64,000 nucleotides of DNA from NCBI GenBank assembly GCA_019323515.1, contig JAHWHG010000004.1, positions 1,859 through 65,858 on the forward strand, written 5' to 3'. This DNA is from Candidatus Woesearchaeota archaeon (GTDB taxonomy: Archaea; Nanobdellota; Nanobdellia; Woesearchaeales; JAHWHD01). Below the pieces are notes generated by a model. The model made no database searches. It saw nothing but the letters and a program-made list of their open reading frames with translations, and was not told where the DNA came from. The position numbers were made by a program, and so were the translations under genes. This document shows positions 1 through 64,000 of the stretch, one piece after another; position 1 is the first letter of the stretch, and each line of letters opens with the position of its first letter.

Positions 1-1545
1 GGAGCAATGACGATTGCTTCAGAAACCACTGCAGGAAATCCAGGTATAAGATTAGCTACTGGTTTATCTAATGAGAATTACTGGGACATGTATACATTTG
101 GAACTATAGCAAATAAAGGTTTGTTTATCAGATACAATGGCGATGACAAAATACAAATAACAAAAGAAGGGAATGTTGGAATAGGCATTACTAGCCCATG
201 GGTAAATAACGCAACACAAAAGCTTCATGTAGAAGGTAATGCAAATATTACTGGAGATCTTTCAGTAATAGGCAACATTACAATAGGCACTGGCACAATC
301 TTACTTGATGGTCAAAGGTCAAATATTGAACTATCTCCAGTGGATCCTGTAAAGATTGGAGAGGCGTTACTAAACAGTACAGCGTTGGAGGTTTTTGTTG
401 CAGGAAAATATGCATATGTTGGAACTTCAAATTCAAGTAAAGATGTTGAAATTTTTGATATTAGCAATCCTACAGATATTTCTATTGTAGGTTATGCAGA
501 CTTAACGAATAGTGTAAATGGTATTTATGTATTAAATAAGTACATGTACACTATTAGCAATGATCTTGGAGGGGATGATTTTGAGATATTTGATATCTCA
601 AATAAAAGCAATCCTGTAAAAGTGGCTGGTGTTGAGCTTGGTGCTAATGGTGATGAAATCTATGTTTCAGGGAGATATGCATATATTGGAACTGATGGAA
701 GTAATGAATTTAAGATATATGATATATCTGACCCAACAAACCCTGAACTGATAGGAACCGCAAATCCCGGAGATAATGTTAGAGGGCTTTATATCTCAGG
801 GAAGTATGCTTTTATTGGTTTTCAGGCTGGTGGGTCAACATTGATAAAGATATATGATATTTCAGACCCTACAAACCCTAAGCAAGTAGAATCCAACAAT
901 CAAGCATCTGGTACTGTAATTAATATGTATGTATCAGGCAATTATCTTTACACAATAAGTAGCTATAGTTCAAATAATTTACAGGTATGGGATATCTCAG
1001 ATATATCAAATATTGTGAATATTGGTAATGCAACAGCTGCAGATAATGCATATGGATTAGATGTGGCTGGGAAGTATGCTTATGTAACCAGTGGTTCAAC
1101 TGGGGATGATCTTGAGGTGTTTGACATCTCAGACCCTACAAATCCTACAAAAGTTGGAGGGGTTGAATTTGGAGGGAGTTCATATTCACAAACTATCAAA
1201 GTTGTAGGGAAATATGCATACATAGGGAATACATTGACAGGAGAATTAATGACATATGATATATCTGGTTCAGATTTACCAGCAGCAACTATTGGAACTG
1301 TCTCTGCAACAACTGCAGATGTATCTAATAATATGCATGTAGGGAATGATTTAGTTGTAGATAATGCACTTATTGTAGGCCAAGGTTTAATGGTTGATGG
1401 ACCAGCTTCATTAGGTATAAATGCTAGTTTAGTTGTTGATGAAGCTGGATTGATGAATTTAACCGGGAATCTCCATGTAGAAGGATGTATCAAATACAAT
1501 TGCTCACAGCCAACTGGATGTGTAACTTTAGGTGTTTGTATCTAA
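1..1545 (+). CDS. LVIVD-repeat beta-propeller surface protein (probably 5'-partial)
   Basis: ORF 7..1545 is in frame with nt 1-6 and has no upstream stop. About 9 iterations of GKYAY(V/I)G...(L/F)E(I/V)(F/Y)DISDPTNP match the LVIVD-repeat signature. The C-terminal tail is Cys-rich (GCIKYNCSQPTGCVTLGVCI). Confidence 0.75.
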   Translation, partial: GAMTIASETTAGNPGIRLATGLSNENYWDMYTFGTIANKGLFIRYNGDDKIQITKEGNVGIGITSPWVNNATQKLHVEGNANITGDLSVIGNITIGTGTILLDGQRSNIELSPVDPVKIGEALLNSTALEVFVAGKYAYVGTSNSSKDVEIFDISNPTDISIVGYADLTNSVNGIYVLNKYMYTISNDLGGDDFEIFDISNKSNPVKVAGVELGANGDEIYVSGRYAYIGTDGSNEFKIYDISDPTNPELIGTANPGDNVRGLYISGKYAFIGFQAGGSTLIKIYDISDPTNPKQVESNNQASGTVINMYVSGNYLYTISSYSSNNLQVWDISDISNIVNIGNATAADNAYGLDVAGKYAYVTSGSTGDDLEVFDISDPTNPTKVGGVEFGGSSYSQTIKVVGKYAYIGNTLTGELMTYDISGSDLPAATIGTVSATTADVSNNMHVGNDLVVDNALIVGQGLMVDGPASLGINASLVVDEAGLMNLTGNLHVEGCIKYNCSQPTGCVTLGVCI

Positions 1546-1686
1546 GAATTAAGGAATAAAAATTTTAATCAAAACTAGTTTCTTTTCTAAATTATTTTTT
1601 TAGTTAACGCTTAAAACTTTTGTACAGAAAAATAAGGGTTCACTATTGACAATTTATTTAAACTAGTAAAGATTATTAATCTTGCA

Positions 1687-2148
1687 ATGGAGTTTCCTAG
1701 TTTAGATGAAATCGTTGAAGACATTAAAGAATTACATTTACCTGAACATAGAACCATTGGAAAGAAAAGGGATAGTGAAACATGGGAAGAGAGTTTTGAC
1801 AGGCAATTTCTAGGGATAATTGAAGAGACATATAATAGGATAAAAATGAATTCTGAATTTTATATGATACCGCAAAAACCTTATGATGGGAAGTGCACAC
1901 ATACAAAGTCCTATATCTTACAGGTGCAAATGGCAAGAGAGAGGCATCTGCATGGGTTTGAGGATGATGCATTCTTTGCTGCAAGAGGTTGGGTTGTTAG
2001 AACTGTTTATTGCAGGATGTGTCCAGAGAATAAATTATGTAAATGGAACCCAAAGAAGGAACTTGAGAGTCATAAGCATTCTCGTAGTGCAGCACATTGT
2101 GAGGAGAAATTCTTCAAGGATCATCCAGAGTATTCATTTTCTGGGTAA
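1687..2148 (+). CDS. hypothetical protein (Cys/His-rich)
   Basis: 153-aa ORF with no recognisable family motif. CRMCPENKLCKW and HKHSRSAAHCEE could form a metal site. Confidence 0.45.
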   Translation: MEFPSLDEIVEDIKELHLPEHRTIGKKRDSETWEESFDRQFLGIIEETYNRIKMNSEFYMIPQKPYDGKCTHTKSYILQVQMARERHLHGFEDDAFFAARGWVVRTVYCRMCPENKLCKWNPKKELESHKHSRSAAHCEEKFFKDHPEYSFSG

Positions 2149-2283
2149 AAACATTAGATATTTATAGTAGTTCGCACAATATACATTGTATGTACCTTTA
2201 GTTATATGAAAATAAAGAGAAGTACAAAAAACGTATAATTTGGCTTGAAAAGGCCAGGCTTTTGAACAAAAAAGAGGCATGAA

Positions 2284-3093
2284 ATGAGCGACAGATTAAG
2301 GCAGTTGGAGACTGAACTTAAGCTTAGAGGTTTTAGTGAGAAGACCATCAGAAACTACAAACACTATAATAATGATTTTCTTAACTTCCTAGGAAAGAGT
2401 CCAAATGAAGTAGAGGAGTATGATGTAAAGGAGTACATAGCACATTTGATTTCTGATAAAAGTATGAAGCCTGCAACAGTTAACCTTGCAAGATGTGCAT
2501 TGAAGTTCTTTTATGTAGAGGTGCTTGAGAAAAACATATTTGGAAGGATTAAGACAGTCAAGGCAGAGAAGAAGATACCAACTGTATTGTCAAAAGATGA
2601 AGTGCAAAACATTTTAGCGGTGATAAAAAATAGTAGAGACAGGCTTATGGTTGAATTTATGTATTCTGCAGGGCTGAGGGTTTCTGAGGTAGTTGAGTTA
2701 GATGCAAGGAATCTTGACTTCAAAGAGAAGATTGGCACTGTAAAGGCTGGAAAAGGTAAGAAAGATAGACTGATAATCCTTAGTGATAAGTTGATTAAAG
2801 GATTACAGAGGCATATTGAAAGTGAAGGGGTAGAGGGATTAGTGTTTCCTGTGAGCAAGAGGTATGTGCAAAAGGTGGTTAGTAGCGCAGCTGAGAAGGC
2901 AGGGATAAAGAAAAGAGTGTTCTGCCATGCATTGAGGAGCAGCTTTGCAACACATTTGCTGGAAGCAGGAACAGATATAAGGATAATCCAAGAGCTGTTA
3001 GGACATGCAAATTTGGCAACCACAGAGCGCTATACCAAAGTAAGCAAGGAACAATTGAAGAAAGTAAGATCACCATTAGATGATTTGAGATAA
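2284..3093 (+). CDS. xerA: tyrosine recombinase, XerA/XerC/D-like integrase
   Basis: N-terminal SAM-like core-binding region (LRGFSEKTIRNYKHY...). The catalytic region carries RVSEV (Arg), HALRSSFATHLLEAGTDIRIIQELLGHANLATTERYTKV (H-x-x-R, H, Y) in canonical order. Confidence 0.85.
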   Translation: MSDRLRQLETELKLRGFSEKTIRNYKHYNNDFLNFLGKSPNEVEEYDVKEYIAHLISDKSMKPATVNLARCALKFFYVEVLEKNIFGRIKTVKAEKKIPTVLSKDEVQNILAVIKNSRDRLMVEFMYSAGLRVSEVVELDARNLDFKEKIGTVKAGKGKKDRLIILSDKLIKGLQRHIESEGVEGLVFPVSKRYVQKVVSSAAEKAGIKKRVFCHALRSSFATHLLEAGTDIRIIQELLGHANLATTERYTKVSKEQLKKVRSPLDDLR

Positions 3094-3144
3094 AACTTTT
3101 AATCAAAGATAAGAATTTGTTTGGCTAAAACATTTAAGAGAAGA

Positions 3145-3660
3145 TTAATCGTTTTCTACTTGTTCTGAAGAACCATTATCTATACCAACAACATTCTCTT
3201 TTGCCTGCACTTCCTTGAATTCTGAATCAAGAGATATAAGAGGAGCAGCATTGATATATTTTATAATAATAGGAATACCCTTATCAATCATATTTTGTAC
3301 ATAGGTTTTTGCAAGTGACTCTGATATGTTGAGTTCAACAGCTATCTGGGAGTATGAAAAAGGTTCTTCATGCGCATACAAACACTTGAAAACCTGTTTT
3401 TCATTGATTGTCAGAGGCTGAATCTTAACTGTAAAGGTCTTAGGAAGGGGTAGCTGCTGTAGCATCATCTGCATTTCTTCAATACGCTCACTAAGCTTGT
3501 CTATCTTAGAATCAAGGTCCAGGATAGCCTCATAATTCTCCTGGATCTCGTTAGTATTCTCGTTTATAGCGTTTAGGTGGTCCTCTAACTCCTCACGGAT
3601 TTTAGCAAAAGAATGCTTTATTTTCTTATTTACATTAGCAGCAAATTCTTTAATATTCAT
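3145..3660 (-). CDS. hypothetical coiled-coil protein with C-terminal winged-HTH-like region
   Basis: N-terminal heptad-rich segment (EELEDHLNAINENTNEIQENYEAILDLDSKIDKLSERIEEMQ). The C-terminal part (FSYSQIAVELNISESLAKTYVQNMIDKGIPII) looks like an HTH. Confidence 0.55.
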   Translation of the reverse strand: MNIKEFAANVNKKIKHSFAKIREELEDHLNAINENTNEIQENYEAILDLDSKIDKLSERIEEMQMMLQQLPLPKTFTVKIQPLTINEKQVFKCLYAHEEPFSYSQIAVELNISESLAKTYVQNMIDKGIPIIIKYINAAPLISLDSEFKEVQAKENVVGIDNGSSEQVEND

Positions 3661-3762
3661 ATATGGTTAGACAAAAGCCTATCTTAAATATTTTTCCAAT
3701 ATTGAATATCGAGAATAAAAATCAAAAGTTTTATAAACAATCGGGCGATTTATTTATATATT

Positions 3763-4473
3763 ATGGGGTGGCTTAAACCGAAACAGACACTTAGTATTGA
3801 TAAGTGGCATAGGTTTCAGTATATGCTTAAAGCCTCGTTTTCTCGACTTAGAAGCGACATAAATAACCTAGTTTCCTGGGTGCAGTATTTTCAGGGGAAG
3901 CATGAAGATGTAGATACAAGGCTATCAAGAATAGAGAATTATATGCATCTGCCACAGCAGGACATCAATAAGATCCATGCAAGAATAGGAGAACTTGAGA
4001 AATCTCACATTATGCCGAAGTATGAACTTGAAAAGGTAAATATGAGGATAGATAGGCTTGAGGAACATAATGAGAGGAAAATTACAAAGGATGATGTTGA
4101 AGTTATTGTTGGGAGGCATTCTGCGTTTGAGAATATGCTTGCAAAGATGCAGGAGATGGAGGCAAGGATTGCAAATATTGAGCTGAATAAAGCAACCCCA
4201 AAACAGAATTTAAGGGAAAAGATTGTTAGAAATATTACAAGGAATTCTAAGGAATATGTCAAGAATTTGATAAGAAATTTAATCCTTAAATATGAACGGA
4301 TTTCAGGGTTGCAGATGAAAGAGATGGTTGTTGATGAGCAAGGGCTTTGCTCAAAAAGTTCATTTTATAGGATCCTTCAAGAAGTTGAAGAAGAAGGACA
4401 AGTAGGGTTCTTGAGGGAAGGTAAAGAGAAGAAGTATTTTGCGAAGGCTGGAAAGATAAAGAGTTTTGAGTGA
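3763..4473 (+). CDS. hypothetical coiled-coil protein with C-terminal winged-HTH-like region
   Basis: Divergent from 3145..3660 and has the same architecture: long coiled coil, then GLCSKSSFYRILQEVEEEGQVGFLREGKEKKYF (wHTH-like). Confidence 0.55.
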   Translation: MGWLKPKQTLSIDKWHRFQYMLKASFSRLRSDINNLVSWVQYFQGKHEDVDTRLSRIENYMHLPQQDINKIHARIGELEKSHIMPKYELEKVNMRIDRLEEHNERKITKDDVEVIVGRHSAFENMLAKMQEMEARIANIELNKATPKQNLREKIVRNITRNSKEYVKNLIRNLILKYERISGLQMKEMVVDEQGLCSKSSFYRILQEVEEEGQVGFLREGKEKKYFAKAGKIKSFE

Positions 4474-4487
4474 GCTGATTTCTGCTA

Positions 4488-4823
4488 GTCCCAAGTAGGA
4501 CTGAGACTATTTTATCGACGACAAACATTTTGGGAATGGGACTGAGACTGGAAGGAGAGATTAACGAGGGAACGAAATTTGCGCGTAGCGCGCTCTGCGC
4601 ACGAACTATATTCTATCAGTCCTAAATAAGGCTATTGGGACTGTCCCAAGATGGGACTGAGACTGTTTTGGGAGTATTTTGGGAATATGAAAGAGGGTTT
4701 TGGAGAGCAGTTTCTGACTTAGAAGTGCAAACATAAAGTATAAATAGTTAGTCTTATTTGGGATTATTGTGAGACTGGGACTATACAGTCCCAGGACTGT
4801 TTGGGAATGGGACTAAGACTGAC
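4488..4823. repeat. array of GGGACT / AGTCCC short repeats (both orientations), with a 23-nt unit TTTGGGAATGGGACT(G/A)AGACTG present twice
   Basis: GGGACTGAGACTG occurs at 4538-4550 and 4653-4665, and GGGACTAAGACTG at 4809-4821. Palindromes GGGACTGTCCC (4637-4647) and GGGACTATACAGTCCC (4777-4792) are present, with further GGACT copies at 4498, 4617 (rc) and 4794. A GC island lies at 4581-4603. Confidence 0.8.
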
Positions 4824-5090
4824 AAAACAGAGGGTAAAAGAGCGATCGCAACCAGACAAAAGGGCGCTTGGAGATGGATGAAAAAAGAGCCGAAAAAAAC
4901 AGAAGCCAAGACCCGTCAATCACAATGAACACCAAAAGTGTGCCAGCAAAAAACAGCAGGAAGTGAGGCATAAAAAGATTGCACAGGAGCAGGGAATCCT
5001 TGTGTAGGTGGGCTTTACAGGGATTAGATATGAGTTTATAGACGGTGAAATAGCAAAATCTGTGAGTGATTAGAGTGAAGAGAGTAGGGC

Positions 5091-5747
5091 CATATATGAA
5101 AATAAATGAGAAGTGAGGGTTGTAATATACGTTTAAGGTTAGTACAAAGAGGCTCCACATATATGAAAATAATTAACAGAGATGATTAATGTGCAGAATA
5201 TGAGGGATACAGAGACTGGGAAGGCTGAATTCAGAGAAACACAAGATAAATTGAGTAGGCCATATATGAAAATAATTAAAAAGTGAGAGATAAAATAGGG
5301 GATTTAAGGGCTAAAATCATGTTTTGTGCGTGTATAAGCATGAAAATGAGTGAGAACATAGTATCTGGTTCTGTTTAGAGGTGCTGAAACAATTGAATTC
5401 GAGGGTTTGAGGGCTTTATTACGCAAATCTGCGATATAGAATACAGGTGGTTAGTATAGAAAGAACAGTAAATGAGCATAGAGGTATATGAAAATAATTA
5501 GAAAGTGAGTGTTAAATTAGAGTGTAAACATATATAAACAAGTGAAATATGTGATTATTTAGCGTTATACGTTAATATAGCGATTGTGAGGGCTATACAG
5601 GGATTTATGAGAATATACGTTAAAATGGCTTTAAATGAGCGTTTAAAGCGGTTTTAGAGGTTACGTGGCTTTGTAATATGAGGCTTACATATGAGGTTAT
5701 ATTGAGATCATAGTGACTGAATATTGAAAATAATCTAAAAGTGAGGA
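5091..5747 (+). repeat. dispersed direct repeats of (C)ATATATGAAAATAAT(T)A.AAAGTGAG (5 copies plus degenerate copies)
   Basis: Copies at 5091-5119, 5158-5181, 5261-5290, 5484-5511 and 5720-5747; a partial copy at 5338-5357; a related copy at 2203-2224 upstream of the recombinase. The last copy ends about 17 nt before the ATG at 5764, so the motif may be a BRE/TATA-type promoter. Confidence 0.75.
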
Positions 5748-5763
5748 TAAAGAGGAAAAGAAA

Positions 5764-6420
5764 ATGCCAGGCATAGGAAAGATACATTCAAAATCTGCAT
5801 TAGCAATAGTGTTATCGAGGCTGAAAGTGTTCAAGAGTCCTAAAGTAAGCATAGAGCAATATCCTACAGATTCAGAGATTGCAGCTGCAGTGTTATGGGA
5901 TGCAGGGTTGAGAGGAGATATATACGGGAAAGTAATAGTTGATCTTGGCTGCGGTACAGGGATATTAGGCATAGGAGCAGGTTTGTTAGGCGCTAAGAGA
6001 GTGATATTTATCGACGCTGACAAGGAAGCACTTGAGAGGTGTGAGGAGAATATCAAGTATGTGCAGGAGAAAGAAGGGACTGAATTTGAGTATATTGTAA
6101 AAAAATCTAAAGTGAGTGATATCATTGATGGAAAGGAATTAGGTGCTGAGGTAGTGATACAGAACCCTCCGTTCGGGGTGAAGGATAAGCATGCAGACAA
6201 GGAGTTTTTAGAGAAAGCGACAGAGATTGCAGATATAGTTTATAGTTTTCATAAGGCCTCTACAAAGAAGTTTGTGCAGAAGTTCAGCGACGATAAATTG
6301 TTCGATGTTACACATTACAGCGAGTTCATGTTTCCCCTTAAATCGACGATGATGTTTCACAAGAAGAAAATACACAGGATAAAAGTAGGTGTGTGGAGAC
6401 TTGAGAGGAGAGCAAACTAG
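5764..6420 (+). CDS. class I SAM-dependent methyltransferase, COG2263/METTL5-like (NPPF motif)
   Basis: SAM-binding motif I VIVDLGCGTGILGIGAGLLGA, acidic loop IFIDAD, and motif IV VIQNPPFG, which is typical of N6-adenine/rRNA methylases. Confidence 0.75.
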   Translation: MPGIGKIHSKSALAIVLSRLKVFKSPKVSIEQYPTDSEIAAAVLWDAGLRGDIYGKVIVDLGCGTGILGIGAGLLGAKRVIFIDADKEALERCEENIKYVQEKEGTEFEYIVKKSKVSDIIDGKELGAEVVIQNPPFGVKDKHADKEFLEKATEIADIVYSFHKASTKKFVQKFSDDKLFDVTHYSEFMFPLKSTMMFHKKKIHRIKVGVWRLERRAN

Positions 6421-6482
6421 TTGTACAGTTTAATAGGAAAGTTTTATAAATAAGGTCTAGATTAGAGGATAAAGGTGGTTTC

Positions 6483-6758
6483 ATGGAACTAAAAGTTATT
6501 GAAGAGGGTAAGAACAGACTAATAGTCGAGATACAAGGAGAAGATCATACATTCTGCAATGCTTTAAAGAAAGAGCTTTGGAATGATAGTCATGTCAAAG
6601 CAGCTGGATATAACATAAGCCATCCTTTAGTAGGAGAGCCAAGGATTATTGTAGAGACAGACGGTAAAGTTGATCCTAAGAAGGCTTTGGCTGAAGCTGC
6701 AAAGAGACTGAAAAAGACAATAGAGAAGTTCTCAAAAGCCTTTGATAAGATGAAATGA
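6483..6758 (+). CDS. rpoL: DNA-directed RNA polymerase subunit L (Rpo11)
   Basis: 91 aa. The segment GEDHTFCNALKKELWNDSHVKAAGYNISHPLVGEPRIIVETDG is the Rpo11/RpoL signature. The SD-like sequence AGGTGG lies 6 nt upstream. Confidence 0.88.
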   Translation: MELKVIEEGKNRLIVEIQGEDHTFCNALKKELWNDSHVKAAGYNISHPLVGEPRIIVETDGKVDPKKALAEAAKRLKKTIEKFSKAFDKMK

Positions 6759-7300
6759 AAGGGGAACTTCTCATCAGTTTAGCAAGGGATGCTATTAAAG
6801 CACATTTCTCAAATGAAAAGTTAAAGATTAGCGAGGAGCTTAAAAGTGAGTTTTCTGATAAGCAAGGGGTGTTTGTCACACTTACTATAGATGGTGAGTT
6901 GCGTGGATGCATTGGGTTTATTGAGGCAATATATCCTTTGTATGAATCTGTGATAAAAGCAGCTGAATCTGCTGCGTTCTCTGACCCTAGGTTTAAGCCG
7001 TTGAATGAGGCTGAGTTCAAGAGATTGAAGGTTGAAGTGTCTGTGTTGACAAAGCCTGAACTTATTGCAGTGGGGAAGCCAGAGGACTATGTAAAAAAGA
7101 TTAAAGTTGGCAGAGACGGACTAATAGTTGAGAAAGGTATGTACAAGGGTTTATTGCTGCCGCAGGTAGCTACAGAATATAACTGGGATTCTAAAGAGTT
7201 TTTAGAGTACACGTGCCAGAAAGCTGGTTTGAATAAGGATGCATGGAAGAAGCCAGGAGTTAAGGTTTATAGGTTTGAATGCGAGATTTTTCATGAGTAA
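6755..7300 (+). CDS. AMMECR1 domain protein
   Basis: GVFVTLTIDGELRGCIGFIEAIYPLYESVIKAAESAAFSDPRFKPL matches the AMMECR1 core (GxFVT...LRGCIG). It is ATGA-coupled to rpoL. Confidence 0.85.
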   Translation: MKGELLISLARDAIKAHFSNEKLKISEELKSEFSDKQGVFVTLTIDGELRGCIGFIEAIYPLYESVIKAAESAAFSDPRFKPLNEAEFKRLKVEVSVLTKPELIAVGKPEDYVKKIKVGRDGLIVEKGMYKGLLLPQVATEYNWDSKEFLEYTCQKAGLNKDAWKKPGVKVYRFECEIFHE

Positions 7301-7386
7301 ATTCTTAGGATATAGGCCTTGTAAAGCCGAAAAACTTAAATATCTGCTAGTGCCTAACTGGAGTTTATTGGTTTAAGGGGATTAAG

Positions 7387-7929
7387 ATGTTTGTACGTGT
7401 GAAGAAGATAAAAGGGAATGAGTACTTGTATGTTGTTGAGAATAGTTGGAAGAATGGAAAGGTCAAGCAGAAGGTCAGGAAATATATTGGCAGGGTGTAT
7501 CCGCTGAAGAGAGTTAAAGACGAGGACTTTTATTCTTTTCATAATATTGAAGATATCAACAAGTATCTTTCAAAAAGTGCAAAGGATATTGTCAAGGATA
7601 TACTTAAGTTTGAGCTAGGAGTGCATGGGTTTGAGTTCAAGCCTGGGAAGGGTAAAGAGGATATTATGAAGAAGGAGGAACTTATTGTTGACCTCTCACG
7701 GATGAGAGTGAAAGGTTATAGCAATGATATTGCGCTCAGACTTAACAAGGCTGGATATATTTATGGTGAAAGTATAAAAGAAATCATTGAGTTCAAGGCT
7801 GGACGTGATAAAGAGAAGAGCGGGCTTGAGCTGGCTAAGTTATTTGCAGGGATGGGGATTGAGCCTGACAAGAACATTTTTATAAGATTAATATTGGGTA
7901 AGGATTTTAAGGTTGATGAATATGAATGA
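7387..7929 (+). CDS. hypothetical protein; N-terminus resembles the DNA-binding N-terminus of IS1634/IS4-type transposases
   Basis: MFVRVKKIKGNEYLYVVENSWKNGKVKQKVRKYIGR resembles the conserved N-terminal beta-hairpin motif of IS1634-family transposases. No DDE region is present (only 180 aa). Confidence 0.5.
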   Translation: MFVRVKKIKGNEYLYVVENSWKNGKVKQKVRKYIGRVYPLKRVKDEDFYSFHNIEDINKYLSKSAKDIVKDILKFELGVHGFEFKPGKGKEDIMKKEELIVDLSRMRVKGYSNDIALRLNKAGYIYGESIKEIIEFKAGRDKEKSGLELAKLFAGMGIEPDKNIFIRLILGKDFKVDEYE

Positions 7930-8626
7930 TAAAAAGGTTCCAAATCATGTTGGAATTATAATGGACGGAAACAGAAGGTTTGCAAAGAGGTTGATGCTTG
8001 AGCCATGGAAAGGGCATGAGTATGGTGCAGAGGTGCTTGAGAAGGTACTTAACTGGTGTAATGAGCTCGGTGTCAAGGAGTTGACGCTTTACACTTTCTC
8101 AGTTGAAAACTTTAACAGGCCTAAGAAGGAGTTTGATTACCTGATGCAGCTGTTCAAGAAAGAGTTTGAGAAGCTTATGAATGATGACAGGGTTGACAAG
8201 AGAAGGATTAGGATTAGGTTCATAGGACGACTTAAGATGTTTGATGAAGAGTTGCAGAATCTGATGAAGAAGGTTATGAAAAGGACAAAGGATTATGATG
8301 ATTTCAGGTTGAACTTTGCAGTTGCTTATGGAGGAAGGCAGGAGATTGTTGATGGTATAAGGAAAGTGGTTGAGCTTGCAAAGAAAGGGATGATAAATGA
8401 AGAAGATGTTGATGAGGAGAATTTTGGGAATTATCTATACCTTAAGTCACAGCCTGAGCTTGTCATAAGGACTGGTGGTGAGAAAAGGTTGAGCAATTTC
8501 TTAATGTGGCAGTCAGCGTACTCTGAGCTGATGTTTATTGATAACATGTGGCCAGAGTTCAGTAAAGAGGAGTTTGCAAGGTGTATTGAGGAATATGGTA
8601 ATAGAGAGAGAAGGTTTGGAAGATAA
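7913..8626 (+). CDS. uppS: cis-prenyltransferase (undecaprenyl/di-trans,poly-cis-polyprenyl diphosphate synthase)
   Basis: HVGIIMDGNRRFAKR, YTFSVENFNRP and IRTGGEKRLSNFLMWQSAYSEL are canonical UPPS motifs. Confidence 0.9.
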   Translation: MMNMNDKKVPNHVGIIMDGNRRFAKRLMLEPWKGHEYGAEVLEKVLNWCNELGVKELTLYTFSVENFNRPKKEFDYLMQLFKKEFEKLMNDDRVDKRRIRIRFIGRLKMFDEELQNLMKKVMKRTKDYDDFRLNFAVAYGGRQEIVDGIRKVVELAKKGMINEEDVDEENFGNYLYLKSQPELVIRTGGEKRLSNFLMWQSAYSELMFIDNMWPEFSKEEFARCIEEYGNRERRFGR

Positions 8627-8627
8627 C

Positions 8628-9245
8628 ATGGATGAAGAAAGGTATGAGGACCTTGAAAAAGAGGATGATAAGAAGTTTAAAGGGCCGATAAAGGTAATAC
8701 TAGGAGTTTTCTTGATATTTATGATTGTGTTGATGGCTGTGCCTTATTATGGGTTAAAGGATAACCCTGAGCCAGAGGTTGTGATTGATTATACTTTGGA
8801 AGCAGATAATTCTATTGGAAGGTTTGATACGATAGATGATGTGTATGATTATGAGATATCTAAAGAGTTAAGAGAGGCTGCTTCAAAGATTGCAACAACT
8901 GGTTGCTATTCAGGGATAAAGATGTGTCAGATGAAGGCATTGTATTATTTTGTGCGGGATAATGTCAAGTATGTGAATGATCCAAAAAGCAGGGAGTATT
9001 TCCAGACACCTGAATCAACGCTTTATGTGAAGTCAGGTGATTGTGATGATAAGAGCATATTGCTGGTTGGGCTTTTGAAAGCTATAGGAGTGGATGCTAA
9101 AGTTAAGACAGTGCCAGGCCATGCTTATGTTCAGGTAAGTTATAATGATGCGCCAAAGAAGTATCTTGATGATGAAGGACTGATTAATCTTGACTCAACA
9201 TGCAGTTATTGTAAGTTTGGGGAGCTGCCATTAGAGTATAGCTAA
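8628..9245 (+). CDS. membrane-anchored transglutaminase-like cysteine protease domain protein
   Basis: The start is moved to the ATG at 8628, directly after the uppS stop; the tracked start at 8538 lies inside uppS. There is one TM segment (VILGVFLIFMIVLMAV). The core SGDCDDKSILLVGLLKAIGVDAKV...GHAYVQV fits the transglutaminase-like Cys/His pattern. Confidence 0.65.
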   Translation: MDEERYEDLEKEDDKKFKGPIKVILGVFLIFMIVLMAVPYYGLKDNPEPEVVIDYTLEADNSIGRFDTIDDVYDYEISKELREAASKIATTGCYSGIKMCQMKALYYFVRDNVKYVNDPKSREYFQTPESTLYVKSGDCDDKSILLVGLLKAIGVDAKVKTVPGHAYVQVSYNDAPKKYLDDEGLINLDSTCSYCKFGELPLEYS

Positions 9246-9292
9246 GAAATTTAAAAACATTTAAATACTATAAATAGATATGTTGTGGTATA

Positions 9293-9448
9293 ATGAAAAA
9301 AAAGAGGGCTGTTAAAAAGAAGGCTAAGCCTTCAGCTAGAACGCTTAAGAAGGAAATTGAGAAAGAGCGTGAGATAGAAATCTGGTTTTGGATAATTCTG
9401 TTCTTGATCATAATCGGGTTGGTATTGTCAATCCTTAGAGCTATCTGA
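9293..9448 (+). CDS. possible small tail-anchored membrane protein (51 aa)
   Basis: Not in the ORF track (<60 aa). ATG at 9293, TGA at 9446-9448. Sequence is MKKKRAVKKKAKPSARTLKKEIEKEREIEIWFWIILFLIIIGLVLSILRAI: a basic N-terminus followed by one TM helix. Confidence 0.35.
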   Translation: MKKKRAVKKKAKPSARTLKKEIEKEREIEIWFWIILFLIIIGLVLSILRAI

Positions 9449-9856
9449 ACCTAGGTTTGTAATCTCTTTCCATTCTTTAATCTTAGTAAGGATAGTTTGG
9501 TATAGGTTTATCATCCTTTCTGCTATATTTAATGCTTTGTCATAGTCGTTTATTTGGTGGTGAGGTGCTACATTTCTCGCCTGCTGCAGGTGTTTATAGT
9601 GAATCTTTTCAGTTTCAAGGTTTAGCTTGAGTTCGTTTTCTGCTTCCTGAATTGCTTGTTCTCTTGTAAGGCCTTCAGCCTTGCATTCCTTTTCAAGCCT
9701 GGAGATTTCCAAGTGTTTAGTGATATCGTCAAGGCATTGCATTGTCTGAATCTTTCTCAGACCTTCCTGGAGTTCCTTGAAGTATTGTTTTTCTAAAACC
9801 TGTTCCCTTGTCTTAATGTAAGAAATAACTGCAAAGTTGTGGTCCTTTGGTTTCAT
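9428..9856 (-). CDS. hypothetical alpha-helical protein
   Basis: 142-aa ORF in an otherwise empty interval, with coding-like composition and no family motif recognised. Confidence 0.5.
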   Translation of the reverse strand: MKPKDHNFAVISYIKTREQVLEKQYFKELQEGLRKIQTMQCLDDITKHLEISRLEKECKAEGLTREQAIQEAENELKLNLETEKIHYKHLQQARNVAPHHQINDYDKALNIAERMINLYQTILTKIKEWKEITNLGSDSSKD

Positions 9857-9960
9857 ATACGTTTGAAGGGTTTGAGGTTATAAGAGGATTTGTATATTAT
9901 GATGTATACGTTAAAATATTCGCTTTTTACCCCATAACCTCCCATAAAGCGAAATAAAAC

Positions 9961-10100
9961 TGCGCTTAATAGGTGTTAAGTTCTCCGAGTGCGAAGCACG
10001 AGAGTGCAACGTGACCGAGCGACTGAAAGGAGCGAAGGAGTAAAATTTGAGTTCCAAATAAAATCGAGCGTAGCGAGTGTAGAAGTAAGGGTTCTTTGTT
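9961..10100. repeat. left arm of mosaic inverted repeat bracketing the 10110-11360 cassette
   Basis: GGGTTCTTTGTT (10089-10100) and TAAAATTTGAGTTCC (10041-10055) are exact reverse complements of 11374-11385 and 11393-11407. Further shared blocks are GAGTGCAAC / CGACTG / CGAAGGAG / GTTAAGTTC. Confidence 0.75.
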
Positions 10101-10109
10101 ACATGGGGC

Positions 10110-10538
10110 TTATTCCTTTTTATCATTAATTAGTTCATATATCTCACGATAACGCTTTTGTGCTCCTTTAAAAATTTGTTTTCCCCAATCATCTGTTTTT
10201 TCTAAATTGTGTTTGCCGATTATTCTTACACCCGGAAATGCCCGTCCACTTCCACCTCCAGCTATAAAGCAATCAAGTGAACCATCTCCATCAGAATCAT
10301 ATAACTCCGTATAACCGCAGATATTACTTGAACTTATTCGGACAGCATTTGAATTAATACCTTGATATACACTAGATTTAGAACCGTAAGAATCTGAAAT
10401 GGTTTTAACAAGTTTCCAATTAGTATGCTTATCATAGTAATCCATAGCCGGCATAAAAGTAGCAGCCAATGCAAAAGCCCCAACTATTAAAGTTTCAATT
10501 CCATATTTTTTTATTTTTTCTTTAAGTGTCATTTTCAT
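10110..10538 (-). CDS. hypothetical membrane-anchored protein with DxDGDG Ca-binding-like loop
   Basis: N-terminal TM segment (IETLIVGAFALAATFMPA) and the motif YDSDGDGSLDCFIAGGGSG. Confidence 0.55.
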   Translation of the reverse strand: MKMTLKEKIKKYGIETLIVGAFALAATFMPAMDYYDKHTNWKLVKTISDSYGSKSSVYQGINSNAVRISSSNICGYTELYDSDGDGSLDCFIAGGGSGRAFPGVRIIGKHNLEKTDDWGKQIFKGAQKRYREIYELINDKKE

Positions 10539-10830
10539 TTATTTCTTGTTCTTTTGGATCATCTGGTGCAAGTCCATAACCACAAATGAGACCAAATAGT
10601 CCCATTGAAGTGCCGTAAACAATGCCGAGTGCTTTGATATTTTTAGCATAAACTTGTTGAGGTTTTTTGCACATCTCATAATGCCCATTGTTGTATCTAT
10701 AACTTTCATAGAGTGCTGGAATTCCTGTTCCAAGACTTGCACTCAATGCGGATACTGCTACTGCAACTTTTAATTTTTTTAATAAGCCCATGCCATAGAG
10801 ATTCTGCACATGATTTATTAACTTATTCAC
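10522..10830 (-). CDS. hypothetical small membrane protein (2 TM)
   Basis: 102 aa with two hydrophobic segments. It overlaps the downstream gene by 17 nt, which suggests an operon. Confidence 0.5.
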   Translation of the reverse strand: MNKLINHVQNLYGMGLLKKLKVAVAVSALSASLGTGIPALYESYRYNNGHYEMCKKPQQVYAKNIKALGIVYGTSMGLFGLICGYGLAPDDPKEQEINENDT

Positions 10831-10886
10831 AAAATTTTCCTCAAATTGGGGAAAGTTTTATAAATTATTGCAGTTTCTCGGCAAAT

Positions 10887-11360
10887 ATGGTTAAAATTGA
10901 TCAAAAAGATAAGAAAGTATTGGAACAATTACAAATAAATGCTAGACAATCAGTAAGTAAAATCGCCAGAAAAACTAAACTACCAATTGATGTTGTTAAG
11001 TATAGAATCAAGAAATTGGAAAAAGAAGGCATAATTAAATCTTATCACGCATTTCTTGATCCATTAAAATTGGGTTATCCACTTTATGCGTATGTAGTAT
11101 TTTCATTATCTAATCTAAAACCTGAACAAGAAAAGCACTTGATTGGTTATTTAAAATTACATAAAAGAATTGTTTATGTTTCTAAAAATTCTGGTAGGTG
11201 GGATATTGTAATTGGTGTTTGTGCAAAAGATTACAAAGATCTTGATGAAGTTGTTAAACAAATTAGAGCAAAATGTACTGATTCTATAAAAGATTTTGAA
11301 GTGATTCCTGTGATAGAAGAATTCAAATACGATTATATGGCAGATTTAATAGAGGTATGA
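10887..11360 (+). CDS. Lrp/AsnC family transcriptional regulator
   Basis: The start is moved to the ATG at 10887. MVKIDQKDKKVLEQLQINARQSVSKIARKTKLPIDVVKYRIKKLEKEGIIKSY is an HTH_AsnC motif, followed by a RAM-like domain (AYVVFSL...VIPVIEEFKYDY). Confidence 0.85.
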   Translation: MVKIDQKDKKVLEQLQINARQSVSKIARKTKLPIDVVKYRIKKLEKEGIIKSYHAFLDPLKLGYPLYAYVVFSLSNLKPEQEKHLIGYLKLHKRIVYVSKNSGRWDIVIGVCAKDYKDLDEVVKQIRAKCTDSIKDFEVIPVIEEFKYDYMADLIEV

Positions 11361-11373
11361 TATAGTCCAATAG

Positions 11374-11525
11374 AACAAAGAACCCGTTAAAAGGAACTCA
11401 AATTTTATTGAACTTAACAGGAATTAATTGGCTCAGTCGTTGCACTCCTTCGACCCAAATCCACCTCAACACCACCCTAGCCTATGTTGCACCCTAGGAC
11501 TTCAATTAATTCCGATGTTAAGTTC
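11374..11525. repeat. right arm of mosaic inverted repeat; contains a long interrupted hairpin (possible ncRNA)
   Basis: 11410-11430 GAACTTAACAGGAATTAATTG pairs with 11503-11525 CAATTAATTCCGATGTTAAGTTC, giving 9-bp and 10-bp helices around about 72 nt. Blocks are shared with 9961-10100 in inverted orientation. Confidence 0.7.
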
Positions 11526-11633
11526 AATAATTTCTAGTGGCTTAAACTAAACACCGACAATTTCTAAAGAGTAATTTATATATCACATGATTATAAAAGT
11601 ATCTTTAAATAGAACCCTCTATTCTAAGATAAT

Positions 11634-12248
11634 ATGGAAGAAACACCAAAACCATTTGGACATCCTGATGACAAAGGATTTTATGATACAGAGATTTATC
11701 CTGGAAGTGAAGTACTATCAAAAATTGCTCAGATTCTAGTTGCATCACACAGTTCTTCATTAGAATACTTAGCTCTATCTGGCTACATCCATCGAGACTA
11801 TCCTGCTGAGACTGAAGAAAAAGATTTTGACTGGAAATGGCATATTCTTGTAGGGGTTGATCAAAACGCATCGGAAGAATCAAGAGACCTAATTTATAAT
11901 CAAAGTTTTGAAAGAGGAATTGAAGCTGCATATAAAGAGGTCCTTGGAAAGAACTTATGGCACCATGGTCCACTAAAGCCAGTTATCCTAGACTATCATA
12001 AGATAAATGAAGAAAAGATACAACCAGGAACGCTACTCTATTCTCTTGTAGAAAAAGCAGTTCCATTGTGGGAAAAACCTGAGATTTTAAAGCCTTGGGG
12101 CGACTGTGAGCTTTCTCCTTTTGAACACTTGCAACAATATTTCTTTCAATTCTATAACAGACCAGCAGTTCCTGATCAAGACTATGTATATGTAGTGTCA
12201 GTATCAGGAGATGAAGCAAAGCGCTATATTATGGTAAAAGAAGATTAA
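11634..12248 (+). CDS. hypothetical protein
   Basis: 204-aa ORF with no motif recognised. Confidence 0.5.
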   Translation: MEETPKPFGHPDDKGFYDTEIYPGSEVLSKIAQILVASHSSSLEYLALSGYIHRDYPAETEEKDFDWKWHILVGVDQNASEESRDLIYNQSFERGIEAAYKEVLGKNLWHHGPLKPVILDYHKINEEKIQPGTLLYSLVEKAVPLWEKPEILKPWGDCELSPFEHLQQYFFQFYNRPAVPDQDYVYVVSVSGDEAKRYIMVKED

Positions 12249-12345
12249 TCAAGGGGAATACATAATTGCGAAACCTTTATAAACAAGTTATTTTCACAAA
12301 GAAATATAACCGTTAATACTATCCAATGGATAGAAGGTCAGAAAA

Positions 12346-12996
12346 ATGGATAAATCTGAAGTATTAAAAACAATTGAACAAGTAAAGAAGGATTCTAAAA
12401 AACGTAACTTTAAACAGAGTTATGATTTGATTATAACATTGAAGAACCTGGACCTGAAAAAGCCAGAACATACACCTGATTTCTTTCAAGAGCTGCACTT
12501 TGATATCGGGAAAAAGAAGAAGATTGCTGCTTTAGTAGGTGCTGAGCTTAAAGATGAGGCTTCAAAGGTTTGTGATTTGGTTATAATTGATGATGATTTC
12601 CCAGGGTATGACAAGAAGAAACAGAAAGCTATTGCAAAGGATTATGATTATTTCATTGCCCAGGCTAATATGATGGGTAAGGTAGCTACAACATTCGGTA
12701 AAGTGTTAGGTCCAAGAGGGAAGATGCCGAACCCAAAGGCAGGGTGTGTTGTACCGCCAAAAGCAAGCCTTAAACCTTTATATGATAAATTACAAAGATT
12801 GAGCAGGATCAGTGTGAAGAAAGCGCAGATGATGCAGATGATAGTAGGCAAGGAAGATATGAAGGATGAGGAGGTTGCTGATAATATAATCACAGTTTAC
12901 AATGGATTAATACATCACCTGCCTAATGAAGTTAACAATGTCAAAGCTGTAATGCTGAAGCTTACAATGGGTAAGCCTGTTGAGATTAAAAAATGA
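12346..12996 (+). CDS. rpl1: 50S ribosomal protein L1 (uL1)
   Basis: NFKQSYDLIITLKNLDLKKPE...GKVLGPRGKMPNPKAG is the uL1 signature. It is the first gene of the conserved L1-L10-L12 operon. Confidence 0.92.
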   Translation: MDKSEVLKTIEQVKKDSKKRNFKQSYDLIITLKNLDLKKPEHTPDFFQELHFDIGKKKKIAALVGAELKDEASKVCDLVIIDDDFPGYDKKKQKAIAKDYDYFIAQANMMGKVATTFGKVLGPRGKMPNPKAGCVVPPKASLKPLYDKLQRLSRISVKKAQMMQMIVGKEDMKDEEVADNIITVYNGLIHHLPNEVNNVKAVMLKLTMGKPVEIKK

Positions 12997-14381
12997 AAGC
13001 GCATGTAAGTGATTTCAAGAAAAAGGTTGTAGCTGATTTTGCTAAATTGATTTCTGAGTATCCGATTGTTGGTCTTCTTAACATGGAGAACCTTCCTGCG
13101 CCGCAGCTTCAGAACATGAGAAAGCAGTTGAGTGAGACAGTGGTAATCAAGCTTACAAAGAAAAGGCTGATGAAGTTTGCTTTTGAAAAGGCAGCTGAGA
13201 AAAAGCCAGGTGTCGAGAAACTGCAGGAGCATTTCAGGGGCATGCCTGCGTTATTGTTCACAAAAGAAAATCCGTTTAAGTTATTCAAGATGCTGCAGAA
13301 GAATAAAAGCAGTGCGCCTGCAAAGGCTGGTCAGACTGCGCCTAATGATATTGTGGTAGTCGCTGGTGCAACTTCATTTGCTCCTGGACCTGTAATCGGT
13401 GAACTTGGTTCATTTGGGATAAAGACAGGTGTTGAAGGAGGAAAGATTGCAATCAAAGAGGATAAGGTTATTGCTAAAGCTGGGGATGTTATTTCTGGTA
13501 AGCTTGCAAGTCTTCTGTTAAGGCTTGGGATTGAACCGATGGAAATCGGTCTTGACCTGGTTGCAGTGTATGAAGACGGAACCATATATACAAAAGATAT
13601 ACTGAACATCAATGAACAAGATTACCTTGATAATATTGGGTTATGCCATAAATGGGCATTCAACCTTGGGTTTGAGGTAGGGTATACAACCAAGGATAAT
13701 ATTGAACTATTCATAACTAAGGCTTTCAATGATTCAAAGGCAGTTGCACTTGAATCCAATTTCATGGCTGATGCTGTTGTTGAGCAGTTATTGGGTAAGG
13801 CTGAGAGAGAGATGCTGAGTCTTAAGAATACAGCTAATATAACAGTGGAAGTTAAGAAAGTTGAAGAAAAGAAAGTAGAACCAAAAGCAGAAGCTGAGGT
13901 GAAACCTCAGGTCAAGGAAGAGTCTAAGCCTGTTGAGGAGAAAAAGGAAGCTGAGGCTCCAAAGGAAGAGAAGAAAGAAGCTGTTGAAGAAGTAAAGATA
14001 GAGAAGCCTGAAGAACCAAAAGAGGAGCCTAAACAAGAAGTTCAAGATCAAGAAGCACCCAAAGAAGAAAAAAAGGAAGAAGCTGCTGAGGAAAAGAAAG
14101 AAGAGCCAAAGGCAGAAGCTGAGGTGAAACCTGAGGTAATGGAAGGGCCTAAGCCTGTTGAGGAAGTTAAGGCAGAGGAAACAGAGGATAAAGCTGAACA
14201 GATAATCAAGGAGACTAAAGAGGCTTTTGACAAGGGTAATCTTGTCAAGAAGGAGGAAGAGAAAAAGCCAAGTGCTTCAGATATTTTAGAGGAGATAAAA
14301 GAAGAGGAACCAAAAAAGAAAGAACCTGAAAAGGTGCCGACTGCATATGAACTTATGCAGAAAAAAAAGAAAAATTCATAA
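12993..14381 (+). CDS. rplP0: ribosomal stalk protein P0 (uL10) with about 170-aa E/K-rich C-terminal extension
   Basis: ATGA-coupled to L1. The N-terminal 290 aa are typical P0 (YPIVGLLNMENLPAPQLQNMRKQL...GPVIGELGSFGIKT...). The C-terminus is low-complexity E/K/P/A and ends ...AYELMQKKKKNS. Confidence 0.88.
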   Translation: MKAHVSDFKKKVVADFAKLISEYPIVGLLNMENLPAPQLQNMRKQLSETVVIKLTKKRLMKFAFEKAAEKKPGVEKLQEHFRGMPALLFTKENPFKLFKMLQKNKSSAPAKAGQTAPNDIVVVAGATSFAPGPVIGELGSFGIKTGVEGGKIAIKEDKVIAKAGDVISGKLASLLLRLGIEPMEIGLDLVAVYEDGTIYTKDILNINEQDYLDNIGLCHKWAFNLGFEVGYTTKDNIELFITKAFNDSKAVALESNFMADAVVEQLLGKAEREMLSLKNTANITVEVKKVEEKKVEPKAEAEVKPQVKEESKPVEEKKEAEAPKEEKKEAVEEVKIEKPEEPKEEPKQEVQDQEAPKEEKKEEAAEEKKEEPKAEAEVKPEVMEGPKPVEEVKAEETEDKAEQIIKETKEAFDKGNLVKKEEEKKPSASDILEEIKEEEPKKKEPEKVPTAYELMQKKKKNS

Positions 14382-14399
14382 TTATGGAGGTCATTCAAA

Positions 14400-14720
14400 A
14401 TGGAATACATATACGCTGCAATGTTATTGCATAAAGCTGGAAAAGAGGTTAACGAAGACAATGTCAAAAAGGTTCTAGAAGCTGCTGGAGTTGGGGTTGA
14501 TGATGCTAGAATAAAAGCATTAATCGCTGCACTTGAAGGCGTTAATATTGATGAAGCAATCGAAAAGGCTGCTGTAGCGCCTGTTGCTGCTGCGCCTGCA
14601 GCTGCTGCAAGTGGTGAAGCTTCTGGAGGACAAGCTGCTGAACCTAAGAAAGAGGAGAAAAAGGAAGACAAGAAGTCAGAGGAACAGGCTGCAGCTGGAC
14701 TAGGAGCATTGTTCGGTTAA
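14400..14720 (+). CDS. rpl12: ribosomal stalk protein P1 (archaeal L12)
   Basis: [30 protein letters not shown]... with an Ala-rich hinge and the canonical C-terminus [21 protein letters not shown] lies upstream. Confidence 0.92.
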
Positions 14721-14770
14721 ATAAAGAGTATTTTTTTTATTTTATTTTTAACAATGGGTCGAAACAGGAA

Positions 14771-15655
14771 ATGTTATCGGATAAAGAGAAGAAACAGTTG
14801 TTTAGAGAATTTGATGAAAAGAAGAGAGATATTTCTAGACTGAGAAAAGATCTTAACAGTCTTAATGCCAAGAAAGAGGCTATGTTTGCTAAAGTATCAA
14901 AGATTTCTGAAGAGATTAATAATATAAAAAAACAAGCTGGAAAGTCCAAGGATAAAAGGAATGCGTTCACAAAGCAGGTAAAGGAAGAGAAAAAGCTCCG
15001 CGAGGAGCTTAACAAGTCCATAAGAGAGAAAATCAAGCTTGCCAAGGAACTTAATGAAGAGAAGATAAAGATACAAAAAAAACATAATATCAAAGGAGAT
15101 CCCTCAAGGATAAAGGACGAGATTGAGAAGCTTGAGATGAGTATTGAGACTGAAGCATTGTCTTTTAAGAAAGAACAGGAAGTGATGAAGAAGATAAAGG
15201 AGCTAAAGAAAAGGTATCAAGAGGCTCAGCAGGTAAGCAGTGTATGGGAGAAACTGCATAAAGTGTCTAAAGAGATTGATGATGAAAAAAGAAAGGCAGA
15301 GGAAGTGCACAGGAAAATACAAAATAAGGCAAAAGAGAGCCAGACAAGGCATGAGGAGTTAATATCATCATCAGAAGAGATAAAAGAGTTAAGAAAGAAA
15401 GAGAAGGAAGCGTTTGATAAGTTTACAGAAATCAAAAAAAAGTTTAATGAGATCAACGACGAGCTTAAGAAGAAGCTTGTTGAGTTTAATGAGATTAAGA
15501 ATAAGGTTGATGGAATAAGGGACGAGAGTAATAAAGAGAAGAAGAAAAAGATTGAAAAGAAGTTAAAGGATCTTGAAGCTAATGTTGAGGAGAAAATAAA
15601 AAAGGGCATGAAAATCACTACTGAGGATTTGTTGGCTTTTCAGGGGAAAAATTAG
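14771..15655 (+). CDS. K/E-rich coiled-coil protein (archaeal COG1340-like)
   Basis: 294 aa, almost entirely heptad-like charged sequence. It sits downstream of the stalk operon. Confidence 0.55.
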   Translation: MLSDKEKKQLFREFDEKKRDISRLRKDLNSLNAKKEAMFAKVSKISEEINNIKKQAGKSKDKRNAFTKQVKEEKKLREELNKSIREKIKLAKELNEEKIKIQKKHNIKGDPSRIKDEIEKLEMSIETEALSFKKEQEVMKKIKELKKRYQEAQQVSSVWEKLHKVSKEIDDEKRKAEEVHRKIQNKAKESQTRHEELISSSEEIKELRKKEKEAFDKFTEIKKKFNEINDELKKKLVEFNEIKNKVDGIRDESNKEKKKKIEKKLKDLEANVEEKIKKGMKITTEDLLAFQGKN

Positions 15656-16251
15656 AATTCTAGATTAAGTTTTTTTAGTATCTCGGGGAGATTATCAGGG
15701 TTATAGCAAAGTGCTGCTTGGAATCCTTTTTCAATAGCACCATTAATGTTTTTTTCCGAGTCGTCGAGTACTAGGATTTCATGTGCCTTGAATTTAGTAA
15801 TCTCTGGCACCTTGTCGAGAAGTGATGGTTTTCTTATTCCATGTTCATATGATAATATCACATAATCAAAGTCCTTTAGAAAGTTAAATTTCCTGTCTAA
15901 TATTGCGATTCTTTCCTTGAAGTTGTTTGAACAGATAACTGATTTTATGCCTTTGTTTCTTACTCTCTTGATTAAATCAACTGCAGGTTGGTTAAGTTCG
16001 TAGCCTGAGACTAAGATATATAATAGTTCATCCTTAGTAGCAGGGATTTGCCATTGCTTTATAGCAAAGTCCCAGAATTCGTCTCCAGTTAGTATGCCTT
16101 CTTTATACTTCTGCATCTGATCGCTTCTCAGGTAGATATCTTTTACTTTTTCTATGTCAAGGTTAAAACCAGAAGAGATTCTCTTAAGAAAGTTTTCAGT
16201 GCCGTTCTTAAAATAGACTCCGTCTAAATCAAAAATAATTCCTTTAATCAT
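15652..16251 (-). CDS. HAD-superfamily hydrolase (subfamily IA-like)
   Basis: Motif I IIFDLDGV, motif II SVICSNN, and motif IV-like LVLDDSEKNI. Confidence 0.75.
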   Translation of the reverse strand: MIKGIIFDLDGVYFKNGTENFLKRISSGFNLDIEKVKDIYLRSDQMQKYKEGILTGDEFWDFAIKQWQIPATKDELLYILVSGYELNQPAVDLIKRVRNKGIKSVICSNNFKERIAILDRKFNFLKDFDYVILSYEHGIRKPSLLDKVPEITKFKAHEILVLDDSEKNINGAIEKGFQAALCYNPDNLPEILKKLNLEF

Positions 16252-16259
16252 TCTTAGAA

Positions 16260-16475
16260 CTATTTCTTACCAGTAAACTCTGTATAATGACACTGGCCGC
16301 AGTAAAGTCTATCCTTGTGCTCTGATAAAAATACTCCAACACCGCATTTTGGGCAGAATTTCTTTTTTCTTTCTAATTTGTCTCCAGATGCTGTATAATG
16401 TTTATACTTTGCGCTTGTCTTCTTAGGTTTTCTGGTTTTTTTACCTTTTTTAACTACTTTTGGTCCTTTTCCCAT
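16260..16475 (-). CDS. rps27ae: 30S ribosomal protein S27ae (eS31)
   Basis: Zn-ribbon FCPKCGVGVFLSEHKDRLYCGQCHYT with a basic N-terminus. It lies in the conserved S24e-S27ae pair. Confidence 0.88.
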   Translation of the reverse strand: MGKGPKVVKKGKKTRKPKKTSAKYKHYTASGDKLERKKKFCPKCGVGVFLSEHKDRLYCGQCHYTEFTGKK

Positions 16476-16822
16476 TATTGTTCACCCTTTGCTTTAGGTT
16501 CTTCCTTTGTCTCTGCTTCTTCTTTAGGAGCTTCCTTTTTTTCTGAAGCTTTAGCCTCTTTCTCTCTCTGTTTCTTGGATTTTACCTCAAACCTGTTCTT
16601 GTTTTCCTTAGAATCATAGATATGGGCAATAGCTTTACTTGTTGTATCGCCGAACTTGTTATAGATATGTCTTATCTCTATAACTTCTTCCTTGACAGCA
16701 AGCTGTTTTGAAAGTGATGTCTTTATTTCTTTGTTTGAGGGGGTAGGTCCTTTTTTTTCAAATATAACAGTAACCCTTTTTCTTGCTAAAAGTGGTTGTT
16801 CAATTGTTTTTGTAACTTCCAT
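16475..16822 (-). CDS. rps24e: 30S ribosomal protein S24e (eS24) with K/E-rich tail
   Basis: NPLLARKRVTV-like start (QPLLARKRVTVIFEKKGPTPSNKEIK) and GDTTSKAIAHIYDS. The extra C-terminal tail is KKQREKEAKASEKKEAPKEEAETKEEPKAKGEQ. Confidence 0.85.
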   Translation of the reverse strand: MEVTKTIEQPLLARKRVTVIFEKKGPTPSNKEIKTSLSKQLAVKEEVIEIRHIYNKFGDTTSKAIAHIYDSKENKNRFEVKSKKQREKEAKASEKKEAPKEEAETKEEPKAKGEQ

Positions 16823-17008
16823 CTATCTCACCTTAATTGCGTATTCCCCTTTTATTTTAATCCCTAACTTTTGTGCAATCTCTGATTTATTAGCGTCTAT
16901 AACGTTAAGTCTGCCGAACCACGTAGTTGTGAAATTACTATTCTTACAGATTGGGCAGGTACTTCCTTCAACAAAGATTTTACATGATTTGCAAGCTTTT
17001 TTCTTCAT
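16823..17008 (-). CDS. spt4: transcription elongation factor Spt4 (RpoE'')
   Basis: 61 aa. The Zn-ribbon CKSC...CPIC is followed by TTTWFGRLNVIDANKSEIAQKLGI, and the gene lies immediately downstream of rpoE'. Confidence 0.88.
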   Translation of the reverse strand: MKKKACKSCKIFVEGSTCPICKNSNFTTTWFGRLNVIDANKSEIAQKLGIKIKGEYAIKVR

Positions 17009-17017
17009 TTTATTACC

Positions 17018-17617
17018 TTATTTTTTCTTTTTAACAGCTGGTTTTTTCTCAACCTTTGCTGGCTCAGATTTTTCAGCTTTTTTATTCATATCTTCTTCAA
17101 TCCATTCAAGTTTTCCTAAAAACGGCTGACGCATTGTCAAACCGATCTTTGGGTTAGTGATGTCCTTATATGAAACTGCAATCACTCTGGCTCTGCACTT
17201 GTCACCAACCTTAAGGTTTCTTTTTGATTCCTTGCCTGTCAAGACTTTTTCCTTGCTAAAGCTTACAAAGTCGTCCATTGTCTGGGAGACATGGATCATT
17301 GCTTCAATAGGTCCTACAGACATAAAAACTCCGAACTCTGCAATGTCTTTTACTCTTCCGAGAAGGACTTCCTTAACCTCTGGTCTGAAGACAAGAAGTT
17401 CAAAGGTTGTCTCATAGTAAGCAGCTCCGTCTCCAGGTATGATAACTCCTTCGTGAATGTCATTAACCTTGTCAACATCAATAACAATACCGATGTCTTT
17501 TGAAATAAAACCTTCATAATCCTTTTTCAGTCTCTTAAGTACAGCTTCTTCCCTTGGAAGACCGAATAGTTCTGGAGGGACCCTAACATGGTCCTTTATC
17601 TCAGTTCTGTAAAACAT
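17018..17617 (-). CDS. rpoE: DNA-directed RNA polymerase subunit E' (Rpo7) with S1 domain
   Basis: MFYRTEIKDHVRVPPELFG is the N-terminal Rpo7 domain, and GRVKDIAEFGVFMSVGPIEAMIHVSQ is the S1 fold. A basic K-rich C-terminal tail is present. Confidence 0.9.
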   Translation of the reverse strand: MFYRTEIKDHVRVPPELFGLPREEAVLKRLKKDYEGFISKDIGIVIDVDKVNDIHEGVIIPGDGAAYYETTFELLVFRPEVKEVLLGRVKDIAEFGVFMSVGPIEAMIHVSQTMDDFVSFSKEKVLTGKESKRNLKVGDKCRARVIAVSYKDITNPKIGLTMRQPFLGKLEWIEEDMNKKAEKSEPAKVEKKPAVKKKK

Positions 17618-17624
17618 ATTTTGT

Positions 17625-18026
17625 TCACCCTATAAGTGTTAGATATTTTTTTTGCCTTAAAATAATCCGTTTTGCATTATTTTCCTTTAATCTGGCTTTT
17701 AAAGGCTTATCCTGGGTTGCTACAATATAATCCTGCTCTTTTATCAAGTCCAAGATAAGGTTATCTACGTCTTTATGCTTTGCTGTAGTGATTATATTTA
17801 TATCTTTTGTTTTTATAAGCTTTAAGGCGAGTTTTGCTGATTTCTTGTCAAAACCCTTTTTTGCGGTCCCTGAGACCTTCTCAAGCTCGTCAAGGGTCTT
17901 ATCAACAATGTATAGTTTATACTTAAAGTCGCAGATCTTTGCTAATTCCTCAAATATATCAACCTTAAACTGGAATGGAATAAGTAGGAAATTAGTGTCG
18001 AGTATAATTTTAGTAATCTTCTGCAT
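17625..18026 (-). CDS. PIN-domain protein (Fcf1/Utp24-like, COG1412)
   Basis: ILDTNFLLIPFQFKVDIFEEL (first acidic PIN motif) and VATQDKPLKARL. Its position upstream of rpoE'-spt4-S24e-S27ae is conserved in archaea. Confidence 0.8.
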   Translation of the reverse strand: MQKITKIILDTNFLLIPFQFKVDIFEELAKICDFKYKLYIVDKTLDELEKVSGTAKKGFDKKSAKLALKLIKTKDINIITTAKHKDVDNLILDLIKEQDYIVATQDKPLKARLKENNAKRIILRQKKYLTLIG

Positions 18027-18129
18027 TTATATATGAATTTAAGAGGGTATTTATAAAGGTTATTGATGATTTGGAGTGTATTCTGGAATATATAAAAATT
18101 TATAATTTGATTGTGGGTTTTTTGGTAGT

Positions 18130-18564
18130 ATGAGCTTAAGAAAATTAGTTTTAGGTGCTGCGCTTGTTGGGTTAAGTGGTTTGCTGGGATGCGGTGAGGT
18201 TGAAGGAGTCAGAGAGATTAATGAAAATTGTCATAAACTAAATATTTATAAATATACTATTAAAATAGGAGATAAGGAAGTAGAAGCACAATTCGGATAT
18301 AATCGAAAATATCTCTTGAAAATCGGTAAAACTGTAGTTAACTATGAAGGACCTGATTATGTTGTTAGTGTTGATGGACATCTTATATCCTCGCAGGGAG
18401 CTGTTGAAAAAGCTAGGGATATGGTCAAAATGGCATATGAAGATATATTAAAACAGCAGAAAGAGGAGTTTGAGAGAAGGGAGAGGGCTAAAAAGCAGAG
18501 ACAAAAGCAGGCATTGTACGATCTTAAACCAAACTTCAAGACTGAAAAGACTAGTTCTCCTTAA
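18130..18564 (+). CDS. hypothetical lipoprotein-like secreted protein
   Basis: Signal peptide with a lipobox-like LSGLLGCG, and a charged C-terminal tail. Confidence 0.5.
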   Translation: MSLRKLVLGAALVGLSGLLGCGEVEGVREINENCHKLNIYKYTIKIGDKEVEAQFGYNRKYLLKIGKTVVNYEGPDYVVSVDGHLISSQGAVEKARDMVKMAYEDILKQQKEEFERRERAKKQRQKQALYDLKPNFKTEKTSSP

Positions 18565-18604
18565 GAATTTAAAAAAAGTAATTAAATCTGCTTATGTATA
18601 TTAA

Positions 18605-18898
18605 CTAATAATTAATAATATACTGAAAAGAAAAAGCCAACAATAGCACGATTGTAGCAATAGTACTCATCCTTAATTGGCCTAATAAACTCGTATACCT
18701 AGAATCTTCAGGGTGAAAGTTATGGAATAATAATGCATATTTGTTTGATTTACGTTGAAACCTATCTGCAAATATATCCCCTGTTTCAAACAGATGTTTT
18801 GTTTCTGGGTGGTTCTTTCCAACATGAGACTTTAAGGAATACCAAACAGATACATTCCATATGATTGCTGCAACTGCTAAGATTATTAGTGATATCAT
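18605..18898 (-). CDS. hypothetical small membrane protein
   Basis: 97 aa with N- and C-terminal TM helices. Confidence 0.45.
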   Translation of the reverse strand: MISLIILAVAAIIWNVSVWYSLKSHVGKNHPETKHLFETGDIFADRFQRKSNKYALLFHNFHPEDSRYTSLLGQLRMSTIATIVLLLAFSFQYIINY

Positions 18899-18962
18899 AA
18901 TACCTAGATATGTAAAAAAGCTTTAAATACCTTTGGTAAGAACAGTGAAAATATTTTCGAGA

Positions 18963-19730
18963 TTATCCCTTAAACCATTTCAACATCTTAAGCGCGTCGC
19001 CTGGTGGGTCTGGTGATTCACAGACAATATAAGCTGGCTTTTTCCATTTCTTGAGCTGCTTTGCAAGAGGATTGAAGAATGATTTTGTCAATGGGATATG
19101 GTTTCTTTCACCCTTTGCTGTGAAGTTTATGCCAGAGAAGTGTGCATGCAGGTATGGAAGATGCTTGATTTTTTTGAAGATTTCAGGATAGTCAATCTTT
19201 CCATTGTTCCTTGCATAGATGTGTGCAAAATCTATGACTATTCCGCAGCCAGTCTCTTTTCTTAGACGCAGAAGTTCGTCAATATCTCCAAATTGTGAAG
19301 GTTTTCCAGTTGTCTCTGGAGATATCTGTATTTTCCAGCGCTTCTTTTTTATGTAAGATTGCATGTCTTCTATTTCTTTTTTAACTGCTTGATAGATTTC
19401 TTCAGGTTCTCTTTTTCCATAGTATGCTGGATGGAATGTAACAGCTTTTGCCTTAAGGTAATGGCCGCGTTCGCATGCAGTAAGAATGCGTTTTTTTGAT
19501 GCAGTAATCTTTTCCTTTTCAGTTGAGGTAAGGTTTATGTAATAAGGAGCATGGATTGTCAGAGCGATGTTATTCTTTTTTGCATAATCTCCTACAATCT
19601 TTGCATTATCATTTTTCATATAGACTGAATGCGTGAACGCTACTTCGCATACGCCAAGGTTATTTTGTTTAAGAAAATCAATCATGTCAAGAGGTTTAGG
19701 GCTCAGACCTGCTGGTCCGAACACTATCAT
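18963..19730 (-). CDS. AP endonuclease family 2 / xylose-isomerase-like TIM-barrel protein (endonuclease IV-like)
   Basis: TIHAPYYINLTS, VTFHPAYY, ISPETTG, VIDFAHIYA and HAHFSGI form an Endo IV-like ladder of metal ligands. Confidence 0.6.
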   Translation of the reverse strand: MIVFGPAGLSPKPLDMIDFLKQNNLGVCEVAFTHSVYMKNDNAKIVGDYAKKNNIALTIHAPYYINLTSTEKEKITASKKRILTACERGHYLKAKAVTFHPAYYGKREPEEIYQAVKKEIEDMQSYIKKKRWKIQISPETTGKPSQFGDIDELLRLRKETGCGIVIDFAHIYARNNGKIDYPEIFKKIKHLPYLHAHFSGINFTAKGERNHIPLTKSFFNPLAKQLKKWKKPAYIVCESPDPPGDALKMLKWFKG

Positions 19731-20941
19731 TTCAAGACCTCTTTATGGAGGAACTTGTTTGCAAACTTTACAACAATTGTTGATAGAAGTATGCTGTAAA
19801 GCAAGAAGATAAGTGTAAGGTCAAGTATAGGTGACATCCCTAGGATGTATTTCTCACTACCTGGTACAGTGTATGATAAGAAAGTGGCTGCAACAACTGC
19901 AACTGCAATGCCTTTCGGAGCGTTAAGTGCCATAAATACCTTTTCGCGAAGTTTGTATTCTTTTCTTATGAAGGATAATTCTATTGAGATGAACCTTAGT
20001 AAGATAAAGATAGCAAAAAGTGCAAATGATTTAAGGAAAAAGATTGCATTAAAAGGTATCTCAATTAGAAGACCTACAAATACAAAGACCAAAATCTCAA
20101 GGAAGTTTGAAAATATTAGTGAAAACTCTAGGAGATGTTCCTTTTGTTTGATATAGAATGTTCCGAATAGAATGCCTGCTACTGTCACTGCAAGAACTCC
20201 ATTGCCACCAAGATGTTCAGCAGCAATATAAGTAAGAAGACCTGCTGCAATGAGAGCAAGCGGGGATATACGTTCTTCATATTGTTTTCGCATTACCTTA
20301 AAGAACAGGAGTCCAACAAGTACACCTGCTCCGATGCCGCTTACAATCTGTAAGAAAAAAGGCCGAATCTGTTCAATGAATAGGTTGACTGTAAATTTTC
20401 CTTCTAAAGTTCGCATAAGATCTATTATGATGAATGGAATCAAGACCATTATAGGAGTGTTAACTATTGATTCAATCTCCAAAAGGTCAGCGACCTTGCT
20501 TTTACCTTCCTTGAACATGGTTACAATTGCGCTTGGAGCAGTGCCTGACATAAGTGAAGCAAAAAGTACAGAGAGAAGGATTGATTCTGGTCTGAAGATG
20601 AAATCAGTAGCGATTGTAAGAATCACAAGGTTAAGTAAAAGAAAAATCATAGTTAGCTTGAATGCCTGGATAGATAGTTCATCAAGTTCCTTTAACTTGA
20701 AACGCGAGGCACTGTCAAATACAATAACTACCAAAGCTAGCAAGCTTATGCTTGTGATAAAGTCTGTTGGAAAGTAAACAAGAGGCTTTCCTTCAAAAGT
20801 CACATTATTAAGTATTATTCCAACAAGTAAAAGGAGAAGGACATTAGGAATCTTAAGCCTTCTTGCAATTATAGAGCATAAAATGCCTAGTAATAAAACT
20901 GCTGCTAGATATGATAAGAATATTAATGAGGCAGATGCCAT
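19727..20941 (-). CDS. cation:proton antiporter (Na+/H+ exchanger family, CPA1/CPA2)
   Basis: 404 aa with about 11-12 TM helices. The segments ...FDSASRFK... and ...SLMSGTAPSAIV... are typical of Na_H_Exchanger proteins. Confidence 0.7.
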   Translation of the reverse strand: MASASLIFLSYLAAVLLLGILCSIIARRLKIPNVLLLLLVGIILNNVTFEGKPLVYFPTDFITSISLLALVVIVFDSASRFKLKELDELSIQAFKLTMIFLLLNLVILTIATDFIFRPESILLSVLFASLMSGTAPSAIVTMFKEGKSKVADLLEIESIVNTPIMVLIPFIIIDLMRTLEGKFTVNLFIEQIRPFFLQIVSGIGAGVLVGLLFFKVMRKQYEERISPLALIAAGLLTYIAAEHLGGNGVLAVTVAGILFGTFYIKQKEHLLEFSLIFSNFLEILVFVFVGLLIEIPFNAIFFLKSFALFAIFILLRFISIELSFIRKEYKLREKVFMALNAPKGIAVAVVAATFLSYTVPGSEKYILGMSPILDLTLIFLLYSILLSTIVVKFANKFLHKEVLK

Positions 20942-21085
20942 GTTTCACCTTCTTTTTTTTAAGAGATTTAATTGAAGTTTCTTTATTAATGTTTCGGTAT
21001 TTTCGACTGTAGTATTGATATTCTAAAATAGAAAAGTATATAAACATTTGAGTGTTCAATTTTAAACAAAAATTGGTGGTTTGAA

Positions 21086-21718
21086 TTGATAAAAATAGTT
21101 AAAAAATTCATCAGGAAGATTATAAATAATATTTTCAGAAGAAAGCAGCATCTTAGGTTAGGGTTATATGGGCCTCCGAATGGAGGAAAGACTACTCTTG
21201 CTAATAGGATTTGCGAGGATTGGCTTGGAGAAAAGATGGGTTCTGTTTCTAGTATAGCTCATGAGACAAGAGAGATTCAGATAAAGGAGCAGATTAATAT
21301 CAAATCCAAAGGTAAAGAGCTTAGCTTTAATCTTGTTGATACTCCAGGTATTGCAACAAAGATTGATTATGAAGAGTTTCTGAAAAAAGGTATGAAAGAG
21401 AAAAAGGCCAAGGCACGTGCAAAGGAAGCTACAAAAGGTGTTATTGACGCAATCAAATGGTTGGATAATATGGATTGTGTTATAATCGTGCTTGATGCTA
21501 CAAAGGATCCTTATTCACAGGTCAATATCACAATAATAGGTAATCTTGCTGCAAGAGATATACCAGTATTAATAGTTGCTAATAAGATTGACCTGAAAAA
21601 GGCAGACATCAAAAGGATTGAATCAGCGTTCCCTCAGTATGATGTTGTGGGAATATCTGCTAAATATGGGACAAATGTTGAAGAGTTTTATGAAGCATTG
21701 TTTGTATTAGCTGGATAA
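21086..21718 (+). CDS. small GTP-binding protein (OapA-like), TTG start
   Basis: G1 GPPNGGKTT, G3 VDTPG, G4 ANKID. The TTG start is preceded by TGGTGG (SD-like). It is the first gene of a GTPase / DUF2073-like / Zn-ribbon triad. Confidence 0.75.
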   Translation: MIKIVKKFIRKIINNIFRRKQHLRLGLYGPPNGGKTTLANRICEDWLGEKMGSVSSIAHETREIQIKEQINIKSKGKELSFNLVDTPGIATKIDYEEFLKKGMKEKKAKARAKEATKGVIDAIKWLDNMDCVIIVLDATKDPYSQVNITIIGNLAARDIPVLIVANKIDLKKADIKRIESAFPQYDVVGISAKYGTNVEEFYEALFVLAG

Positions 21719-21782
21719 AAACATTTATATTTAAATAGTAGTTTTGTTTTTGCTATAAAAAGACACAGAGGAATCAAAAAAA

Positions 21783-22184
21783 ATGGGACTTACACTTGAA
21801 ATAATACCATATTCACAGATATCTAGCTTAACTTCAGTCGGAAGGATAAGAAAGCTGCTTAATATTGCAAAGGAAGGAAAGATTGTTCTATTACAAGGCA
21901 GGCTTAGAAAAGAGGAAGAGGCAGAGCTGATAAAGACAACAATGGAAGAAATAAATAAAGAGTTCAAAGGTATTGAGTTAGCTGTGATATATCCTGATGC
22001 CTCTAAGGAAGCTGATGCATTTCGAAAGATCCAGACAAGTGTGAGGAATTTTTTGTTAGGGAATAGTGTTGGGTTCACTGTTATTGGTCCTGCTAGCATT
22101 GTAAAAAGCATTAAGAGAGATCCTAATAAAATAGAGTTGCTTACTAAGGATTCTCGAAACGGCAGGAAAAGGAGAAGAAGGTAA
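21783..22184 (+). CDS. conserved archaeal protein, DUF2073/OapB-like
   Basis: 133 aa. The assignment rests on size, position between the GTPase and the Zn-ribbon gene, and my recollection of the OapABC triad. It is not verified by search. Confidence 0.45.
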   Translation: MGLTLEIIPYSQISSLTSVGRIRKLLNIAKEGKIVLLQGRLRKEEEAELIKTTMEEINKEFKGIELAVIYPDASKEADAFRKIQTSVRNFLLGNSVGFTVIGPASIVKSIKRDPNKIELLTKDSRNGRKRRRR

Positions 22185-22583
22185 ATGCCACACCAATGCG
22201 TTAGATGTAACACATTCTATAATGATGGTGCATCTGAAATATTGAAAGGTTGCAAGTGCGGAGGCAAATTATTCTTTTTTGTTAAAAAGGAGCAGCTTGA
22301 AAAAGCTAAAGAGATAACCACTAATCTATCTAGAACTGAGAAAAAACAGATAGAGACTGATGTTTATGACTTAATCGGAGATACTATGGATAAGGATGCT
22401 CCAGTTGTTCTTGATTTAGAGTCTATCAGGATACTTAAGCCAGGAAAGTTTGAGATTGATCTTGTGCACCTGTTCCAGAAGGGACAACCGCTAGTCTATA
22501 AACTTGAAGAAGGTAAGTATATGATTGATGTTGCAAGTTCGTTTAAGAAGTTCTTTGATCATGAAGGAGAGGATGAGGATTAG
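22185..22583 (+). CDS. Zn-ribbon protein, DUF2072/OapC-like
   Basis: N-terminal ribbon CVRCNTFYNDGASEILKGCKCGG. The start abuts the stop of the upstream gene. Confidence 0.5.
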   Translation: MPHQCVRCNTFYNDGASEILKGCKCGGKLFFFVKKEQLEKAKEITTNLSRTEKKQIETDVYDLIGDTMDKDAPVVLDLESIRILKPGKFEIDLVHLFQKGQPLVYKLEEGKYMIDVASSFKKFFDHEGEDED

Positions 22584-22725
22584 TGCTGGATTATATATCT
22601 AAGATAAAACAATATATTTCTGACTTTGTTGAGGAAAACAATAAGAAGAGTGAAGATAGTTTCAGAGAGCTTGAATTGATGACTTACAAAAGAATAGAAC
22701 AAGCATGGGATGAGAAGGAATAGGG

Positions 22726-23925
22726 TTACTTGTTACTGACTATCTCAACAACATCTCTATGCTTAAGCTTATGGTCCTTGCCGACAGTCATCTTTGTCTT
22801 TACATCAATTGCTCTTATGAACTTGTCACCGAAGTCTGAATGGATAGCATAAGCAAAGTCAAGTGCTGTGGAGTTTGGCTTTAGAAGGAAGCAATCTGGA
22901 AGTACATTTCCGTCTTTATCAGATAGTTTGTTAACTCCTCCAGGGAAGATCGCTATATATCCCAGGAGTTTAAAGACAGCAGTGTCTAAAACTTCCTGGA
23001 CGCCTGTTGAACCGAACTTCTTAAGGATATTTTCCCTTACAAAGTTTAAAGCTGCAGATTGTTTTTCGTTTACCTTCTCTGGACTTTTGATCGTGAAATC
23101 AGGGTTTCCTGGGATGTATTCAATTATATTATTCTTTGCTGCTAATCTTAAGACCAGCTCTGATTCAGCTGAGCAAGGTACAAAGATGTAGTTTGGATAC
23201 ATTTCCTTTACACGCTCAAAGTTCTCTTTTGCTCCAGGAACATCTATCTTGTTGCATGCAATAACCATAGGTTTTGTTATACGCCTAAGTTCAACTGCAA
23301 GTGATTTTAAGTTTTCTTCAGTCCAGGTGTTAGGTTTTTCCTTGTTAAGGTCAAGCTTTTTTATGCAATCACCGACCATCTCTTCGTTTACTCCTAAACC
23401 CGAGAGTTGCTTTGCAAGAGCTTTATGGATTTCACTTTTTTCCTGCATTACTTGTCTTGCGAATTTTTCCCAACCTTTTTTTAGAATTCCAAGGTACCAC
23501 ATGTCAAGTTCCTCCTCAAGAAAGCTGACGTCATTAGCTGGGTCGTATTCGCCTGGCGTGCATGCTTCTCCTTTTTCATTAGTTGAACCTGAGATGTCGA
23601 CAACATGTACAAGAACATGTGCCTGCCTTAAATCGTCAAGGAATTGATTGCCCATGCCCAGTCCTTGGTGTGCTCCAGGAACAAGACCAGCCACGTCTAT
23701 CAATTGAACAGGAACAAAACGTTGATGATTTACGCAGAAACCTACCCGTGGGTTGCATTGCGTGTCAAAGTCCTTGTCAACGCATTCTACCTTGACATAG
23801 CCAACACCTGAGTTAGGTTTTATTGTTGTAAATGGATAGTTTGCTATGTCAACCTCTGCTAAAGTAGCTGCCTTGAAGAAGGTTGATTTTCCTACACTGG
23901 GTTTACCGACGACACCTATTAACAT
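22726..23925 (-). CDS. Obg-family GTPase/ATPase (YchF/DRG-like) with C-terminal TGS domain
   Basis: G1 GKPSVGKST, PFTTIKPNSG (G2), DVAGLV (G3), CNKID (G4), and a TGS-like end ...KLKHRDVVEIV. The start is placed at Met21 (23925) because a TTTATATA box lies about 30 nt upstream inside the tracked ORF (leaderless-type promoter). The tracked start at 23985 remains possible. Confidence 0.8.
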   Translation of the reverse strand: MLIGVVGKPSVGKSTFFKAATLAEVDIANYPFTTIKPNSGVGYVKVECVDKDFDTQCNPRVGFCVNHQRFVPVQLIDVAGLVPGAHQGLGMGNQFLDDLRQAHVLVHVVDISGSTNEKGEACTPGEYDPANDVSFLEEELDMWYLGILKKGWEKFARQVMQEKSEIHKALAKQLSGLGVNEEMVGDCIKKLDLNKEKPNTWTEENLKSLAVELRRITKPMVIACNKIDVPGAKENFERVKEMYPNYIFVPCSAESELVLRLAAKNNIIEYIPGNPDFTIKSPEKVNEKQSAALNFVRENILKKFGSTGVQEVLDTAVFKLLGYIAIFPGGVNKLSDKDGNVLPDCFLLKPNSTALDFAYAIHSDFGDKFIRAIDVKTKMTVGKDHKLKHRDVVEIVSNK

Positions 23926-24046
23926 ATTAGATGAGTATGAAGTGATTGTATATAAAAAGTTTGGTTGTTCAGAAGTTTTTTTCAATATTGCAAGTATATA
24001 TAATTTTATAGTTAAATTTATATATAATTGATAGTTTTAAGGAGTT

Positions 24047-24220
24047 ATGGCAGGAAATAGAAGTAAATTGCAGTATCCTAACAAAAAGCAGTTTATGATT
24101 ACTATTCCTAAGTCTCTTGTTGCTGCCAAAGGTTGGAAGCAGGGAGATGAGCTTGAGTTTGTTCTTGATTCTAAAGGTAATATCGTGATGAAGAAAGTGA
24201 AGGTGAAGAAGAATGGATAA
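24047..24220 (+). CDS. AbrB/SpoVT (MazE-like) swapped-hairpin DNA-binding protein, 57 aa
   Basis: Not in the ORF track (<60 aa). Sequence: MAGNRSKLQYPNKKQFMITIPKSLVAAKGWKQGDELEFVLDSKGNIVMKKVKVKKNG. The segment ITIPKSLV..GWKQGDELEF is the AbrB-type motif. SD AAGGAG lies at 24039-24044, and the gene overlaps the next one by 8 nt. Confidence 0.7.
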   Translation: MAGNRSKLQYPNKKQFMITIPKSLVAAKGWKQGDELEFVLDSKGNIVMKKVKVKKNG

Positions 24221-25157
24221 GAAAGCACAGATAACTATATTCATAATTATAGGGATTTTGATAGTTTTACTTGGAGTGTTTGTATATATTTTTACAAGGA
24301 CTCCTGAGGTTCAGATAGAAGCAAATGTTGATGGAGTCAGAAGTTTTGTTGAGGGATGTATTCAGAACAGGTTAGAGAGAGGGATTGATTTAGTGTCAAT
24401 GCAAGGAGGAAGCATTTATCCTGTTGATTATATTGAGACTGAAGAAGGAGTAGTAGGGTTGGCTTATGATAGTAGAGATGTGTTTGTTTCAATTGAAGAG
24501 ATTGAGGTAGAGTTAAGCGCGTTTGTTACTAGCACTTTAGGTTCGTGTATCCAGAACTTTTCGTTGTTTGAGGAGCAGGGTTTAGATATTGAAGAGGGTG
24601 AGGCGTTTGCACGTGCAAGAGTTCTTCCTCAGGTTGTGAGGGTTGATGTTGAATATCCTTTGAAGATAGTTGATGGCGGGGTTGTTGAGTTAAATGAGTT
24701 TACAGTTAGTAAAGAATCTAGGGTTGCTGAAGCGCATACTGTGATAAAAAGTATTGTTGAGAATACTAAAGAGGATTGGATTGATCTTGCGTTTTTATCT
24801 TCACTTGGAGATGTTACAGTTCTGCCAGTGAGTTCAACTGAGCAGTTGTATTCAGTTAATTATGATGATTACAGTTTTGTTGCAGGGTTTAGATTTAGTG
24901 AGAACCTTGGTCCTGTGATTGATGCTGAGGAGAGGTATCAGTTAGTAGATGGGCAGTTGTTTACTCTTGATTTAGATGTGAGCGATCCTGAAGGCGATTC
25001 ACTTGAGTGTACAGATGACACGCATCTGTTTGATATCAGTTCAGATTGTAGGATTGAGTTTACTCCAGAAGTTCCTGGTGAGTATGAAGTATTGATAACT
25101 GCTAAGGACAGTCACAGGAATTCGGTAAGTAAAACAATTGTGTTTGAGGTAGCATGA
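24213..25157 (+). CDS. secreted/pilin-like protein with class III (type IV pilin-like) signal peptide and C-terminal Ig/cadherin-like domain
   Basis: MDKKAQITIFIIIGILIVLLGVF has the KKAQ plus hydrophobic stretch pattern of archaeal prepilin signals. The C-terminus DLDVSDPEGDSLECTDD...FTPEVPGEYEVLITAKDSHRNSVSKTIVFEV is like He_PIG/cadherin Ig domains. It is ATGA-coupled to the giant ORF. Confidence 0.6.
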   Translation: MDKKAQITIFIIIGILIVLLGVFVYIFTRTPEVQIEANVDGVRSFVEGCIQNRLERGIDLVSMQGGSIYPVDYIETEEGVVGLAYDSRDVFVSIEEIEVELSAFVTSTLGSCIQNFSLFEEQGLDIEEGEAFARARVLPQVVRVDVEYPLKIVDGGVVELNEFTVSKESRVAEAHTVIKSIVENTKEDWIDLAFLSSLGDVTVLPVSSTEQLYSVNYDDYSFVAGFRFSENLGPVIDAEERYQLVDGQLFTLDLDVSDPEGDSLECTDDTHLFDISSDCRIEFTPEVPGEYEVLITAKDSHRNSVSKTIVFEVA

Positions 25158-28100
25158 ATAGGTTTGAAGATATTTGGAAGAGAGGATTTGCAATCTTTGT
25201 AGTGTTAAGCTTAGTCTTAAGTTCAGTCAGTGTTAAAGCTGTGGAACCTGGTGAAGAGGGTTTTGACTGGGAGAAGGCAGACTATGAGAAGATTGATTAT
25301 ACTAAAATTACTGACATAAACAGTATTCCACAACAGTATTATTCTAAAATCCCATGGAGCAAGTTTCCAAAAGAAGTGATTGTTAAATTTAGTGGAGATG
25401 CACGTATCAGAGAACTGGTTAAAGTATTAGAGGTACAGTCAAAGGAAAGTTTGAAGTTACTTACATCAGCACAGGTTAAGAATATTTTAGGAGAGTTCAA
25501 GGACCTTAGTATCCTTAATCATGCGGAGGTTGCAAAAGCGTTGGTTGCTAAGGGTGAGTTTCCGGGTGGTGCTGTCCTTAACTTAGTTCCAGGGGTTGTA
25601 TACAAAGATGGGAAGCTGATTAATCCTAAGTTCCCAAATGGGCTTGGTATCAAGTCGCTTGGAAGTGATGTCACAAGTGTGTCAGCTGTTGTAACAGAGA
25701 TAGGAACTGAAGGGTTTATCATATGTAAAGGTACTAAGTGTAATGAGGTTACTTCAGCAATTGCTGGTGAATTTACCGGGGTGAGCAGGGATAAGGATGG
25801 AAATTTGGTGATTGATACTACTAATGGGCCTGTTAAACTTGATGGAAACATAAGAGCTGTTGTTGATGTTTCTGGGGATGTTGTTTATCTTACTGATGAT
25901 GGAACATTTATACAGCATAAAGGGTTTAGTTTTACAGCTCGCGGAACAACCCAGAAGACTAATTTCAAGTTTAAAGGCAATAAACTTACAATGGAAGGGC
26001 CTGGTGAGGTAAGCAGTGATGGTAATAGGGTTAGTGGTAAGGTTGAGGGAAGCTTTACTGTTGAGATTGGATTGACTGCTGATGAGTTTAAGGTTACTGG
26101 GAATAAGGCTGATATAACTGTATATGGGAAGGACAGGTATACAGGTGATTTTTCAAATGAGTATAAAGAAGGAAAGCTGATGATGTTCAGTCTTGACAGT
26201 TATATGTCATCTGCAAAAATTAGAGGGCATCTTGCGATAACTAATGATGATAATATCAAGAAGGTTTACATCACACAGAATAATCCAAATGCTAAGACAC
26301 TTGAGCAGGTGTGGCATAATGCTGCAGTTATAACTACTTTCAATGAAGAGAAGCTGAATATTGATAAGTTAAAGGATGCGGATGTTAAGAAGTATGTTTC
26401 GGATTCTATTGAGAAGAATAAAGCTAAGATTGAAGCTTTGAAGGCTGCTAAAGAGAAAGCTAAGACTGATTATGAGAAAAGCCAGATTCAAAGCAAGATT
26501 GATTATCTTGAGGTTTATGTGAAAGACCTTGAAGGGATTACTACAAAAGCTGCTTTAATGGGTGTTGTTGATAATACTATCAGCAGATTAGAGGCAGATA
26601 ATGCAAGGATATGGAAGACGCATCCTAATACAGGGTACCTTGAGGTTGTTAATTCTGATGTTAATCTGTATGGTGATAAGAAGTCTACTGATTCAATACC
26701 TGGAAGGTTAGTTATACTTCCAGGAAAGTCGAGTTATGGTGTTAGTGAATTGGATAGCAGGAGCATGAGCGGTGAGCAGGCCAATGTATACTCAATCTAT
26801 AGTCCGCCGGAGTATTCAGATGCGTCTGGTAAAGACCTGAAAAAGAGAGGAATAATGTATTGTGCTAGTGGCAGTACTGGTATAACAGGTGACATGTGCA
26901 GTGCAAGAGCAAAGACTTCTGTGGGATTAGTTGAAATCATGTCTGGGAGGGATAGTAGCGGTAATGGATATAGCAGGGTTTCAAGGAATTCTGCTGTGAA
27001 GAATAATGTTGATGATGCTGGGTTGATTGTTGTAGGACCTACATCCAAGGATGCAAGGACTAGCATGATTAAGCTTGATGCTGACGGGATACATGCAATT
27101 GATAGTTTGGTTGGTGAGGGCAAAAGCAGGGTCTATACAAATCCCACGATTATTGATAAGATTGCTGAGAATTATAAGAAAGTAAGGGATATTGCTTTAG
27201 GTGTTCTTAGAGCAGCTGGACTTTTGAGAGAGGATGAGAAGGTAAGTGAAGAGGCGAGGAAGAAAGCGCAGGAATTAAAGCAGAGATTAGCTGCGACGTT
27301 TGTTGAGGAGTTTAAGGATATAAGGGAGTTTGTTGCTGGTGAGTTGAGTGAGCTTGAAAAGAGAATGCCAGGTGTAACACAAAAGTTGATTGATCTTAAC
27401 ACATATAAAGTTGAGCAGAATGAACAGGGGTTGCTTTCTATGTTAGCTGCTGAGAAGGATGAGCAGATGAAGGACAGGATAAGGGCGAGTATACTTGATG
27501 TCTATAAAGCTCAGGGTGAGACTGGTAAAGAGGAGGCTTGGTTAAAGACATGGGAACAGCAGGCTCCTAATAGTAAGTGGTTGGCTACAATTAAAAGTCA
27601 AAGAGCGCAGCAGCAGACATTAAGAGTAGATTATAGTAAGATGACTAATGCAGAGCTTGAGGCATTGGCTGAGACAAAACCTACAGTTGCATTGTATCAA
27701 GAGTTGACTAACAGGTATCTTAAAGATAAGGATTATGCTAATGCGCAGAAGTATGCTGATTTAGCTAGGACAGAGGTTACTCTTGGTTTGGAGAGGGCTG
27801 AGTTTAATCTAGAGAAAGCAGGTTACAGTGATCTGTTTGACATGACTGACAGGATGACTACAGTGTATCAAACACTAGCTGATGTTAGTCTTGCGAATAA
27901 GGATAATCTTCTTGCTGAGGATGCGTCGAGGTTTAACCTGGCTATTAATAAAAGGAATTATAGAGCAGCACAGACATTAAGCGCTGCGTTGATTGCACAG
28001 GATAAGTTAAAGGATAATGTTGCTGCTTGGGAGAGTTATAGTAATGAGAATAAAGATGCAAGCAGACTATATGATAGAGCTGGAGTAAATCTGATTGATG

Positions 28101-31100
28101 CTTATACTAGGATTAAAGCATATGATAAAGTCGAAGAAAAGTATTTAGATATAGAAGTAACTAAAAATACTGATATTAAAAAAGAAGCTGATGTTGCATA
28201 TGTAAGATCATTGAATGTGCAGAGTAGTGAGTTGTTGAAGGATAAGAAATATGATGATGCATTAGCAAAAGCAAAGAGAGCTTTACAAGTTGATAAGAAT
28301 GATAAATTCTCTTTAAGTGTGATGTCATCAGTTGCTAGTTCTTATTATAGCAGTAAACGTTATGATGATTCAATTGCTCTTTTAGAGGATTTGAAGAACA
28401 GGAAAGGAAGTTTAACTGAATCTGAGAAAGTAACTCTTGCTGGAGCATATCATGGGAAAGGTAATATTGCAAAAGCTAAAGGGTTGTATGGAGAAGTTAA
28501 AGATGCATTTGAGAAGAAAGGTGTAGCAAAGTTATCTAATACAGATAAGTTTTCATATGCACAGGCACTTGATGGGCTTGGAGAGAGTGACAAAAGTTAT
28601 GAAGTATGGAAGCAATTATCACAGATAACTCCTGCTAATGATAATGAAAAGAATCTTAAGAGTATTGCGCAGAATGTTGTTAGTCAGATTGATACTACAA
28701 GAGGGTTCCAGGCAGCGCTAAAAGGGATCACTGAGAAACAGGAGACTGTGCAGGCTTATGATAAGGTTGTTGATGGCTTGAGTTCTAAGGATGCGCTAAG
28801 GTTAGCTAATAGTATTGCTGGGAAAGCAGACAAGTTTACAAAAGAAGCAGATGCAAAAGCTTTCTTAAAGAAAGTTGGACAAAGTAATTTCCAAGTTGCT
28901 GAGGCAAGGGCGATTAGTAGGGAGGGTCTGGACTTAGTTAAGCAAGGATTGCAACAAGTAAAAGAAGGTAAAGATGTTTCTCAAGCATTAGCAACATATA
29001 ATGGAGGATTGGATACGTTACTTAAGGCAACTATATCTCCAGATAAGAGAAAAGAATCTGGTGGCAAACTGGATAACCTAAGAGAAAAGATTCAAATTTT
29101 AAAAAGGCAGATTGCCGATGCAAAGGAGAGCAGAGACAAAGCTCCAAGCGGTTGGTTTGGCACTAAGACTAAAGAATATGAAACTTACAATTCATTATAT
29201 GAAGCTAGATTGAAGGATTTAGATGCGGCACAAAAGGAATATTTGAAATTAAGACAACAAATTCTTTCAGGTGCAAACCTTGCTGATAAGAGAGAATTAA
29301 TTAAGTTACAAGAGGATTTGCTTAGTGAACTTAGAGGCCAGAAAGCTCAAGGTTATTTAGGGTCTGCAGAAACAGTAAGACAATTAGAAGAGACAACTGA
29401 CCAATTTATTGCAGAAGTAGCAGGACAATATGGTTTCTTATTAGAAAGGTATGATCAACAATCAAGTGGATTGTGGACATTGATAGTTAGTGAGAAAGAA
29501 AAACTAAGGGATAGAAGTTATAACACATATCTAAAACAGGGTTATACTGCTGAACAGGCAAAAGATATGGCTGAAAAACAGGCCCAGGATTATGTTAATG
29601 TTCGGATGAAAAATATTGGTTTAGAAAATGCGGATTTGTTTCAAAAAGATTTACTTGATGCAAAAACAAAAAGGCAACAATTAAGTTTAGAAACAGATAA
29701 CCAAAGAAGGGAAGCTGCTGCTGCACATGCTGCAGGAGGGTGGAAAATTGGACAATATGTAATTGTCTCCAATAGAAATATTGATATTGTTAAAAATTGG
29801 TGGGCTTCAGATGGAGTTTTAACTGATTATACTAAAAAGGCAGAGGTTGGCTTCTTAGGGAATTTTGGATATAAGGTAGCAAATGGGGTAAGTAAAACAG
29901 TGGGTCTATTTTTAGAAGTGGGTCTGCCTGTTGCAATTGGTAGCTTGGTAGCAAATGTAAAAGACGGCGTCTTATTAGCTTCAGGAAGTGCAACAACCAA
30001 TGAACAGACAATACAAGAAAAGAATAAAGCAGTAGCAAAAAACCAACAAATAATACAAGGATTACAGTATCTAAGCAAAATTACACAAGAAACTTCTAGC
30101 GCAGATATGGAAGCACTTGCTAGAGCTGTGAAATCAAAGTCGACAACAGGATTGACTGACTCTCAGAAAAAGCTTTATGAGAAATATTTTACTGGAACTG
30201 AAGGTACGAAGGCAAAAGAATCAGTATTATTAGCTGTGACTGATAATAGATTAAACAACCAGGATTTTGGGCCGGGAGGAGTTTTAGAGTATGCATCTGG
30301 TGTCAATGATTTAACACCGGAAGAGATTGCAAAAAGACAGGCACTTCTAGCCAATGCGCAGAAGACTGAGTACTTCAAGGATGCAAGAAACAAATTATTG
30401 GCAGGATGGGGCTTGGATGAAAAAGGGGATTATTTTGCTGATAGTAAGGGGAATTATTTATCTCTTGAAGCTGGAGGAAGACTTCTTGGAAGATTAATAA
30501 ATCCAAAAGAGACGCTGACGCAGGTAACACATTTAGCATGGGCTAATGAAAACCTTGCAGGGGTATTAAATTTCTTCGGGACAAGTTCAAATGAATACGA
30601 AAAATTAAAGTATCTTAATAGAAAAGGATCTGAACTTGCGAAAACAACCCAAATGGTAAAGTTGCTTGAAGAAGGGAAATTCAAGGATTTGAGTGCGATA
30701 TATAATAATGAAGGCGATGTATTATCTCCAGAACAACATAAAGAGTACAGACAACTAATTGATTTAGATGTAAACTTAAGAACTGCGAGATTAGTGGAAA
30801 AGTATGGGAGTTATGACAAGATTCCACAATCAGAGATTCAAGCCATTAATAGACTTAAGGTTGCAGACGAAGTTGGGAGGTATAATTGGGAAGCTGCAAA
30901 GGGATATGCTCAACTTACCCAAGATCCTAATTTAGTGTCACAGGTCCAGGATACTCAGACTTATCAACAAACTCTGAATAGAATGGGTGAGACTGCCGGA
31001 TTCTTTGCAAATATGGCAATATTTGGTGCAGCAACTAGAGGACTTTCGTCACTTGGTGGAAAGATTCTTTCTTCTGAACCTGCAAAGACACTAGGTAGGA

Positions 31101-34100
31101 TAGTCAGTAAGAGTCAAACAGGTAAGAAAATTATAGATTTTGCTACTAAATATGCTGATGATGTAAGACTTGGACAGATGGCTGAGCAAATTGATGATGT
31201 GACAAATAATCTCGTTAAAGAAAGTTGGATGCTTAAGTTAAAGAATAAGGTTGTAAAGACTATTTGGAAAAATGCTGATGATGCTGCTGTCCAGACAGCT
31301 GATGACGCGCTTGCACAGATTACAAGCCTTAAGAATCAGTTTGTTAATGCAAGGGCTGCAGGTGATGTAACAAAAGCTAACCAAATAACTCAACAAATCG
31401 CAAGAATACAAGCTGATGCTTTAGCAAAGATAAATGGCCAATATCTAGGATTAGCAAAACAAGGTGCACAGATGTTAGTAAAATCTGCAAGTTTTGAAGA
31501 AATCAAGGAGGAAGCACAAGAAGAACTTGCAGGAGATATAGGTAAGAACCTCAAGGATAAATTAGGGGGTTCTGCTGGGGTTTTAGCAGAAGCACTTGTT
31601 ATTTTTTACAATATGAGAAAAGGAATTGTCAGCGGCACTATTTCAAGCGCAGATGTAAACCTTTACAACAACCAACTTAAAACAGCATCAAACGCGATGC
31701 TTAAACCTTTTGTAGATACTAATTTCCAAAATAAGGTCATTGTGTTCGATGGGAATAATTATGATTTCAAAACTAATCCAGATGGATCAATCACCTTGAT
31801 TAACAGCGATGGTGTTACTGTGAAAAAAATTGATGGACTTCTTGACTTACAAGCATTAGTAAGAGAAGGGAGAGTGCAGGTTCCAGGTGTTGTTGATTTG
31901 AATGTGTTAGTGGATAAAGCTGCATTAGATATACCTCTTAATGTTGAGAATGCAAGGACTGATGCTGAGATAGACACATTAAGGACAGAACTACTTGATC
32001 CTGGGATAACAGCAGAAAGGAAAGCAGAGGTACAAGCTAGGATTGAAAGCCTTGAGAGCCATAAAAATGAGATTGGAAAAAGCATTGATGCGCAAAAGTC
32101 TAATGTTGATATAAAACAAAAGAAACAGGAATTAGCTGATGCTGAGCAACAGGGTGACCTAAACAAGATACAGGAAACTACAACAGCCCTTAGAGAAGCT
32201 GAGACTGCAAGAGCTAACAGTCTTTCTGAACTACATACTGCACAAATTGAAGGGATTGAAGCAAGGAAGAGGGCTTATGAAAGTAAGATTGCTGAAACTA
32301 AGAAGACACTTGCGGGAGAGACTGATGCAAAGGTTCAGGCTGAGATTGAGGCAAAGTTGAATTCGTTACAGGCGCTTTTATTGGATGCTGATGTTGAGAT
32401 ATTGGCAGCAGAATCTGCAAAGTTAGAAGCAGAGATTGATAGTCTGAGAAAGCAGAGTAAGATTGCAAGTGATACCGAGAAAGCAAGACTTGAACAGGAG
32501 ATTGAGCAGAAAAGAAAGCAGTTACTTGATAAATCGATTCAGCAAAAAGAGGCAGAGATAGAGAGAGAACAGGCAGTGCAACAGACTGTGGCTGATGAAC
32601 TAAAGAAAGTAGAAGGTGACACCACTGGATTGTTTGTAGGGAGTGATATTTCGGGTTTAAGAGCGTTACAGGATGCAACTGATAGGTTAATCGAGCAAAA
32701 ACAAGAACAAAAAGAGACTTTAGAAAGGCAGAAGGAATTTAATGAGAAAGAAGGTAATGATGATGTTAAAAGACAGCAGAATGAGTTAGAAGAAAGAAAG
32801 AGTGATTTCTTTAGGGATGTTGAAGACTACCATGCACTTAAAGAGTCTGAAAAAGAGAGTGAAGCTGGTAAAGCTTTAAGGGCTAAGTTAGAGAATGAAC
32901 AAAAGGCAATAACTGTCAACCAATTACAGATTGATGCTGCAGTGCAAAAATCTTTAGGTACAACTGAGCCTGTTTCTGAAGAAGGAAGGCTTCAGAAGAA
33001 GGCATTGGAAAAGGTTGAATCGTCAATCAAAGAGGATCAGCAGCTTGACACCGACGAAAAAGAAGCAGTGAGCGAACTGACTAAGTTGCAGAATGAGAAA
33101 CAGAAGAAGGAAAGACAGGTTGAGTATGTTGAAGGAGAGATGGCAAAACCTGATGTTGGTGATGAGTATGAACTTGATGGGAAAAAGTATAAAGTAACTA
33201 ATATCTTAACAATCGGAGGAAAAACATATTATGAGGTTCAAACTGAGTCCGGCGAAATAAGAGGATTCACTGCAGAGAAGATACAGGCAGCGACTAAGAT
33301 TTCTAGTAGCCTAACTGCGAAGAGAGGGGTATTAAATACTATAAGGATACAACTTGAGAATGATATCAATAATATTGAAACACAAGAAAAAACTGTTGAA
33401 GAGAATTCTGATACTAAGGATGCACAAAAAGAGGCTGAGAAAGAGCCTGAACAAGTTACAAAAGAGAAAAGGATAACGGATTTGACTGCTCAGATTAATG
33501 AACTTGATGGTAAGATTGCTGAAGCTGAAAGGAATGGAGATTTTGTTTCACTTGAAGATCAACAAAGATTGAACAGGCTTAAGCTTGAGAGAGGCACATT
33601 AGAATTAGATTTACTATTAGGAAAAAAACTTGAACCGACAGAGGTGGAAGTTGCCAAGGAGCAGCAGGTGAAAGCCTTAACTGCTCAGATCAATGAACTT
33701 GGTGCAAAGATTGCAGAAGCTGAAAGAAGAGGTGACTTTGTCTCGGCTGAAGATCAACAGACTTTAGAGAGGCTTAAGACACAGAGGGCTGGTTTAGAGT
33801 TAGAGATATTATTAGGAGCAGACTTTGAAGCAGCAGAAGCAGTACAACCTGAACTAAAGATAGGAGAACCTGCCAAAGTCACAGAAGACGCAGGTACTCT
33901 AAAACAACAACTACAACAGCAAGGGGTACGCCAGGACCTAATAGACCAGGCTGGTGATGATATTGGCCAGTTAGAGACTTTGTTAAGAAGAGCAGGTACA
34001 CCAGAAAGCAGGGCAGAGGCAAGGCAGTTTGCAAGGAGAGTAACACCATCACAGATGGAGAGAAGCAGGTTGGCTGAACTAACAAGTGAAGCGCAAAGGG

Positions 34101-37100
34101 ACGTTGGTTCGGTATTAGATGCAATCTCTGGGGTAAGCTACCAGAGAGGAGCAGTTAATCTAGATTCAATCACATTAGGAGATATAGAGATAAAGATTGG
34201 ATATGGAAGAAGCCCATGGCTTGGACCTATCTATTCAGAACAGGTTGATGGGCAGTGGCAGATACAAATTGATACAGGAAGGTTAGCAAGTTTATTTGCA
34301 TCGTTAGACACACAACAGGAGCGTGATCTTGCATTTAAAGCATTGATTGCGCATGAGCTTGGAGAGATTGCAGGTGTGGAGAATGGTTTCTTGGTCGCTG
34401 ATGATTCTCATGTTATAGGAGCAAAGATTGCTAAGAATGTGTTGGGGGAGTTAACAACTGATTCTAAACAGTATATAAAGGTTAAACAGGCACTCAATAA
34501 TTTCGCATGGGCACAGAGTGATCCTATCAATATCGAAGGAGAAATGACTGAAGGAATACGTCAACGTGTATTGAGCGACTATCATTTCAGGAATAGTAAG
34601 TTAGCTTATGACAATCATTTAGTAAGGATTGCAGGGGGTGAAAAAGCTACAAGACCTATAGCAACAGTTTATCACAAGGTTGGAAAGACCTTTAAGGTAA
34701 TTTTTGAACATGGGAATGGAGAGGTGCAGATAGCGACGATTGATGTCATGGATTTCAAGAATCAAATCAATACTAGATATGGGCATATTGTAGGCGATAA
34801 TTTCATAACGCAGATTGGAGGTGCATTGGCAGATGCAATGGCTAATTGGGATGGAAGTGATGTTACAACCTACTTAAACAATCTGCTTAATGATAATGAT
34901 TTCAAGCAGAATATCATAAATAAAGTCCCTAATCAAAAGGTTGAAGCTCCTTTAGAGACTGATACAGAAAGCAAAGGTGATGATAGGAAGCTCAAGTTAG
35001 GTGAGTTTAATTTCTATGCTGGAGTTTCTGAAAGGTCAACAGTGGACAGCATACCGGGAGCGCAAAGGCTGAATGACCAGTCAACAGTTGCAGGTAAGAC
35101 TGCTGAGTTAAATATAGGTGGTGTTGATATTGATCTGTTGGCTGAAGTACAGAACAGGCAGCCTGAAGATGTATTAAGCGCTGATACTGTTAGCAGGCTG
35201 ACAGGAGGGTCAATACAGGGGTCAATGACATTGGATGCACTGCTTGCACAGCTTAAGACAAAGCAAGGTACAAAGGTCCTGGAGTTTGCTGACACAAATG
35301 ACTGTTGTAAGACAAAGGCAGTTCCGCAGATATTTGCAAATGAGTATGAATTCTTTGGAGAGAAGATAACAACAGCTGATATGACTGAATTGTTTAGGCA
35401 AAGACGAAGAGCAATTACAGAAGCGAATCTTGAACAGGCAAGGCAGCTAACAGAGGCTATATGGGAATCTGCATCACTTAACCAGGAGTTTGGAGGATAT
35501 CTTGATGGTAATGATCTTTTCAAGCTTGCAACTAACAAACTGCTTGATGACAGAGGCGACAGAGACTTTGCACAAGTGTTCATAATAGGAGGGGATGAAG
35601 TAGGTATTGTCAAGAGCGGTAATGGAAGAGTTACATTCGGAAGGATAGATATCAATAACTTTGGAAAGACCAATCAAAGGTATGGTGTTGAGTATGCTGA
35701 TGCATTAAAGGTTCAGATTCTAAAGATAATACAAAGGAACATTGAAGGAGAGATTAATGCTGATACTGCTAAGAAGATTAATACTGAGATACTAACTTAT
35801 GTTCAAAGCACAGGCAGGGAGTTCTCACAAGAACTTATGCCTTCTGTAAGTATAGGTATTATTAATGTTGATTCAAGGTTTAATGAGATTGATGCTACTA
35901 AACTGAATGAGTTAGCAGATGCTGCTAGCGAGAGGATAAAAGCAGAATCAAAGGCAAGGATAACTGATACAAGGACGACTGCTGATGTTGTGAATGAAGG
36001 CGGATTCTTTACAGAAGCTGAACCTGATTATGAAGTTATTGATAAACCAAGACCAACACCAATTACTGATTCGCTTGCTGACTGGATGTTTAACTTTGAC
36101 CAACAACAAAGGTTAAAGACGCCTGAACAGAAGAAGGCTGATGCTTTAAACGATCTGTTCTCAGATGATGTATGGCAGCAGTCTCCTTTGCAAGGGTTCC
36201 TGCACCAGACTGATAATCAAGGGAGGACAGTCCAGCAGAGGTTAGAGAGCAAACTTCAGAGCGGAGAGACTGCTGAGGATGTTGTCGCAGACATTAAAGC
36301 AGGAATCTTTCACAGATTCCCTAATGATTATATACCTGGTAATATTGAGGTTCTATTACAAGGATTCATCAATGATGTGAATGATATAGATGTTGAGACT
36401 ACTATTGATGATTTAGTTGATAAAGGTTTTACAGATGTTACAGAAGTTGGAAAAGGTGCTGTAGGGAATGTGTTTAAAGCAGAGAGAGCTGGAGAGACTG
36501 TTGCAGTCAAGACACTGCAGAGAGAGAAAGCTACTCCTGAAGCAGTTGCATTGTTTGAGAAAGAACCGCAAGTCTTAGCGCAATTGGATCATCCGAATGT
36601 TGTAAAGGCAAAAGAATCAGGTGTTAAAGACGCAAGGCCGTACTTTACTCAGGAATATGTTGAGGGAGAAGGTCTTGACCAGAAAGTAGCAGAGGCTAAG
36701 TATCAACAAAGGCCTTTATCAGTGCAAGAGGTTTCTGATGTTGCAGTGCAGTTGTTTGATGCATTGCAATATCTGCATGACAGGGGTATAATCCATAGGG
36801 ATATCAAGCCAGGGAATATAATCGTTGAACCAGATGGTACTATAAAACTAATTGATTTTGGATTTGCAGGGTTTGACCAGGAGTTAAGAGAGAGGTTTGG
36901 ACTTGAAGGTATACCTCAGGTTGGCAGTGCTCCTTATGACGCGCCTGAGATATTTAATGAAAAAAGAATGGCTGACAGGTTTGGGATAACTAAGTTTGAT
37001 GAGACTAAGGTTGACATCTATGCAGCTGCGTGGATGGTTTATGAGATGTTAACATTGAACAGTCCAATTTCTAGTGGACTTAAAGCAGATGTTGATTATA

Positions 37101-38248
37101 AAATTGATACTGACTTACTAAGAGCTAATGGTGTTCCAGAAAATCTTATACAGGTTTTAGAGCGTGCTTTAGCACAGAATCCTAATGAAAGGCCTGATGC
37201 TGCAAGCCTTAAAGCTGCATTTGAAACAACAACCACCCCAACTGGGTTAGAAGCGATAGTGGAAAAATCTGGTGAGCCAGTAAGTATCGGCAAGGTAATT
37301 GGAGGAAGGTATGATGTACAAACATCGATTGGTGTAGGCGGCTTTGGACAGACGTTCACTGCTGTTGACCAGGAGACAGGAAGGACTGTTGTGATAAAAG
37401 CGTTTGAGCCTAAAACAATGGAGCCAGCTGCAGTTGAACAGATGAAAGAATTGTTCAGAGAAGAAGCAAAAGTTCTTCAAAGACTGTCGCATGATGGAAT
37501 TGTTAAAGTGTTTGACGCTGCTCTTGAGGGAGATAATCCGTATATTGTTGAAGAGCATGTAAACGGTAAAACTTTGGAGTCTATGATCGGTGAAAGTACT
37601 GATCCAATGAGTCTTGAGACTGTGAATGATATTGCAGTTAAGGTTCTGGGGATTGTTGAGTATATGCATCAACAAGGTGTTATCCATAGAGATCTTAATC
37701 CTAATAATATAATAATAACTCCTGATGGAGATGTTAAGATAATCGATTTTGGTTTGGCAGGATTTGATAAAGAGTTTAGGACAAGGCATGGTTCCACTGG
37801 GTTCACTGGTGACTTTAAGTATGGAAGTCCAGAGCAGCTTGACTTAGATGGGTTCATGAAGACAGCTGAGTCTGATCCTGAATATGATGAGAAAGCGATG
37901 GATGCGTATACAATTGGAACTGTCCTCTATAATATGATGACCAAGAATAATCCTTTAGGATTGCCAAGTACTGCCACTTCAATAGGTTTCTTGGGTAAGA
38001 AAGGGGTAGGATATGATGCAGTTAATCCTACTGAATTCAATAAAGACATACCAAATGTGATTGCTGATGTTCTGCAGAGGGCTGTTACAAAGGATTACAA
38101 GCAGCGACCTACTGTTGCAGAGATAAAGAAAGCTTTTGATAATGTTGATGAGGACATTAACGTATTTGGAACAGAGGTTGGAGGAACTCCTAGTATTGCC
38201 ACAATTAATATAATGGAAGAAGCAAGAGCTGCAAGTTCATGCGGTTAA
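25154..38248 (+). CDS. giant (4364 aa) secreted multidomain protein: signal peptide, beta-rich region, TPR/coiled coil, GGDEF-like palm motifs, tandem Ser/Thr protein kinase domains
   Basis: A single uninterrupted ORF. The N-terminal signal is FAIFVVLSLVLSSVSVKA. TPR-like and long heptad regions are present, with a 65-aa tandem repeat at 33482-33817. IDVMDFKNQINTRYGHIVGDNF (about 34735-34800), GGDEV (35588-35602) and RIDINNFGKTNQRYG (35641-35685) are GGDEF-like. Kinase 1 has GKGAVGNV...VAVK...HRDIKPGN...DFG (36440-37220). Kinase 2 has GVGGFGQT...VVIK...HRDLNPNN...DFG (37290-38150). Confidence 0.85.
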   Translation: MNRFEDIWKRGFAIFVVLSLVLSSVSVKAVEPGEEGFDWEKADYEKIDYTKITDINSIPQQYYSKIPWSKFPKEVIVKFSGDARIRELVKVLEVQSKESLKLLTSAQVKNILGEFKDLSILNHAEVAKALVAKGEFPGGAVLNLVPGVVYKDGKLINPKFPNGLGIKSLGSDVTSVSAVVTEIGTEGFIICKGTKCNEVTSAIAGEFTGVSRDKDGNLVIDTTNGPVKLDGNIRAVVDVSGDVVYLTDDGTFIQHKGFSFTARGTTQKTNFKFKGNKLTMEGPGEVSSDGNRVSGKVEGSFTVEIGLTADEFKVTGNKADITVYGKDRYTGDFSNEYKEGKLMMFSLDSYMSSAKIRGHLAITNDDNIKKVYITQNNPNAKTLEQVWHNAAVITTFNEEKLNIDKLKDADVKKYVSDSIEKNKAKIEALKAAKEKAKTDYEKSQIQSKIDYLEVYVKDLEGITTKAALMGVVDNTISRLEADNARIWKTHPNTGYLEVVNSDVNLYGDKKSTDSIPGRLVILPGKSSYGVSELDSRSMSGEQANVYSIYSPPEYSDASGKDLKKRGIMYCASGSTGITGDMCSARAKTSVGLVEIMSGRDSSGNGYSRVSRNSAVKNNVDDAGLIVVGPTSKDARTSMIKLDADGIHAIDSLVGEGKSRVYTNPTIIDKIAENYKKVRDIALGVLRAAGLLREDEKVSEEARKKAQELKQRLAATFVEEFKDIREFVAGELSELEKRMPGVTQKLIDLNTYKVEQNEQGLLSMLAAEKDEQMKDRIRASILDVYKAQGETGKEEAWLKTWEQQAPNSKWLATIKSQRAQQQTLRVDYSKMTNAELEALAETKPTVALYQELTNRYLKDKDYANAQKYADLARTEVTLGLERAEFNLEKAGYSDLFDMTDRMTTVYQTLADVSLANKDNLLAEDASRFNLAINKRNYRAAQTLSAALIAQDKLKDNVAAWESYSNENKDASRLYDRAGVNLIDAYTRIKAYDKVEEKYLDIEVTKNTDIKKEADVAYVRSLNVQSSELLKDKKYDDALAKAKRALQVDKNDKFSLSVMSSVASSYYSSKRYDDSIALLEDLKNRKGSLTESEKVTLAGAYHGKGNIAKAKGLYGEVKDAFEKKGVAKLSNTDKFSYAQALDGLGESDKSYEVWKQLSQITPANDNEKNLKSIAQNVVSQIDTTRGFQAALKGITEKQETVQAYDKVVDGLSSKDALRLANSIAGKADKFTKEADAKAFLKKVGQSNFQVAEARAISREGLDLVKQGLQQVKEGKDVSQALATYNGGLDTLLKATISPDKRKESGGKLDNLREKIQILKRQIADAKESRDKAPSGWFGTKTKEYETYNSLYEARLKDLDAAQKEYLKLRQQILSGANLADKRELIKLQEDLLSELRGQKAQGYLGSAETVRQLEETTDQFIAEVAGQYGFLLERYDQQSSGLWTLIVSEKEKLRDRSYNTYLKQGYTAEQAKDMAEKQAQDYVNVRMKNIGLENADLFQKDLLDAKTKRQQLSLETDNQRREAAAAHAAGGWKIGQYVIVSNRNIDIVKNWWASDGVLTDYTKKAEVGFLGNFGYKVANGVSKTVGLFLEVGLPVAIGSLVANVKDGVLLASGSATTNEQTIQEKNKAVAKNQQIIQGLQYLSKITQETSSADMEALARAVKSKSTTGLTDSQKKLYEKYFTGTEGTKAKESVLLAVTDNRLNNQDFGPGGVLEYASGVNDLTPEEIAKRQALLANAQKTEYFKDARNKLLAGWGLDEKGDYFADSKGNYLSLEAGGRLLGRLINPKETLTQVTHLAWANENLAGVLNFFGTSSNEYEKLKYLNRKGSELAKTTQMVKLLEEGKFKDLSAIYNNEGDVLSPEQHKEYRQLIDLDVNLRTARLVEKYGSYDKIPQSEIQAINRLKVADEVGRYNWEAAKGYAQLTQDPNLVSQVQDTQTYQQTLNRMGETAGFFANMAIFGAATRGLSSLGGKILSSEPAKTLGRIVSKSQTGKKIIDFATKYADDVRLGQMAEQIDDVTNNLVKESWMLKLKNKVVKTIWKNADDAAVQTADDALAQITSLKNQFVNARAAGDVTKANQITQQIARIQADALAKINGQYLGLAKQGAQMLVKSASFEEIKEEAQEELAGDIGKNLKDKLGGSAGVLAEALVIFYNMRKGIVSGTISSADVNLYNNQLKTASNAMLKPFVDTNFQNKVIVFDGNNYDFKTNPDGSITLINSDGVTVKKIDGLLDLQALVREGRVQVPGVVDLNVLVDKAALDIPLNVENARTDAEIDTLRTELLDPGITAERKAEVQARIESLESHKNEIGKSIDAQKSNVDIKQKKQELADAEQQGDLNKIQETTTALREAETARANSLSELHTAQIEGIEARKRAYESKIAETKKTLAGETDAKVQAEIEAKLNSLQALLLDADVEILAAESAKLEAEIDSLRKQSKIASDTEKARLEQEIEQKRKQLLDKSIQQKEAEIEREQAVQQTVADELKKVEGDTTGLFVGSDISGLRALQDATDRLIEQKQEQKETLERQKEFNEKEGNDDVKRQQNELEERKSDFFRDVEDYHALKESEKESEAGKALRAKLENEQKAITVNQLQIDAAVQKSLGTTEPVSEEGRLQKKALEKVESSIKEDQQLDTDEKEAVSELTKLQNEKQKKERQVEYVEGEMAKPDVGDEYELDGKKYKVTNILTIGGKTYYEVQTESGEIRGFTAEKIQAATKISSSLTAKRGVLNTIRIQLENDINNIETQEKTVEENSDTKDAQKEAEKEPEQVTKEKRITDLTAQINELDGKIAEAERNGDFVSLEDQQRLNRLKLERGTLELDLLLGKKLEPTEVEVAKEQQVKALTAQINELGAKIAEAERRGDFVSAEDQQTLERLKTQRAGLELEILLGADFEAAEAVQPELKIGEPAKVTEDAGTLKQQLQQQGVRQDLIDQAGDDIGQLETLLRRAGTPESRAEARQFARRVTPSQMERSRLAELTSEAQRDVGSVLDAISGVSYQRGAVNLDSITLGDIEIKIGYGRSPWLGPIYSEQVDGQWQIQIDTGRLASLFASLDTQQERDLAFKALIAHELGEIAGVENGFLVADDSHVIGAKIAKNVLGELTTDSKQYIKVKQALNNFAWAQSDPINIEGEMTEGIRQRVLSDYHFRNSKLAYDNHLVRIAGGEKATRPIATVYHKVGKTFKVIFEHGNGEVQIATIDVMDFKNQINTRYGHIVGDNFITQIGGALADAMANWDGSDVTTYLNNLLNDNDFKQNIINKVPNQKVEAPLETDTESKGDDRKLKLGEFNFYAGVSERSTVDSIPGAQRLNDQSTVAGKTAELNIGGVDIDLLAEVQNRQPEDVLSADTVSRLTGGSIQGSMTLDALLAQLKTKQGTKVLEFADTNDCCKTKAVPQIFANEYEFFGEKITTADMTELFRQRRRAITEANLEQARQLTEAIWESASLNQEFGGYLDGNDLFKLATNKLLDDRGDRDFAQVFIIGGDEVGIVKSGNGRVTFGRIDINNFGKTNQRYGVEYADALKVQILKIIQRNIEGEINADTAKKINTEILTYVQSTGREFSQELMPSVSIGIINVDSRFNEIDATKLNELADAASERIKAESKARITDTRTTADVVNEGGFFTEAEPDYEVIDKPRPTPITDSLADWMFNFDQQQRLKTPEQKKADALNDLFSDDVWQQSPLQGFLHQTDNQGRTVQQRLESKLQSGETAEDVVADIKAGIFHRFPNDYIPGNIEVLLQGFINDVNDIDVETTIDDLVDKGFTDVTEVGKGAVGNVFKAERAGETVAVKTLQREKATPEAVALFEKEPQVLAQLDHPNVVKAKESGVKDARPYFTQEYVEGEGLDQKVAEAKYQQRPLSVQEVSDVAVQLFDALQYLHDRGIIHRDIKPGNIIVEPDGTIKLIDFGFAGFDQELRERFGLEGIPQVGSAPYDAPEIFNEKRMADRFGITKFDETKVDIYAAAWMVYEMLTLNSPISSGLKADVDYKIDTDLLRANGVPENLIQVLERALAQNPNERPDAASLKAAFETTTTPTGLEAIVEKSGEPVSIGKVIGGRYDVQTSIGVGGFGQTFTAVDQETGRTVVIKAFEPKTMEPAAVEQMKELFREEAKVLQRLSHDGIVKVFDAALEGDNPYIVEEHVNGKTLESMIGESTDPMSLETVNDIAVKVLGIVEYMHQQGVIHRDLNPNNIIITPDGDVKIIDFGLAGFDKEFRTRHGSTGFTGDFKYGSPEQLDLDGFMKTAESDPEYDEKAMDAYTIGTVLYNMMTKNNPLGLPSTATSIGFLGKKGVGYDAVNPTEFNKDIPNVIADVLQRAVTKDYKQRPTVAEIKKAFDNVDEDINVFGTEVGGTPSIATINIMEEARAASSCG

Positions 38249-38892
38249 GAGATTACTCTACGTTCTATGTTAAGCGCAATAGGAACTTCATAGTCAATCA
38301 ATAACTTATGACCAAATGCTTGGAATTTTCTTCTGCCATACATAAAACTTGACATCACATCTTTTCTAAACATTGGTTTTGCTTCTTGAGGTGTCCAGAT
38401 TTGTATCTTGCTTATTCTTCTTTTGATATCAGCGTCAACTGGCAAGCTTTCTATAGCTGAATCTGAGGTTATATCACAGAGGCAGCTTTCATCTGATAAG
38501 ATTTGTTTAAGGTCAACCCAGGAAGAAATTTTGTTAAGGTTAGATGCCTGAAGGTCCAGGTAGGAGATATACTTAAAGAGTTCATTATGGTCACAACCAG
38601 GGTTATATTCCATAAGTTTTGTGTGAAGTTTTTGTATGTAATACTGATATACTGGAAGCTCTCCTGTCTTTTCACAGTAGAGGTCATAAGACAGAATCAC
38701 TTTACTTTCAGGTTCTCCACCAAAGATAACCCTTTCCATTGTTTCACTTAGAACTTCACGGTTCTTTGGGCCTGTGAATGCTTCAATCTTGATGTTTTTA
38801 ACAAAGAACTCTAAGTTATGAATCTTCTTATAGTTCATGATTGAAGCTTTCAAGTCTTCTGCAATTAGTTTAGCCCTTTCAACAATCCCCAT
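38245..38892 (-). CDS. hypothetical protein
   Basis: 215-aa ORF convergent with the giant gene, with a 4-nt stop overlap. No motif recognised. Confidence 0.5.
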   Translation of the reverse strand: MGIVERAKLIAEDLKASIMNYKKIHNLEFFVKNIKIEAFTGPKNREVLSETMERVIFGGEPESKVILSYDLYCEKTGELPVYQYYIQKLHTKLMEYNPGCDHNELFKYISYLDLQASNLNKISSWVDLKQILSDESCLCDITSDSAIESLPVDADIKRRISKIQIWTPQEAKPMFRKDVMSSFMYGRRKFQAFGHKLLIDYEVPIALNIERRVIS

Positions 38893-39087
38893 AATTTGTT
38901 GTAAGAGGAAAAGTAATATAAAGATTATTGATTTGGTTTATTTTATTAATTTATATTTAATTTTTCTCTATAGATATTTTTATATACTCTAATAATATCT
39001 TAATGTATTAATAGATATTCTTATTTTTCTTTATTTCTGCTTTTTTTACCAAAAGATATATAAATAGTATTACATTTTATCTATCTT

Positions 39088-39534
39088 ATGCAAGATTTGA
39101 GTAAGAAAGAGGCAGAAGCATTATTCCAGGAGTTTGTGGAATTTTTGAAAAAGAAGAAGATTTCTGTAAAGGGGTTAGGTGAGTATGCTATTCCCATCTC
39201 TATATTTTCCAAGAAGTTAAGCGCTACAGAAGCTGTTGTCAAGTACTTGCGTGAAGAGCATGAGCTAGGTTACAATAAGATTGCAAAGCTGCTGCATAAG
39301 AATCCTGGGCCTGTTGGTGTAACTTACAGGAATGCTAAAAAAAAGTTTAGAGGAAAGTTAAGTGTTGATTCTGATCATTTTATTCCAATAAATAAGTTTG
39401 ACGGAAAGAATACTGTATTTGAGGTTGTTGTTAAGTTTATGAAAGAGGAGTTAAAGTTTAGTTTCAAAAAAATTGCTAAGTTGATGGGAAGGAATTACAG
39501 GACTGTATGGACTGTGTATAGGAGGGCTGCATGA
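39088..39534 (+). CDS. small DNA-binding protein with two tandem HTH-like repeats
   Basis: Internal duplication: ...LSATEAVVKYLREEHELGYNKIAKLLHKNPGPVGVTYRNAKKKF versus ...TVFEVVVKFMKEELKFSFKKIAKLMGRNYRTVWTVYRRA, a sigma-r4/LuxR-like HTH pattern. The stop overlaps the ATG of the 2387-aa ORF (ATGA). Confidence 0.6.
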   Translation: MQDLSKKEAEALFQEFVEFLKKKKISVKGLGEYAIPISIFSKKLSATEAVVKYLREEHELGYNKIAKLLHKNPGPVGVTYRNAKKKFRGKLSVDSDHFIPINKFDGKNTVFEVVVKFMKEELKFSFKKIAKLMGRNYRTVWTVYRRAA

Positions 39535-42500
39535 AAAAGGTAATCAGTGTGCTATTGATATTTGTATTGTTGCTGAGCAGTGTTAGCGCTGATTGTCTTA
39601 CTCCTTTAGGTAAAGAGAGATTGGTTGAACAGAAGACTCCTGAATTGGTTGAGCAGGGGTTGAGTAAAGAGCAGGCTGATACTTTGTTGAGGAGTGTGGT
39701 TGAAGGACAAAAAGAATTACCTGCTACTGAATTAACTTACCAGCAGAAGATTGATGAGGTTCAAGGATTGATAGATAGAGAAGAGTTTGATGCTGCTGTT
39801 GCAAGATTGAATGAATATGGGATTAGTATTCCAAGATTTGATACTTCTACAGGAGAGGCTTTGGATACTCCTGAGAAGCAAGCAAGAGGGGCATTAAGGT
39901 TAGAAGCTGAGAAGAGGAGGCCTATTGTTGAAAAACAGGTTGATGAAGCAATTGAGAAATTAGCAAGTTCCTCAACTAGTACGCGGATTGAAGGTTCTAA
40001 TGCATTAAAAAGCATTGGAAAAGAAGCTGTACCTAAACTTATTGAAGCTTTAGATAATGATAATCCAGACATAAGGTGGCAAGCTGCAAGATCCTTAGGT
40101 GACATCGGAGATGAAAGAGCAATTCCAAAGTTGATTGAAAAGTTAAGTGACAAAGACACTACTCTGCAAAGTAATGTAATTGTTGCACTTGGAAGACTGA
40201 AAGCTTATGATGCTGTGTATGCACTTAACAAAATCGCTTTTGATAAATATAAAGCGAGTTATCTTAGAAGGAATGCGATAACTGCATTAGGTGAAATAGT
40301 AGGTCCAAGAGCTGACGAAGTAAACAAGAAGTTAGGAGATACAATAGGTGTTTTAACAAAAGCTCTGACTGATAAGGATCCTCAAATACGTGAAGCTGCA
40401 GCAAAGGCTTCTGGGCTAATAGGGAATGCTGATCCATTACAAATCTCAAGATTAATTGGCTTACAACAGGATAAGAATGAATATGTAAGAGATTCTGCAT
40501 CTGAAGCACTTTCTCGGATTAGAGAGAAGATGATAAGCAATATGAATTCAGATGATGCAAAAGTTAGAAGAGCATCGATTGATATTATTGAAGTATTTAA
40601 TGACCCTACGCTTGTGCCTGTTTTAATTGATGCTTTGAATGATGCAGACTCAAATGTAGTTACTTATGCAATGAAAGCTCTAGCCAAGTACAAGGATAAT
40701 AGAGCGGTTTTACCGTTGATAGATAAATTAGATAAGGGGAATGATTTTGAACGTTCTGTAGCTGCTAGAACTCTAGGCCAAATAGGTGGTGCACAAGCTG
40801 TTCCAGCTCTTTCAAATGCATTAAGAGATGCTGATGCGTTTGTAAGAAGAGAGGCAGCTAATGCATTAGGGTTAATAAGAGATAAAAGTGCAAGTAGTAG
40901 TTTGATTGAAGCATTAACTGACACTGATGTAGATGTAAGAGCTAATGTTGTTGAAGCTTTAGGTAGAGTTTTTTATGATTCTCAAGATCAAACTGTATCG
41001 GAAGCATTAGTGCAATCTTTAAGTGATTCAGATGCACGAATAAGGAGAATGTCTGCTGAAGCATTAGGAAGGATTGGTGATACTGAAATAGTCCCTGGCC
41101 TTATTGAAGCAAGAAATGATAATGAGGCGTCTGTTCAAGATGCTGCATTGAAAGCTCTTGCATTATTAGGCAATCAAGATGCAATCAATGAATTTATTCA
41201 GGACTTGAAATCCGACTCCAGTGAAAAACGGATTAATGCTATAAACATCTTAGAGGAAACTGGTAAGGGGATTAATGAGATATTAAATTCTGAAGCTTTA
41301 TTTGAAGATGAAAATACTCAGAGGTATGCAGTCATAGCTGTTATGAGAAATGGTAATGCTAATGATTTGATCAGATTAATGAATATAATTAAAAGCACGA
41401 CTAACCCAAAAACAAAAGCAAATTTAATTGAAGCTATGACAGGCAGTACCATTAGTCAAGCAGATAGGATATTAGGATTAGATAATTTTGAGCAGCTTCC
41501 ACCTTTATTTAAAGAATTTCTGAAAAAAGGCGAGATTCAGGGAGAGGAGATGGGATTAGTTATTGGAAACCTTCCATCAGTAGCTACTGAAGGGATTGAA
41601 AGGTCTAGTCTAGAGTCTAGGATTGAGCAGGAATTAAGCGGTTTAAGTTTCACATCAAGGACTGCAGGTGATAGGAGTTTTGAAGATGATACGTTCACTG
41701 GACAGAAGCATAAATTAAGTTCAAGTGATTTAATCAAGATATTACAAATTGTGCACAGTCTGAAGAATCCTAATTTCAGGAATAGCATCGGAAAGAACAT
41801 TGTCTATGATTTGGAGCATTATGGTAGCGAACTTGGAGGTCTAGCTTTTATCAATGAAGATGGAGAGCTTGAGCTTGAGGATTTTGCTCCAAAATGCAGG
41901 GGAGATAATTGTGCTTATGTGTCTTCAGAGACCAGGAGGCTGAAGGCAAATGAAGCTTTCTTTGACTGGCACCAGCATGCGACTGGAGATGCAAATCCTG
42001 AAAGATATGTTGGGCCAAGTGGGAGTACTGAGGGGGGTGCGGATTTAGGGGTTGCGCGGAGAGATAGACATGACGGTGTGGTAATTGCATATTTAGGGGG
42101 TAATAAGTTTAATCTTCATTTCTACACCCCAGAAGGGTATGTTGTAAATTTGGGCAATTATGAATGGGATAGTGATAATGTAGGTGTTATTGATATAGAT
42201 GCCATACGCGCATATTATGAAGTGGCGCAGAGGGGTTATGATAAGAATCCTGCAGCTGCATCTGAGATTACATCAAGGTCAGAGCTTAGTAGAAAACAAC
42301 AGGCGGATTATCTTAAAGCAGTCGTAGATAGAAATGTGGATGAAGAAGGACTACGGAAAGAGATGGAAAATGACGGGATACCTAATGCTGCTGATGTAGC
42401 CAGAGCTGTGTTTACAGCAGAGGCACCTTCTAAAGCAGAAGAAGCTGCGCTTGCACAAGAATCGCCGCTTCGAGATTTAGTAGGAGATAATCTTCCAATA

Positions 42501-45500
42501 ACTACGCCTGCTTTTGAAAAAATGCCTTCAACTCCTTTGGGGTTTGAACCTTTAGATGTTAGTGATGTCGAACAACCAACAGCTGAGTTTAGAGATAAGA
42601 TATGGGGTGGAGATACATTAGCTATCCCTATAACTTCACCAACTGAATATAGGAAAAATTTAGCTGCGCCTTTAGTTACAGATTCTGAGAATCTTGCTGA
42701 GGGTGGACTGCAGTATAAACCAGGAGATAAAATTACACTTGTAAGATACATAAGAGTTGATAAAGCAACAGCTGAAGCTATCAAAGGTTCTAAGAGAGTC
42801 CTATCACAGGAGGTTGCAAAACAGCAAGGTGATATAAGTAAAGCTGAGGAAGAGTTTAATGCATTAACTGGTAAGGATCTAACATTAGAATCATTGCTGC
42901 AACATACATGGGATATTGGGAGAAGAGGTAATCTTGGAATATCAACAACATATGATCCAGGGATATTATTAGCAGATTCTACAACTGATGACTGCTGCAT
43001 AGTGAAGTATACAATAGAAGTTCCAGCTGAGAGGGTTGTCAAAGTTGGCGGGACTGTTGAGAATCCAGTATTCCCTGCAGGGTTTGACCTTAGAAGAGGT
43101 GATGTGAAGAACTTTGGTTTTGTTAATCCTTCTAACTATGAATCAGAGATTACTTTCTTGTATGAAGTTCCAAATGAGTATGTAAGTAGGATTGATGTTA
43201 TTGAGGATAGTCCTCAGAGTTTAGTTAATATGATTGAGAGTGATGCTTTTGTCACAGAGCATAAACTGCAGCAGATAAAAAAATCTTCATTGTTCAGCTC
43301 TCAACAAAAATCTGAACTAGAGAGTATCCAGGATCCTGTTGAGAGGTTAATGAGAGCAAGGGAGATGTTATTGGGAAGGGCTGAAGTACCTGCAGACCTT
43401 GAAGAAAGAGTTAACCAGAGATTAGAAAGATATGGCCAGCCAGTCACTGAAACAGTGAGGCAGAATGAACTGCAGCAGGAACAGATGATTGACGAGATTG
43501 CCAAAGAGATAGAAAGTTTATGTGAAGGGATATGCGGGAAGCCGATAATAATCGAAGGCGGAGCAGGTCTGTCAACAGATTATCTGCCAGGAGTAAGTGA
43601 TAGGGATATTTCAATATTTGTTGACGGCTTGACATTGGAACAGAAAGCAAATCTTGATAACATAATAAACAGGCTTAGATTAAAGTATCCTGGTGAACAG
43701 GTTAGTTTCTTCATATATAATACTGATTTACTTAAAGGAGGAACTGAGCAAACAATTGCAAGTTCTGAAGAGCCTTATCCTTTAGCAAGAAACTGGATAT
43801 GGGCAAACACGTTCAGGACAGCTAGAGTTTTGTACGGGCAAGCTGAGTTTGACAGGATTGCTGCTGCACCTTTATCAGAGTTAAGCCAGAAGGTTCCTCT
43901 GAATGCTGAGGACGGAGAGAGTTATAGAATTGGGATGACTGAGAGTTTTATTGAGAAGTTAAAGGCTTACAGAGAGCAAGGACTGCAAGTGGATCTGCAT
44001 AAGACAGCTAAGGCAGGGTTAAGGGCTGTTCTTGGGAGAGTTATGAGAGATAATTTTGATGTTGTTAAAGGTGCTTTAGGTGCTCCTGATGCTTCTACTA
44101 AGTCTGAGACTAATTTTATCCTTGATGTTGCAAGGAATTCTGGACTTTTCAATGAACAGGAGATGGATTTAATTAGAAAGATGGCTGACCTGAGATTAAA
44201 TCCACAGAGAGGGATTACAAATGCTGAGGTAGATGTTTTAGAGGATTTTGTGTTTAAGCAGGCTTTAGTCACAGAAAGACCAACTATTGAAGTAACACAA
44301 GACATAAAAGATTTCTGGGCTAATGCAGATGAAAATCAATTCAGAGCTAACTGGCAAGACCTTCCAGCTGATGCAATGGAGGAAGCAATCAAGAATCCTG
44401 AGAGGAGGGTTGATATTTTATTGGAGTATTATCCTGCAAGCCAGATTATGATGGGAGGGACTGTTGCGCCTTCACAATCTTTAGCTGATCAACAGTTCTC
44501 GGAACAGGTAGAGCACATAATCGAAGCTGCAACTAGGAGTAGCCGGATTAATGATATCCATGTGCATCTAAGTCAAGCATTGCCTGTGGAGATGTTAAAG
44601 GATATTATGGATGTGGTTCTGCAAGGAGATGAGTGGAGTCAAAATGAAAAAGACGAAGCAGTTAAGAAATTTGCTGCATATTTAGGTAGGCAGTGGAAGT
44701 CTGCATATGAAGAGATATGGTTTGGTAGCATTCAGCAGCAATCTGAGGAGATTCAGAGGAGATTGGAGAATATTCTACAATCTCTTTCTAAACTAGAACA
44801 GGGTTATGATCAAAGTGTGTGGAATAATTTTTGGACTGAAATTCAGCTTCTATTACCCTTGTTAGATTTATCATCTATGGAAAATTATCAACAAAGGAAC
44901 GACGAAATGGTAAATCGGTTATATATTGCAGCAAATGACCAATTCAAAGCAGGAACAAAAAATATAGCAGGGGATATTATCCCAAGGATAGCATCAAGAG
45001 CCAAGGGTTATTTTGAAATTAGGCATGCTATTCAAGGAACAGACCCGAAAGATTTAGATAATATGCTAAAAAGATTCTCTGATGCTGATATTTCAGAAGA
45101 TGAAGCGGGCTTTATCCTGTCATTCACAAGGCGTAGTATTGGCAGCTTAAAGGGAAAGAGCATACCATTGGTTTCAATAATGGCAAGACTTGAGTCGCTT
45201 GATCAGATTAGCGCTTTACTAGAGCAAGTTACATCGAAGAATGATTTAATGGGAATTTACAGAGTACTTTCATATGCGCAGAGGGATAGTGATACAGAAA
45301 AAGCGATTGAGCAGATGACGGATGACTCCCAGGAGATTGAAAGGCTTAAAGGGATGATAAGAAACAAACAAATAAATCGGATAGAGAACAATCAAGCTAG
45401 TAAGAAAAAGATTAATGATTTTTTGGAACGTTTCAATAAATATTTTGTAGGAATTGATATCACTGGTCATGAGGAATTTCCTTTTGCAGGCTATGATGGT

Positions 45501-46694
45501 GTTTATGATATTAGCCAAGATTTAGATGTGTTAGAAGCTTTAGAAAACAATGATAAAATTGGAACAACTGTACATGCAGGTGAAAACTTCAGAAGAAGAA
45601 GTATTGAAAGTGCAATAAGGCAAGTATATCAAGTAGCTGAACATGCAGATAGAATTGGACATGGATTGGCAGCAGTTGTTGATTTGGAAAGTATTGTAGA
45701 ATCCGATCAAGAAATCGAAGATAAGCTTATTGATCCAAAGGAGATAGTAGAAACCAGCACATCTGGAATAACAAGTTTCTCTGTTGAAAATATATTTGAA
45801 AGCGGTCATAGGTTTGAGAGTTTGGACCAAAGATTGAAACAGCTTGAATTTGAAAAATCGCACATTAATGAAATGAATCATTATTATTCAAATGAAGGTG
45901 TTCAACAATTAAATACTGAAGATATAGATAATGAGATTGTTGTACTGAACAAGATTATTGAAGCTTCAAAAAGAATCACATCTGATGATATTACTGATGA
46001 ATCAAGACGGATGAAAGATGAAGTGAAGCAAGCTCTTTCAGGAAGGGAAGAACTAATGCCACTGATTGATAAAATTATGGGAGAGCCTCCTACTTTTAAA
46101 ATACAGAGAATAAGTAAAGATGGTATTATCACAAGGTCGTTGTTGCTGAAGCGTCCATATATTACCGAAGATAACGAACTAGATATCGATGCAAAGAAAA
46201 GGATAGATGCTCTGCAAAAGATGACAATAGATAAGATGATTGAGAACGAGGTTGTACTTGAACTAAACCCTTCTTCAAATGATGAGATACATAAAGTGGG
46301 TTGGTTGCATTATGGGAGATTATTTACATACACATATTCAGGTACCAAGCCAGAATTTCAGGGAAAAAAATTAAGAGTTACAATTAATACTGATACTGAG
46401 GCAACTTTAGAAAGTACAATTGAAGATGAACATCGCGAAGTATTGAGAAATCTCTTAAGATCATATGATTCTAGAATAGATAAGTTAAGAGCAGAATTGG
46501 CGCAAACAAAAGATGGTAGTGAAAGACAACTCGCTATTAGACATGAAATTGTAATGTTGGAAAATCAACAGGACATAATTGCATCGGCTCTTAGAGATGA
46601 ACCAGAAGCCATCATAGATTTCATAATGCCATCCTCTTCAGCAATAGCATTAAGTCCTGCAAAAAGGGGTATGATAGAATCAGCTACATCTTAA
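39531..46694 (+). CDS. giant (2387 aa) secreted multidomain protein: signal peptide, HEAT (PBS-lyase type) repeats, JAB-like HxH motif, minimal nucleotidyltransferase motif, adenosine/AMP-deaminase-family domain
   Basis: Signal VISVLLIFVLLLSSVSADC. More than 10 HEAT_PBS repeats (DPDIRWQAARSLGDIGDERAIPKLIEKLSD...) span about 39990-41280. WHQHATGD...GPSGSTEGGAD lies at about 41965-42040. GGAGLSTDYLPGVSDRDISIFV (43552-43620) fits a pol-beta NTase. The ADA motifs are DIHVHL (44553-44570), TVHAGE (45567-45584), DRIGHG (45648-45665), LELNPSSN (46258-46281) and INTDTE (46382-46399). Confidence 0.85.
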   Translation: MKKVISVLLIFVLLLSSVSADCLTPLGKERLVEQKTPELVEQGLSKEQADTLLRSVVEGQKELPATELTYQQKIDEVQGLIDREEFDAAVARLNEYGISIPRFDTSTGEALDTPEKQARGALRLEAEKRRPIVEKQVDEAIEKLASSSTSTRIEGSNALKSIGKEAVPKLIEALDNDNPDIRWQAARSLGDIGDERAIPKLIEKLSDKDTTLQSNVIVALGRLKAYDAVYALNKIAFDKYKASYLRRNAITALGEIVGPRADEVNKKLGDTIGVLTKALTDKDPQIREAAAKASGLIGNADPLQISRLIGLQQDKNEYVRDSASEALSRIREKMISNMNSDDAKVRRASIDIIEVFNDPTLVPVLIDALNDADSNVVTYAMKALAKYKDNRAVLPLIDKLDKGNDFERSVAARTLGQIGGAQAVPALSNALRDADAFVRREAANALGLIRDKSASSSLIEALTDTDVDVRANVVEALGRVFYDSQDQTVSEALVQSLSDSDARIRRMSAEALGRIGDTEIVPGLIEARNDNEASVQDAALKALALLGNQDAINEFIQDLKSDSSEKRINAINILEETGKGINEILNSEALFEDENTQRYAVIAVMRNGNANDLIRLMNIIKSTTNPKTKANLIEAMTGSTISQADRILGLDNFEQLPPLFKEFLKKGEIQGEEMGLVIGNLPSVATEGIERSSLESRIEQELSGLSFTSRTAGDRSFEDDTFTGQKHKLSSSDLIKILQIVHSLKNPNFRNSIGKNIVYDLEHYGSELGGLAFINEDGELELEDFAPKCRGDNCAYVSSETRRLKANEAFFDWHQHATGDANPERYVGPSGSTEGGADLGVARRDRHDGVVIAYLGGNKFNLHFYTPEGYVVNLGNYEWDSDNVGVIDIDAIRAYYEVAQRGYDKNPAAASEITSRSELSRKQQADYLKAVVDRNVDEEGLRKEMENDGIPNAADVARAVFTAEAPSKAEEAALAQESPLRDLVGDNLPITTPAFEKMPSTPLGFEPLDVSDVEQPTAEFRDKIWGGDTLAIPITSPTEYRKNLAAPLVTDSENLAEGGLQYKPGDKITLVRYIRVDKATAEAIKGSKRVLSQEVAKQQGDISKAEEEFNALTGKDLTLESLLQHTWDIGRRGNLGISTTYDPGILLADSTTDDCCIVKYTIEVPAERVVKVGGTVENPVFPAGFDLRRGDVKNFGFVNPSNYESEITFLYEVPNEYVSRIDVIEDSPQSLVNMIESDAFVTEHKLQQIKKSSLFSSQQKSELESIQDPVERLMRAREMLLGRAEVPADLEERVNQRLERYGQPVTETVRQNELQQEQMIDEIAKEIESLCEGICGKPIIIEGGAGLSTDYLPGVSDRDISIFVDGLTLEQKANLDNIINRLRLKYPGEQVSFFIYNTDLLKGGTEQTIASSEEPYPLARNWIWANTFRTARVLYGQAEFDRIAAAPLSELSQKVPLNAEDGESYRIGMTESFIEKLKAYREQGLQVDLHKTAKAGLRAVLGRVMRDNFDVVKGALGAPDASTKSETNFILDVARNSGLFNEQEMDLIRKMADLRLNPQRGITNAEVDVLEDFVFKQALVTERPTIEVTQDIKDFWANADENQFRANWQDLPADAMEEAIKNPERRVDILLEYYPASQIMMGGTVAPSQSLADQQFSEQVEHIIEAATRSSRINDIHVHLSQALPVEMLKDIMDVVLQGDEWSQNEKDEAVKKFAAYLGRQWKSAYEEIWFGSIQQQSEEIQRRLENILQSLSKLEQGYDQSVWNNFWTEIQLLLPLLDLSSMENYQQRNDEMVNRLYIAANDQFKAGTKNIAGDIIPRIASRAKGYFEIRHAIQGTDPKDLDNMLKRFSDADISEDEAGFILSFTRRSIGSLKGKSIPLVSIMARLESLDQISALLEQVTSKNDLMGIYRVLSYAQRDSDTEKAIEQMTDDSQEIERLKGMIRNKQINRIENNQASKKKINDFLERFNKYFVGIDITGHEEFPFAGYDGVYDISQDLDVLEALENNDKIGTTVHAGENFRRRSIESAIRQVYQVAEHADRIGHGLAAVVDLESIVESDQEIEDKLIDPKEIVETSTSGITSFSVENIFESGHRFESLDQRLKQLEFEKSHINEMNHYYSNEGVQQLNTEDIDNEIVVLNKIIEASKRITSDDITDESRRMKDEVKQALSGREELMPLIDKIMGEPPTFKIQRISKDGIITRSLLLKRPYITEDNELDIDAKKRIDALQKMTIDKMIENEVVLELNPSSNDEIHKVGWLHYGRLFTYTYSGTKPEFQGKKLRVTINTDTEATLESTIEDEHREVLRNLLRSYDSRIDKLRAELAQTKDGSERQLAIRHEIVMLENQQDIIASALRDEPEAIIDFIMPSSSAIALSPAKRGMIESATS

Positions 46695-47139
46695 TAACAT
46701 ACTTCTTAATCCTTGGGTCATCCTTTGATACATATCTTGGTTCTGCTTGTAATGCCCAACTTGTAAAAACTGAGTTATGTACACCCCTATGCGTAATCCA
46801 ATACTTTGCGAATGTTTCAGGGCTATGGTCACAATAAGAATTAATTATATTATTCTCGTGGCTATTTGTATACTCTTTTATTAATGCCTCCAAATCAGGT
46901 TCTATTAATTGTTCTGATTCAAATAGAACATGTTCACAGGCAACATTAACAACCCTATCGCCTGATTCTGATTTATCATATCTACAGAAGCCTCCATTAA
47001 TCTTTAGTTTATGATATTGGCCTGCAAATTTTCCCTCATGATAGATAATCAATATATTTTTCTGTTTAGAACTATATTGTTTAACATATTCCCAACCTTC
47101 TTGTTTTCTTGGCACTAGCTTTGCCCAGATATCTTCCAT
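46684..47139 (-). CDS. hypothetical protein
   Basis: 151-aa ORF convergent with the giant gene, with an 11-nt overlap. No motif recognised. Confidence 0.5.
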   Translation of the reverse strand: MEDIWAKLVPRKQEGWEYVKQYSSKQKNILIIYHEGKFAGQYHKLKINGGFCRYDKSESGDRVVNVACEHVLFESEQLIEPDLEALIKEYTNSHENNIINSYCDHSPETFAKYWITHRGVHNSVFTSWALQAEPRYVSKDDPRIKKYVIKM

Positions 47140-47171
47140 TATGTCACCTTCGATTTCTTAGTTTAAATATC

Positions 47172-48110
47172 TTATTGTGTATTTTCGAAGTATTTACGTG
47201 CCTCTTCGATAAGCAGATGCTCTTGCTTAAAATACCTTCTTGAAAAATGTACTAGTTCTAATTGCTCTACCTCTGCATCCTTTGCAAGTAAAGCTACTTC
47301 CTTTGCTGTCATGTGCATGTGCTTCTTTGCTAGTTCAATATCTTCTTGGGTAAAGTGTGATTCACAGATAAGATAGTCAGCATTTTTTGCAAATTTAACA
47401 ATAGAATCGTAATTACCATTAGGTCTGAAATCAACCAAATATACGAGCTTGGTCCCTTTTTTTGGTATCAATAAATGTTTGAAGTCCTCAAGTCTTAGTT
47501 TTTTACCATCCACTTCAGAAGTATCAGGTGAACCTGAGTTAGCATAGTTAAGAAGGTCGGTTACCCAAGGACCCTGTTCAATGCCTGTTGCTTTAAGCTT
47601 TTCAACATCAACCTTAAAATAACCATTGTTCTCAATAGAATATCCTATTGAAGGAATAAGATGATTTAGCTGAATATGTTTTATCTTAAAATTATCGTTT
47701 TCATAAATTGCATCTTCAGTATAAGTTGAAGAAAAACTTCCTTCCAAGTCTCCAGAAATCTGGAATGAAGTTGTATGTCTCTCCCCTTCACTGAGTTCAT
47801 GAACATGCAAGTTAAGAGCATCCTTGCTTGCGAGGTTCCATGAATATGAATTAAGTTTATTATGTACATGCTTTGTGATGTGTTCTGGGCCATATACATC
47901 AATAGTCTTCCCTTCATTAAGCTGTATTCTTACAATGTCGTCTAAGCCAATGAAGTGATCTATATGTGTGTGGGTAACAAGAACCTTATTTATCCAGGGT
48001 AATGTAAATGGGGTTAGTAACCGCCCACAATCAAGAAGGATATTTTCAGAGAAATTCCTGACTAAGATAACAGGGTCCTCAAATTTAGTGTTTAGTAACC
48101 TATACTCCAT
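47172..48110 (-). CDS. metallo-beta-lactamase fold nuclease, RNase Z-like
   Basis: VLVTHTHIDHFIGLDD (HxHxDH); a central arm-like segment LKATGIEQGPWVTDLL...VDGKKLRLEDF; and a C-terminal HMTAKEVALLAKDAEVEQLELVHFSRRY. The length of 312 aa fits short-form RNase Z. Confidence 0.6.
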   Translation of the reverse strand: MEYRLLNTKFEDPVILVRNFSENILLDCGRLLTPFTLPWINKVLVTHTHIDHFIGLDDIVRIQLNEGKTIDVYGPEHITKHVHNKLNSYSWNLASKDALNLHVHELSEGERHTTSFQISGDLEGSFSSTYTEDAIYENDNFKIKHIQLNHLIPSIGYSIENNGYFKVDVEKLKATGIEQGPWVTDLLNYANSGSPDTSEVDGKKLRLEDFKHLLIPKKGTKLVYLVDFRPNGNYDSIVKFAKNADYLICESHFTQEDIELAKKHMHMTAKEVALLAKDAEVEQLELVHFSRRYFKQEHLLIEEARKYFENTQ

Positions 48111-48217
48111 CTACCTTCAGGTATAAGTTAAACGAAAAAGCTTTAAATAGGTTATGGAGGGATACTACCCTTAAGTTACAAACAAACTATATAAAAAGAA
48201 TCCTCTTTATAAAGATA

Positions 48218-48805
48218 ATGCCTACAGTTAAAGCGTTAGAGGAATACATAAGGAAGACATTAAGCCAGGGACATTCTGCTAAAGAGATAAGGGACTTTTT
48301 GATAAAAAAGGAGAATATTTCAAGGGACTTAGTTGACAAAGCTTTCAAGGAACTAAAGAAAGAGCCTCCTAAGTTCAGGAAGTTTAAGATAACTCCAAGG
48401 ACTTTAGAGATAACAGGGATAGTTGTGCTTGTGTTAGTAGTGTTTTTTATAATAGTATTCAGTGGAGAAAAGAGTCTTGAGTGTTCAAGCGCATCATGTT
48501 TTATAGATGCTGCACAGGAATGTAAGTCAGTTACTTTTGTTCAGGAGGAAGTAGGCAGTGAAATATTATATGAAATAAAGGATGGTTGCGTGCTTGAAAA
48601 AAGTATTCTTAACTTTGGACCTAATGAACCTGTGGAAGTAGTTCAGTTGTTTGAGAGCAGGAAGATGACTTGTCCATATCCAGAAGAAAATTTTAATCCT
48701 GCCTCTATAAATAGTCTGCTTGAGGACATTGATGCGTGCAGTGGAGAACTGAAGGACGCTATATTTGAGTTAAGGTTAGCGCAGTATGAGTTATTACAAG
48801 GGTAA
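48218..48805 (+). CDS. hypothetical single-pass membrane protein
   Basis: A helical N-terminal domain, a TM segment ITGIVVLVLVVFFIIVF, and a Cys-containing ectodomain. Confidence 0.5.
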   Translation: MPTVKALEEYIRKTLSQGHSAKEIRDFLIKKENISRDLVDKAFKELKKEPPKFRKFKITPRTLEITGIVVLVLVVFFIIVFSGEKSLECSSASCFIDAAQECKSVTFVQEEVGSEILYEIKDGCVLEKSILNFGPNEPVEVVQLFESRKMTCPYPEENFNPASINSLLEDIDACSGELKDAIFELRLAQYELLQG

Positions 48806-48839
48806 AGCTTTTAAATGAGCGATTTTCTGGTTTCTGTAT

Positions 48840-49541
48840 ATGTTAAAAGCTGACCTACATATGCATTGTTATGGGGATCCTGAAAGTACTTATATGGATT
48901 ACCGCGCAAAGGATTTGATAAAGTACTGTGCAAAGCAGAAGTTTGATGTTATATCAATAACCAATCACTGGTCAATCCATTATAATGAAGACCTAGCAAG
49001 GTATGCAAAGAAGCAAGGTATCCTTTTAATTCCTGGGATGGAAGCCAGGGTTAAGGGGTATGATATGCTCATAATAAATCCTCGATTGAAAGCAAGGAAT
49101 CCTACTACATTAAGAAGAGTGAAATGGTTAAAGGATGAAGGCGCTTTGGTGATTGCTCCGCATCCCTTCTTTAGGATGCATAGCATGGGTCGTGATCTTG
49201 AGAAGAATATTGATTTAGTTGATGGAATTGAATATTCGTATTTCTATAACAGGTTTGTTAATCTTAACAGGAAGGCTGAGAAGATTGCAAAGAAGTATAA
49301 CAAGCCATTGATTGGAACATCTGACACTAAGTATCTGCATCTGATTGGAAGTAATTATACACAAATAGATGCTGCAAAGAATGTTGATTCTGTGCTTGAG
49401 GCGATAAGGAAGAATAAAGTTAAAGTTGTTACAAGGCCCTTGACTGTGGTTGAGCACCTGAAAGCTTTCAATGATGTACTAGTAGTAGGGAATATCAAAA
49501 GTTTTTTTTATAACTTCAATGGGCATGCTAAAGAACTCTAA
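48840..49541 (+). CDS. PHP-domain metal-dependent phosphoesterase
   Basis: ADLHMHCYGD (HxH), ISITNHW and IAPHPF form a PHP motif ladder. Confidence 0.65.
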   Translation: MLKADLHMHCYGDPESTYMDYRAKDLIKYCAKQKFDVISITNHWSIHYNEDLARYAKKQGILLIPGMEARVKGYDMLIINPRLKARNPTTLRRVKWLKDEGALVIAPHPFFRMHSMGRDLEKNIDLVDGIEYSYFYNRFVNLNRKAEKIAKKYNKPLIGTSDTKYLHLIGSNYTQIDAAKNVDSVLEAIRKNKVKVVTRPLTVVEHLKAFNDVLVVGNIKSFFYNFNGHAKEL

Positions 49542-50121
49542 GATTGAAGAGTAATCTTTCAAGTTCTTCTTCACCTGTAAAACGAATAAATTTCATACCT
49601 AACCCTATAACAAGCTTTTCATAATCTGGGTGATTGTCTATAAATAGTATCTCGTCTGGTGATAACCCGCTTCTCTCAAAAAGTATCTCAAATATCCTCT
49701 TGTCTGGTTTCTGCACACCTTCGTCCTTTGAAATTATTAGATAATCAAATTCCTTATAGAAATCGTACTTTTCATTAAGTTCATCAAGCCAGGTAGTCTG
49801 GTTTGTCAATAAAGCGACCTTAAACTTCTGTCTTATCCTTTGAACAAGCTGTAACATATCAGGGTTTGGCTTAAAGTGATCAATTACAATATCGTGCAAC
49901 TTTCCTATATCGTGCTGCTTGTTCAGCTTCTTTAGAAGTGAGTTCCAGAATTCATATTCAGTACATTTACCAGTTGTGAAATTATCTAATTCTTTTGAGT
50001 CGTAGGCAGGAATAAGGTTTTCCTTGAATATCCCTAACTCCTTTGAAAGAGAGTCCATCAGTATATGAAAGTCGTAATGGAAAAAGACTCCTCCAAAATC
50101 AAATGCTATTAATCTTATCAT
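49528..50121 (-). CDS. HAD-like hydrolase paralog with degenerate motif I
   Basis: Collinear with 15652..16251, but motif I reads IAFDFGGV (DxG instead of DxD). Motif II is ALLTNQ and motif IV is LFIDNHPD. Confidence 0.6.
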   Translation of the reverse strand: MIRLIAFDFGGVFFHYDFHILMDSLSKELGIFKENLIPAYDSKELDNFTTGKCTEYEFWNSLLKKLNKQHDIGKLHDIVIDHFKPNPDMLQLVQRIRQKFKVALLTNQTTWLDELNEKYDFYKEFDYLIISKDEGVQKPDKRIFEILFERSGLSPDEILFIDNHPDYEKLVIGLGMKFIRFTGEEELERLLFNLRVL

Positions 50122-50172
50122 AAAGAAAACATAAACATAAGCTTTTTAAAAACTTTACTTTTTTCAGCTGCG

Positions 50173-51171
50173 ATGGGGATTAAAGATGTCATAGGTGCAG
50201 TAATATTGTCAGGAGCAGTCAGTCTAAGTAGTGCTACTGCTAATCCGAATATAGAGAACCACACATTCTACGAAGATTTAAGGGGTATTGATCAAGTTAT
50301 TGAAGAGATAAATGAAAATAATTTTAGGATTAAAGTGAAAGTTAAAGGGGAAATAATCAAGTGTGGATTTTATCACTATGAATGGGAGTTATGTAAAAGG
50401 TTTGACATGCATGAGGATGAAAGGAATGAATATTTAGAAGATATACTAAAACAAGTTCTTCCAGTTGTTGCAGAAAAAAGGTACGTTATGTCGATTGAGA
50501 ACCTTAAAAAATGGGATGGGATAAGAAAGGTAAATGCTGAAGCAATATCTTTCTATACAGTTCTTGCTGCAATGATGACTGAGACGAACGGGCATAGAAG
50601 ACCTAAATCTAATGAAGGTTGCAATGGTTGGTTGCAGATTAAGGATTTAGTTTCAGAGGATACAAGGAGATATGCAAAAAGGAATAAAGATAAGTTTGAT
50701 CCTGCCTTAAGGAAGCTTGCTGAAAAAGTCAGAGGTCTCAAGAACAAGCGTGTAAGGAATAGCATTAGCGCACAGATTATGATGTGGGAGTTCCATAGGT
50801 ATATCATAAAGAAGAGGTTAAGGTTTTATTGGGGGAATAGAATTAATAGAGATATGTCTCTGTTTGCTGATGCTGCTTATAATGGAGGGATAGGTTTGTT
50901 TAGGGTCCTAAGAGACATTTATGGCAAAGAATTAAGATGGGATACTGTAAAGGATAAAATCTTTTCAGTTGATAATATTTTATCAAAGTATCCAAACAGT
51001 GATGTGGAATGGGCAACATGGAAAAAAGCTGTAGCATGTTCCTATGTTTATTTCTGCGATTATTTTAAAAAAAGGCTTAAACAAGATTTTAGTCCAGGGG
51101 ATTTGGTTAGGCATAAAATGGCGAAAAAACCAGAAACATTTATAAATAAAAATTCTACATATACTGAGTAA
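50173..51171 (+). CDS. secreted protein with lytic-transglycosylase (SLT/lysozyme-like) motifs
   Basis: Signal peptide VIGAVILSGAVSLSSATA. The motifs AAMMTETNG (catalytic E-T/S), GCNGWLQIKD (GLMQ-like) and DAAYNGGIG (AYNxG) occur in SLT order and spacing. Confidence 0.55.
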   Translation: MGIKDVIGAVILSGAVSLSSATANPNIENHTFYEDLRGIDQVIEEINENNFRIKVKVKGEIIKCGFYHYEWELCKRFDMHEDERNEYLEDILKQVLPVVAEKRYVMSIENLKKWDGIRKVNAEAISFYTVLAAMMTETNGHRRPKSNEGCNGWLQIKDLVSEDTRRYAKRNKDKFDPALRKLAEKVRGLKNKRVRNSISAQIMMWEFHRYIIKKRLRFYWGNRINRDMSLFADAAYNGGIGLFRVLRDIYGKELRWDTVKDKIFSVDNILSKYPNSDVEWATWKKAVACSYVYFCDYFKKRLKQDFSPGDLVRHKMAKKPETFINKNSTYTE

Positions 51172-51776
51172 TGGCAAAGAAGGTTAAGGAGAGGGCTGTT
51201 GGAAAGTATCAAGTAGCGAAGTTAGGAGTAACATATAATGGGGTATTTAACCTGAAAGAACTCTATAAATTGATACACGAATGGCTTAAAGATGCAGACT
51301 GGCAAGATAAATGGGACGCAAATAAAGAGATGCCACATGAAATCATGTATCATGAGAGAACCGGAATCAGCGGGCTTAAGGACATGTGGATCTGGTGGAG
51401 ATTGAAAAAGGCTTCTCCTAACAAATATTATTGGTATGAACTTGACATAAATTACCTTGTGCTTGCTGTAAAGAAGACTGAGATTGTACATGAAGGAAAG
51501 AAAGTTAAGTCTGATGTAGGAGAAGTTGTTATTGATATCATTGCCACATTGATGCTAAACCAAAAAGAATGGGACAAGCATCCAATACTTAAGATGTTCA
51601 GGTATTGGTTCCCTGAAAGGGTTTTCAAAGAAGACCTTGAAGCGCATAAAAAGGAGTTATATGATGAAGCTTACAAGTTACAGGGTGCGATAAAGAAGTT
51701 TCTGCATCTTAAAGGGTTCTTAAGTGAGATGGAGGTTGAGCCTTTTACGCCTTCGCTAGTGTATGACCAGATTTAA
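51171..51776 (+). CDS. hypothetical protein
   Basis: 201-aa ORF whose start abuts the upstream stop. No motif recognised. Confidence 0.5.
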   Translation: MAKKVKERAVGKYQVAKLGVTYNGVFNLKELYKLIHEWLKDADWQDKWDANKEMPHEIMYHERTGISGLKDMWIWWRLKKASPNKYYWYELDINYLVLAVKKTEIVHEGKKVKSDVGEVVIDIIATLMLNQKEWDKHPILKMFRYWFPERVFKEDLEAHKKELYDEAYKLQGAIKKFLHLKGFLSEMEVEPFTPSLVYDQI

Positions 51777-51834
51777 AAAGAAATTCAAAACTTTTATAAA
51801 TAGCCTTTTTTCTCTTTCAGATTATACAATACTT

Positions 51835-51931
51835 ATGCCTCTGTAGCATAGGTAGGAACTGAATTCCTCGGTTCAAAAGGAAATACGACTCCTAGTTGCA
51901 AGCAACCGGAGTCCCATAAATAAAAACCAAT
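51835..51931 (+). other. duplicated tRNA-Thr 5' fragment (17 nt) plus hairpin element GACTCC-TA-GTTGC..GCAAC-C-GGAGTC
   Basis: ATGCCTCTGTAGCATAG at 51835-51851 is identical to 51930-51946 (the start of tRNA-Thr). It is followed by the hairpin GGAA/TTCC (51855-51867) and the conserved hairpin at 51887-51913. No T-arm or 3' acceptor follows. Confidence 0.7.
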
Positions 51932-52027
51932 GCCTCTGTAGCATAGTAGCTATTGCGATGGCCTTGTATGCGTTATAATAACGTAGAAGTAAGCCATAGG
52001 TCGGGGGTGCAAATCCCCCCAGAGGCT
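51932..52027 (+). tRNA. tRNA-Thr(UGU) with 23-nt canonical (37/38) intron
   Basis: Acceptor GCCTCTG/CAGAGGC; anticodon stem ATGGC/GCCAT; loop CTTGTA|intron 51969-51991|A; T-arm GGGGG-TGCAAAT-CCCCC; discriminator T. The D-loop lacks GG and the T-loop reads TGC rather than TTC, which is unusual. Confidence 0.75.
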
Positions 52028-52063
52028 TATTACATATTTGTAACTGAAATAGGGTGTTATAAG

Positions 52064-52687
52064 ATGAAGATAATATTTCTAGGGAAACCTGGTTCTGGGA
52101 AAGGAACACAAGCAAAAAAGTTAGCTAACCATCTGAAGATTCCGCATATTTCTACAGGTCAGATGTTCAGGTTTGCATATCAGGACAAGACCACATTAGG
52201 GATAAAGGCACATGACGAGTATTGGGGCAAGGGTAAACTTGTGCCTGATGATATAACAAATAAACTTATTGAAGAAAGGTTAATTAAGTGCAAGAATGGA
52301 TTTATACTTGATGGATATCCCAGGACAGTTAACCAGGCAGAGTTCTTGAAAAAACTAGGACATGAGATTGATTTAGTGATTGACCTTGATGTTCCTGATG
52401 AAGTTGTTATAGATAGGATTTCAGGTAGAAGGACATGTCCAAGATGTGGCACGAATTATAATATATTGACATCTCCAAAGCCGAAACAAGAGGGGATGTG
52501 CGATAAATGTAATGTTGAACTTTACCAGAGAGATGATCAGAAGCCTGAGGTTGTAAAAATAAGGTTAAAAGAGTATAAAGATTTGACAAAGCCACTTAAA
52601 GAGTTCTATAAAGATAAGATTAAATTGGTTGATGGAAACAAAGACATTGATTCAATATTCAAGGATATTCTTAAGCTTGTGAAATGA
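52064..52687 (+). CDS. adk: adenylate kinase (long, Zn-lid type)
   Basis: The start is moved to the ATG at 52064; the tracked start overlaps the tRNA. P-loop FLGKPGSGKGTQ, LDGYPRT, and lid CPRCGTNYN...CDKCN. Confidence 0.9.
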   Translation: MKIIFLGKPGSGKGTQAKKLANHLKIPHISTGQMFRFAYQDKTTLGIKAHDEYWGKGKLVPDDITNKLIEERLIKCKNGFILDGYPRTVNQAEFLKKLGHEIDLVIDLDVPDEVVIDRISGRRTCPRCGTNYNILTSPKPKQEGMCDKCNVELYQRDDQKPEVVKIRLKEYKDLTKPLKEFYKDKIKLVDGNKDIDSIFKDILKLVK

Positions 52688-53121
52688 TATTTACAACGCA
52701 TCTTCTAGCAGGGTTATTACTTTGGAAAACATTTAAGGTAGGGTTTTGGGCTTTTGTTTTAGGAGCAGTTATCTTAGATATAGATCATCTATATGTCTAT
52801 ATCAAGCAAGGTATCTATAATCCTATTACGATGTTTAAGCACAGCAGTGATCCTAAGTACGGAAATCATAGGACGCATTGGCATTCAATAATTGGGGTCT
52901 TTGTAATATCATTTGTAGTATGGTTATTTAATAGAGAATTTGGATTGTTCTTTGGATTAGGCATGTTATCCCATATATCTTTAGATGCTCTTGATAAAAA
53001 GGGAATAACATTCTTGTTTTATCCTGTTAAAGGATATCAGAGAGGTATCTTTAATTTTAATGTCATAACAGAATTGATTGTGACTAGTCTTCTGATTTGT
53101 ACAGTTCTTCTATTACTGTAG
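52684..53121 (+). CDS. membrane-bound metal-dependent hydrolase-like protein (DUF457/YdjM-like)
   Basis: 4 TM helices with conserved His/Asp clusters (LDIDHLY, HWHS, SHISLDALD). Confidence 0.5.
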   Translation: MIFTTHLLAGLLLWKTFKVGFWAFVLGAVILDIDHLYVYIKQGIYNPITMFKHSSDPKYGNHRTHWHSIIGVFVISFVVWLFNREFGLFFGLGMLSHISLDALDKKGITFLFYPVKGYQRGIFNFNVITELIVTSLLICTVLLLL

Positions 53122-54058
53122 TTGCGTACGAACCTTTTGGAAGCGAGAAAGTAAGAAGTTGTTTGAACATTCCTTTGTTTAATTCGTCCAAGTCAGTTTT
53201 GATTTCCAAATCTTTAATCTCAGTAAAAGCTTTTCTTTTATCTCCTTCTGCAGAAAGCTCTGGTATCTGAGGGATTATAAAGTCGCGGAGTGTAATTATC
53301 TCAGAATCCATAAAATTTTTTATTATATTATCAACAACACTATCGCCAAGTTCAGTTCCAAAACCTAATATAGGAATAAATTCCACCTTATGGTTGTCCT
53401 TCAAGCATTTTTCCAGGGTCTTGTTCCATATATAAGATTGGTATGAATGAACATACATGCGCAGGATTTTAATGTTAATCTTTCTTAAAGCGCCAACAAA
53501 GTCGTTAGGTTTATGGGTTATATGGTCAAGAACCTTGGATTCTTGGTCTCCAGTATTTTCAAGAATAAGTTCAACTGCTTTTTTGAAATATTTCTTGATT
53601 ATAGCTTTTCCAATCTCTGCATTGTTCCTACTGAAGCGCTGCTGTCCAAAGTAGTTAGGTATCTTTGGGACATGCTCGACTAACTGATTCTTTTCAAGGT
53701 TTCTTACAATGATAATAAATTGATTTCCAATCAAGTCACCAAGGGATAGTGGAGTATCGCCGTATCCATAAAAGTTCAACTCGATATCCTTTAAAGTTAT
53801 ATTAGCTATCTTTTCTTTAGAAACTGATTTTTTAATTGAAATAAGTTGCTCTGTTACAGCTGATTTATCCTTAGTGCCTGCAAAGCCAATTGATTTTGAG
53901 TTGATTTTTAACTTGGAGGCTAATGTTTCAATTGCTCGTAAAGTGGTGTAATTCTTCTTCTTAAGCCAGATATACGTGTAACTGCCTGAATCTTTAGGCT
54001 TGAGATTAGTTATTTCCTTTACTATAAAATCCTCTGGATGCTGCTTAATCTTGTACAT
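53084..54058 (-). CDS. truD: tRNA pseudouridine synthase D (TruD/Pus7 family)
   Basis: KQHPEDFIVKEI, then FAGTKDKSAVTEQ (catalytic Asp motif GxKDxxAxTxQ), then NYFGQQRF. Confidence 0.88.
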   Translation of the reverse strand: MYKIKQHPEDFIVKEITNLKPKDSGSYTYIWLKKKNYTTLRAIETLASKLKINSKSIGFAGTKDKSAVTEQLISIKKSVSKEKIANITLKDIELNFYGYGDTPLSLGDLIGNQFIIIVRNLEKNQLVEHVPKIPNYFGQQRFSRNNAEIGKAIIKKYFKKAVELILENTGDQESKVLDHITHKPNDFVGALRKINIKILRMYVHSYQSYIWNKTLEKCLKDNHKVEFIPILGFGTELGDSVVDNIIKNFMDSEIITLRDFIIPQIPELSAEGDKRKAFTEIKDLEIKTDLDELNKGMFKQLLTFSLPKGSYATTVIEELYKSED

Positions 54059-54076
54059 AATCTTTAAAAATAAGGC

Positions 54077-54091
54077 AAAAATATATAAAAA
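54077..54091 (+). promoter_or_regulatory. TATA-box-like element upstream of the tRNA-Arg locus
   Basis: AAAATATATAAAAA is centred about 30 nt upstream of 54115, the first GCGCCTG. The second GCGCCTG copy at 54251 has no comparably spaced box. Confidence 0.4.
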
Positions 54092-54108
54092 TGACTCAAA
54101 TTAAGAGC

Positions 54109-54244
54109 AAATATGCGCCTGTAGCGCAGCCATGGGAAATGGTTACGCTCATTTCATTAAGTTCGTAAACACGAACTTAAATTCGCAACTTTTGCGAATT
54201 TAGCAAGATACGACTCCTAGTCGCTTTGCGACCGGAGTCCTATA
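54109..54244 (+). repeat. first copy of a 136-nt tandem unit: tRNA-Arg 5' exon (GCGCCTGTAGCGCAG) plus three-hairpin intron-like RNA
   Basis: A 21-nt identity AAATATGCGCCTGTAGCGCAG links 54109-54129 and 54245-54265. The hairpins are TTAAGTTCG/CGAACTTAA (54157-54180), AATTCGCAA/TTGCGAATT (54180-54200) and GACTCC..GGAGTC (54212-54239). Each has a structural counterpart in the second unit. Confidence 0.75.
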
Positions 54245-54250
54245 AAATAT

Positions 54251-54521
54251 GCGCCTGTAGCGCAGTCTGGTAACTGGTTACGCTCGGTTAACTAAGTTTG
54301 CTAAGGCAAACTTAAATTCGTTGGTTAAGCGAATTTAGCAAAAGGCGACTCCTAGTCTACGACCGGAGTCCCCTGCGGAGAGGTGTAACGGTTGGGCAAA
54401 TAGCGCGACAGCCTCCTACGCTGATGATGAGCTCTGGAGTAGTACTTTGCTTTGCAAAGTAGAAAGAGAGTTAGCAGAAGCAGAAAGCTGTAGGTCGGGG
54501 GTTCGAATCCCCTCAGGCGCG
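54251..54521 (+). tRNA. tRNA-Arg(CCU) with a long non-canonical intron in the D-loop region and a second about 67-nt intron at or near the anticodon loop (exact splice sites unresolved)
   Basis: 5' GCGCCTG-TA-GCGC-AG...(about 130 nt)...AAATA-GCGC-G-ACAGC-CTCCTA...(about 67 nt)...A-GCTGT-AGGTC-GGGGG-TTCGAAT-CCCCT-CAGGCGC-G. The acceptor, D, anticodon and T stems all pair, and the anticodon CCT lies at 54412-54414. Confidence 0.65.
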
Positions 54522-54528
54522 TTTTTTT
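54522..54528 (+). terminator. oligo-T terminator after tRNA-Arg
   Basis: TTTTTTT lies immediately after the discriminator base. Confidence 0.5.
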
Positions 54529-54531
54529 AAA

Positions 54532-55614
54532 ATGATAAATTATCGGCAATTAAAAGAGGGTTGGAGAATTCTATTAAGAGGTATAAGCAGAGGGCATTAT
54601 AAGAAGTATAAAGGTAATGCAAAGGAAATTTGTCAGCAGATTGTTAAAGACTGTTGGAATGGAAAATATTTTCAAACAAGTCTTGGACATTTCAGCCAGT
54701 TCTATGTAAGGGATTTCAGTTATTGTGTTGAGGGTTTACTGAAAGCTGGCTATAGGGAAGAAGTCAAGAAAACTCTGGAATATGCTCTAAGGATTTTTAA
54801 GAGAGAAGACAGGATTACAACTACAATAACTCCAGATGGTAAGACTGTGAACATATTCAGGTATACGCCTGAATCAGTTGCGCTTATGACAAGAGATCTT
54901 AGAGTGCTTAATGACAAAGCATTGATAAAAAGGTATAAAGCATTTATTGAGAAAGAGGTACATAAAGCCTATGAGTATGCTTTTGATAAGGAAAAAGGTT
55001 TACTGAAGAAGGATATTGAGTTTAGTTCAATAAAGGATGGTGCTAAAAGAAGAAGTTCATGTTATAACAATTGTATGATTGCAATGCTGAGCAATGAACT
55101 GAACAAACTTAAGTTTTATAATCCATTTGATCATTATGATCTTAAAAGAAACATAAAAGAAAATTTTTGGAACGGTAGATACTTTATTGATGACCTAAGC
55201 GGTGTTAATTATGTTGCAGGTGATGCAATTACCTTTGCGTTCTGGACTGGAGTGTTTGATTCAAAGAATATGTTTAGAAGTTGCCTTGGAGCAATAAAGA
55301 GAGATGGACTTGACAAACCATGGCCGCTTAAATATACCAAAAATAGACTGAAGTATCATATCATACAAGAGATTTTTACTCCAAATTATGAAGGGAATAC
55401 TTTATGGATGCATTTAGGAGCATGTTTTCTTAAAGTTGTAAAGAAATATGATAAAAAGGCTTTTAAAGAATACATTACTAAGTATACTAAAGTTATTGAG
55501 AAGAATAAGAATTACATGGAGCTTTTTCATCCGAATGGAAAAAGGTATAAAACATTGTTTTATAAAGCTGATGAAGGGATGTTGTGGGCTGCTATGTACT
55601 TAGAACTGGGGTGA
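54532..55614 (+). CDS. hypothetical protein, possibly (alpha/alpha)6 glycoside-hydrolase-like
   Basis: 360-aa ORF. GHFSQFYVRDFSYCVEGLL resembles the GDE_C/six-hairpin motif. The functional call is weak. Confidence 0.4.
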   Translation: MINYRQLKEGWRILLRGISRGHYKKYKGNAKEICQQIVKDCWNGKYFQTSLGHFSQFYVRDFSYCVEGLLKAGYREEVKKTLEYALRIFKREDRITTTITPDGKTVNIFRYTPESVALMTRDLRVLNDKALIKRYKAFIEKEVHKAYEYAFDKEKGLLKKDIEFSSIKDGAKRRSSCYNNCMIAMLSNELNKLKFYNPFDHYDLKRNIKENFWNGRYFIDDLSGVNYVAGDAITFAFWTGVFDSKNMFRSCLGAIKRDGLDKPWPLKYTKNRLKYHIIQEIFTPNYEGNTLWMHLGACFLKVVKKYDKKAFKEYITKYTKVIEKNKNYMELFHPNGKRYKTLFYKADEGMLWAAMYLELG

Positions 55615-55619
55615 GACTT

Positions 55620-56132
55620 ATGCTTAAATCTAACAGACTCGTGTTAAGGCACTTCAAAAAAGATGATGCAAAGGATTACCTTAAAGCGCATGATAAGGTA
55701 GCTGCAAGGAACTTCAGAAGAGTGCCAAAGAATTTAAGAGAATCAAAAGCTGAGGTAGATGAACATATTGAACAATATTCTGTTCCAGTGAATAAAAGAA
55801 AAGAAGAGGCTTTTGTGATAGAGATTGATGAAGAGTTTTGTGGCTGGATCAATGTACATGACATACGGTATGGGCATAAAGCAGTGACTGCTTCGTTAGT
55901 TGATAAAAAGTATAGAGGAAAGGGGATAGGAACAGAGGCACATAAATTGCTATTACCTTATGCATTCAAAAAATATAAACTAGTAAGGATTTCTGGGAGA
56001 TTAAGGGCTTTTAATAAGGCATCTGCAAAAATGCTTGAGAAGTCAGGATACAGATATGAAGGTACGCATAGGAAAGATTATAAAAAGAATGGAAGGTATT
56101 ATGATCATCTTGTCTATGCTGTGGTTAGATAA
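55620..56132 (+). CDS. GNAT family N-acetyltransferase (RimJ/RimL-like)
   Basis: The start is moved to the ATG at 55620. LKSNRLVLRHFKKDDAKDY... and YRGKGIGTEAHKLLLPYAF (acetyl-CoA Q/RxxGxG/A motif). Confidence 0.75.
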   Translation: MLKSNRLVLRHFKKDDAKDYLKAHDKVAARNFRRVPKNLRESKAEVDEHIEQYSVPVNKRKEEAFVIEIDEEFCGWINVHDIRYGHKAVTASLVDKKYRGKGIGTEAHKLLLPYAFKKYKLVRISGRLRAFNKASAKMLEKSGYRYEGTHRKDYKKNGRYYDHLVYAVVR

Positions 56133-56204
56133 TTTAAGAGATAATTTCAAATAAAGTAAAACCTATAGGTATATTTATAAAGGTTTTTTGATTATAATTG
56201 TATT

Positions 56205-56924
56205 ATGGCAAAGAAAGATACATTTTTACTAGTGTCGTTGCAAGAGGATAAGGCAAAGGAAGTTGCACAGATAATAACAAATAGGACCTGCAGGAAGATA
56301 CTTGATTTCCTTGCTGAGAATGAGGATTCTACTGAGAGCAAGATTGCTAAAGAGCTTAAGCTTGCAATATCAACTGTACATTATAATCTTGAAGCATTAA
56401 GAAAAGCTAAACTTGTTGAGAGTGATGAATTTCATTATAGTATCAAAGGTAAAGAGGTTAATCATTACAGGCTTGCAAGTAAGTACATTATAATTGCTCC
56501 AAAGTCTACATGGGGGATAAAAGAGAAGTTAAGAAGTATACTCCCAATAGGGCTTATGACAGCTGGTGCTGCGTTTGTAATAAACTGGTTATCAAGAGGG
56601 ATGTATAAGGTAAGCTCTGCAACAAAAAGTTTTGGTTTTGCTGGTCAACTTAGTGAGACTATGTCAGTTGCGCCACAGGTAGCTGAAAGTGTTGCGACAG
56701 TTACAAAAACTACTGTGGACAGCGGAGCCTTAGAGGTTCTGCCTAATGCAGCTGATTTAATGTATGAGAATATTACGCAGATACCAGAGAATATTACAAA
56801 AATTGTGCAGACCATCACTGTTGAGCCAAGCGCATGGCAGAATCCTGCTTTATGGTTTGTGCTTGGAGCAATCTTTGTAGCAGTAATTTATACATTATTT
56901 TACCTGATTAAAAGAAGAAAATGA
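56205..56924 (+). CDS. ArsR-like winged-HTH protein with C-terminal TM helices
   Basis: RKILDFLAENEDSTESKIAKELKLAISTVHYNLEALRKAKLVE is an ArsR-type HTH. TM segments lie at about aa 110-130 and 215-235. Confidence 0.65.
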   Translation: MAKKDTFLLVSLQEDKAKEVAQIITNRTCRKILDFLAENEDSTESKIAKELKLAISTVHYNLEALRKAKLVESDEFHYSIKGKEVNHYRLASKYIIIAPKSTWGIKEKLRSILPIGLMTAGAAFVINWLSRGMYKVSSATKSFGFAGQLSETMSVAPQVAESVATVTKTTVDSGALEVLPNAADLMYENITQIPENITKIVQTITVEPSAWQNPALWFVLGAIFVAVIYTLFYLIKRRK

Positions 56925-56935
56925 GGTGAATCTAA

Positions 56936-57271
56936 ATGAAAAGGGTTATTATGTTTATTTTAATTTTAAGTTTAATACTGTTTGTTGGCTGTAATGGGGA
57001 TTCTGTTGTAAATGGAAGTGATAATGTCCCTGGCCAGTATGAAGAAGAGTGTAAAGCTGATGAGGATTGTATTGTAGGGGGATGTTCTGGGACAATATGC
57101 AGTTCAAAACAAGCAGGGCCTATATTCTCAACATGCGAATGGAAGCCGGAATATGAATGTTATAAAGAAGCTAATTGTGGTTGTGTGCAAGGTAGATGTG
57201 CATGGAAAGATGGGAATCTAGAATCCTGCATACAAGAGAAAAAAGATTCTGATGCTCCTGTTATTGTATAA
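56936..57271 (+). CDS. small secreted Cys-rich (8-10 Cys) lipoprotein-like protein
   Basis: Signal plus lipobox-like LFVGCNG, followed by CKADEDCIVGGCSGTICSS...CEWKPEYECYKEANCGCVQGRCAW. Confidence 0.55.
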   Translation: MKRVIMFILILSLILFVGCNGDSVVNGSDNVPGQYEEECKADEDCIVGGCSGTICSSKQAGPIFSTCEWKPEYECYKEANCGCVQGRCAWKDGNLESCIQEKKDSDAPVIV

Positions 57272-57300
57272 AAATTAGAGAAATAGGATTAATGTAGGCC

Positions 57301-59133
57301 TCATTTAACCATCTTATTTAGCAGTTCTACAATCTTTTTTCCTTCTGCTTTTCCTCTTAACTCTGACATAGCTTTGCCAATGATTGCGTTGATTTTAAGC
57401 TTTTTATTCTCACTTACAATGCGTTTGAGTTCTATTTTTAGCTCAGAATCACTGAGCAAGCGGAAGGATTCATAATCAATCATCTCACCTTTTGCAATCC
57501 TTAAAATGATTTCTTCTAGGGATTCCTTTGCTATCAAGCCTTTATCGAGATGCCAAAACATTGTTTCAAATTCCTTGGCAGAGATGCTGATTGAGCCAAG
57601 GTTGTTTTTTCTCTGGATCTCCTTAAGTTTAGGGATAAGCAGTTCTCCGATAAAGCTTGGTTTTAGGTTAGAAAATTCCTTAACAAATCTTTCGAAAAGG
57701 TCTGCTTTTGGTGATTTTGCAAGAAGTTCTGCCAAATCCTTCCCAATATTGTACTTGCGCTGGAATCTTTGTGACTTATCTGTTATAAGTTCTGGAAGGA
57801 TTATGTTTTGGGTATCAGGGATTATTGGGACAATGTCTGTCTCTGGGTACATCCTAGCAGATCCAGGAATAGGCCTATTGAATGATGAGGTTCCGTCAGG
57901 GTTTGGTCCTCTTACTTCCTTTGGAATACCCTGTAGTGTTTCAAGAGCTCTCCTAACAACCTCATACAATGCTTTTTCTGCCTTGAAGGGTTTATCAGCA
58001 ACCAAGACAAATGCGTCTTCTTTTGCGCATTTCAGTTCTTTGTTTATCTGCTTGACGTTCTTATCAGTGATACCGTATTTAGGGAGTTCATCTGAGTGGA
58101 AGATTCCTCCAACACCTGCAAGTACCTTTGCCCTGTCTGAGAATTCTGTCCCGAGTCTTCTTCCAGGTTGAACCTCTTTACCGACTAAACCTGAGAATTT
58201 TGGGAGCTTAACTGCAAGGACTATTCCGTTCCTTTCAAGAGCAGACTTTATCACACCCGAACCTGTATCTTCGAAGAGGTGTGTGACGTCTATGAATTTT
58301 TCAGGAATCTTAAGTGATCTTGGGAGTGAAGCCTTGATTTCAAGTAAGTTTTTCTGACGCATCACTTCGTATTCGACATATGTACTTGTCAGTTTTAAGT
58401 CCTGCACACCTTTAATTTCTATACGTGTACCTCCAGTGATTGAGATATTAAGATCTTGACGTATTGTGCCTAAGCCACGCTTGCACATGCCTGTGCTTCT
58501 CAGTAAAAGACCAATAGTCTCTGCTGCTTCCCTGCATTGTAAGGGGGTCTTGATATCAGGCATTGTGGCAATCTCTATAAGGGGGATTCCCAGGCGGTCA
58601 AGCCTGAAAGTTACTGAATCCTTAGTCTTCTCGATTTCCCTTGCTGCATCTTCCTCTAGAAAGATTGCCTGAAGTCCAACTTTTTCGCCAGAAGGAAGTA
58701 TCAGTGAACCATTTCTTGAGATAAGTGCTGTCCTTTGGTAGCCAGAGACAGCTGAACCATTTACGATTGTCTTACGCATAACATTTATCTCGTCAACAAT
58801 GTTGGCATCTGTCATCATAGAAATCTGTAGAGCTGTGTCAAGAGCTTCACGATTGATATTCTTCGGAGGTTCCTCGTCTAATTCCACAAGACAGGTTGTG
58901 TTTGAGTATGCTTCATACATGTATTCTTTTTGTTTCTTTGCCTCAGCTAAAGCTGCAACATCAACTGAACCTAGTTCGCCTGCTGCTGCCTTTAGTTTTC
59001 TCTTTAAAGTTATATCAGGCCTATCGTCCCTTATAATTGAAGGACAGTTACAGAACAATTTATTAGTGTTAAGCTGCTGGTGGATCTCAAGACCTACCAT
59101 TAATCCTAATGTTTCATAGTCTTCCTCTGCCAA
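57301..59133 (-). CDS. gatE: Glu-tRNA(Gln) amidotransferase subunit E
   Basis: GLEIHQQLNT..KLFCNCPS; the GatB/E core; and a C-terminal YqeY-like tail. It is paired with gatD upstream. Confidence 0.92.
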   Translation of the reverse strand: MAEEDYETLGLMVGLEIHQQLNTNKLFCNCPSIIRDDRPDITLKRKLKAAAGELGSVDVAALAEAKKQKEYMYEAYSNTTCLVELDEEPPKNINREALDTALQISMMTDANIVDEINVMRKTIVNGSAVSGYQRTALISRNGSLILPSGEKVGLQAIFLEEDAAREIEKTKDSVTFRLDRLGIPLIEIATMPDIKTPLQCREAAETIGLLLRSTGMCKRGLGTIRQDLNISITGGTRIEIKGVQDLKLTSTYVEYEVMRQKNLLEIKASLPRSLKIPEKFIDVTHLFEDTGSGVIKSALERNGIVLAVKLPKFSGLVGKEVQPGRRLGTEFSDRAKVLAGVGGIFHSDELPKYGITDKNVKQINKELKCAKEDAFVLVADKPFKAEKALYEVVRRALETLQGIPKEVRGPNPDGTSSFNRPIPGSARMYPETDIVPIIPDTQNIILPELITDKSQRFQRKYNIGKDLAELLAKSPKADLFERFVKEFSNLKPSFIGELLIPKLKEIQRKNNLGSISISAKEFETMFWHLDKGLIAKESLEEIILRIAKGEMIDYESFRLLSDSELKIELKRIVSENKKLKINAIIGKAMSELRGKAEGKKIVELLNKMVK

Positions 59134-59360
59134 ATGAGTACACCTTTTCTTCTCACTTCCCTAATCCTATGCATTGGTATATAAACTTCACGATTATTTT
59201 TCTCAAGTACAAGTGTGTAACCTTGAATGTCTATTATATCATTGTACCTGATTTTTACTTTTTTTCCTGAAACCCTGTCGTAATAAAACAAGGTGTAATC
59301 TATAGGATTTTCGCGTTTATCGTATTTAATCTTATTGATTAAATCCTTGATAGTTTGCAT
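59106..59360 (-). CDS. DUF504/UPF0248-like small protein
   Basis: 84 aa. ...YDRVSGKKVKIRYNDI...IPMHRIREVRRKGVLIWQR follows the MJ1316-family pattern. It overlaps gatE by 28 nt. Confidence 0.55.
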   Translation of the reverse strand: MQTIKDLINKIKYDKRENPIDYTLFYYDRVSGKKVKIRYNDIIDIQGYTLVLEKNNREVYIPMHRIREVRRKGVLIWQRKTMKH

Positions 59361-59372
59361 TTTAGGTGATTA

Positions 59373-60662
59373 TTATGCAATAAAAGTGTTCTCTTCAATC
59401 CTTTCTGAGATTTCACCCTTAATGTTCTCATCGTAAAGTTCACGAACCTCTTTCTTAGTGTAATTGCTTAGTAGCCAAGCAAGCTTTATAAATGCTGTCT
59501 CTGTGGTCATGTCTGAAAAATTTCCAAGAACACCAAGTTTCTGAAGATCTCTGCCTGGAGAGTATACATCCATCTGCAGTCTGCCGAAGATAGTCTGAGG
59601 AGCTGCAACAAGGACTGTCTTTTTTGAGAGGTCTTCAATTGCTTTTCTTATCTTGAAATGTTCTTTTGTAAACTCATCAATCTGTGAAGTGGGAGCATGA
59701 CCTAGCCCAGTCAGTTCAAGTACAAGTCCGTCGTAGCCCTTATAACAAAGAAACTGGTTGGCGTACATGTTTGTATGAGTTCTAAGGATGCCAACCCTAA
59801 TATTCTCCTTTATAGGCATTAGTCTAAGCTTCGAGTTTGAACGATGCCTATAAGTTTTTCTTAGATAAGTTATTGTTCCGTTCTTATCAACACGGGCCCA
59901 GGGTCTTACATTAATAGGTTTGAATGCATCTCTTCTTGAGGTATGAAGCTTTCTTGATTTCAATCCAGGAATGAGAATACAAGAGTCATCACTTATTGTC
60001 TCATGCATACAAATAGCAACTTCTGCAAAATCTGAATTTGCAGCAAAACTCACGGCACAGAATATGTTAAGAGCTGCATCAGTTGAACCTCTATCTGAAC
60101 TTCTCTGGGCGCCCACAAGTATAACTGGTACAGACAAATCCTGAAGTATAAAGCTTAGAGCTGCAGCAGTGTAATGCATTGTATCAGTTCCATGGGTTAT
60201 AACTATTCCTGAAGCGCCTTTCTTAATCTCTTTCTGTATCTCTTTTGCTATTATATTATAATGAGCAAAACGCATCATCTCAGACTGAATGTTTCTAATA
60301 AGCCTTGAGTGAATATTTGCAATATCGCTTATCTCTGGGAACATCTGAACAAGTTCTTCAGGTGTGAACTGTGCAATAACACCACCAGTCTCGTAATCTA
60401 CCTTTGAAGCTATTGTCCCGCCAGTGTGAAGGATTGAAATCTTTGGAAGGCCTTTCTTAGATGCTACCTTTGGAAGTTTGGATTTCCTCTCTTCTGCACT
60501 CTTAACAACCTCAACTCTAACAACGCGGTCTTCGTTCAAACCAATATTATAACCATTTTCTAATTTAATGACTATTATGTCCTTTTCAAAAGATGGAACA
60601 AAAATACCTTCAATAATTTCGTCCTTTGTGTGAACACGTACTTTATCTCCTTGTTTTGCCAT
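59373..60662 (-). CDS. gatD: Glu-tRNA(Gln) amidotransferase subunit D (asparaginase domain)
   Basis: An N-terminal beta domain, then ILHTGGTIAS (asparaginase Thr motif) and VITHGTDTM. Confidence 0.92.
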   Translation of the reverse strand: MAKQGDKVRVHTKDEIIEGIFVPSFEKDIIVIKLENGYNIGLNEDRVVRVEVVKSAEERKSKLPKVASKKGLPKISILHTGGTIASKVDYETGGVIAQFTPEELVQMFPEISDIANIHSRLIRNIQSEMMRFAHYNIIAKEIQKEIKKGASGIVITHGTDTMHYTAAALSFILQDLSVPVILVGAQRSSDRGSTDAALNIFCAVSFAANSDFAEVAICMHETISDDSCILIPGLKSRKLHTSRRDAFKPINVRPWARVDKNGTITYLRKTYRHRSNSKLRLMPIKENIRVGILRTHTNMYANQFLCYKGYDGLVLELTGLGHAPTSQIDEFTKEHFKIRKAIEDLSKKTVLVAAPQTIFGRLQMDVYSPGRDLQKLGVLGNFSDMTTETAFIKLAWLLSNYTKKEVRELYDENIKGEISERIEENTFIA

Positions 60663-60698
60663 TTTAATACCTCTTTTGTTGAATTTATATTTTAATAA

Positions 60699-61445
60699 TC
60701 ATAATTTGCAAGGAACATCAATAAATTCTGTATCAATATCAAACTTTTCTTTTAACAAATCTGCCAAAGCCATAACTCCAAGCTTTTCTGTGTTATAATG
60801 TCCTGCAAAAATCAAATTGATTTTGGATTCTTTAGCCAATGCATCCATGTGTTCCTTTGGTTCTCCTGTTATAAACACATCTGCTTTGCCAATAATGCTC
60901 TGGAATTCATAACCTCCTGCCCCAGATACAATAGCAACAGTCTTAATATTATCCCTCCCATGTTTCAAAAGAAGTGCCTCGGTTGAGAGTATACTATTGA
61001 TTTCATGCAATAGTTGGTTAATATCTTTTTCGGACTTAAATTCTCCAATATAACCAAGATCAAATTTTGCAAAGCGTTCCCTAACATCTAAAGCCAATTT
61101 TTTTAGTAACTGAGCATTGTTTCCGGAGTCGTAGTGTGCATCTAAAGGAAGATGGTACGCTAGAAGAGTTATGTCATTGTCAAATAATATCTTGAGGCGC
61201 TGCTTTGCGATATTATCAATTACTTTAGGATTGAAGTCTGCAATCAGGCCGTGGTGCAATATAATCATATCTGCCTTTTTCTCTACTGCTTTTTGAAATA
61301 ATTCTAATGATGGAGATACTCCTACAACAATCTTGTTGACTTCTTGCTTGCCAATTATCTGTAAGCCGTTCAGGATTTTATCTTCAAATTTAGATATTTC
61401 CAGAAATTCATCTAAATAATTAATAATCTTATCCCTTGGTACCAT
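60699..61445 (-). CDS. NIF3-family dinuclear metal-centre protein (GTP cyclohydrolase 1 type 2 homolog)
   Basis: MIILHHGL, YHLPLDAH, FITGE and AGHYNTE are NIF3 metal-ligand motifs. Confidence 0.8.
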   Translation of the reverse strand: MVPRDKIINYLDEFLEISKFEDKILNGLQIIGKQEVNKIVVGVSPSLELFQKAVEKKADMIILHHGLIADFNPKVIDNIAKQRLKILFDNDITLLAYHLPLDAHYDSGNNAQLLKKLALDVRERFAKFDLGYIGEFKSEKDINQLLHEINSILSTEALLLKHGRDNIKTVAIVSGAGGYEFQSIIGKADVFITGEPKEHMDALAKESKINLIFAGHYNTEKLGVMALADLLKEKFDIDTEFIDVPCKL

Positions 61446-61547
61446 TTTTAAGTATTGAACATTAAATCAAGCTAAATATATAAGATTTTCTGCGATTTTG
61501 TTATTACTAAAAAAGAAATAATTTGATAAAATTAATAAAAAGGTAAT

Positions 61548-63836
61548 TTAACCAACAAAGCTTCTGTCCTTTTCTTCTTTAATCTCTTTTGCTTTTGCAC
61601 GCTTGAAAGTGTCTCTTAAAGATTCATAAGCTTCAATCACTTCTTTTGTAACAGAAGGTTTTACCTTATCAAATGCTTTTTCAAAATGTTTTGATTTAAC
61701 CTCCTTAGCTTTCATATCTTCACGTAAAGCAAGGATTGCTGCTTCTCTGCATAATGATTCAATGTCTGCGCCAACATAACCTTCAGCTTTTTCAGAGAGT
61801 TTCTTTATGTCAACGTCTTTAGCAAGTGGCATTGATTTTGTATGAATTGCAAATACCTTTTCCCTTGTCTTTATATCAGGCACTCCAACATGGATAATCC
61901 TATCAAATCGTCCTGGTCTTAGTAACCCTGTATCTATAATGTCGGGTCTGTTAGAAGCTGCAATAACAACTACGTCGTGGAGCTCCTCTAATCCGTCAAT
62001 CTCTGTAAGTAGCTGGTTAACTACGCGCTCAGTCACATGCGAATCATGACTTAATCCACGTTTTGGTGCAATTGAGTCCATCTCGTCAAAGAAAATGATT
62101 GTAGGTGAGGTCTGTCTTGCTTTCTTGAACACTTCGCGAACTGCTCTTTCTGATTCGCCGACCCATTTTGAGAGCATCTCAGGACCTTTAACTAGTATGA
62201 AGTTAGCATCTGATTCGTTTGCAACAGCTTTTGCTAATAAAGTCTTGCCTGTACCTGGTGCACCATAAAGTAAAATCCCGCGCGGAGGTCTAATACCGAG
62301 TTTAGTGAAGGAAGCAGGGGTCTTTAGAGGCCATTCAACTGCTTCCTTAAGTTCCTGTTTAACATCCTCAAGGCCACCAACGTCGTCCCATTTAATATCT
62401 GGAACTTCTACAAGCACCTCTCTCATTGCAGAAGGACGTACCATCTTCAGAGCTTCCCTAAAATCCTTATTAGTAATGACTAATTTCTCAAGAAGTTCCG
62501 GAGGGATTGCTTGTTCTTCAGAAAGTTTAAGGTCTGGAAGAATCCTTCTAAGAACTACCATTGCTGCCTCTTTTGCCAAAGCCGAGAGGTCTGCGCCGAC
62601 AAACCCATAAGTTACTTCTGCAAGTTCCTTAAGGTTTACATTCTTATGCAAGGGCATGTTCCTTGTATGAATCTTTAAGATATTTAATCTGCCTCCTTTA
62701 TCAGGGACTCCAATTTCAATCTCCCTGTCAAATCTTCCTGGACGTCTTAAAGCAGGGTCTAGTGCATTAGGAATATTCGAGGCTGCAATTACAACAACCT
62801 TGCCACGAGATTTCAAACCGTCCATTAAAGCAAGAAGCTGTGCAACTACTCTTCTCTCAACCTCGCCTTTCATTTCTTCACGTTTTGGTGCAATTGCGTC
62901 AATTTCGTCAATGAATATAATCGCTGGAGAATTCTTTTCTGCTTCCTCAAACTTGTTCCTTAGATTTTCCTCTGACTGGCCATAGTACTTGCTCATTATT
63001 TCTGGACCATTAATTACAATGAAATGTGAATTTGTTTCATTTGCAACTGCTTTTGCCAGCAAGGTCTTACCTGTGCCTGGAGGACCATGTAGAAGGACTC
63101 CTTTTGGTGGTTCAATGCCAAGCCTTTCAAAAATCTCAGGGTGTTTAAGAGGAAGTTCTACCATCTCTCTGATCTTCTTGATTTCTTCATCAAGACCACC
63201 AATATCTTCATAAGTAACATCTGGAATCTTTTCTTCGTCGATATCAACTGCCTCAGGGTTTAGAATTATCTCAGTCAGGTCTGAGATTATAACTGCTTGC
63301 TTTGGATTTGTGTCTGCAATTACAAATTTAATATCTGCAAAACCTGAAAAACCCGGTACAGACATTTCATCGAATATAGAACTGAACATATCATCAAATG
63401 ATGAACCTGAAAGTGAAGTTCGCCTGCTTCTTGCACCTCCTAAACTTACAATATCCCCTTTCACAACAGCTCTTCCAAGAAGGCCGTGTTTGAAAGTCTC
63501 AGGAGAACCCCTAACAATCACACCTTTTGAAGCGGGAGCAATTGTAATCTTTTTTGCTTCTTTTACATCGATTAAGCGAACTTTAACATTTTCACCGATT
63601 CCTGAACCGCTGTTTCTTCTAATAATTCCATCCATTCTTATAATGTTCAAACCTATATCTCCAGGATAAGCGCGATCTGCAATAGCAACAGTTTTTCTAG
63701 TGCCTTCTATCTCTACTATCAATCCTGGACGTATACCAATCTTGCGCATATAGTCAGAATCAATCCTAACTATGCCTTTATTTACATCATCCTGTACTGC
63801 TTCAGCAACCTTTAATTCAATGTCTTTAACAGCCAT
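61548..63836 (-). CDS. cdc48: CDC48/VCP-type AAA+ ATPase (N domain plus D1 plus D2)
   Basis: The N-terminal double-psi barrel begins LKVAEA...GIVRID. There are two Walker A motifs ([30 protein letters not shown]), two Walker B motifs ([16 protein letters not shown]) and SRH regions. Confidence 0.93.
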
Positions 63837-64000
63837 TTTTAGGTTATTTGATTAAGAAGTTGTAAATAAATATTTTGTTTTTATATATGAAGATTATAAA
63901 GTCAATACTTTATAAATAGATGTAGACAAATAGATGCAGACTTATAAGAAATAAAGAGGAGATAAGAAGATATAATTTAGAAAAAAGAATAAATGAATAT

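What the first reader, a model, noticed from the sequence alone, without database searches (positions are those of the whole stretch)
4474..4830. Dense bidirectional GGGACT repeat array with GC island next to recombinase and wHTH genes - iteron/ORB-like protein-binding platform?
At least ten (G)GGACT or AGTCC(C) copies occur within about 340 bp. They include two 23-nt units TTTGGGAATGGGACT(G/A)AGACTG (4528-4550, 4799-4821) and two palindromes (GGGACTGTCCC; GGGACT-ATAC-AGTCCC). An isolated GC-rich block GCGCGTAGCGCGCTCTGCGC (4581-4600) sits in otherwise AT-rich DNA.

No convincing ORF covers the region. It lies directly downstream of two divergent coiled-coil/wHTH genes and 1.4 kb from a Xer-type recombinase.

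Inference: this could be a replication origin (chromosomal or from an integrated plasmid or virus), a partition or centromere-like site, or a recombination site array.
Basis: partly seen in the sequence, partly recalled or inferred. Interest (0 to 1): 0.6.

Follow-up and report, generated by a model that had tools for sequence, protein, structure and literature searches.

The report
Conserved repeat platform beside archaeal xerA
The repeat cluster is real and is this genome's version of a one-per-genome array of evenly spaced DNA repeats that Woesearchaeota archaea keep next to an uncharacterised DNA-binding protein gene and the chromosome-resolving XerA/dif site; it is most likely that protein's docking platform and is not the replication origin.

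Summary
There are 18 forward and 4 reverse (G/A)(G/A)GANT hexamers in 4487-4821. GGGACT occurs 7 times against 0.07 expected (P = 2e-12). Clusters this dense occur nowhere else in the 1.12-Mb assembly.

The origin reading fails. In eight relatives the canonical oriC, with classic inverted ORB boxes around an AT-rich stretch, lies upstream of an orc1-polD operon. The array is on another contig, or 328-359 kb from orc1.

The array is nevertheless deeply conserved. All 13 Woesearchaeales relatives examined have the order (recombinase) / dif-like repeat / coiled-coil winged-helix gene B / coiled-coil winged-helix gene A / repeat array / methyltransferase-rpoL. In most, the array is 2-3 blocks of 4-6 TGGGAMT units at an exact 11-bp period, usually around a TTTATCGWCGATAAA-like element.

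A strict 3 x 11-bp pattern hits 23 of 121 order genomes, one such array locus each (one genome also has an unrelated tandem repeat). The reversed control gives 0 of 121. In 22 of the 23, gene A lies within 37-238 bp.

Best reading (0.6): a cooperative binding platform for protein A, possibly with B. Its architecture resembles the plasmid centromeres parC/ParR and tubC/TubR, and it sits beside dif. Its cellular role (autoregulation, chromosome landmark or Xer accessory) is inferred only. I found no published description.

The parts
4487..4563 (+). Repeat block 1. It reads AGTCCC(-), AGGACT-GAGACT, then the palindrome-like core TTTATCGACGACAAA (4511-4525), then GGGAAT-GGGACT-GAGACT (part of the 22-nt unit 4529-4550) and GAGATT.
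   Evidence: This is one of only three places in the assembly with 4 or more units per 60 bp.
4511..4525 (.). Central element TTTATCGACGACAAA, a 15-bp palindrome (TTTATCG-W-CGATAAA) with one mismatch.
   Evidence: sites with 1 mismatch or fewer number 3 in the genome, against 0 in shuffles. Related elements sit between repeat blocks in 11 of 14 loci. A perfect copy lies 270 bp upstream of ftsZ in this genome and 390 bp upstream in G020.
4581..4600 (.). GC-rich island GCGCGTAGCGCGCTCTGCGC, which can form a hairpin or cruciform (GCGCG-TAG-CGCGC), between blocks 1 and 2.
   Evidence: Comparable GC islands occur at the same place in the same-family relative G001 (GCGCGCTTTCGCGCGC) but not in the wider order.
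4637..4697 (+). Repeat block 2. It reads the GGGACTGTCCC palindrome, GGGACT-GAGACT, then GGGAGT and GGGAAT at 11-bp steps.
4760..4821 (+). Repeat block 3. It reads GGGATT, GAGACT-GGGACT, AGTCCC(-), AGGACT and GGGAAT-GGGACT-AAGACT (22-nt unit 4800-4821).
3763..4473 (+). Gene A, 236 aa. It has a long N-terminal coiled coil and a C-terminal winged helix with an invariant S-K-S-x-x-Y-R recognition helix. It is the presumed array-binding protein.
   Evidence: AF2 model, with pLDDT about 90 in the winged helix. Foldseek returns only generic winged-helix hits. No Pfam or NCBIfam family matches. There are 687 homologues with E <= 0.001; every name shown among the best 120 is 'hypothetical' apart from one evidently spurious JGI label, and the organisms named are Woesearchaeota/Nanoarchaeota. 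The gene lies within 37-238 bp of the array in 22 of 23 array-positive genomes.
3145..3660 (-). Gene B, 171 aa. It has one long N-terminal helix and a MarR/ArsR-type winged helix. It is always paired with A.
   Evidence: AF2 model with pLDDT 86. Foldseek hits are ZitR, CzrA and MepR. HTH_11 and GerE match weakly. It is paired with A in all 14 loci.
3127..3155 (.). dif-like inverted repeat AAAACATTTAA-GAGAAGA-TTAATCGTTTT (11-7-11, TAA-N7-TTA), between the xerA stop and the B stop.
   Evidence: It is the best match in the whole assembly to AAAACNTTTAA-N6-8-TTAAANGTTTT, at 19 of 20. The same consensus scores 16/20 or more at the B stop or within 185 bp downstream of it in 10 of 14 loci, this window included. 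TAA-N6-8-TTA is the most conserved feature of archaeal dif (PMC11840125).
2284..3093 (+). XerA tyrosine recombinase.
   Evidence: NCBIfam NF040815 recomb_XerA_Arch scores 235 bits against a cut-off of 220. Pfam Phage_integrase scores 8e-39.
5091..5745 (+). Second repeat family in the same non-coding tract. Five one-directional TATATGAAAATAA units start near 5091, 5158, 5261, 5483 and 5720; four of them carry the AAGTGAG box (not the one at 5158). The last sits 19 nt before the methyltransferase start codon.
   Evidence: AAAGTGAGRGTT units recur in the equivalent tract of every relative examined. They are rare elsewhere in the genome.

Best explanation
The 4487-4821 cluster is this genome's rearranged copy of a single-copy repeat array that is conserved across Woesearchaeales.

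**Ancestral form.** In most relatives the array is 2-3 blocks of 4-6 direct TGGGAMT units at an exact 11-bp period, one helical turn. The blocks usually flank a TTTATCGWCGATAAA-like element. The array begins about 40-240 bp from the start codon of gene A.

**Proposed mechanism.** The array is the docking platform on which coiled-coil dimers of winged-helix protein A, possibly with partner B, bind side by side along one face of the DNA. This would build a large nucleoprotein complex resembling ParR on parC or TubR on tubC.

**Context.** The complex sits in a conserved landmark locus: recombinase (XerA in this genome) / dif-like site / B / A / array / rpoL operon.

**Shown:**
- The array is unique in each genome.
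- It is conserved and phased.
- It is tightly linked to gene A.
- It is not oriC.

**Inferred:**
- That A is the binder.
- That binding is cooperative.
- That the complex autoregulates A and B where the array abuts A's promoter.
- That it has a chromosome-level role linked to dif, such as marking, insulating or controlling the dimer-resolution region.
For: **Uniqueness**
- Clusters of 4 or more units per 60 bp occur only here in 1.12 Mb.
- GGGACTRAGACTG occurs only here.

**Conservation**
- All 13 relatives' loci have TGGGA/GGGACT clusters in the same intergenic slot between gene A and the methyltransferase-rpoL genes. Enrichment ranges from P = 4e-2 to 1e-16 and is below 1e-3 in 13 of the 14 loci, this window included.

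**Phasing**
- Exact 11-bp ladders of 4-6 units occur in L021, L022, L024, L025, L029 and L030.

**Order-wide single-copy status**
- TGGGA-N6-TGGGA-N6-TGGGA hits 23 of 121 genomes, each from a different family, with one such array locus each. G017 has one extra hit, an apparently unrelated tandem repeat.
- The reversed control hits 0 of 121.

**Linkage to gene A**
- 22 of the 23 have gene A 37-238 bp away, median about 85 bp, mostly on A's 5' side.
- Among the 41 closest genomes, strict arrays are enriched in A-positive genomes: 6 of 14 against 1 of 27, Fisher P = 0.004.

**The proteins**
- A and B are coiled-coil plus winged-helix proteins.
- A's recognition helix is invariant, matching the invariant GGGA core.

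**Analogous architecture**
- parC has two 5-fold iteron sets bound separately by ParR (PMC2241845).
- tubC has blocks of direct repeats upstream of tubR and both represses and segregates (PMC6009700).

**Link to dif**
- XerA passes its equivalog cut-off, and a dif-like inverted repeat lies beside B.
- In T. kodakarensis, dif sits in a 1.9-kb intergenic region. A filament-forming wHTH protein (TrmBL2) bound there makes an SMC boundary (PMC11840125).
Against: - No binding data exist. A, B or another protein could be the binder.
- In this genome and its family, gene A is flipped, so the array lies 14 bp after A's stop and not in its promoter. The A-B divergent promoter (3661-3762) has no units, so autoregulation cannot be the whole story here.
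- Here the units are irregular, with 6-bp tandems and inverted copies. That fits one-face cooperative binding less well than the 11-bp ladders of relatives.
- No ParA, ParM or TubZ-type motor gene lies in the conserved neighbourhood.
- 17 of 41 relatives have no detectable A at E <= 0.001, and most of those have XerA. The module is therefore not indispensable for Xer function.
- The dif-like site is itself only predicted. It does not lie at a skew switch in this genome.
Confidence: 0.6

Rival explanations
1. The array is an ordinary transcriptional operator array. A and/or B are plain regulators, and the repeats only tune the divergent promoters of A(-B) and of the methyltransferase-rpoL-uppS cluster. 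There is no higher-order or chromosome-level role.
For: - In most relatives the first unit lies 10-20 bp beyond a TATA-like box of gene A.
- The proteins look like MarR/ArsR-type winged-helix regulators.
- The tract lies between two divergent gene sets.
- The palindrome also occurs upstream of ftsZ in two genomes, suggesting a small regulon.
Against: - 10-20 phased units in 2-3 blocks far exceed what dimeric operators need.
- The array persists in lineages where gene A is flipped and the array is no longer in its promoter.
- There is only one array locus per genome, and no dispersed sites for the TGGGA unit.
- The array is persistently linked to a recombinase and a dif-like site.
Confidence: 0.2
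2. The array is accessory or architectural DNA for XerA recombination at the neighbouring dif-like site. A and B bound to the array would impose directionality or timing on dimer resolution, replacing the missing FtsK as PepA/ArgR accessory sequences do at cer/psi, or would insulate dif as an SMC boundary.
For: - The A/B/array module sits next to XerA in G000, G001, G002, G017, G018, G019 and G020.
- It sits next to catalytic-domain-only XerA paralogues in G011, G015, G025 and G040, and next to a serine recombinase in G003.
- A dif-like inverted repeat lies directly after gene B in most loci.
- There is precedent for a dif-flanking protein-bound region in T. kodakarensis, and for dif upstream of a xerA-containing operon in haloarchaea (PMC11840125).
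Against: - The array is about 1.3 kb from the dif-like core, separated by two genes. cer/psi accessory sequences abut the core.
- P. abyssi XerA recombines dif without partners in vitro (PMC2958812).
- Many relatives have XerA without A.
- The locus is not at a terminus-type skew switch in this genome.
Confidence: 0.12
3. The array is a second, Orc1-independent replication origin of iteron type, fired by the winged-helix proteins A and B. This would be comparable to the WhiP-dependent oriC3 of Sulfolobus or to plasmid iteron origins.
For: - Direct phased repeats lie next to winged-helix genes.
- AT-rich tracts follow the array in some relatives (L018, L020).
- The locus is single-copy.
- The window's contig has monotonically positive skew from its start, 6 kb left of the array, to its end.
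Against: - Canonical ORB/DUE origins exist upstream of orc1-polD in relatives.
- A and B each have one winged helix and no Rep_3, Cdt1 or Orc features.
- There is no conserved AT-rich unwinding element; in this window the space between blocks holds a GC island.
- Skew is positive on both sides of the array.
- G018 shows no usable skew signal.
Confidence: 0.05
4. The repeats belong to a non-coding RNA gene or to the scar of an integrated plasmid or virus.
For: - Predicted folding is stronger than for shuffles: z = -3.8 on the plus strand and -4.3 on the minus strand.
- A recombinase gene is nearby.
Against: - The folding signal is equal on both strands and comes from inverted repeat copies. Relatives with purely direct repeats lack it.
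- There is no Rfam hit even at E <= 1.
- The locus is syntenic with housekeeping genes across an entire order.
- The recombinase is the XerA equivalog.
Confidence: 0.03

Closest known systems
parC/ParR centromere of plasmid R1 (type II partition)
   Same: Both have short direct repeats at an 11-bp period (own knowledge), arranged in two separate blocks of about five units around a central core (PMC2241845). Both lie upstream of the binding-protein gene, and the complex doubles as an autorepressor (own knowledge).
   Different: ParR is a small ribbon-helix-helix protein, whereas A is a 236-aa coiled-coil winged-helix protein. No ParM-like motor gene is linked. This array is chromosomal, archaeal and beside xerA/dif. 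In this genome the array is irregular and lies downstream of gene A.
tubC/TubR centromere (type III partition; pBtoxis, phage c-st)
   Same: The binding protein uses a winged helix (own knowledge; TubR is among the weak, non-significant Foldseek hits for A). The centromere is a discontinuous set of direct-repeat blocks upstream of the gene, spans up to more than 350 bp, mixes two iteron types, and forms rings or filaments that also cover the promoter (PMC6009700).
   Different: TubR is about 10 kDa and has no coiled coil. Its partner TubZ is encoded in the operon, whereas no tubulin or actin-like gene is linked here; ftsZ is elsewhere. The structural similarity is generic winged helix only (E = 0.06-0.12).
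dif-flanking boundary region of Thermococcus kodakarensis bound by TrmBL2 (PMC11840125)
   Same: Both are large gene-free tracts containing or adjoining dif. Both are (or are proposed to be) occupied by a winged-helix, filament-forming protein, and each marks one special place on the chromosome. In haloarchaea the dif-like site lies upstream of an operon containing a xerA homologue, a linkage also seen here.
   Different: TrmBL2 is an abundant genome-wide nucleoid protein with no discrete repeat array. Here the repeat is locus-specific and the proteins are not TrmB-family (no Pfam hit). An SMC boundary has not been tested.
Archaeal oriC with ORB elements
   Same: Both are repeated protein-binding sites in a long intergenic region next to winged-helix protein genes.
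   Different: The ORB dyad plus G-string, the AT-rich DUE and the adjacency to orc1 are all absent here. They are present at another locus in relatives.

Membership tests
Archaeal oriC (ORB/mini-ORB origin) | Lies next to an orc1/cdc6 gene | tested here: not met
   The only orc1 in the assembly is at C1:3-1166, whereas the array is at C2:6345-6695. In G018 the array locus is 328 kb from orc1, and in G099 it is 359 kb away. In all the other genomes checked where orc1 was found, the two are on different contigs.
Archaeal oriC (ORB/mini-ORB origin) | Inverted ORB boxes (TTCCA-N-TGGAAA-type dyad plus G-string) flanking an AT-rich unwinding element | tested here: not met
   The array units are GGGAMT/GAGACT hexamers, and the space between blocks holds a GC island. 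Genuine ORBs and an AT-rich core with a TTTCTATATAGAAAA-like element are seen upstream of orc1-polD in most of L051-L058.
Archaeal oriC (ORB/mini-ORB origin) | Strand-composition skew changes sign at the site | tested here: not met
   GC skew is positive in most 1-kb bins across window 1-9000, near zero at 3001-4000 where gene B lies on the minus strand. Cumulative skew rises along essentially all 210 kb of contig C2. Only 6.3 kb is available to the left, so a switch beyond the contig end cannot be excluded.
Iteron-type plasmid replicon | A Rep initiator (Rep_3 / WH1-WH2 or similar) encoded beside the iterons | tested here: not met
   A and B have no Pfam or NCBIfam Rep match. Each AF2 model has one winged helix after a coiled coil.
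Plasmid-type centromere (parC/ParR, tubC/TubR, parS/ParB) | Blocks of phased direct repeats adjoining the gene of the centromere-binding protein | tested here: met
   Gene A lies 37-238 bp from the array in 22 of 23 array-positive genomes, and 11-bp ladders occur in 2-3 blocks. In this window the array starts 14 bp after A's stop codon.
Plasmid-type centromere (parC/ParR, tubC/TubR, parS/ParB) | A cognate motor NTPase (ParA, ParM, TubZ) in the same operon | tested here: not met
   Window neighbours are an LVIVD protein, a 153-aa Cys-rich ORF, XerA, a methyltransferase, RpoL, AMMECR1 and UppS. In relatives, the ORFs within +-6 kb were inspected by sequence only, without a family search, and none looked like an NTPase of these families.
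Plasmid-type centromere (parC/ParR, tubC/TubR, parS/ParB) | The protein binds the repeats and mediates segregation | not testable with these tools
   This needs EMSA, ChIP and genetics.
XerA/dif dimer-resolution site | An imperfect inverted repeat of 11-bp arms with a 6-8-bp spacer and TAA-N-TTA | tested here: not met
   No conserved candidate lies inside the array or in the equivalent tracts of relatives. A good candidate lies outside the finding, at 3127-3155.
XerA/dif dimer-resolution site | A cognate XerA recombinase is present | tested here: met
   NF040815 scores 235.1 bits against a cut-off of 220 for window 2284-3093.
TrmBL2-type dif boundary element | Bound by a TrmB-family nucleoid protein and stalls SMC | tested here: inconclusive
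   A and B are not TrmB-family by Pfam. SMC stalling cannot be tested in silico.

The most novel reading that the evidence does not exclude
Woesearchaeota, and perhaps other DPANN archaea, may possess a previously unrecognised chromosomal landmark. Two lineage-specific coiled-coil winged-helix proteins would assemble a parC/tubC-like superstructure on a single-copy, helically phased repeat array beside dif. This structure would act as a chromosomal centromere or domain boundary, or as the FtsK-independent control device for XerA dimer resolution and its coupling to division. The same central palindrome upstream of ftsZ in two genomes hints at such coupling.
Probability: 0.22. Interest if true: 0.8.

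Novelty: new variant of a known kind. Interest (0 to 1): 0.6.

Why it matters
How archaea without ParABS or FtsK position, segregate and resolve their chromosomes is largely unknown, and nothing is known for DPANN archaea.

This locus is a good experimental entry point:
- It is a single-copy, sequence-defined array with helical phasing.
- It is tied to two uncharacterised DNA-binding proteins.
- It sits next to the predicted dif site and is kept across an order-level radiation.
- Two small soluble proteins and a 350-bp DNA fragment are all that is needed to test binding.

The result also gives a practical warning. Iteron-like arrays next to winged-helix genes in these genomes should not be annotated as origins, because the real oriC (ORB boxes upstream of orc1-polD) is easy to recognise.

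Tried and rejected
- **GC skew of the complete relative G018.** I sampled 20 x 20 kb to see whether the locus coincides with a skew turning point. The skew is weak and noisy, so it is uninformative.
- **Known RNA families.** Rfam gave nothing in the tract at gathering thresholds or at E <= 1. ARAGORN found no tRNA in the window.
- **RNA structure.** Folding z-scores are significant but equal on both strands and explained by inverted repeat copies. I rejected them as RNA evidence.
- **A dif site inside the array.** No conserved TAA-N6-8-TTA inverted repeat lies in the tract in any of the 14 loci.
- **A palindrome regulon.** The exact TTATCGWCGATAA is not clearly enriched order-wide: 13 sites in 10 of 41 genomes, against 9 control sites in 7 genomes. 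Only the two ftsZ-upstream copies stand out. My ftsZ-upstream scan did not correct for locus orientation on minus-strand hits, so it undercounts.
- **AAAGTGAG as a Shine-Dalgarno or generic promoter element.** Rejected, because there are only 37 copies genome-wide and they are clustered here.
- **Sequence and fold searches for A and B.** These returned only coiled-coil noise and generic winged-helix regulators.
- **Integrated mobile element.** Rejected on order-wide synteny with housekeeping genes and the XerA equivalog score.
Full report
**1. Observation**

- 18 forward and 4 reverse RRGANT hexamers lie between 4487 and 4820. They include 7 exact GGGACT/AGTCCC.
- Two 22-nt units TTTGGGAATGGGACTRAGACTG lie at 4529-4550 and 4800-4821, with a 73% third copy at 4644-4665.
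- The palindromes are GGGACTGTCCC (4637-4647) and GGGACT-ATAC-AGTCCC (4777-4792).
- The GC block is at 4581-4600.

The cluster is far from chance.
- GGGACT is not over-represented in the window as a whole: 20 found against 15.5 expected.
- However, 7 copies fall in 357 bp where 0.07 are expected (P = 2e-12).
- In the whole 1.124-Mb assembly, GGGACTRAGACTG occurs only here.
- Windows with 4 or more units per 60 bp occur only at three sub-blocks: window 4487-4563, 4637-4697 and 4771-4837. Block-shuffled genomes gave 0-1 such cluster.

**2. Organism and context**

The window is contig C2:1859-65858 of a 36% GC, 20-contig archaeal MAG estimated to be 76% complete. Source names of homologues place it in Woesearchaeota/Nanoarchaeota, that is DPANN.

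The genes around the finding are as follows.

| Window coordinates | Strand | Gene |
|---|---|---|
| 7-1545 | + | LVIVD beta-propeller protein |
| 1687-2148 | + | 153-aa ORF |
| 2284-3093 | + | XerA (NF040815, 235 bits against cut-off 220) |
| 3145-3660 | - | gene B |
| 3763-4473 | + | gene A |
| 4474-5763 | . | 1.29-kb gene-free tract containing the finding |
| 5764-6420 | + | class-I methyltransferase, followed by rpoL, AMMECR1, a 180-aa ORF and uppS |

**3. It is not the replication origin**
- The only orc1/cdc6 in the assembly lies at the very start of contig C1.
- In eight relatives orc1 heads an orc1-polD(DP1)-polD(DP2) operon. In seven of them a 380-700-bp upstream region precedes it; in G034 it is 128 bp. 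Most of these regions carry textbook inverted ORB boxes, for example agTTCCAtagGAAAtgatGGGGtggg in G018. The boxes flank a very AT-rich stretch with a conserved TTTCTATATAGAAAA-like element.
- TGGGA/GGGACT units are not enriched there.
- The array locus is 328 kb from orc1 in the closed 1.30-Mb genome G018. It is 359 kb away in G099. In all the other genomes checked where orc1 was found, it is on a different contig.
- This genome has an unusually strong, contig-long GC skew: C1 and C2 rise monotonically and C5 falls. The skew is positive on both sides of the array. Only 6.3 kb of contig exists to the left of the array.
- G018's skew is too weak to use.

**4. What it is: a conserved, phased, single-copy array**

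A BLAST of the 357 bp against 40 relatives gave short hits that lay next to the orthologue of gene A in five genomes. I fetched +-6 kb around 13 orthologues and found one conserved layout. In order, it is:
- a recombinase
- gene B
- gene A
- a non-coding tract rich in TGGGA/GGGACT
- the methyltransferase, rpoL, AMMECR1, a 180-aa ORF and uppS

The first 350 bp of the tract on the A side are enriched for TGGGA in every locus. P ranges from 4e-2 to 1e-16 and is below 1e-3 in 13 of 14 loci.

In most relatives the array is strikingly regular. Blocks of 4-6 direct TGGGA(A/C)T units sit at exactly 11-bp steps.
- In L021 the units start at 45/56/67/78, then 124/135/146/157/168, then 206/217.
- L022, L024, L025, L029 and L030 have similar ladders.
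- The units are all in one orientation, and a TTTATCGWCGATAAA-like element usually lies between blocks.

In this genome's own family (G000, G001, G002) and in three other lineages the layout differs. Gene A is inverted relative to the array, so the array follows A's stop codon. The array is also derived, with tandem hexamers at 6-bp steps (GGGAAT-GGGACT-GAGACT), inverted copies and, in G000 and G001, GC-rich hairpin islands.

Across the order, the strict pattern TGGGA-N6-TGGGA-N6-TGGGA hits 23 of 121 genomes. Each is from a different family and has one such array locus; G017 has one extra hit, an apparently unrelated tandem repeat. The reversed control pattern hits none of the 121.

Gene A lies 37-238 bp from the array (median about 85 bp) in 22 of those 23 genomes, nearly always with the array on its 5' side. 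Among the 41 nearest genomes, strict arrays occur in 6 of 14 clearly A-positive genomes and in 1 of 27 others (Fisher P = 0.004).

**5. The proteins**

*Protein A (236 aa)*
- It has no Pfam or NCBIfam family.
- There are 687 homologues with E <= 0.001. Among the best 120 listed, every name given is 'hypothetical' apart from one evidently spurious JGI label, and the organisms named are Woesearchaeota/Nanoarchaeota.
- AlphaFold predicts long N-terminal helices followed by a confident winged helix, with pLDDT about 90.
- Foldseek gives no significant match (none with E <= 0.001). The weak hits are generic winged-helix domains: Hop2, ArsR/SmtB, TubR and MarR.
- The putative recognition helix (C)SKSSFYR is invariant across 14 orthologues, in parallel with the invariant GGGA core of the repeat.

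*Protein B (171 aa)*
- It is one 67-residue helix followed by a MarR/ArsR-like winged helix, with pLDDT 86.
- Its HTH is more variable than A's.

**6. The rest of the locus**

*The dif-like site.* Notes from earlier agents on sister genomes prompted me to look for dif beside xerA rather than inside the array.
- The array tract has no conserved TAA-N6-8-TTA inverted repeat.
- AAAACATTTAA-GAGAAGA-TTAATCGTTTT at 3127-3155, between the stops of xerA and B, is the best match in the whole assembly to AAAACNTTTAA-N7-TTAAANGTTTT, at 19 of 20.
- That consensus scores 16/20 or more at the B stop or within 185 bp downstream of it in 10 of 14 loci, this window included.
- TAA-N6-8-TTA within an 11-bp-arm inverted repeat is the hallmark of archaeal dif (PMC11840125, PMC2958812).

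*The recombinase next to A and B varies*.

| Neighbouring recombinase | Genomes |
|---|---|
| Full-length XerA | seven genomes, including this one |
| Catalytic-domain-only XerA paralogue of about 215 aa | G011, G015, G025, G040 |
| Serine recombinase | G003 |

*The second repeat family.* The distal part of the tract (5091-5745) carries five one-directional TATATGAAAATAA units. Four of them have the AAGTGAG box.
- AAAGTGAGRGTT units are conserved in every relative.
- They are rare elsewhere in the genome.

**7. Mechanism**

The best-supported model is a cooperative nucleoprotein platform. Coiled-coil dimers of A, perhaps with B, would occupy units spaced one helical turn apart, in 2-3 blocks.

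The closest known architectures are plasmid centromeres.
- R1 parC has two sets of five iterons, bound separately by ParR (PMC2241845).
- tubC has discontinuous blocks of direct repeats upstream of tubR. TubR bound there both represses the operon and couples to TubZ (PMC6009700).

In the majority layout the array abuts A's TATA box, which makes autoregulation likely.

Several features suggest more than promoter control:
- persistence of the array where A is flipped, with no units in the A-B promoter
- single-copy status
- constant linkage to a recombinase and a dif-like site

Possible wider roles are a chromosomal landmark, an insulator comparable to the TrmBL2-bound dif region of T. kodakarensis (PMC11840125), or a Xer accessory device. 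None of these roles has been tested, and no motor NTPase is linked.

**8. Novelty**

Full-text searches for Woesearchaeota replication origins and for archaeal XerA/dif found no description of this array or of these proteins. Earlier agents of this scan met the same locus in sister genomes and reached compatible readings. Those notes are leads, not independent evidence.

I class the finding as a new variant of a known kind: a phased centromere- or operator-like repeat array with a cognate winged-helix protein. Its function is unresolved.

Noticed in passing
window 3127-3155 (and a weaker copy at 3092-3120): A dif-like inverted repeat, AAAACATTTAA-N7-TTAATCGTTTT, lies between the convergent stops of xerA and gene B. 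It is the best match in the whole assembly. The same consensus scores 16/20 or more at or just after gene B's stop in 10 of 14 loci, this window included. In G019 and G020 two copies bracket xerA or a small cassette.
   Followed up: partly
window 5091-5745: Five one-directional TATATGAAAATAA units, four of them with the AAGTGAG box, fill the rest of the gene-free tract. AAAGTGAGRGTT units are conserved in the same tract of every relative examined. They are not a generic promoter or Shine-Dalgarno motif, with only 37 AAAGTGAG genome-wide. One full unit also points into the 3' end of ftsZ (C6:11440-11470).
   Followed up: partly
genome contig C6:12802-12816 (outside the window); L059/L099 in G020: A perfect TTTATCGACGATAAA palindrome, the central element of the array, lies 270 bp upstream of ftsZ in this genome and 390 bp upstream of ftsZ in G020. 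Many other relatives instead have a related TTTTTTGGCGAAAAA box 180-270 bp upstream of ftsZ.
   Followed up: partly
L051-L058 (relatives); genome contig C1:1-1166: The canonical oriC of the order has inverted ORB boxes, an AT-rich core and a TTTCTATATAGAAAA-like palindrome upstream of an orc1-polD small-polD large operon. In this assembly orc1 is cut by the start of contig C1, so its oriC is not assembled.
   Followed up: yes
whole contigs C1, C2, C5 (the window is part of C2): There is an unusually strong, bacterial-like monotonic GC skew over whole contigs of 166-232 kb, with local skew of 0.2-0.5. This implies very strong gene co-orientation and probably a single origin.
   Followed up: partly
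L024 (G011), L020 (G015), L030 (G025), L027 (G040); L026 (G003): In four families the recombinase beside the A/B pair is a catalytic-domain-only XerA paralogue of about 215 aa (MxKKFNEYYLNW...). In at least two of them (G011, G015) a full-length XerA lies elsewhere. In G003 a serine recombinase takes that position.
   Followed up: no
window 51932-52027: A 96-nt tRNA is found by Rfam (55.8 bits) but missed by ARAGORN. It probably contains an intron.
   Followed up: no
L018-L030, 2-4 kb from the locus: A PAC2-family-like gene of about 237 aa (M..KL.KKPKNPIIIEGFPGFGLVGTI) is conserved a few kb beyond the recombinase in 10 of 13 relatives. It is absent from the corresponding side of this window, which ends in an LVIVD surface-protein gene and the contig edge.
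   Followed up: no

What the first reader, a model, noticed from the sequence alone, without database searches (positions are those of the whole stretch)
24047..47139. 23-kb locus: two giant secreted multi-enzyme proteins, each with an upstream small DNA-binding gene - candidate undescribed system
Seen in sequence: an AbrB-like ORF (24047-24220) is followed by a pilin-signal/Ig-like ORF (24213-25157) and then a 4364-aa ORF (25154-38248). All three are joined by overlapping stop/start codons. After a convergent 215-aa ORF and a 195-bp AT-rich gap come a tandem-HTH ORF (39088-39534) and a 2387-aa ORF (39531-46694), again ATGA-coupled.

Both giants start with signal-peptide-like N-termini, carry kilobases of scaffold (coiled coil/TPR, HEAT) and contain enzymatic modules. 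The first has GGDEF-like palm motifs plus two Hanks kinases. The second has a JAB-like HxH motif, a pol-beta-type nucleotidyltransferase motif and a full adenosine-deaminase motif set.

Inference: nucleotide-synthesising modules placed next to a nucleotide deaminase and kinases recall signalling-based immune systems (CBASS, RADAR, type III CRISPR-Cad1). The architecture matches none of those that I know: there is no ATPase, CD-NTase or CARF, and there are secretion signals. The alternative is a surface or host-contact effector apparatus of an episymbiotic small-genome archaeon.
Basis: partly seen in the sequence, partly recalled or inferred. Interest (0 to 1): 0.85.

Follow-up and report, generated by a model that had tools for sequence, protein, structure and literature searches.

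The report
Two giant secreted archaeal mosaic proteins
A tiny-genome Woesearchaeota (DPANN) archaeon has two neighbouring operons, each encoding a huge signal-peptide protein studded with enzyme modules; the small DNA-binding gene before the second belongs to a lineage-wide family that nearly always sits directly upstream of such giants, so this looks like regulated host-contact machinery, not an immune system.

Summary
The gene layout is real and exactly as described. HMMs confirm the AbrB-like protein, two Hanks kinases, a partial GGDEF-like motif present twice, a long HEAT array and an adenosine-deaminase (ADA) domain with a complete catalytic motif set. The JAB and pol-beta nucleotidyltransferase calls remain motif-only.

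The organism is a Candidatus Woesearchaeota MAG. Two related genomes carry the same arrangement at the same chromosomal position: G1-type giant, convergent 215-aa-family gene, tandem-HTH gene, then a second signal-peptide protein. The second protein is swapped between genomes (NTase-like plus ADA here, HEAT-only or a double kinase elsewhere). A fixed nucleotide-synthase/deaminase "system" is therefore not conserved.

What is conserved is the HTH family, with 422 homologs. In 13 of 14 loci inspected, its gene overlaps or abuts the next gene, which encodes a signal/TM-bearing protein; 10 of these are at least 717 aa. A TATTACAT motif is about 43-fold enriched upstream of these HTH genes.

PADLOC finds no defence system. 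Best reading: HTH-regulated, fast-evolving giant extracytoplasmic mosaic proteins of an episymbiont. These are archaeal counterparts of Omnitrophota "archaeovorins" and nanohaloarchaeal giant proteins. It is a new variant of a known kind, and the HTH-giant coupling appears undescribed.

The parts
24047..24220 (+). AbrB/SpoVT-type (MazE-fold) small DNA-binding protein, 57 aa. It is the first gene of operon 1. A Shine-Dalgarno-like AAGGAG lies 5 nt upstream.
   Evidence: Pfam PF04014 at 2.9e-8, 34 bits against a cutoff of 24.7. NCBIfam AbrB domain at 6.6e-5. Sequence. No toxin partner is adjacent.
24213..25157 (+). 314-aa protein with an N-terminal class-III (prepilin-type) signal-like segment, MDKKA|QITIFIIIGILIVLLGV, and a weak Ig-like C-terminus. 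It overlaps AbrB by 8 nt and G1 by 4 nt.
   Evidence: Hydropathy peak of 3.25 at aa 9-27. Big_9, Filamin and PPC hits at 0.003-0.01, all below cutoff. No homolog in the related loci.
25154..38248 (+). Giant G1, 4364 aa. In order: Sec-type signal (aa 1-30); beta-rich N-terminal region; helical/TPR-like region; a marginal hydrophobic segment at aa 1582-1600; a charged helical (coiled-coil-like) stretch at aa ~2270-2945; the conserved module; two kinases.
33989..36430 (+). Conserved module of G1 (aa 2946-3759). It holds an invariant AHELGEI motif (aa 3067) and two GGDEF-like palm motifs: IATIDVMDFKNQINTRYGHIVGD at aa 3188-3231 (34715-34846) and IDINNFGKTNQRYG at aa 3493-3531 (35630-35746). An invariant GGDE (aa 3479) lies 19 residues before the second motif, which is not the canonical position.
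   Evidence: 44-47% identical over about 810 aa to L002 giant A and the L004 giant, and 37% to L003/L012. Pfam GGDEF scores 30.5 bits here and 33-35 bits in the homologs. The profile hits only diguanylate cyclases in the PDB, best E 4.5e-4, over the beta1-alpha1 region only.
36440..38131 (+). Two Hanks-type Ser/Thr kinase domains of G1 (aa 3763-4021 and 4053-4326). The first has intact VAVK, HRDIKPGN and DFG motifs. The second has HRDLNPNN, with the catalytic-loop Lys replaced by Asn.
   Evidence: Pfam Pkinase 1.2e-88 in 2 stretches. Motif positions.
38245..38892 (-). Convergent 215-aa cytoplasmic protein of unknown function. It overlaps the G1 stop by 4 nt. It belongs to a family found at the same position after G1-type giants in L002 and L004.
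   Evidence: BLASTP 1.5e-19 to the L002 235-aa ORF, 7.9e-21 to the L004 235-aa ORF and 1.5e-10 to the L004 240-aa ORF. No Pfam or PDB-profile hit.
38893..39087 (.). AT-rich promoter region of operon 2. It contains TATAAATAGTATTACA at 39059-39074: a TATA box followed by the TATTACAT element, 14-29 nt before the ATG.
   Evidence: The 16-mer is unique in the window. It is identical or nearly identical upstream of HTH genes in L002, L004 and L009. TATTACAT is about 43-fold enriched upstream of HTH genes. This held in 2 of 3 held-out loci.
39088..39534 (+). 148-aa protein made of two tandem sigma-70-region-4/LuxR-type HTH repeats. Its ATGA overlaps the G2 start.
   Evidence: Pfam Sigma70_r4_2 at 3e-6. 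Internal repeat seen. 58-64% identical to three orthologs located in front of giants. The family has 422 members.
39531..46694 (+). Giant G2, 2387 aa. In order: Sec-type signal (aa 1-22, ...SSVSA|DC); HEAT array (aa ~140-600; 39948-41330); an unassigned region containing a JAB-like HQH motif (aa 814; ~41838-42170); the NTase-like module (aa 1292-1557; 43404-44201; motif at 43545-43619); the ADA-superfamily domain.
44523..46490 (+). Long-insert adenosine-deaminase-superfamily domain of G2 (aa ~1665-2320). Motifs are HVH1677, HAGE2015, GHG2043 and NTD2286. An insertion of about 200 aa lies between GHG and NPSSN, at the same place as in RADAR RdrB.
   Evidence: Pfam A_deaminase 32.9 bits against a cutoff of 27. 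PADLOC CARF_ADA at 4.6e-7. The exhaustive search finds only 10 remote ADA relatives, all inside 600-7365-aa multidomain proteins. The profile of G2 plus these relatives best matches RdrB 8fnw at 2.6e-27, against 3.5e-12 for canonical ADA.
46684..47139 (-). Convergent 151-aa ORF overlapping the G2 3' end by 11 nt. Whether it belongs to the locus is uncertain.
   Evidence: Called as a gene on independent contigs. No Pfam hit. No homolog in the related loci. The next gene, 47172-48110(-), is RNase Z and is housekeeping.

Best explanation
The locus is a vertically inherited, fast-evolving chromosomal region of a Candidatus Woesearchaeota (DPANN) archaeon. It consists of two operons, each built around a giant extracytoplasmic mosaic protein.

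Operon 1 is AbrB regulator, then a pilin-like protein, then G1. Operon 2 is the tandem-HTH protein, then G2.

Shown:
- The HTH protein belongs to a Woesearchaeota/Nanoarchaeota-wide family.
- Its gene is almost always translationally coupled to the gene of a large protein carrying an N-terminal signal or membrane anchor.
- The domain content of that downstream protein is freely exchanged between genomes.
- The HTH genes share a promoter-proximal TATTACAT element.

Inferred:
- The HTH protein binds this element and (auto)regulates transcription of its giant-gene operon.
- The giants are exported through Sec and stay at the cell surface or at the contact site with a host cell.
- Their long HEAT, TPR and coiled-coil parts act as reach and scaffold.
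- The enzyme modules are Hanks kinases, an atypical GGDEF-like pair, an NTase-like module and an RdrB-like adenosine/ATP deaminase. All need nucleotide substrates, so they most likely act in or on the partner cell: effector-like manipulation, or purine scavenging by an auxotrophic episymbiont.
- G1 and G2 need not act on a common small-molecule signal.
For: Organism and context:
- Archaeal housekeeping genes surround the locus.
- G2 and the HTH protein are NCBI proteins of a Candidatus Woesearchaeota MAG on a 209,714-bp contig.

Conserved synteny:
- L002 reads HTH - giant A (45% identical to G1 aa 2946-3759, plus kinases) - convergent 235-aa homolog of the 215-aa gene - metallophosphatase - HTH - HEAT giant B.
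- L004 reads 5053-aa giant (44-47% identical to G1 aa 2951-4024) - 235-aa homolog - metallophosphatase - 240-aa paralog - HTH - 1026-aa signal-bearing double kinase. It is followed by genes collinear with, and 46-56% identical to, window 48470-52681.

HTH family:
- 422 homologs.
- In 13 the next gene overlaps or abuts (-11 to +1 nt).
- 10 of those next genes encode at least 717 aa (up to 6811 aa).
- All 11 downstream proteins tested have an N-terminal hydrophobic segment.
- The binomial probability against a background of about 6% long genes is 5e-10.
- Downstream domain content varies: kinases, Laminin_G_3, HEAT, PQQ or none.

TATTACAT element:
- 4.55 per kb upstream of HTH genes, against 0.105 per kb overall and 0.15 per kb in other AT-rich windows, always on the coding strand.
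- Confirmed in held-out loci L013 and L015.

Extracytoplasmic prediction:
- Signal-type N-termini in G1, G2, GA, GB and the L004 1026-aa protein.
- No other hydrophobic segment in GA, G2 or the 1026-aa protein. In GA and the 1026-aa protein the kinases come right after the signal.

Enzyme modules.

Precedents:
- Omnitrophota giant proteins are rich in HEAT_2, TPR and GGDEF, have signal peptides and have small class-III-signal genes nearby (10.1101/2023.11.21.568195).
- Nanohaloarchaeal giant proteins carry a Sec signal and are proposed to act on the host (PMC10266531).
- G2's nearest ADA relatives sit in Omnitrophota giants and in a Woesearchaeota protein.
Against: - Localisation rests on hydropathy only. 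No SignalP or DeepTMHMM run was possible and there is no proteomic evidence.
- G1 has a marginal hydrophobic segment at aa 1582-1600 (Kyte-Doolittle 1.85, containing Glu and Pro). If it spans the membrane, the kinases and GGDEF-like pair would be cytoplasmic.
- Activity is unknown for every module. The GGDEF-like domains lack a canonical GG[DE]EF hairpin. Kinase 2 has Lys to Asn in its catalytic loop. The second Asp of the ADA NTDD motif is Thr.
- DNA binding by the HTH protein and its link to TATTACAT are inferred.
- G1 in this genome is preceded by AbrB and a pilin-like gene, not by the HTH gene, so the HTH rule does not cover operon 1.
- A host organism is not known.
- AlphaFold models were unusable (pLDDT 40 and 38).
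Confidence: 0.5

Rival explanations
1. G1 is a giant transmembrane receptor. The signal peptide exports about 1550 aa of sensor (beta-rich plus TPR). The segment at aa 1582-1600 spans the membrane. The remaining 2760 aa (coiled-coil stalk, GGDEF-like pair, two kinases) are cytoplasmic and relay surface or host contact into phosphorylation and nucleotide signalling. G2 is a separate surface scaffold.
For: - Hydrophobic segment TVGLFLEVGLPVAIGSLVA with Kyte-Doolittle 1.85.
- Kinases and GGDEF-type enzymes need NTPs, which are cytoplasmic (established knowledge).
- Nanohaloarchaeal giants are described with this topology: Sec signal, ectodomain, transmembrane segment, cytoplasmic ATPase (PMC10266531).
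Against: - The segment is marginal, carrying one Glu, one Pro and three Gly.
- It lies in a region that is not conserved in the homologs.
- Giant A of L002 has the same C-terminal module and three kinases but no internal hydrophobic segment. Its first kinase starts about 110 residues after the signal.
- The L004 1026-aa protein is a signal followed by two kinases.
Confidence: 0.2
2. The locus is an intracellular nucleotide-signalling immune system. GGDEF-like or NTase modules would make a signal on infection, and the kinases and ATP deaminase would execute abortive infection, by analogy with CBASS, RADAR and type III CRISPR-Cad1.
For: - The ADA domain is nearest to the RdrB/CARF-ADA type: PADLOC CARF_ADA at 4.6e-7, and the profile best matches RdrB among solved structures.
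- Its remote relatives hit PADLOC RdrB models at up to 9e-34.
- Kinase domains match the PD-T4-6 and MAD6 models.
Against: - No known system is recognised and there is no RdrA ATPase, CARF, CD-NTase or SAVED.
- The kinase matches are generic Pkinase similarity.
- Both giants start with secretion signals.
- The NTase-like plus ADA part is absent from the syntenic loci, where the slot holds unrelated proteins.
- The locus sits among housekeeping genes at a conserved position, not in a defence island.
- The HTH family is absent from viral contigs.
Confidence: 0.06
3. These are two independent surface adhesin or S-layer-like giants that sit side by side because this chromosomal site is a hot spot for such cassettes. 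The enzyme-like modules would be degenerate relics or binding domains, with no enzymatic or cooperative role.
For: - The content of the second slot is exchanged between genomes.
- Most of both giants is scaffold: HEAT, TPR-like and charged helical sequence.
- The GG[DE]EF motif is degenerate and kinase 2 has an altered catalytic loop.
- The other HTH-coupled giants carry adhesin-type domains such as Laminin_G_3 and Big_13.
Against: - The G1 module keeps many invariant polar residues across proteins 37-47% identical, including D, DFK, N, GH, GD and GGDE. This divergence matches that of the neighbouring housekeeping proteins, at 46-56%, which indicates purifying selection.
- Kinase 1 and the ADA domain keep complete catalytic motif sets.
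- Tandem giants with an HTH gene before the second one recur in five loci.
Confidence: 0.2

Closest known systems
Omnitrophota giant proteins ('archaeovorins'; West-Roberts et al., bioRxiv 10.1101/2023.11.21.568195)
   Same: - Very long ORFs in an ultra-small, host-dependent lineage.
- N-terminal signal peptides.
- Long scaffolds interspersed with many unrelated enzyme domains; HEAT_2, TPR and GGDEF are among the most frequent domains.
- Small genes with class III signal peptides nearby.
- G2's closest ADA relatives include Omnitrophota proteins of 1831 and 7365 aa.
   Different: - This locus is archaeal, not bacterial, and the proteins are 2-4 thousand aa rather than more than 10 thousand.
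- There is no sequence homology beyond shared domain types.
- Different enzyme set: Hanks kinases and an ADA, rather than glycosyl hydrolases, peptidases and NUDIX.
- The partner genes are a tandem-HTH and an AbrB gene, rather than type II secretion, pilus and PilZ genes.
Nanohaloarchaeal giant membrane-anchored proteins (SPEARE; Hamm et al. 2019, PMC6642349; reanalysed in PMC10266531)
   Same: - Giant, genome-specific proteins of DPANN episymbionts.
- They carry a Sec signal, a huge ectodomain and enzyme-type modules.
- They are proposed to mediate host contact or effector delivery.
- They are among the few non-syntenic, rapidly changing regions between related genomes.
   Different: - No Ig/fibronectin arrays and no VirB4/TraG ATPase here.
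- No downstream secretion ATPase gene.
- Different phylum.
- The HTH coupling is not reported for those proteins.
RADAR RdrB and CRISPR-associated Cad1 adenosine (ATP) deaminases (PMC9994260, PMC11645235)
   Same: - ADA-superfamily TIM-barrel motif set.
- A large insertion after the GHG strand, as in RdrB.
- The profile containing G2 best matches RdrB structures 8fnw, 8fnv and 8hr7.
- PADLOC CARF_ADA model hit.
   Different: - No RdrA AAA+ ATPase and no CARF domain.
- The domain is the C-terminal part of a 2387-aa signal-peptide protein.
- G2 alone gives no significant hit to RdrB models or structures.
- The second Asp of NTDD is Thr.
Multi-effector secreted toxins such as MARTX and polymorphic toxins (own knowledge, analogy only)
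   Same: One very long secreted polypeptide that combines repeats or scaffold with several unrelated enzymatic effector modules. These modules need cytosolic substrates of a target cell, and module content is shuffled between strains.
   Different: - No RTX repeats, no cysteine-protease autoprocessing domain and no type I secretion genes.
- No demonstrated target cell.
- No homology.
Bacterial ECF sigma / anti-sigma gene pairs (own knowledge, analogy only)
   Same: A small protein with a sigma-70 region-4-type HTH is encoded immediately upstream of, and overlapping, a gene for a membrane or extracytoplasmic protein.
   Different: - The HTH protein has two region-4-like repeats and no region 2, and archaea do not use sigma factors.
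- G2 has no cytoplasmic anti-sigma domain ahead of its signal, only MKK.

Membership tests
Hanks-type Ser/Thr protein kinases (Pfam Pkinase) | Full-length match to the kinase profile, with VAIK Lys, HRD catalytic loop and DFG | tested here: met
   Two domains at 1.2e-88. Kinase 1 has VAVK, HRDIKPGN and DFG. Kinase 2 has VVIK, HRDLNPNN (loop Lys replaced by Asn) and DFG.
GGDEF diguanylate cyclases | Match to the whole GGDEF domain above the curated cutoff | tested here: inconclusive
   30.5 bits against a gathering cutoff of 23.8, but only profile positions 30-72 of 161. The second copy scores 17.6 bits, below cutoff. Homologs score 33-35 bits over the same partial stretch. PDB profile hits are all diguanylate cyclases, best E 4.5e-4, over about 40 residues.
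GGDEF diguanylate cyclases | GG[DE]EF hairpin about 40-50 residues after the DxDxFKxxND motif | tested here: not met
   Copy 1 has no such motif before the ...NFYAGVS strand. Copy 2 has STGREF at that place. An invariant GGDE lies 19 residues before the second D-x-NNFGK motif instead.
Adenosine/AMP deaminase superfamily (Pfam A_deaminase) | Profile match above cutoff plus the metal ligands and catalytic residues (HxH, HAGE, GHG His, NTD Asp) | tested here: met
   32.9 bits against a cutoff of 27. HVH1677, HAGE2015, GHG2043 and NTD2286 are present. The match is partial because of insertions of about 140 and 200 aa.
RADAR (RdrA + RdrB) | RdrB-type deaminase recognised by RdrB models | tested here: inconclusive
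   G2 alone gives no PADLOC RdrB hit and no PDB hit. The profile of G2 plus its 8 remote relatives matches RdrB 8fnw at 2.6e-27, better than any canonical ADA, but the relatives dominate that profile.
RADAR (RdrA + RdrB) | Adjacent RdrA AAA+ ATPase gene | tested here: not met
   No ATPase between 24047 and 47139. The nearest AAA protein is Cdc48 at 61548-63836.
Type III CRISPR Cad1 (CARF-ADA) | CARF sensor domain fused to the deaminase, and a CRISPR-Cas context | tested here: not met
   The PADLOC CARF_ADA model matches only its ADA part, positions 394-479. No CARF or Cas Pfam hits.
CBASS / Pycsar | CD-NTase or Pycsar cyclase, plus an effector with a SAVED, cNMP or TIR-type sensor | tested here: not met
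   No PADLOC or Pfam hit for any of these in the eight locus proteins.
Pol-beta-fold nucleotidyltransferases (NTP_transf_2 / MNT / DUF294) | Profile or structural match to the fold; hG[GS]x9-13DhDh motif plus a third acidic residue | tested here: inconclusive
   The motif IIEGGAGLSTDYLPGVSDRDISIFVD is present and conserved in P0122 and P0123. There is no Pfam hit at E<=1 and no PDB profile hit. hhalign against the DUF294 modules of the L002 and L004 giants gives probability 0.03%. The AlphaFold model is unusable.
JAB/MPN (JAMM) metallopeptidases | Profile match; E...HxHx7Sx2D motif | tested here: not met
   No Pfam hit and no PDB hit. The sequence has HQH followed by Ser and Asp at non-canonical spacing.
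AbrB/SpoVT (MazE-fold) DNA-binding proteins | Swapped-hairpin domain profile match | tested here: met
   PF04014 at 2.9e-8, above cutoff.
Type II toxin-antitoxin (MazEF/VapBC-like) | A toxin gene (PIN, MazF, Doc...) next to the AbrB-fold antitoxin | tested here: not met
   The downstream gene is the 314-aa pilin-like protein. The upstream gene is an Obg-like GTPase on the other strand.
Archaeal type IV pilin-like proteins (class III signal peptide) | [KR][GA]|[QLI] cleavage motif followed by a hydrophobic helix at the extreme N-terminus; a prepilin peptidase in the genome | tested here: inconclusive
   The motif MDKKA|QITIF... and a hydrophobic helix (Kyte-Doolittle 3.25) are present. No predictor (FlaFind, SignalP) is available and no peptidase gene lies in the window.
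Woesearchaeota tandem-HTH family coupled to giant genes (defined here) | About 150-190 aa with two sigma-r4-like HTH repeats and the motifs GPVGVTYRNAKKKF and RNYRTVWT; the next gene overlaps and encodes a large signal/TM protein | tested here: met
   58-64% identity to three orthologs. ATGA overlap with G2, and 13 of 14 family members coupled.
Giant extracytoplasmic mosaic proteins of ultra-small episymbionts (archaeovorin / SPEARE kind; a kind, not a homologous family) | More than 2000 aa, N-terminal export signal, scaffold repeats plus several unrelated enzyme modules, strain-variable content, host-dependent small-genome lineage | tested here: met
   The export signal is predicted only, and host dependence is inferred from the lineage.

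The most novel reading that the evidence does not exclude
Woesearchaeota use a dedicated cassette. It consists of a tandem-HTH autoregulator with its own TATTACAT operator, translationally coupled to an exchangeable giant secreted protein. The cassette lets them deploy and rapidly swap multi-enzyme effectors that work inside or on the host cell. In this genome the payload would include an RdrB-like ATP/adenosine deaminase and Hanks kinases. That would be the first case of an immune-type ATP deaminase used as an exported inter-cellular effector. It would also include an atypical pseudo-dimeric GGDEF-like palm pair with a relocated GGDE motif that may make a non-canonical nucleotide product.
Probability: 0.25. 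Interest if true: 0.75.

Novelty: new variant of a known kind. Interest (0 to 1): 0.55.

Why it matters
How DPANN archaea recognise, attach to and exploit their hosts is largely unknown, and most of them are uncultured.

This locus gives three concrete handles:
- A widespread small HTH family (422 members) marks and probably controls giant surface-protein genes. It could be used to find such genes and their regulons in fragmented MAGs.
- A conserved enzyme module (two atypical GGDEF-like domains plus a kinase) is shared by giants of four genomes. It can be expressed and assayed.
- An RdrB/Cad1-like deaminase is placed behind a secretion signal. If active on ATP, it would link an antiviral enzyme class to inter-cellular antagonism or purine scavenging.

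The work also removes a tempting but unsupported reading, that of a new cyclic-nucleotide immune system.

Tried and rejected
- **Single-sequence PDB searches.** G1 aa 1-3750, G2 aa 601-2387, the G2 ADA region and the G2 JAB-like region gave nothing useful.
- **Word-indexed homolog searches.** G2 aa 601-2387 found only itself. G1 aa 2850-3750 found nothing, not even itself, so G1 is apparently absent from that database.
- **Single-sequence AlphaFold2.** Models of G1 aa 3160-3660 and G2 aa 721-1580 had mean pLDDT 40.1 and 37.6. These results are not used as evidence, and the second model was not searched.
- **NTase-like module.** hhalign against the DUF294/GlnD NTase modules of the L002 and L004 giants gave no relation. 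Its PDB profile search gave noise only.
- **The 215-aa family.** No Pfam or PDB-profile hit.
- **Metagenome scan with the HTH alignment.** The patterns found nothing. The second scan, with the G1 module, returned only the larger contig of the organism already found (L012 = L003).
- **Viral contigs.** No HTH relatives. The ADA alignment was too divergent to scan.
- **Toxin-antitoxin reading of the AbrB gene.** Rejected because there is no toxin partner.
- **Mobile-element reading.** Rejected. Composition is like the flanks, the neighbours are conserved housekeeping genes, and the only integrase is 21 kb away.

Full report
**1. Observation**

- 24047-24220(+), 57 aa.
- 24213-25157(+), 314 aa.
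- 25154-38248(+), 4364 aa, called G1 here.
- 38245-38892(-), 215 aa.
- A 195-nt AT-rich gap.
- 39088-39534(+), 148 aa.
- 39531-46694(+), 2387 aa, called G2 here.
- 46684-47139(-), 151 aa.

The overlaps are 8 nt (ATGGATAA), 4 nt (ATGA) and 4 nt (ATGA). Uninterrupted frames of 13 kb and 7 kb at about 38% G+C cannot be chance. G2 was also found with an identical sequence on six contigs.

**2. Organism and boundaries**

The flanking genes are archaeal housekeeping genes:
- Upstream: ribosomal L10P, Rpo7, an Obg-like GTPase and OapC.
- Downstream: RNase Z (47172-48110), a PHP protein, adenylate kinase, TruD, GatE and Cdc48.

G2 and the HTH protein are NCBI proteins of a Candidatus Woesearchaeota MAG, on a 209,714-bp contig. 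Composition of the locus does not differ from its flanks. The locus therefore spans 24047 to about 47139 in a DPANN chromosome.

**3. Domain claims**

Confirmed by Pfam:
- AbrB/MazE fold in the 57-aa protein (2.9e-8).
- Two Pkinase domains at the G1 C-terminus (1.2e-88).
- A HEAT array in G2 (HEAT_2, 1.5e-65).
- A_deaminase in G2 (32.9 bits against a cutoff of 27).
- Sigma70_r4_2 in the 148-aa protein (3e-6). This protein is an internal duplication of that HTH.

ADA domain:
- It carries the full catalytic set: HVH1677, HAGE2015, GHG2043 and NTD2286.
- Two large insertions stretch it to about 650 aa.

GGDEF:
- The call is half right.
- The first copy is above the Pfam cutoff (30.5 against 23.8) and the second is below it (17.6 bits).
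- Both matches cover only the beta1-alpha1 motif, profile positions 30-72 of 161.

Weaker calls:
- TPR and Ig-like hits are below cutoff.
- Nothing supports the JAB call.
- The pol-beta NTase call has no profile support. Its motif EGG[AS]x7YxPGxSDRDhxhF is nevertheless conserved in the only two homologs of that region, one from a Nanoarchaeia MAG.

Signals:
- N-terminal hydrophobic segments with a preceding Lys/Arg and a small-x-small site are present in G1 and G2.
- The 314-aa protein starts MDKKA|QITIFIIIG..., a class-III-signal-like pattern.
- These are predictions from sequence only.

**4. Related loci**

Word-indexed searches found no relatives of the enzymatic parts. A DNA-level scan of GTDB species representatives with G1 aa 2850-3750 found two relatives.

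*L002 (Nanoarchaeota MAG044)*
- Gene order: a 157-aa HTH gene (64% identical to the window's) abutting giant A; a convergent 235-aa homolog of the window's 215-aa gene (1.5e-19); a metallophosphatase; a second HTH gene (58% identical) overlapping giant B.
- Giant A is 2982 aa: signal, kinase, GT2, kinase, the G1 module at 45% identity, kinase, then a DUF294/GlnD-type NTase.
- Giant B is at least 1688 aa: signal plus HEAT repeats, 31-36% identical to G2 aa 1-608.

*L004 (a JGI contig reached through the HTH family)*
- It shows the same order: 5053-aa giant, 235-aa homolog, metallophosphatase, 240-aa paralog, HTH gene.
- Here the HTH gene is coupled to a 1026-aa protein made of a signal and two kinases.
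- It is followed by genes collinear with, and 46-56% identical to, window 48470-52681.

*L003/L012*
- The G1 module also sits inside an ORF of at least 7287 aa.

Three conclusions follow:
- (a) The two-cassette arrangement is inherited at a fixed chromosomal position.
- (b) The G1 C-terminal module is under constraint. Its identity of 44-47% is similar to that of the neighbouring housekeeping proteins, and it has many invariant polar residues.
- (c) The content of the second giant, including G2's NTase-like and ADA parts, is not conserved.

**5. The HTH family**

A profile of three HTH proteins finds 422 homologs. Wherever a source gives a name, it is Woesearchaeota, Nanoarchaeota or Nanoarchaeia.

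- In 13 of 14, the next gene overlaps or abuts by -11 to +1 nt.
- The following proteins have these lengths in aa: 2387, 2982, >=1688, 1026, 2245, >=281 (contig end), 717, 3416, >=2329, 244, 4532, 290 and 6811.
- All 11 tested have a hydrophobic N-terminal segment (Kyte-Doolittle at least 2.16).
- Their domains differ: kinases, HEAT, Laminin_G_3/Big_13, PQQ or none.
- About 6% of the other called genes in these loci are at least 700 aa (my count). Ten of 14 then has binomial P = 5e-10.
- Five loci show two giants in tandem with the HTH gene before the second.

Upstream motif:
- The upstream regions share TATTACAT, often as TATTACATAATAT.
- It occurs at 4.55 per kb, against 0.105 per kb overall and 0.15 per kb in other AT-rich windows, always on the coding strand.
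- In the window it is part of TATAAATAGTATTACA (39059-39074), which is unique in the 64 kb.
- The motif was derived on 11 regions. It recurred in 2 of 3 held-out loci, and in L013 all three copies in 15.9 kb lie upstream of the HTH gene.

From this I infer that the tandem HTH binds these repeats next to the TATA box and (auto)regulates the operon. This is not shown.

**6. The deaminase**

An exhaustive HMMER search of 1.84 billion representatives with G2 aa 1200-2387 returned only 13 proteins.

- Apart from G2 itself and the two NTase-like relatives, all ten match the ADA blocks.
- They are 600-7365-aa multidomain proteins, fused to RIO/APH-type kinases, MBL plus cNMP-binding domains and others.
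- Several are Omnitrophota giants and one is from Woesearchaeota.
- PADLOC RdrB and CARF_ADA models hit them, at up to 9e-34.
- A profile of G2 plus eight of them best matches RADAR RdrB structures (8fnw, 2.6e-27), against 3.5e-12 for canonical ADAs. The long insertion after GHG lies at the same place.
- G2 alone does not reach RdrB, so membership in an RdrB-like branch is likely but only transitive.
- RdrB and Cad1 convert ATP to ITP (PMC9994260, PMC11645235). Whether G2 does so is untested.

**7. The GGDEF-like pair**

The four-sequence alignment shows two domains with GGDEF-type landmarks: the beta1 Asp, the FK/N motif, and later elements resembling SIGVA and AD..A..AK..GK.

- Neither domain has GG[DE]EF at the canonical place.
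- An invariant GGDE lies 19 residues before the second beta1 motif.
- PDB profile hits are exclusively diguanylate cyclases, but weak (4.5e-4) and short.

The pair may form an intramolecular pseudo-dimer, as in class III cyclases. That is speculation.

**8. Topology and function**

- GA, G2 and the 1026-aa protein have no hydrophobic segment other than the signal. In GA and the 1026-aa protein, kinases follow the signal directly.
- G1 has one marginal segment at aa 1582-1600.
- Taken at face value, NTP-dependent enzymes are exported. That makes sense only if they act in a partner cell's cytoplasm or at a cytoplasmic bridge, or if the N-terminal helix is an anchor with unexpected orientation.
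- This matches what has been proposed for giant proteins of other ultra-small symbionts. Omnitrophota archaeovorins have signal peptides, frequent HEAT_2/TPR/GGDEF domains and neighbouring class-III-signal genes. Nanohaloarchaeal giants have a Sec signal and are proposed to act on the host.
- PADLOC recognises no defence system.

**9. Verdict**

- The anatomy is confirmed and the linkage is real.
- The new element is the conserved cassette of tandem-HTH gene plus giant gene with its own upstream motif. I did not find it described, but my only check was one full-text search combining Pfam's name for this HTH domain (Sigma70_r4) with DPANN, Woesearchaeota, Nanoarchaeota and "large proteins"; none of the 10 top-ranked papers that were listed contains Sigma70_r4.
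- Function of every enzyme module remains inferred. Structure prediction failed for lack of permitted alignments.

Noticed in passing
window 39059-39074; L002, L004, L007, L009, L010, L013, L015 upstream of the HTH genes: TATTACAT (often TATTACATAATAT) recurs 1-3 times within 200 nt upstream of HTH-family genes, about 43-fold above background. It typically flanks the TATA box and sits directly before the ATG. It is a candidate operator or promoter element specific to this gene family.
   Followed up: yes
window 51932-52027 (+): Rfam finds a 96-nt tRNA (55.8 bits) that ARAGORN missed, so it probably contains an intron. It overlaps the mechanically listed TTG start (51953) of the adenylate kinase ORF. 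The real start of that ORF is likely near 52064, where homology begins.
   Followed up: partly
L002 2799-4611 (-): A 327-aa ADP-ribosylglycohydrolase (6.7e-38 to MJ1187; 7e-22 to DraG) lies just upstream of the first HTH-giant cassette of MAG044, next to a 278-aa paralog (32% identical, BLASTP 1.9e-13). The window has no counterpart.
   Followed up: partly
L002 15646-16524 (-); L004 8151-9050 (-): A metallophosphoesterase gene (47% identical between the two loci) lies between the 215-aa-family gene and the second HTH gene. It is absent from the window, where the gap is only 195 nt.
   Followed up: partly
window 37685-37708 (G1 aa 4178-4185): The second kinase has HRDLNPNN in place of HRDLKPxN, so the catalytic-loop Lys is Asn. 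It may be a pseudokinase or use altered chemistry. In the L002 and L004 homologs this position in the architecture is taken by a DUF294/GlnD-type nucleotidyltransferase.
   Followed up: partly
window 39594-39602 (G2 aa 22-24); L002 giants A and B; L004 1026-aa protein: A Cys lies 1-4 residues after the predicted signal cleavage site in four of the HTH-coupled proteins (VSA|DC, VSA|GDMC, VNG|LC, FSS|C). This could be a lipid-anchoring or disulfide site. G1 lacks it.
   Followed up: no
window ~33400-33850 (G1 aa ~2750-2900): Two tandem copies of a ~65-aa unit (…LTAQINELxxKIAEAERxGDFVSxEDQQ…) hit Pfam DUF465 just above cutoff (26 bits, 2 stretches).
   Followed up: no
L012 1-21863 (same organism as L003): A single open frame of at least 7287 aa spans the whole 21.9-kb fetched stretch, with the GGDEF-like module in the middle. 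It is one of the largest archaeal ORFs seen here, and both ends are unseen.
   Followed up: partly
window 2284-3093 (+), 3145-3660 (-), 7-1545 (+): A tyrosine recombinase (XerC/D-like), a separate 171-aa HTH protein (HTH_11/Sigma70_r4 hits; not a detectable member of the giant-coupled family) and an LVIVD beta-propeller protein lie 20 kb upstream.
   Followed up: no
window 22185-22583 (+): An OapC (origin-associated protein) homolog lies 1.5 kb upstream of the locus. Cumulative GC skew rises until about 58 kb and then falls. A replication origin may be nearby.
   Followed up: no
protein database: The word-indexed search with G1 aa 2850-3750 did not return G1 itself, although G2 and the HTH protein from the same contig are present. 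G1 is apparently missing from, or split in, the public annotation, so giant proteins may be under-represented in such searches.
   Followed up: no

Follow-up and report, generated by a model that had tools for sequence, protein, structure and literature searches.

The giant open reading frame at positions 25154..38248 of the window (the whole analysed stretch of archaeal DNA, 64 kb in length; all features given here lie on its forward strand) encodes a 4,364-residue protein in which a predicted Sec-type signal peptide, a tandem GGDEF-like module, and two C-terminal Hanks-type kinases occur on one chain that lacks N-x-S/T sequons from end to end. The chances are about even that the protein, from an apparently undescribed giant family, is exported and serves as an effector or contact protein, with the whole chain outside the producing cell and, we infer, with its kinases working in a partner cell. 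The window is chromosomal DNA of a DPANN-type archaeon (probably Woesearchaeota); it has the gene content of an archaeal chromosome (GatD/GatE, CDC48, an L10P insert, TruD, a YGR210-type GTPase, and Rpb7), and the nearest relatives of the giant protein carry the label Ca. Woesearchaeota.

Integrity of the giant gene

The initial annotation had reported a 13.1-kb stop-free frame of 4,364 codons, and the frame is real: the ORF listing and translation give a single open frame with an ATG start. The start shares 4 nt (ATGA) with the stop of the upstream gene, and the choice of this ATG is supported by the homologue P0080, which has the same 4-nt arrangement and an alignable N-terminus. The annotation had also raised the concern of a chimeric contig, which was checked by base composition. 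Codon usage (r = 0.86) and GC3 (0.29 in the kinase part versus 0.30 in the remainder) are uniform into the kinase part of the gene. It is extremely improbable that a chimeric contig or a frameshift-fused gene pair produced the kinase fusion, given this homogeneity, the 13.1 kb of uninterrupted frame, the lack of sequons in the kinase part as well (where only 2.5 are expected), and the existence of relatives of 4,742 and 7,281 aa and of open frames of at least 6,950 aa, which make such sizes and cargo fusions normal for the family. On the side of an artefact are the absence of the giant protein from a 15-billion-protein collection (exact look-up) and the outcome of a metagenome scan for the module-to-kinase junction, in which no independent contig or second assembly spanning it was found and the only sequences returned were L004 (a kinase-less giant relative) and L005 (an unrelated high-GC bacterial kinase). 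A neighbouring GTPase is likewise missing from the protein collection, which therefore does not cover the source genome. Among the sequences searched, this frame is so far the only family member with kinase cargo. A word-index homologue search with residues 1-1650 gave no match.

C-terminal tandem kinases

The C-terminus of the giant protein consists of two kinase domains, K1 (residues 3763-4021; 36440..37216) and K2 (residues 4053-4326; 37310..38131), which are recognized in two stretches by Pfam Pkinase PF00069 (E 1.2e-88, 297.3 bits versus a cut-off of 31.7). K1, a stretch matched by the PK_Tyr_Ser-Thr model, contains all of the Hanks motifs (GKGAVG at 3766, VAVK at 3783 with the Lys at K3786, HRDIKPGN at 3881-3888, DFG at 3901, and APE at 3930). 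K2, a stretch matched by the Pkinase model, contains them apart from the catalytic-loop Lys (GVGGFG at 4060, VVIK at 4079-4082, HRDLNPNN at 4178-4185 and nucleotides 37685..37708, DFG at 4198-4200, and SPE at 4225). The earlier claim of two complete Hanks-type kinases thus held when tested with the Pkinase HMM, both motif sets being found, as did the reading of HRDLNPNN in K2, where Asn4182 replaces the catalytic-loop Lys; of 72 catalytic loops from the retrieved kinase homologues, 71 have Lys at this position and the remaining one has Thr. The accompanying proposal that K2 is a pseudokinase is not borne out, as the beta3 Lys, the HRD Asp, and the DFG Asp are all kept, together with the G-loop, the catalytic-loop Asn, and SPE. 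Altered activity of K2 is possible, loss of activity is not indicated by the sequence, and the activity has probably been modified rather than lost. The two domains share 33-37% identity and the unusual segment DFGxAGFDxExRxRxG, and so arose by tandem duplication.

The best solved structures for these domains are bacterial Hanks kinases of the PknB/Stk1/StkP type (4eqm, of the S. aureus Stk1 type, E 8e-30; StkP; PknA; PknB), with which all catalytic motifs are held in common. However, the match to NCBIfam PknB_PASTA_kin (304 bits) is under the 450-bit cut-off, and none of the NCBIfam models reached its cut-off on the giant protein. Unlike kinases of this type, the giant protein has neither PASTA repeats nor a juxtamembrane transmembrane helix, its two kinases follow one another at the C-terminus of a putatively exported chain of 4,364 aa, and K2 has Asn for the catalytic-loop Lys.

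The tandem GGDEF-like module

The feature that defines the family is a tandem GGDEF-like module of ~490 aa (residues 3135-3625; 34556..36028), recognized with Pfam, BLAST, AF2, and Foldseek. In unit 1, a hairpin (YHKVGKTFKVIF, 3173-3184) lies ahead of beta1 (IATIDVMDFKNQINTRYGHIVGD, 3193-3215), and unit 2 contains FIIGGDEVGIV (3476-3486), GRIDINNFGKTNQRYGVEYAD (3496-3516), SIGI (3564-3572), and a helix, ADAASERIKAESKA (3587-3601). Pfam GGDEF PF00990 scores 30.5 bits against a gathering threshold of 23.8 over residues 3188-3231, a match restricted to positions 30-72 of the 161 in the profile; in relatives the match reaches positions 9-135, and TIGR00254 gives 25 bits against a cut-off of 37.4 on the giant protein. 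An AF2 model of the module (pLDDT 76.4; a run from a two-sequence alignment, with pLDDT 50, was set aside) has as its best Foldseek matches the diguanylate cyclases WspR, T. maritima DGC, and GcbC at probabilities of 0.84-0.99, with a best E of only 7.6e-3 and a TMt (target-normalised TM-score) of at most 0.55, and the family profile finds diguanylate cyclases in the PDB at E 3e-8. The module had gone unmentioned in the initial annotation.

Compared with GGDEF diguanylate cyclases (PleD, WspR, DgcZ), the module matches the beta1-alpha1-alpha2 half-site D-x-x-x-FK-x-x-N-x-x-x-GH-x-x-GD, its predicted fold matches GGDEF domains best, and unit 2 retains GGDE and the C-terminal AD..E..K helix; in alignment A3, every family member has the same residues at GGDE, RxD, and further positions of this unit. 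It differs in having two units per chain joined by a conserved ~250-aa linker, a (V/A/G)GKTF signature in unit 1, and, in the subfamily of the giant protein, a unit 1 hairpin placed before beta1 (a circular permutation). Neither unit has a GG(D/E)EF signature at the canonical site, the beta2-beta3 hairpin that follows alpha2: the unit 1 signature VGKTF precedes beta1 and the unit 2 GGDEV precedes the RIDINNFG strand. The unit 1 hairpin is at the canonical place in P0083, P0084, and P0085.

Giant relatives, their cargo and the pilin-like partner

An exhaustive HMMER search with the module against 1.84 billion representatives returned ~10 real relatives, nearly all of them giant (7,281, 4,742, 3,647, 2,900, 2,293, and 2,082 aa), and further open frames extend to at least 6,950 aa (L004), at least 5,018 aa (L002), and at least 3,085 aa (P0001 joined to L001), so that the family ranges in size from 2,082 to over 7,281 aa. 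A further search with an alignment of six module sequences, capped at 8,000 candidates, returned no relatives; since it also missed P0001, which should match, this outcome is put down to the cap. Identity to the module in BLAST is 21-41% across 11 relatives and 25-41% for the core members, and Sec-like signal peptides are present in four full-length members by manual rules. The cargo of the relatives comprises Metallophos (a PPP-type phosphatase), FHA, HAD, HEAT, GT2, SLT, M48, and ABC1, in the place of which the present protein has kinases. P0086, P0088, and P0096 were rejected as members, having a weak module (E 5.7e-9, 3.1e-8, and 2.6e-4, respectively) and normal sequon density.

Directly upstream of the giant gene lies a 314-aa partner gene (24213..25157), the stop of which forms the 4-nt overlap with the giant-gene start. 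Judged by eye, its product begins (MDKKAQITIFIIIGILIVLL) with what looks like a class III (prepilin-like) signal of archaeal type, MDKKA-QITIFIIIGILIVLLGVFVYIF, and its C-terminus is weakly Ig-like. Homologous partners stand immediately upstream of giant genes in L003 (E 1e-33) and L006 (E 3e-24), each with a 4-nt overlap, and L007 has a pilin-like gene two genes upstream of its giant gene; the overlap is therefore found in three of the four loci. N-termini resembling such a signal were seen by eye in all three (MKG-QVSVF in L003, KRG-QITVF in L006, and GRG-QVTLY in L007).

The giant protein has the module, a signal peptide by manual rules, a near-zero sequon count, and the pilin-like partner, which are the marks proposed for the family, and it is a member of a very small, apparently undescribed giant-protein family of Woesearchaeota type (DPANN). 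A literature search of partial coverage turned up no account of such a family, nor of archaeal giant proteins that avoid sequons. The gene family, the partner gene, and the purge of sequons had all been overlooked in the initial annotation.

The N-terminus and the region before the module

The N-terminus (MNRFEDIWKRGFAIFVVLSLVLSSVSVKA) has a positive n-region, a 19-residue window with a mean Kyte-Doolittle value of 2.27, and V-K-A at -3/-1 followed by acidic residues, so that a Sec-type signal peptide (residues 1-29; 25154..25240) is predicted by rule, with a cut after VKA. The same n-h-c/AxA layout is seen by manual rules in P0080, P0081, P0085, and the second giant protein of the window. The Sec-like appearance that had been remarked on before is in keeping with these manual rules and with the recurrence of similar peptides in relatives, although KRG-FAIF can alternatively be read as a class III site. 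An N-terminal signal anchor (N-out/C-in) holding the full bulk of the protein in the cytoplasm of the producer would set the kinases and the GGDEF-like module beside ATP and GTP. This arrangement, which the annotation had offered as a membrane anchor with cytoplasmic bulk, is disfavoured and very unlikely: the positive n-region and the acidic residues after the hydrophobic core predict N-in/C-out, with the chain outside, as they also do in P0080, P0081, and P0085, an AxA-type cleavage site is present, and sequons are absent along the entire chain, a full-length purge that is not seen in cytoplasmic neighbours.

Beyond the signal peptide lies a beta-rich domain (residues 34-356; 25253..26221) that aligns with residues 29-348 of P0080 (BLASTP E 5.5e-8 to 7e-12) and has no Pfam or PDB match. 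The protein has few Cys residues, with 191 and 196 inside this domain and a second pair, 570/582, beyond it. Searches of the PDB with phmmer using residues 30-700, 641-1600, 1601-2300, and 2901-3140 returned nothing at E <= 0.1. The sole internal hydrophobic segment (TVGLFLEVGLPVAIGSLVANV, residues 1578-1603; 29885..29962) reaches a Kyte-Doolittle value of 1.85 over 19 residues and resembles both AIPIIGxLIA, a hairpin motif repeated in L002, and ALIPIAGPAALGIIG of P0080. The segment could be a transmembrane helix and is a possible membrane-inserting element, and it is not taken as a stop-transfer anchor. The long coiled coils of the initial annotation were verified in part: residues 2285-2876 (32006..33781) form a charged region with clustered heptad-like segments, no Pro, 43-51% charged or polar residues (E, K, Q, R, D), and a 33-aa repeat pair (2767-2799 and 2832-2864), an assignment that comes from a crude heptad score. 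HELGE at 3066-3074 was considered as a zincin motif and rejected, as it is not HExxH, has no profile match, and is not conserved in relatives.

Sequon avoidance and the location of the chain

The giant protein contains 0 N-x-S/T sequons versus 25.8 expected (Poisson 6e-12), and 2,000 shuffles of its sequence gave a mean of 26.0 (sd 4.6) and a minimum of 14. The same avoidance is found in eight relatives, with 1 sequon versus 201.1 (a single NKS at residue 6, in the n-region of the signal peptide), in L004 (0 versus 50.8), and in the second giant secreted protein of the window (0 versus 13.6). Sequons occur at normal frequency in the pilin-like partner (1 versus 1.1 expected) and in the remaining ORFs of the window when pooled with the two giant proteins left out (48 versus 47.5), and the neighbours of the relatives have 16 versus 13.2 and 31 versus 20.5, with one protein among them at 17 versus 6.6. 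Within the giant protein, the control motifs are present at about their expected counts (reverse motif, 25 versus 25.8; Q-x-S/T, 31 versus 28.5; D-x-S/T, 41 versus 37.4), and the non-glycosylatable N-P-S/T is enriched (2 versus 0.6, and 17 versus 6.9 in the family). These controls, with neither D-x-S/T nor the reverse motif depleted and with N-P-S/T in excess, led to the rejection of a DNA-level or structural (Asx-turn) cause of the gap. The oligosaccharyltransferase AglB is present in DPANN (PMC8993221). A purge over the full chain argues that all of it comes to the membrane face on which the oligosaccharyltransferase acts, and, with sequon avoidance being an indirect proxy for protein location, it suggests that the whole protein, including the kinases, is exported.

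The distribution of sequons also bears on a receptor-like type I membrane protein, in which a cleaved signal would be followed by an ectodomain (residues 30-1577), a single transmembrane helix (1578-1603), and a cytoplasmic part made up of the coiled coil, the GGDEF-like module, and the kinases. The hydrophobicity of the internal segment is compatible with such a topology, as is the need of the output enzymes for ATP or GTP, and nanohaloarchaeal giants have been described as combining a Sec signal and a very large ectodomain with an ATPase that faces the cytosol (PMC10266531). Residues 1604-4364, however, have 0 sequons versus 15.7 expected (P = 1.5e-7), while the cytoplasmic proteins of the window are normal, and the segment itself contains Glu and Pro. 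Moreover, the module-bearing P0085 (after its signal peptide) and the 6,950-aa frame of L004 have nothing above a Kyte-Doolittle value of 1.5, and the only such segment of P0080 comes after the module. A receptor of this kind is consequently considered unlikely. Several relatives and the second giant protein of the window have no hydrophobic segment past the signal peptide.

A purely extracellular surface, adhesion, or matrix protein, with enzyme-like domains that are structural relics or use scavenged nucleotides outside, would account for the predicted signal peptide, the pilin-like partner, the scarcity of Cys residues, and the lack of a robust transmembrane helix; in such a protein, the avoidance of sequons would serve folding, passage through the S-layer, or economy and not delivery. 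The SLT lytic transglycosylase and M48 peptidase encoded by P0080, which act outside cells, and the degenerate signature in module unit 1 are consistent with this possibility. It is nevertheless quite improbable, as the duplication behind K1 and K2 is old and both still have essentially every catalytic residue, implying that catalysis has been selected for, the conserved positions of unit 2 (GGDE, RxD, and others) are invariant in the family, and the family cargo is mostly of a nucleotide- or phosphate-dependent intracellular type (e.g., FHA, PPP-type phosphatase, ABC1).

Proposed route and destination

The paradox that the initial annotation had pointed out, kinases on an apparently exported protein, is real, and its suggestion of delivery into another cell fits the evidence. 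Under the preferred reading of an exported effector or contact protein, the Sec-type signal peptide would route the chain over the cytoplasmic membrane (as judged from sequence rules and conservation in relatives) and the entire 4,364-residue chain would reach the outer face, where exposure to AglB, with harmful glycans as the outcome, may have been the cause of the purge. The translationally coupled pilin-like protein, the product of the paired gene, would be made at the same time and probably works with the giant protein at the cell surface or contact site. The conserved N-terminal domain and the helical regions may serve in anchoring or recognition, with the coiled-coil-like stretch of ~600 residues as a spacer. 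The cargo would most likely be active where nucleotides are present, either in a compartment of a partner or host cell or in a cytoplasmic bridge, because the module and the two catalytically complete Hanks kinases need GTP or ATP; there, the kinases would phosphorylate Ser/Thr targets. An absolute ban on glycans would follow if an unfolded or extended chain had to thread a narrow passage (e.g., an S-layer pore, a pilus-like conduit, or the host membrane). No delivery apparatus is encoded near the giant gene within the 64-kb window. Also against the preferred reading, kinases and GGDEF-type enzymes are without substrate outside cells.

Comparison with known systems

Effector kinases such as Legionella LegK, Yersinia YpkA/YopO, and Toxoplasma ROP18/ROP5 combine a Hanks fold with export signals and act inside another cell, and the ROP kinases, some of whose paralogues are tandem or pseudokinase forms, travel by a secretory route of Sec type. 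These effectors are bacterial or eukaryotic, small, and delivered via T3SS, T4SS, or rhoptries, and we know of no example of an archaeal secreted effector kinase. The giant protein scores 63.5 bits against a LegK1 model cut-off of 550 and is not a member of that group. MARTX and the Rhs/CDI polymorphic toxins are giant, exported proteins in which a conserved delivery or scaffold part carries swappable enzymatic cargo; the resemblance is one of analogy only, as the giant protein comes from an archaeon and neither homologous repeats nor an autoprocessing domain nor an immunity gene was recognized.

Two further groups of giant proteins invite comparison. The giant scaffold obscurin/UNC-89 also ends in two kinase domains and belongs to the eukaryotic, intracellular, Ig/Fn-rich muscle proteins (PMC11487192); the likeness is in architecture only, with no specific homology. 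The SPEARE giant surface proteins of Nanohaloarchaeota (e.g., SVXNc_0300, 9,409 aa) are described as membrane-anchored, with Ig-like and beta-propeller ectodomains and a VirB4/TraG-like ATPase that faces the cytosol (PMC10266531; Hamm et al. 2019 cited there). Like SPEARE, the present protein comes from a DPANN archaeon, comprises thousands of residues, has a predicted Sec signal peptide, and is proposed to have a role in host contact or manipulation. Compared by description only, it differs from SPEARE in having no Ig-like, beta-propeller, or VirB4/TraG-like ATPase domains by Pfam and no convincing anchor, and in possessing a GGDEF-like tandem, two Hanks kinases, and a full purge of sequons.

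Implications for DPANN biology

DPANN make up a large share of archaeal diversity, and to our knowledge it is still unsettled how they bind to their hosts and make use of them, with almost no effectors known. The locus provides a concrete effector candidate, a putatively exported protein with what appear to be two intact Ser/Thr kinases, within a small family that joins interchangeable signalling cargo to a conserved pilin-like partner, and its GGDEF-like module, both tandem and circularly permuted, may represent a new way of arranging a nucleotide cyclase. It is proposed, tentatively and with some doubt, that the sequon-purged giants are the first recognized archaeal inter-cellular effectors, which would be exported by Sec, threaded into a host or bridge, and equipped with swappable cargo that rewires Ser/Thr-phosphate and nucleotide signalling. 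Sequon avoidance, complete in these giant proteins and absent from neighbouring genes, is an unexpected and easily computed signature of topology or fate that could be scanned over all archaeal genomes, and, if the proposal is true, the absence of sequons from a protein with a signal peptide would be a genome-wide marker of the translocated effectors of archaeal symbionts.

Domain content of the giant protein

The giant open reading frame (25154..38248, + strand) begins with ATG and runs uninterrupted for 4,364 codons, so that the 13.1-kb ORF without a stop reported in the initial annotation stands. This ATG and the stop of the gene before it overlap in the sequence ATGA. The protein begins with MNRFEDIWKRGFAIFVVLSLVLSSVSVKA, in which a positive n-region, a hydrophobic core (Kyte-Doolittle mean 2.27 over 19 residues) and a V-K-A site are followed by an acidic stretch, so that by sequence rules the proposed Sec-like N-terminus is upheld; the N-termini of four full-length family members are likewise predicted to be canonical Sec-type signal peptides. 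The long coiled coils suggested for the same protein find rough agreement in residues 2285-2876, a Pro-free region (43-51% E/K/Q/R/D) in which heptad segments cluster by a crude heptad score. This coiled-coil-like region contains two copies of a 33-aa repeat (residues 2767-2799 and 2832-2864; window 33452-33745; 70% identical), and residues 2672-2710 form a small beta-rich insert. A convergent 215-aa ORF lacking a Pfam match (38245-38892, - strand) has 4 nt in common with the giant-gene stop codon, and the end of the relative P0080 is similarly overlapped by a small convergent ORF.

Two protein-kinase domains are found by Pfam (Pkinase E 1.2e-88; best stretches 3763-4021 and 4053-4326), which bears out the two Hanks-type motif sets noticed earlier. 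The first kinase carries GKGAVG (3766), VAVK (3783), HRDIKPGN (3881), DFG (3901) and APE (3930), and the second GVGGFG (4060), VVIK (4079), HRDLNPNN (4178), DFG (4198) and SPE (4225). Their identity to each other (33-37%), together with an unusual segment common to both (DFGxAGFDxExRxRxG), points to a tandem duplication as the origin of the pair. Lysine occupies the catalytic-loop position in 71 of 72 loops from retrieved homologues where the second kinase has Asn; since that kinase retains every other catalytic residue, its activity would be expected to be modified rather than absent, in line with the altered activity proposed initially and at odds with a pseudokinase. The closest solved structures are the bacterial kinases Stk1, StkP, PknA and PknB and eukaryotic PAK/STE20 kinases. 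By sequence both domains are ordinary PknB/Stk1-like Hanks kinases, yet they fall below every NCBIfam cut-off. The kinase part does not differ from the rest of the gene in GC3 or codon usage, and a scan of the metagenome collection found no second assembly carrying the kinase junction.

Upstream of the kinases lies a module of ~490 aa (residues 3135-3625), in which Pfam detects a weak and partial GGDEF match (3188-3231). In the family alignment the module divides into two GGDEF-like units with a conserved linker between them. The first of these, unit 1, retains the substrate half-site IATIDVMDFKNQINTRYGHIVGD, which drives profile matches to solved diguanylate cyclases (E 3e-8), and has the signature hairpin YHKVGKTFKVIF. 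Judged by its alignment, unit 1 is circularly permuted between subfamilies: the hairpin (YHK-x-GKTFK) precedes beta1 in the window protein (34670-34798), P0080, P0081, P0082, L002 and P0001, and follows alpha2, the canonical place, in P0083, P0084 and P0085 (YHKGGKTFK). Unit 2 has an invariant GGDE (3479-3482) followed by R-x-D-x-N-x-F, as well as a SIGx strand and an AD..E..K helix. An AlphaFold2 model of the module built from seven sequences (pLDDT 76.4) has GGDEF domains as its best Foldseek matches (WspR, T. maritima DGC, GcbC; probability at most 0.99, E no better than 7.6e-3). We conclude that the module is GGDEF-derived and is not a canonical diguanylate cyclase; its two units would pair as an intramolecular pseudo-dimer in which one site is degenerate and the other possibly active. 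The linker contains a Cys-Cys pair (residues 3384-3385, window 35303-35308) that is also present in L002 and P0080, and the proteins with this pair are otherwise nearly Cys-free (0-0.6%).

A family of giant proteins and its partner gene

In a word-index search, residues 1-1,650 had zero matches. The C-terminal third found a single Woesearchaeota fragment, P0001, which aligned with residues 3135-3616; its other matches were all generic bacterial kinases of about 30-35% identity. When a profile of the module was run exhaustively against 1.84 billion representative proteins, about ten real relatives were recovered, nearly all of them giant: P0080 (7,281 aa), P0081 (4,742 aa), P0083 (3,647 aa), P0082 (2,900 aa, with a cluster mate of 5,141 aa), P0084 (2,293 aa) and P0085 (2,082 aa, named 'diguanylate cyclase [Ca. 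Woesearchaeota]' at NCBI). Collection scans added open frames that run past the fetched DNA at the loci L002 (at least 5,018 aa), L004 (at least 6,950 aa) and L001, which extends P0001 to at least 3,085 aa. The relatives closest to the giant protein are labelled Candidatus Woesearchaeota. P0086, P0088 and P0096, with weak module matches and normal sequon densities, were rejected as members.

Outside the module no family proteins align, with the sole exception of P0080, whose residues 29-348 align with residues 34-356 of the giant protein (E 5.5e-8 to 7e-12). The cargo domains vary between members (e.g., Metallophos, a PPP-type phosphoesterase, in P0081, L002 and L004; FHA in L002 and L004; HAD and HEAT in L002; GT2 and HEAT in P0082; SLT, peptidase M48 and an ABC1 kinase-like domain in P0080), and Hanks kinases occur in the window protein only. 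At L004 (JGI Ga0066641_10000018, 1-20852) one open frame fills the 20.9-kb locus and runs off both ends, encoding the module, Metallophos and FHA without a hydrophobic segment above Kyte-Doolittle 1.5. The L002 frame (1-15057; 0 sequons against 26.5 expected) has eight pairs of strongly hydrophobic segments with a repeated AIPIIGxLIA, separating its HAD, Metallophos, FHA, HEAT and GGDEF-like domains; its contig is labelled 'uncultured Methanosarcinales archaeon', which may be a binning error given a GC content of 34.5%. P0080 (L003 10001-31846) combines the common N-terminal domain and the module with the SLT lytic transglycosylase, M48 and ABC1 kinase-like domains, and a separate SLT protein lies at the beginning of L003; the SLT/M48 content of this locus hints at cell-wall attack.

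Directly upstream of the giant gene, a partner gene (24213-25157, 314 aa) encodes a protein beginning with MDKKAQITIFIIIGILIVLL, which resembles archaeal class III (prepilin-like) signals, and ending in a weakly Ig-like domain. P0080 and P0085 are each immediately preceded by a homologue of the partner gene (E 1e-33 and E 3e-24, respectively) that shares 4 nt with the giant gene, and a pilin-like gene lies two genes upstream of P0081. This conserved adjacency and the overlaps argue for a translationally coupled unit of pilin-like gene and giant gene. The start of the P0081 gene is itself overlapped by 4 nt by a gene for an 89-aa MarR-type HTH protein (L007 4435-4704) rather than by the pilin-like gene.

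A second giant secreted protein is predicted at 39531-46694 (2,387 aa). Its putative Sec signal, MKKVISVLLIFVLLLSSVSADC, is its only hydrophobic segment, and it contains HEAT repeats as well as an adenosine-deaminase-like domain. No similarity between it and the 4,364-aa protein was detected. Four nucleotides at the start of its gene are shared with a 148-aa HTH gene (39088-39534), paralleling the arrangement at P0081, and the two HTH proteins are dissimilar.

Absence of sequons and topology

Archaea attach N-glycans to N-x-S/T at the external side of the membrane. A lack of such sequons was encountered while contrasting putative outside and inside parts of the giant protein, which contains no N-x-S/T with x other than Pro, against 25.8 expected from composition (Poisson P 6e-12); 2,000 shuffles gave a mean of 26.0 (sd 4.6, minimum 14). 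Control motifs are not depleted (reverse S/T-x-N, 25 observed versus 25.8 expected; Q-x-S/T, 31 versus 28.5; D-x-S/T, 41 versus 37.4; the non-glycosylatable N-P-S/T, 2 versus 0.6). Eight relatives (31,056 aa) have one sequon against 201.1 expected. It is the NKS at residue 6 of P0080, which falls within the signal-peptide n-region, on the cytoplasmic side; L004 has 0 versus 50.8, and the second giant protein 0 versus 13.6. Elsewhere in the window, the 39 further ORFs that reach 150 aa carry 48 sequons (47.5 expected), including 10 in a putative surface LVIVD protein (7.5 expected). Neighbours of P0085 (16 versus 13.2) and P0081 (31 versus 20.5) carry sequons, and counts near P0080 are unremarkable. 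A 337-aa protein adjoining P0081 (L007 980-1993), probably a heavily N-glycosylated surface protein, has 17 against 6.6 expected, an excess indicating that family-bearing organisms do use sequons. AglB, the archaeal oligosaccharyltransferase, is mentioned for DPANN (PMC8993221), and we infer that exposure to it caused the purge. A literature search of partial coverage found no earlier description of sequon avoidance in archaeal giant proteins.

The suggestion that the N-terminus is a membrane anchor holding the whole bulk in the producer's cytoplasm did not hold up: it conflicts with how charges are placed on either side of the first hydrophobic segment and with the purge, a feature that cytoplasmic proteins encoded on this DNA lack. 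A type I receptor with cytoplasmic kinases would draw on the hydrophobic segment 1578-1603 (Kyte-Doolittle 1.85) as its transmembrane helix, but residues 1604-4364 would then be free to accumulate sequons, yet have 0 against 15.7 expected (P = 1.5e-7), and relatives with the same module lack any such segment. The segment resembles the repeated hydrophobic hairpin motif of L002 (AIPIIGxLIA) and of P0080 and, speculatively, could insert into the membrane without acting as a stop-transfer anchor. Export of the whole chain would explain all of the topology data, and independent lines of sequence evidence indicate that the kinases lie on the exported side.

Genomic setting and possible function

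The window has archaeal housekeeping genes (YGR210-type Obg GTPase, GatD/GatE, CDC48, TruD, Rpb7-like subunit), a ribosomal L10P with the archaeal/eukaryotic insert and a GC content of 34-41%; it is chromosomal DNA of a DPANN-type archaeon, probably one of the Woesearchaeota, as judged from homologue labels rather than phylogeny. A tRNA at 51932-52027 (Rfam 55.8 bits, 96 nt), missed by ARAGORN, is probably an intron-containing archaeal tRNA. No delivery machinery, including a secretion ATPase, is encoded near the giant gene within the window.

Biologically, the nearest parallel is with the giant 'SPEARE' surface proteins of nanohaloarchaea, described as combining a Sec signal with a very large ectodomain and a cytosolic VirB4-like ATPase (PMC10266531); none of these SPEARE domains was found in the giant protein. 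Effector kinases secreted by bacteria and apicomplexans are functional analogies only, as are multi-effector toxins. A literature search of partial coverage, which leaves novelty unproven, found no earlier description of the family.

In the mechanism that we propose, the chain would be exported by Sec and kept glycan-free, and would work with its pilin-like partner at the surface or a contact site. The conserved N-terminal domain and helical regions may serve anchoring or recognition, with the coiled-coil-like stretch as a spacer. Any enzymatic activity of the domains is a prediction; the putatively NTP-dependent C-terminal cargo (GGDEF-like pair and two kinases) would act where ATP and GTP exist, presumably inside a partner or host cell after delivery, or in a cytoplasmic bridge. 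The earlier observation is thus confirmed and its interpretation partly supported, and the finding goes beyond what was first stated. The giant protein defines a small family that has a conserved partner gene, a core of tandem, permuted GGDEF-like units and exchangeable signalling cargo, and this cargo, a phospho-Ser/Thr and nucleotide-signalling toolkit, fits the manipulation of another cell.
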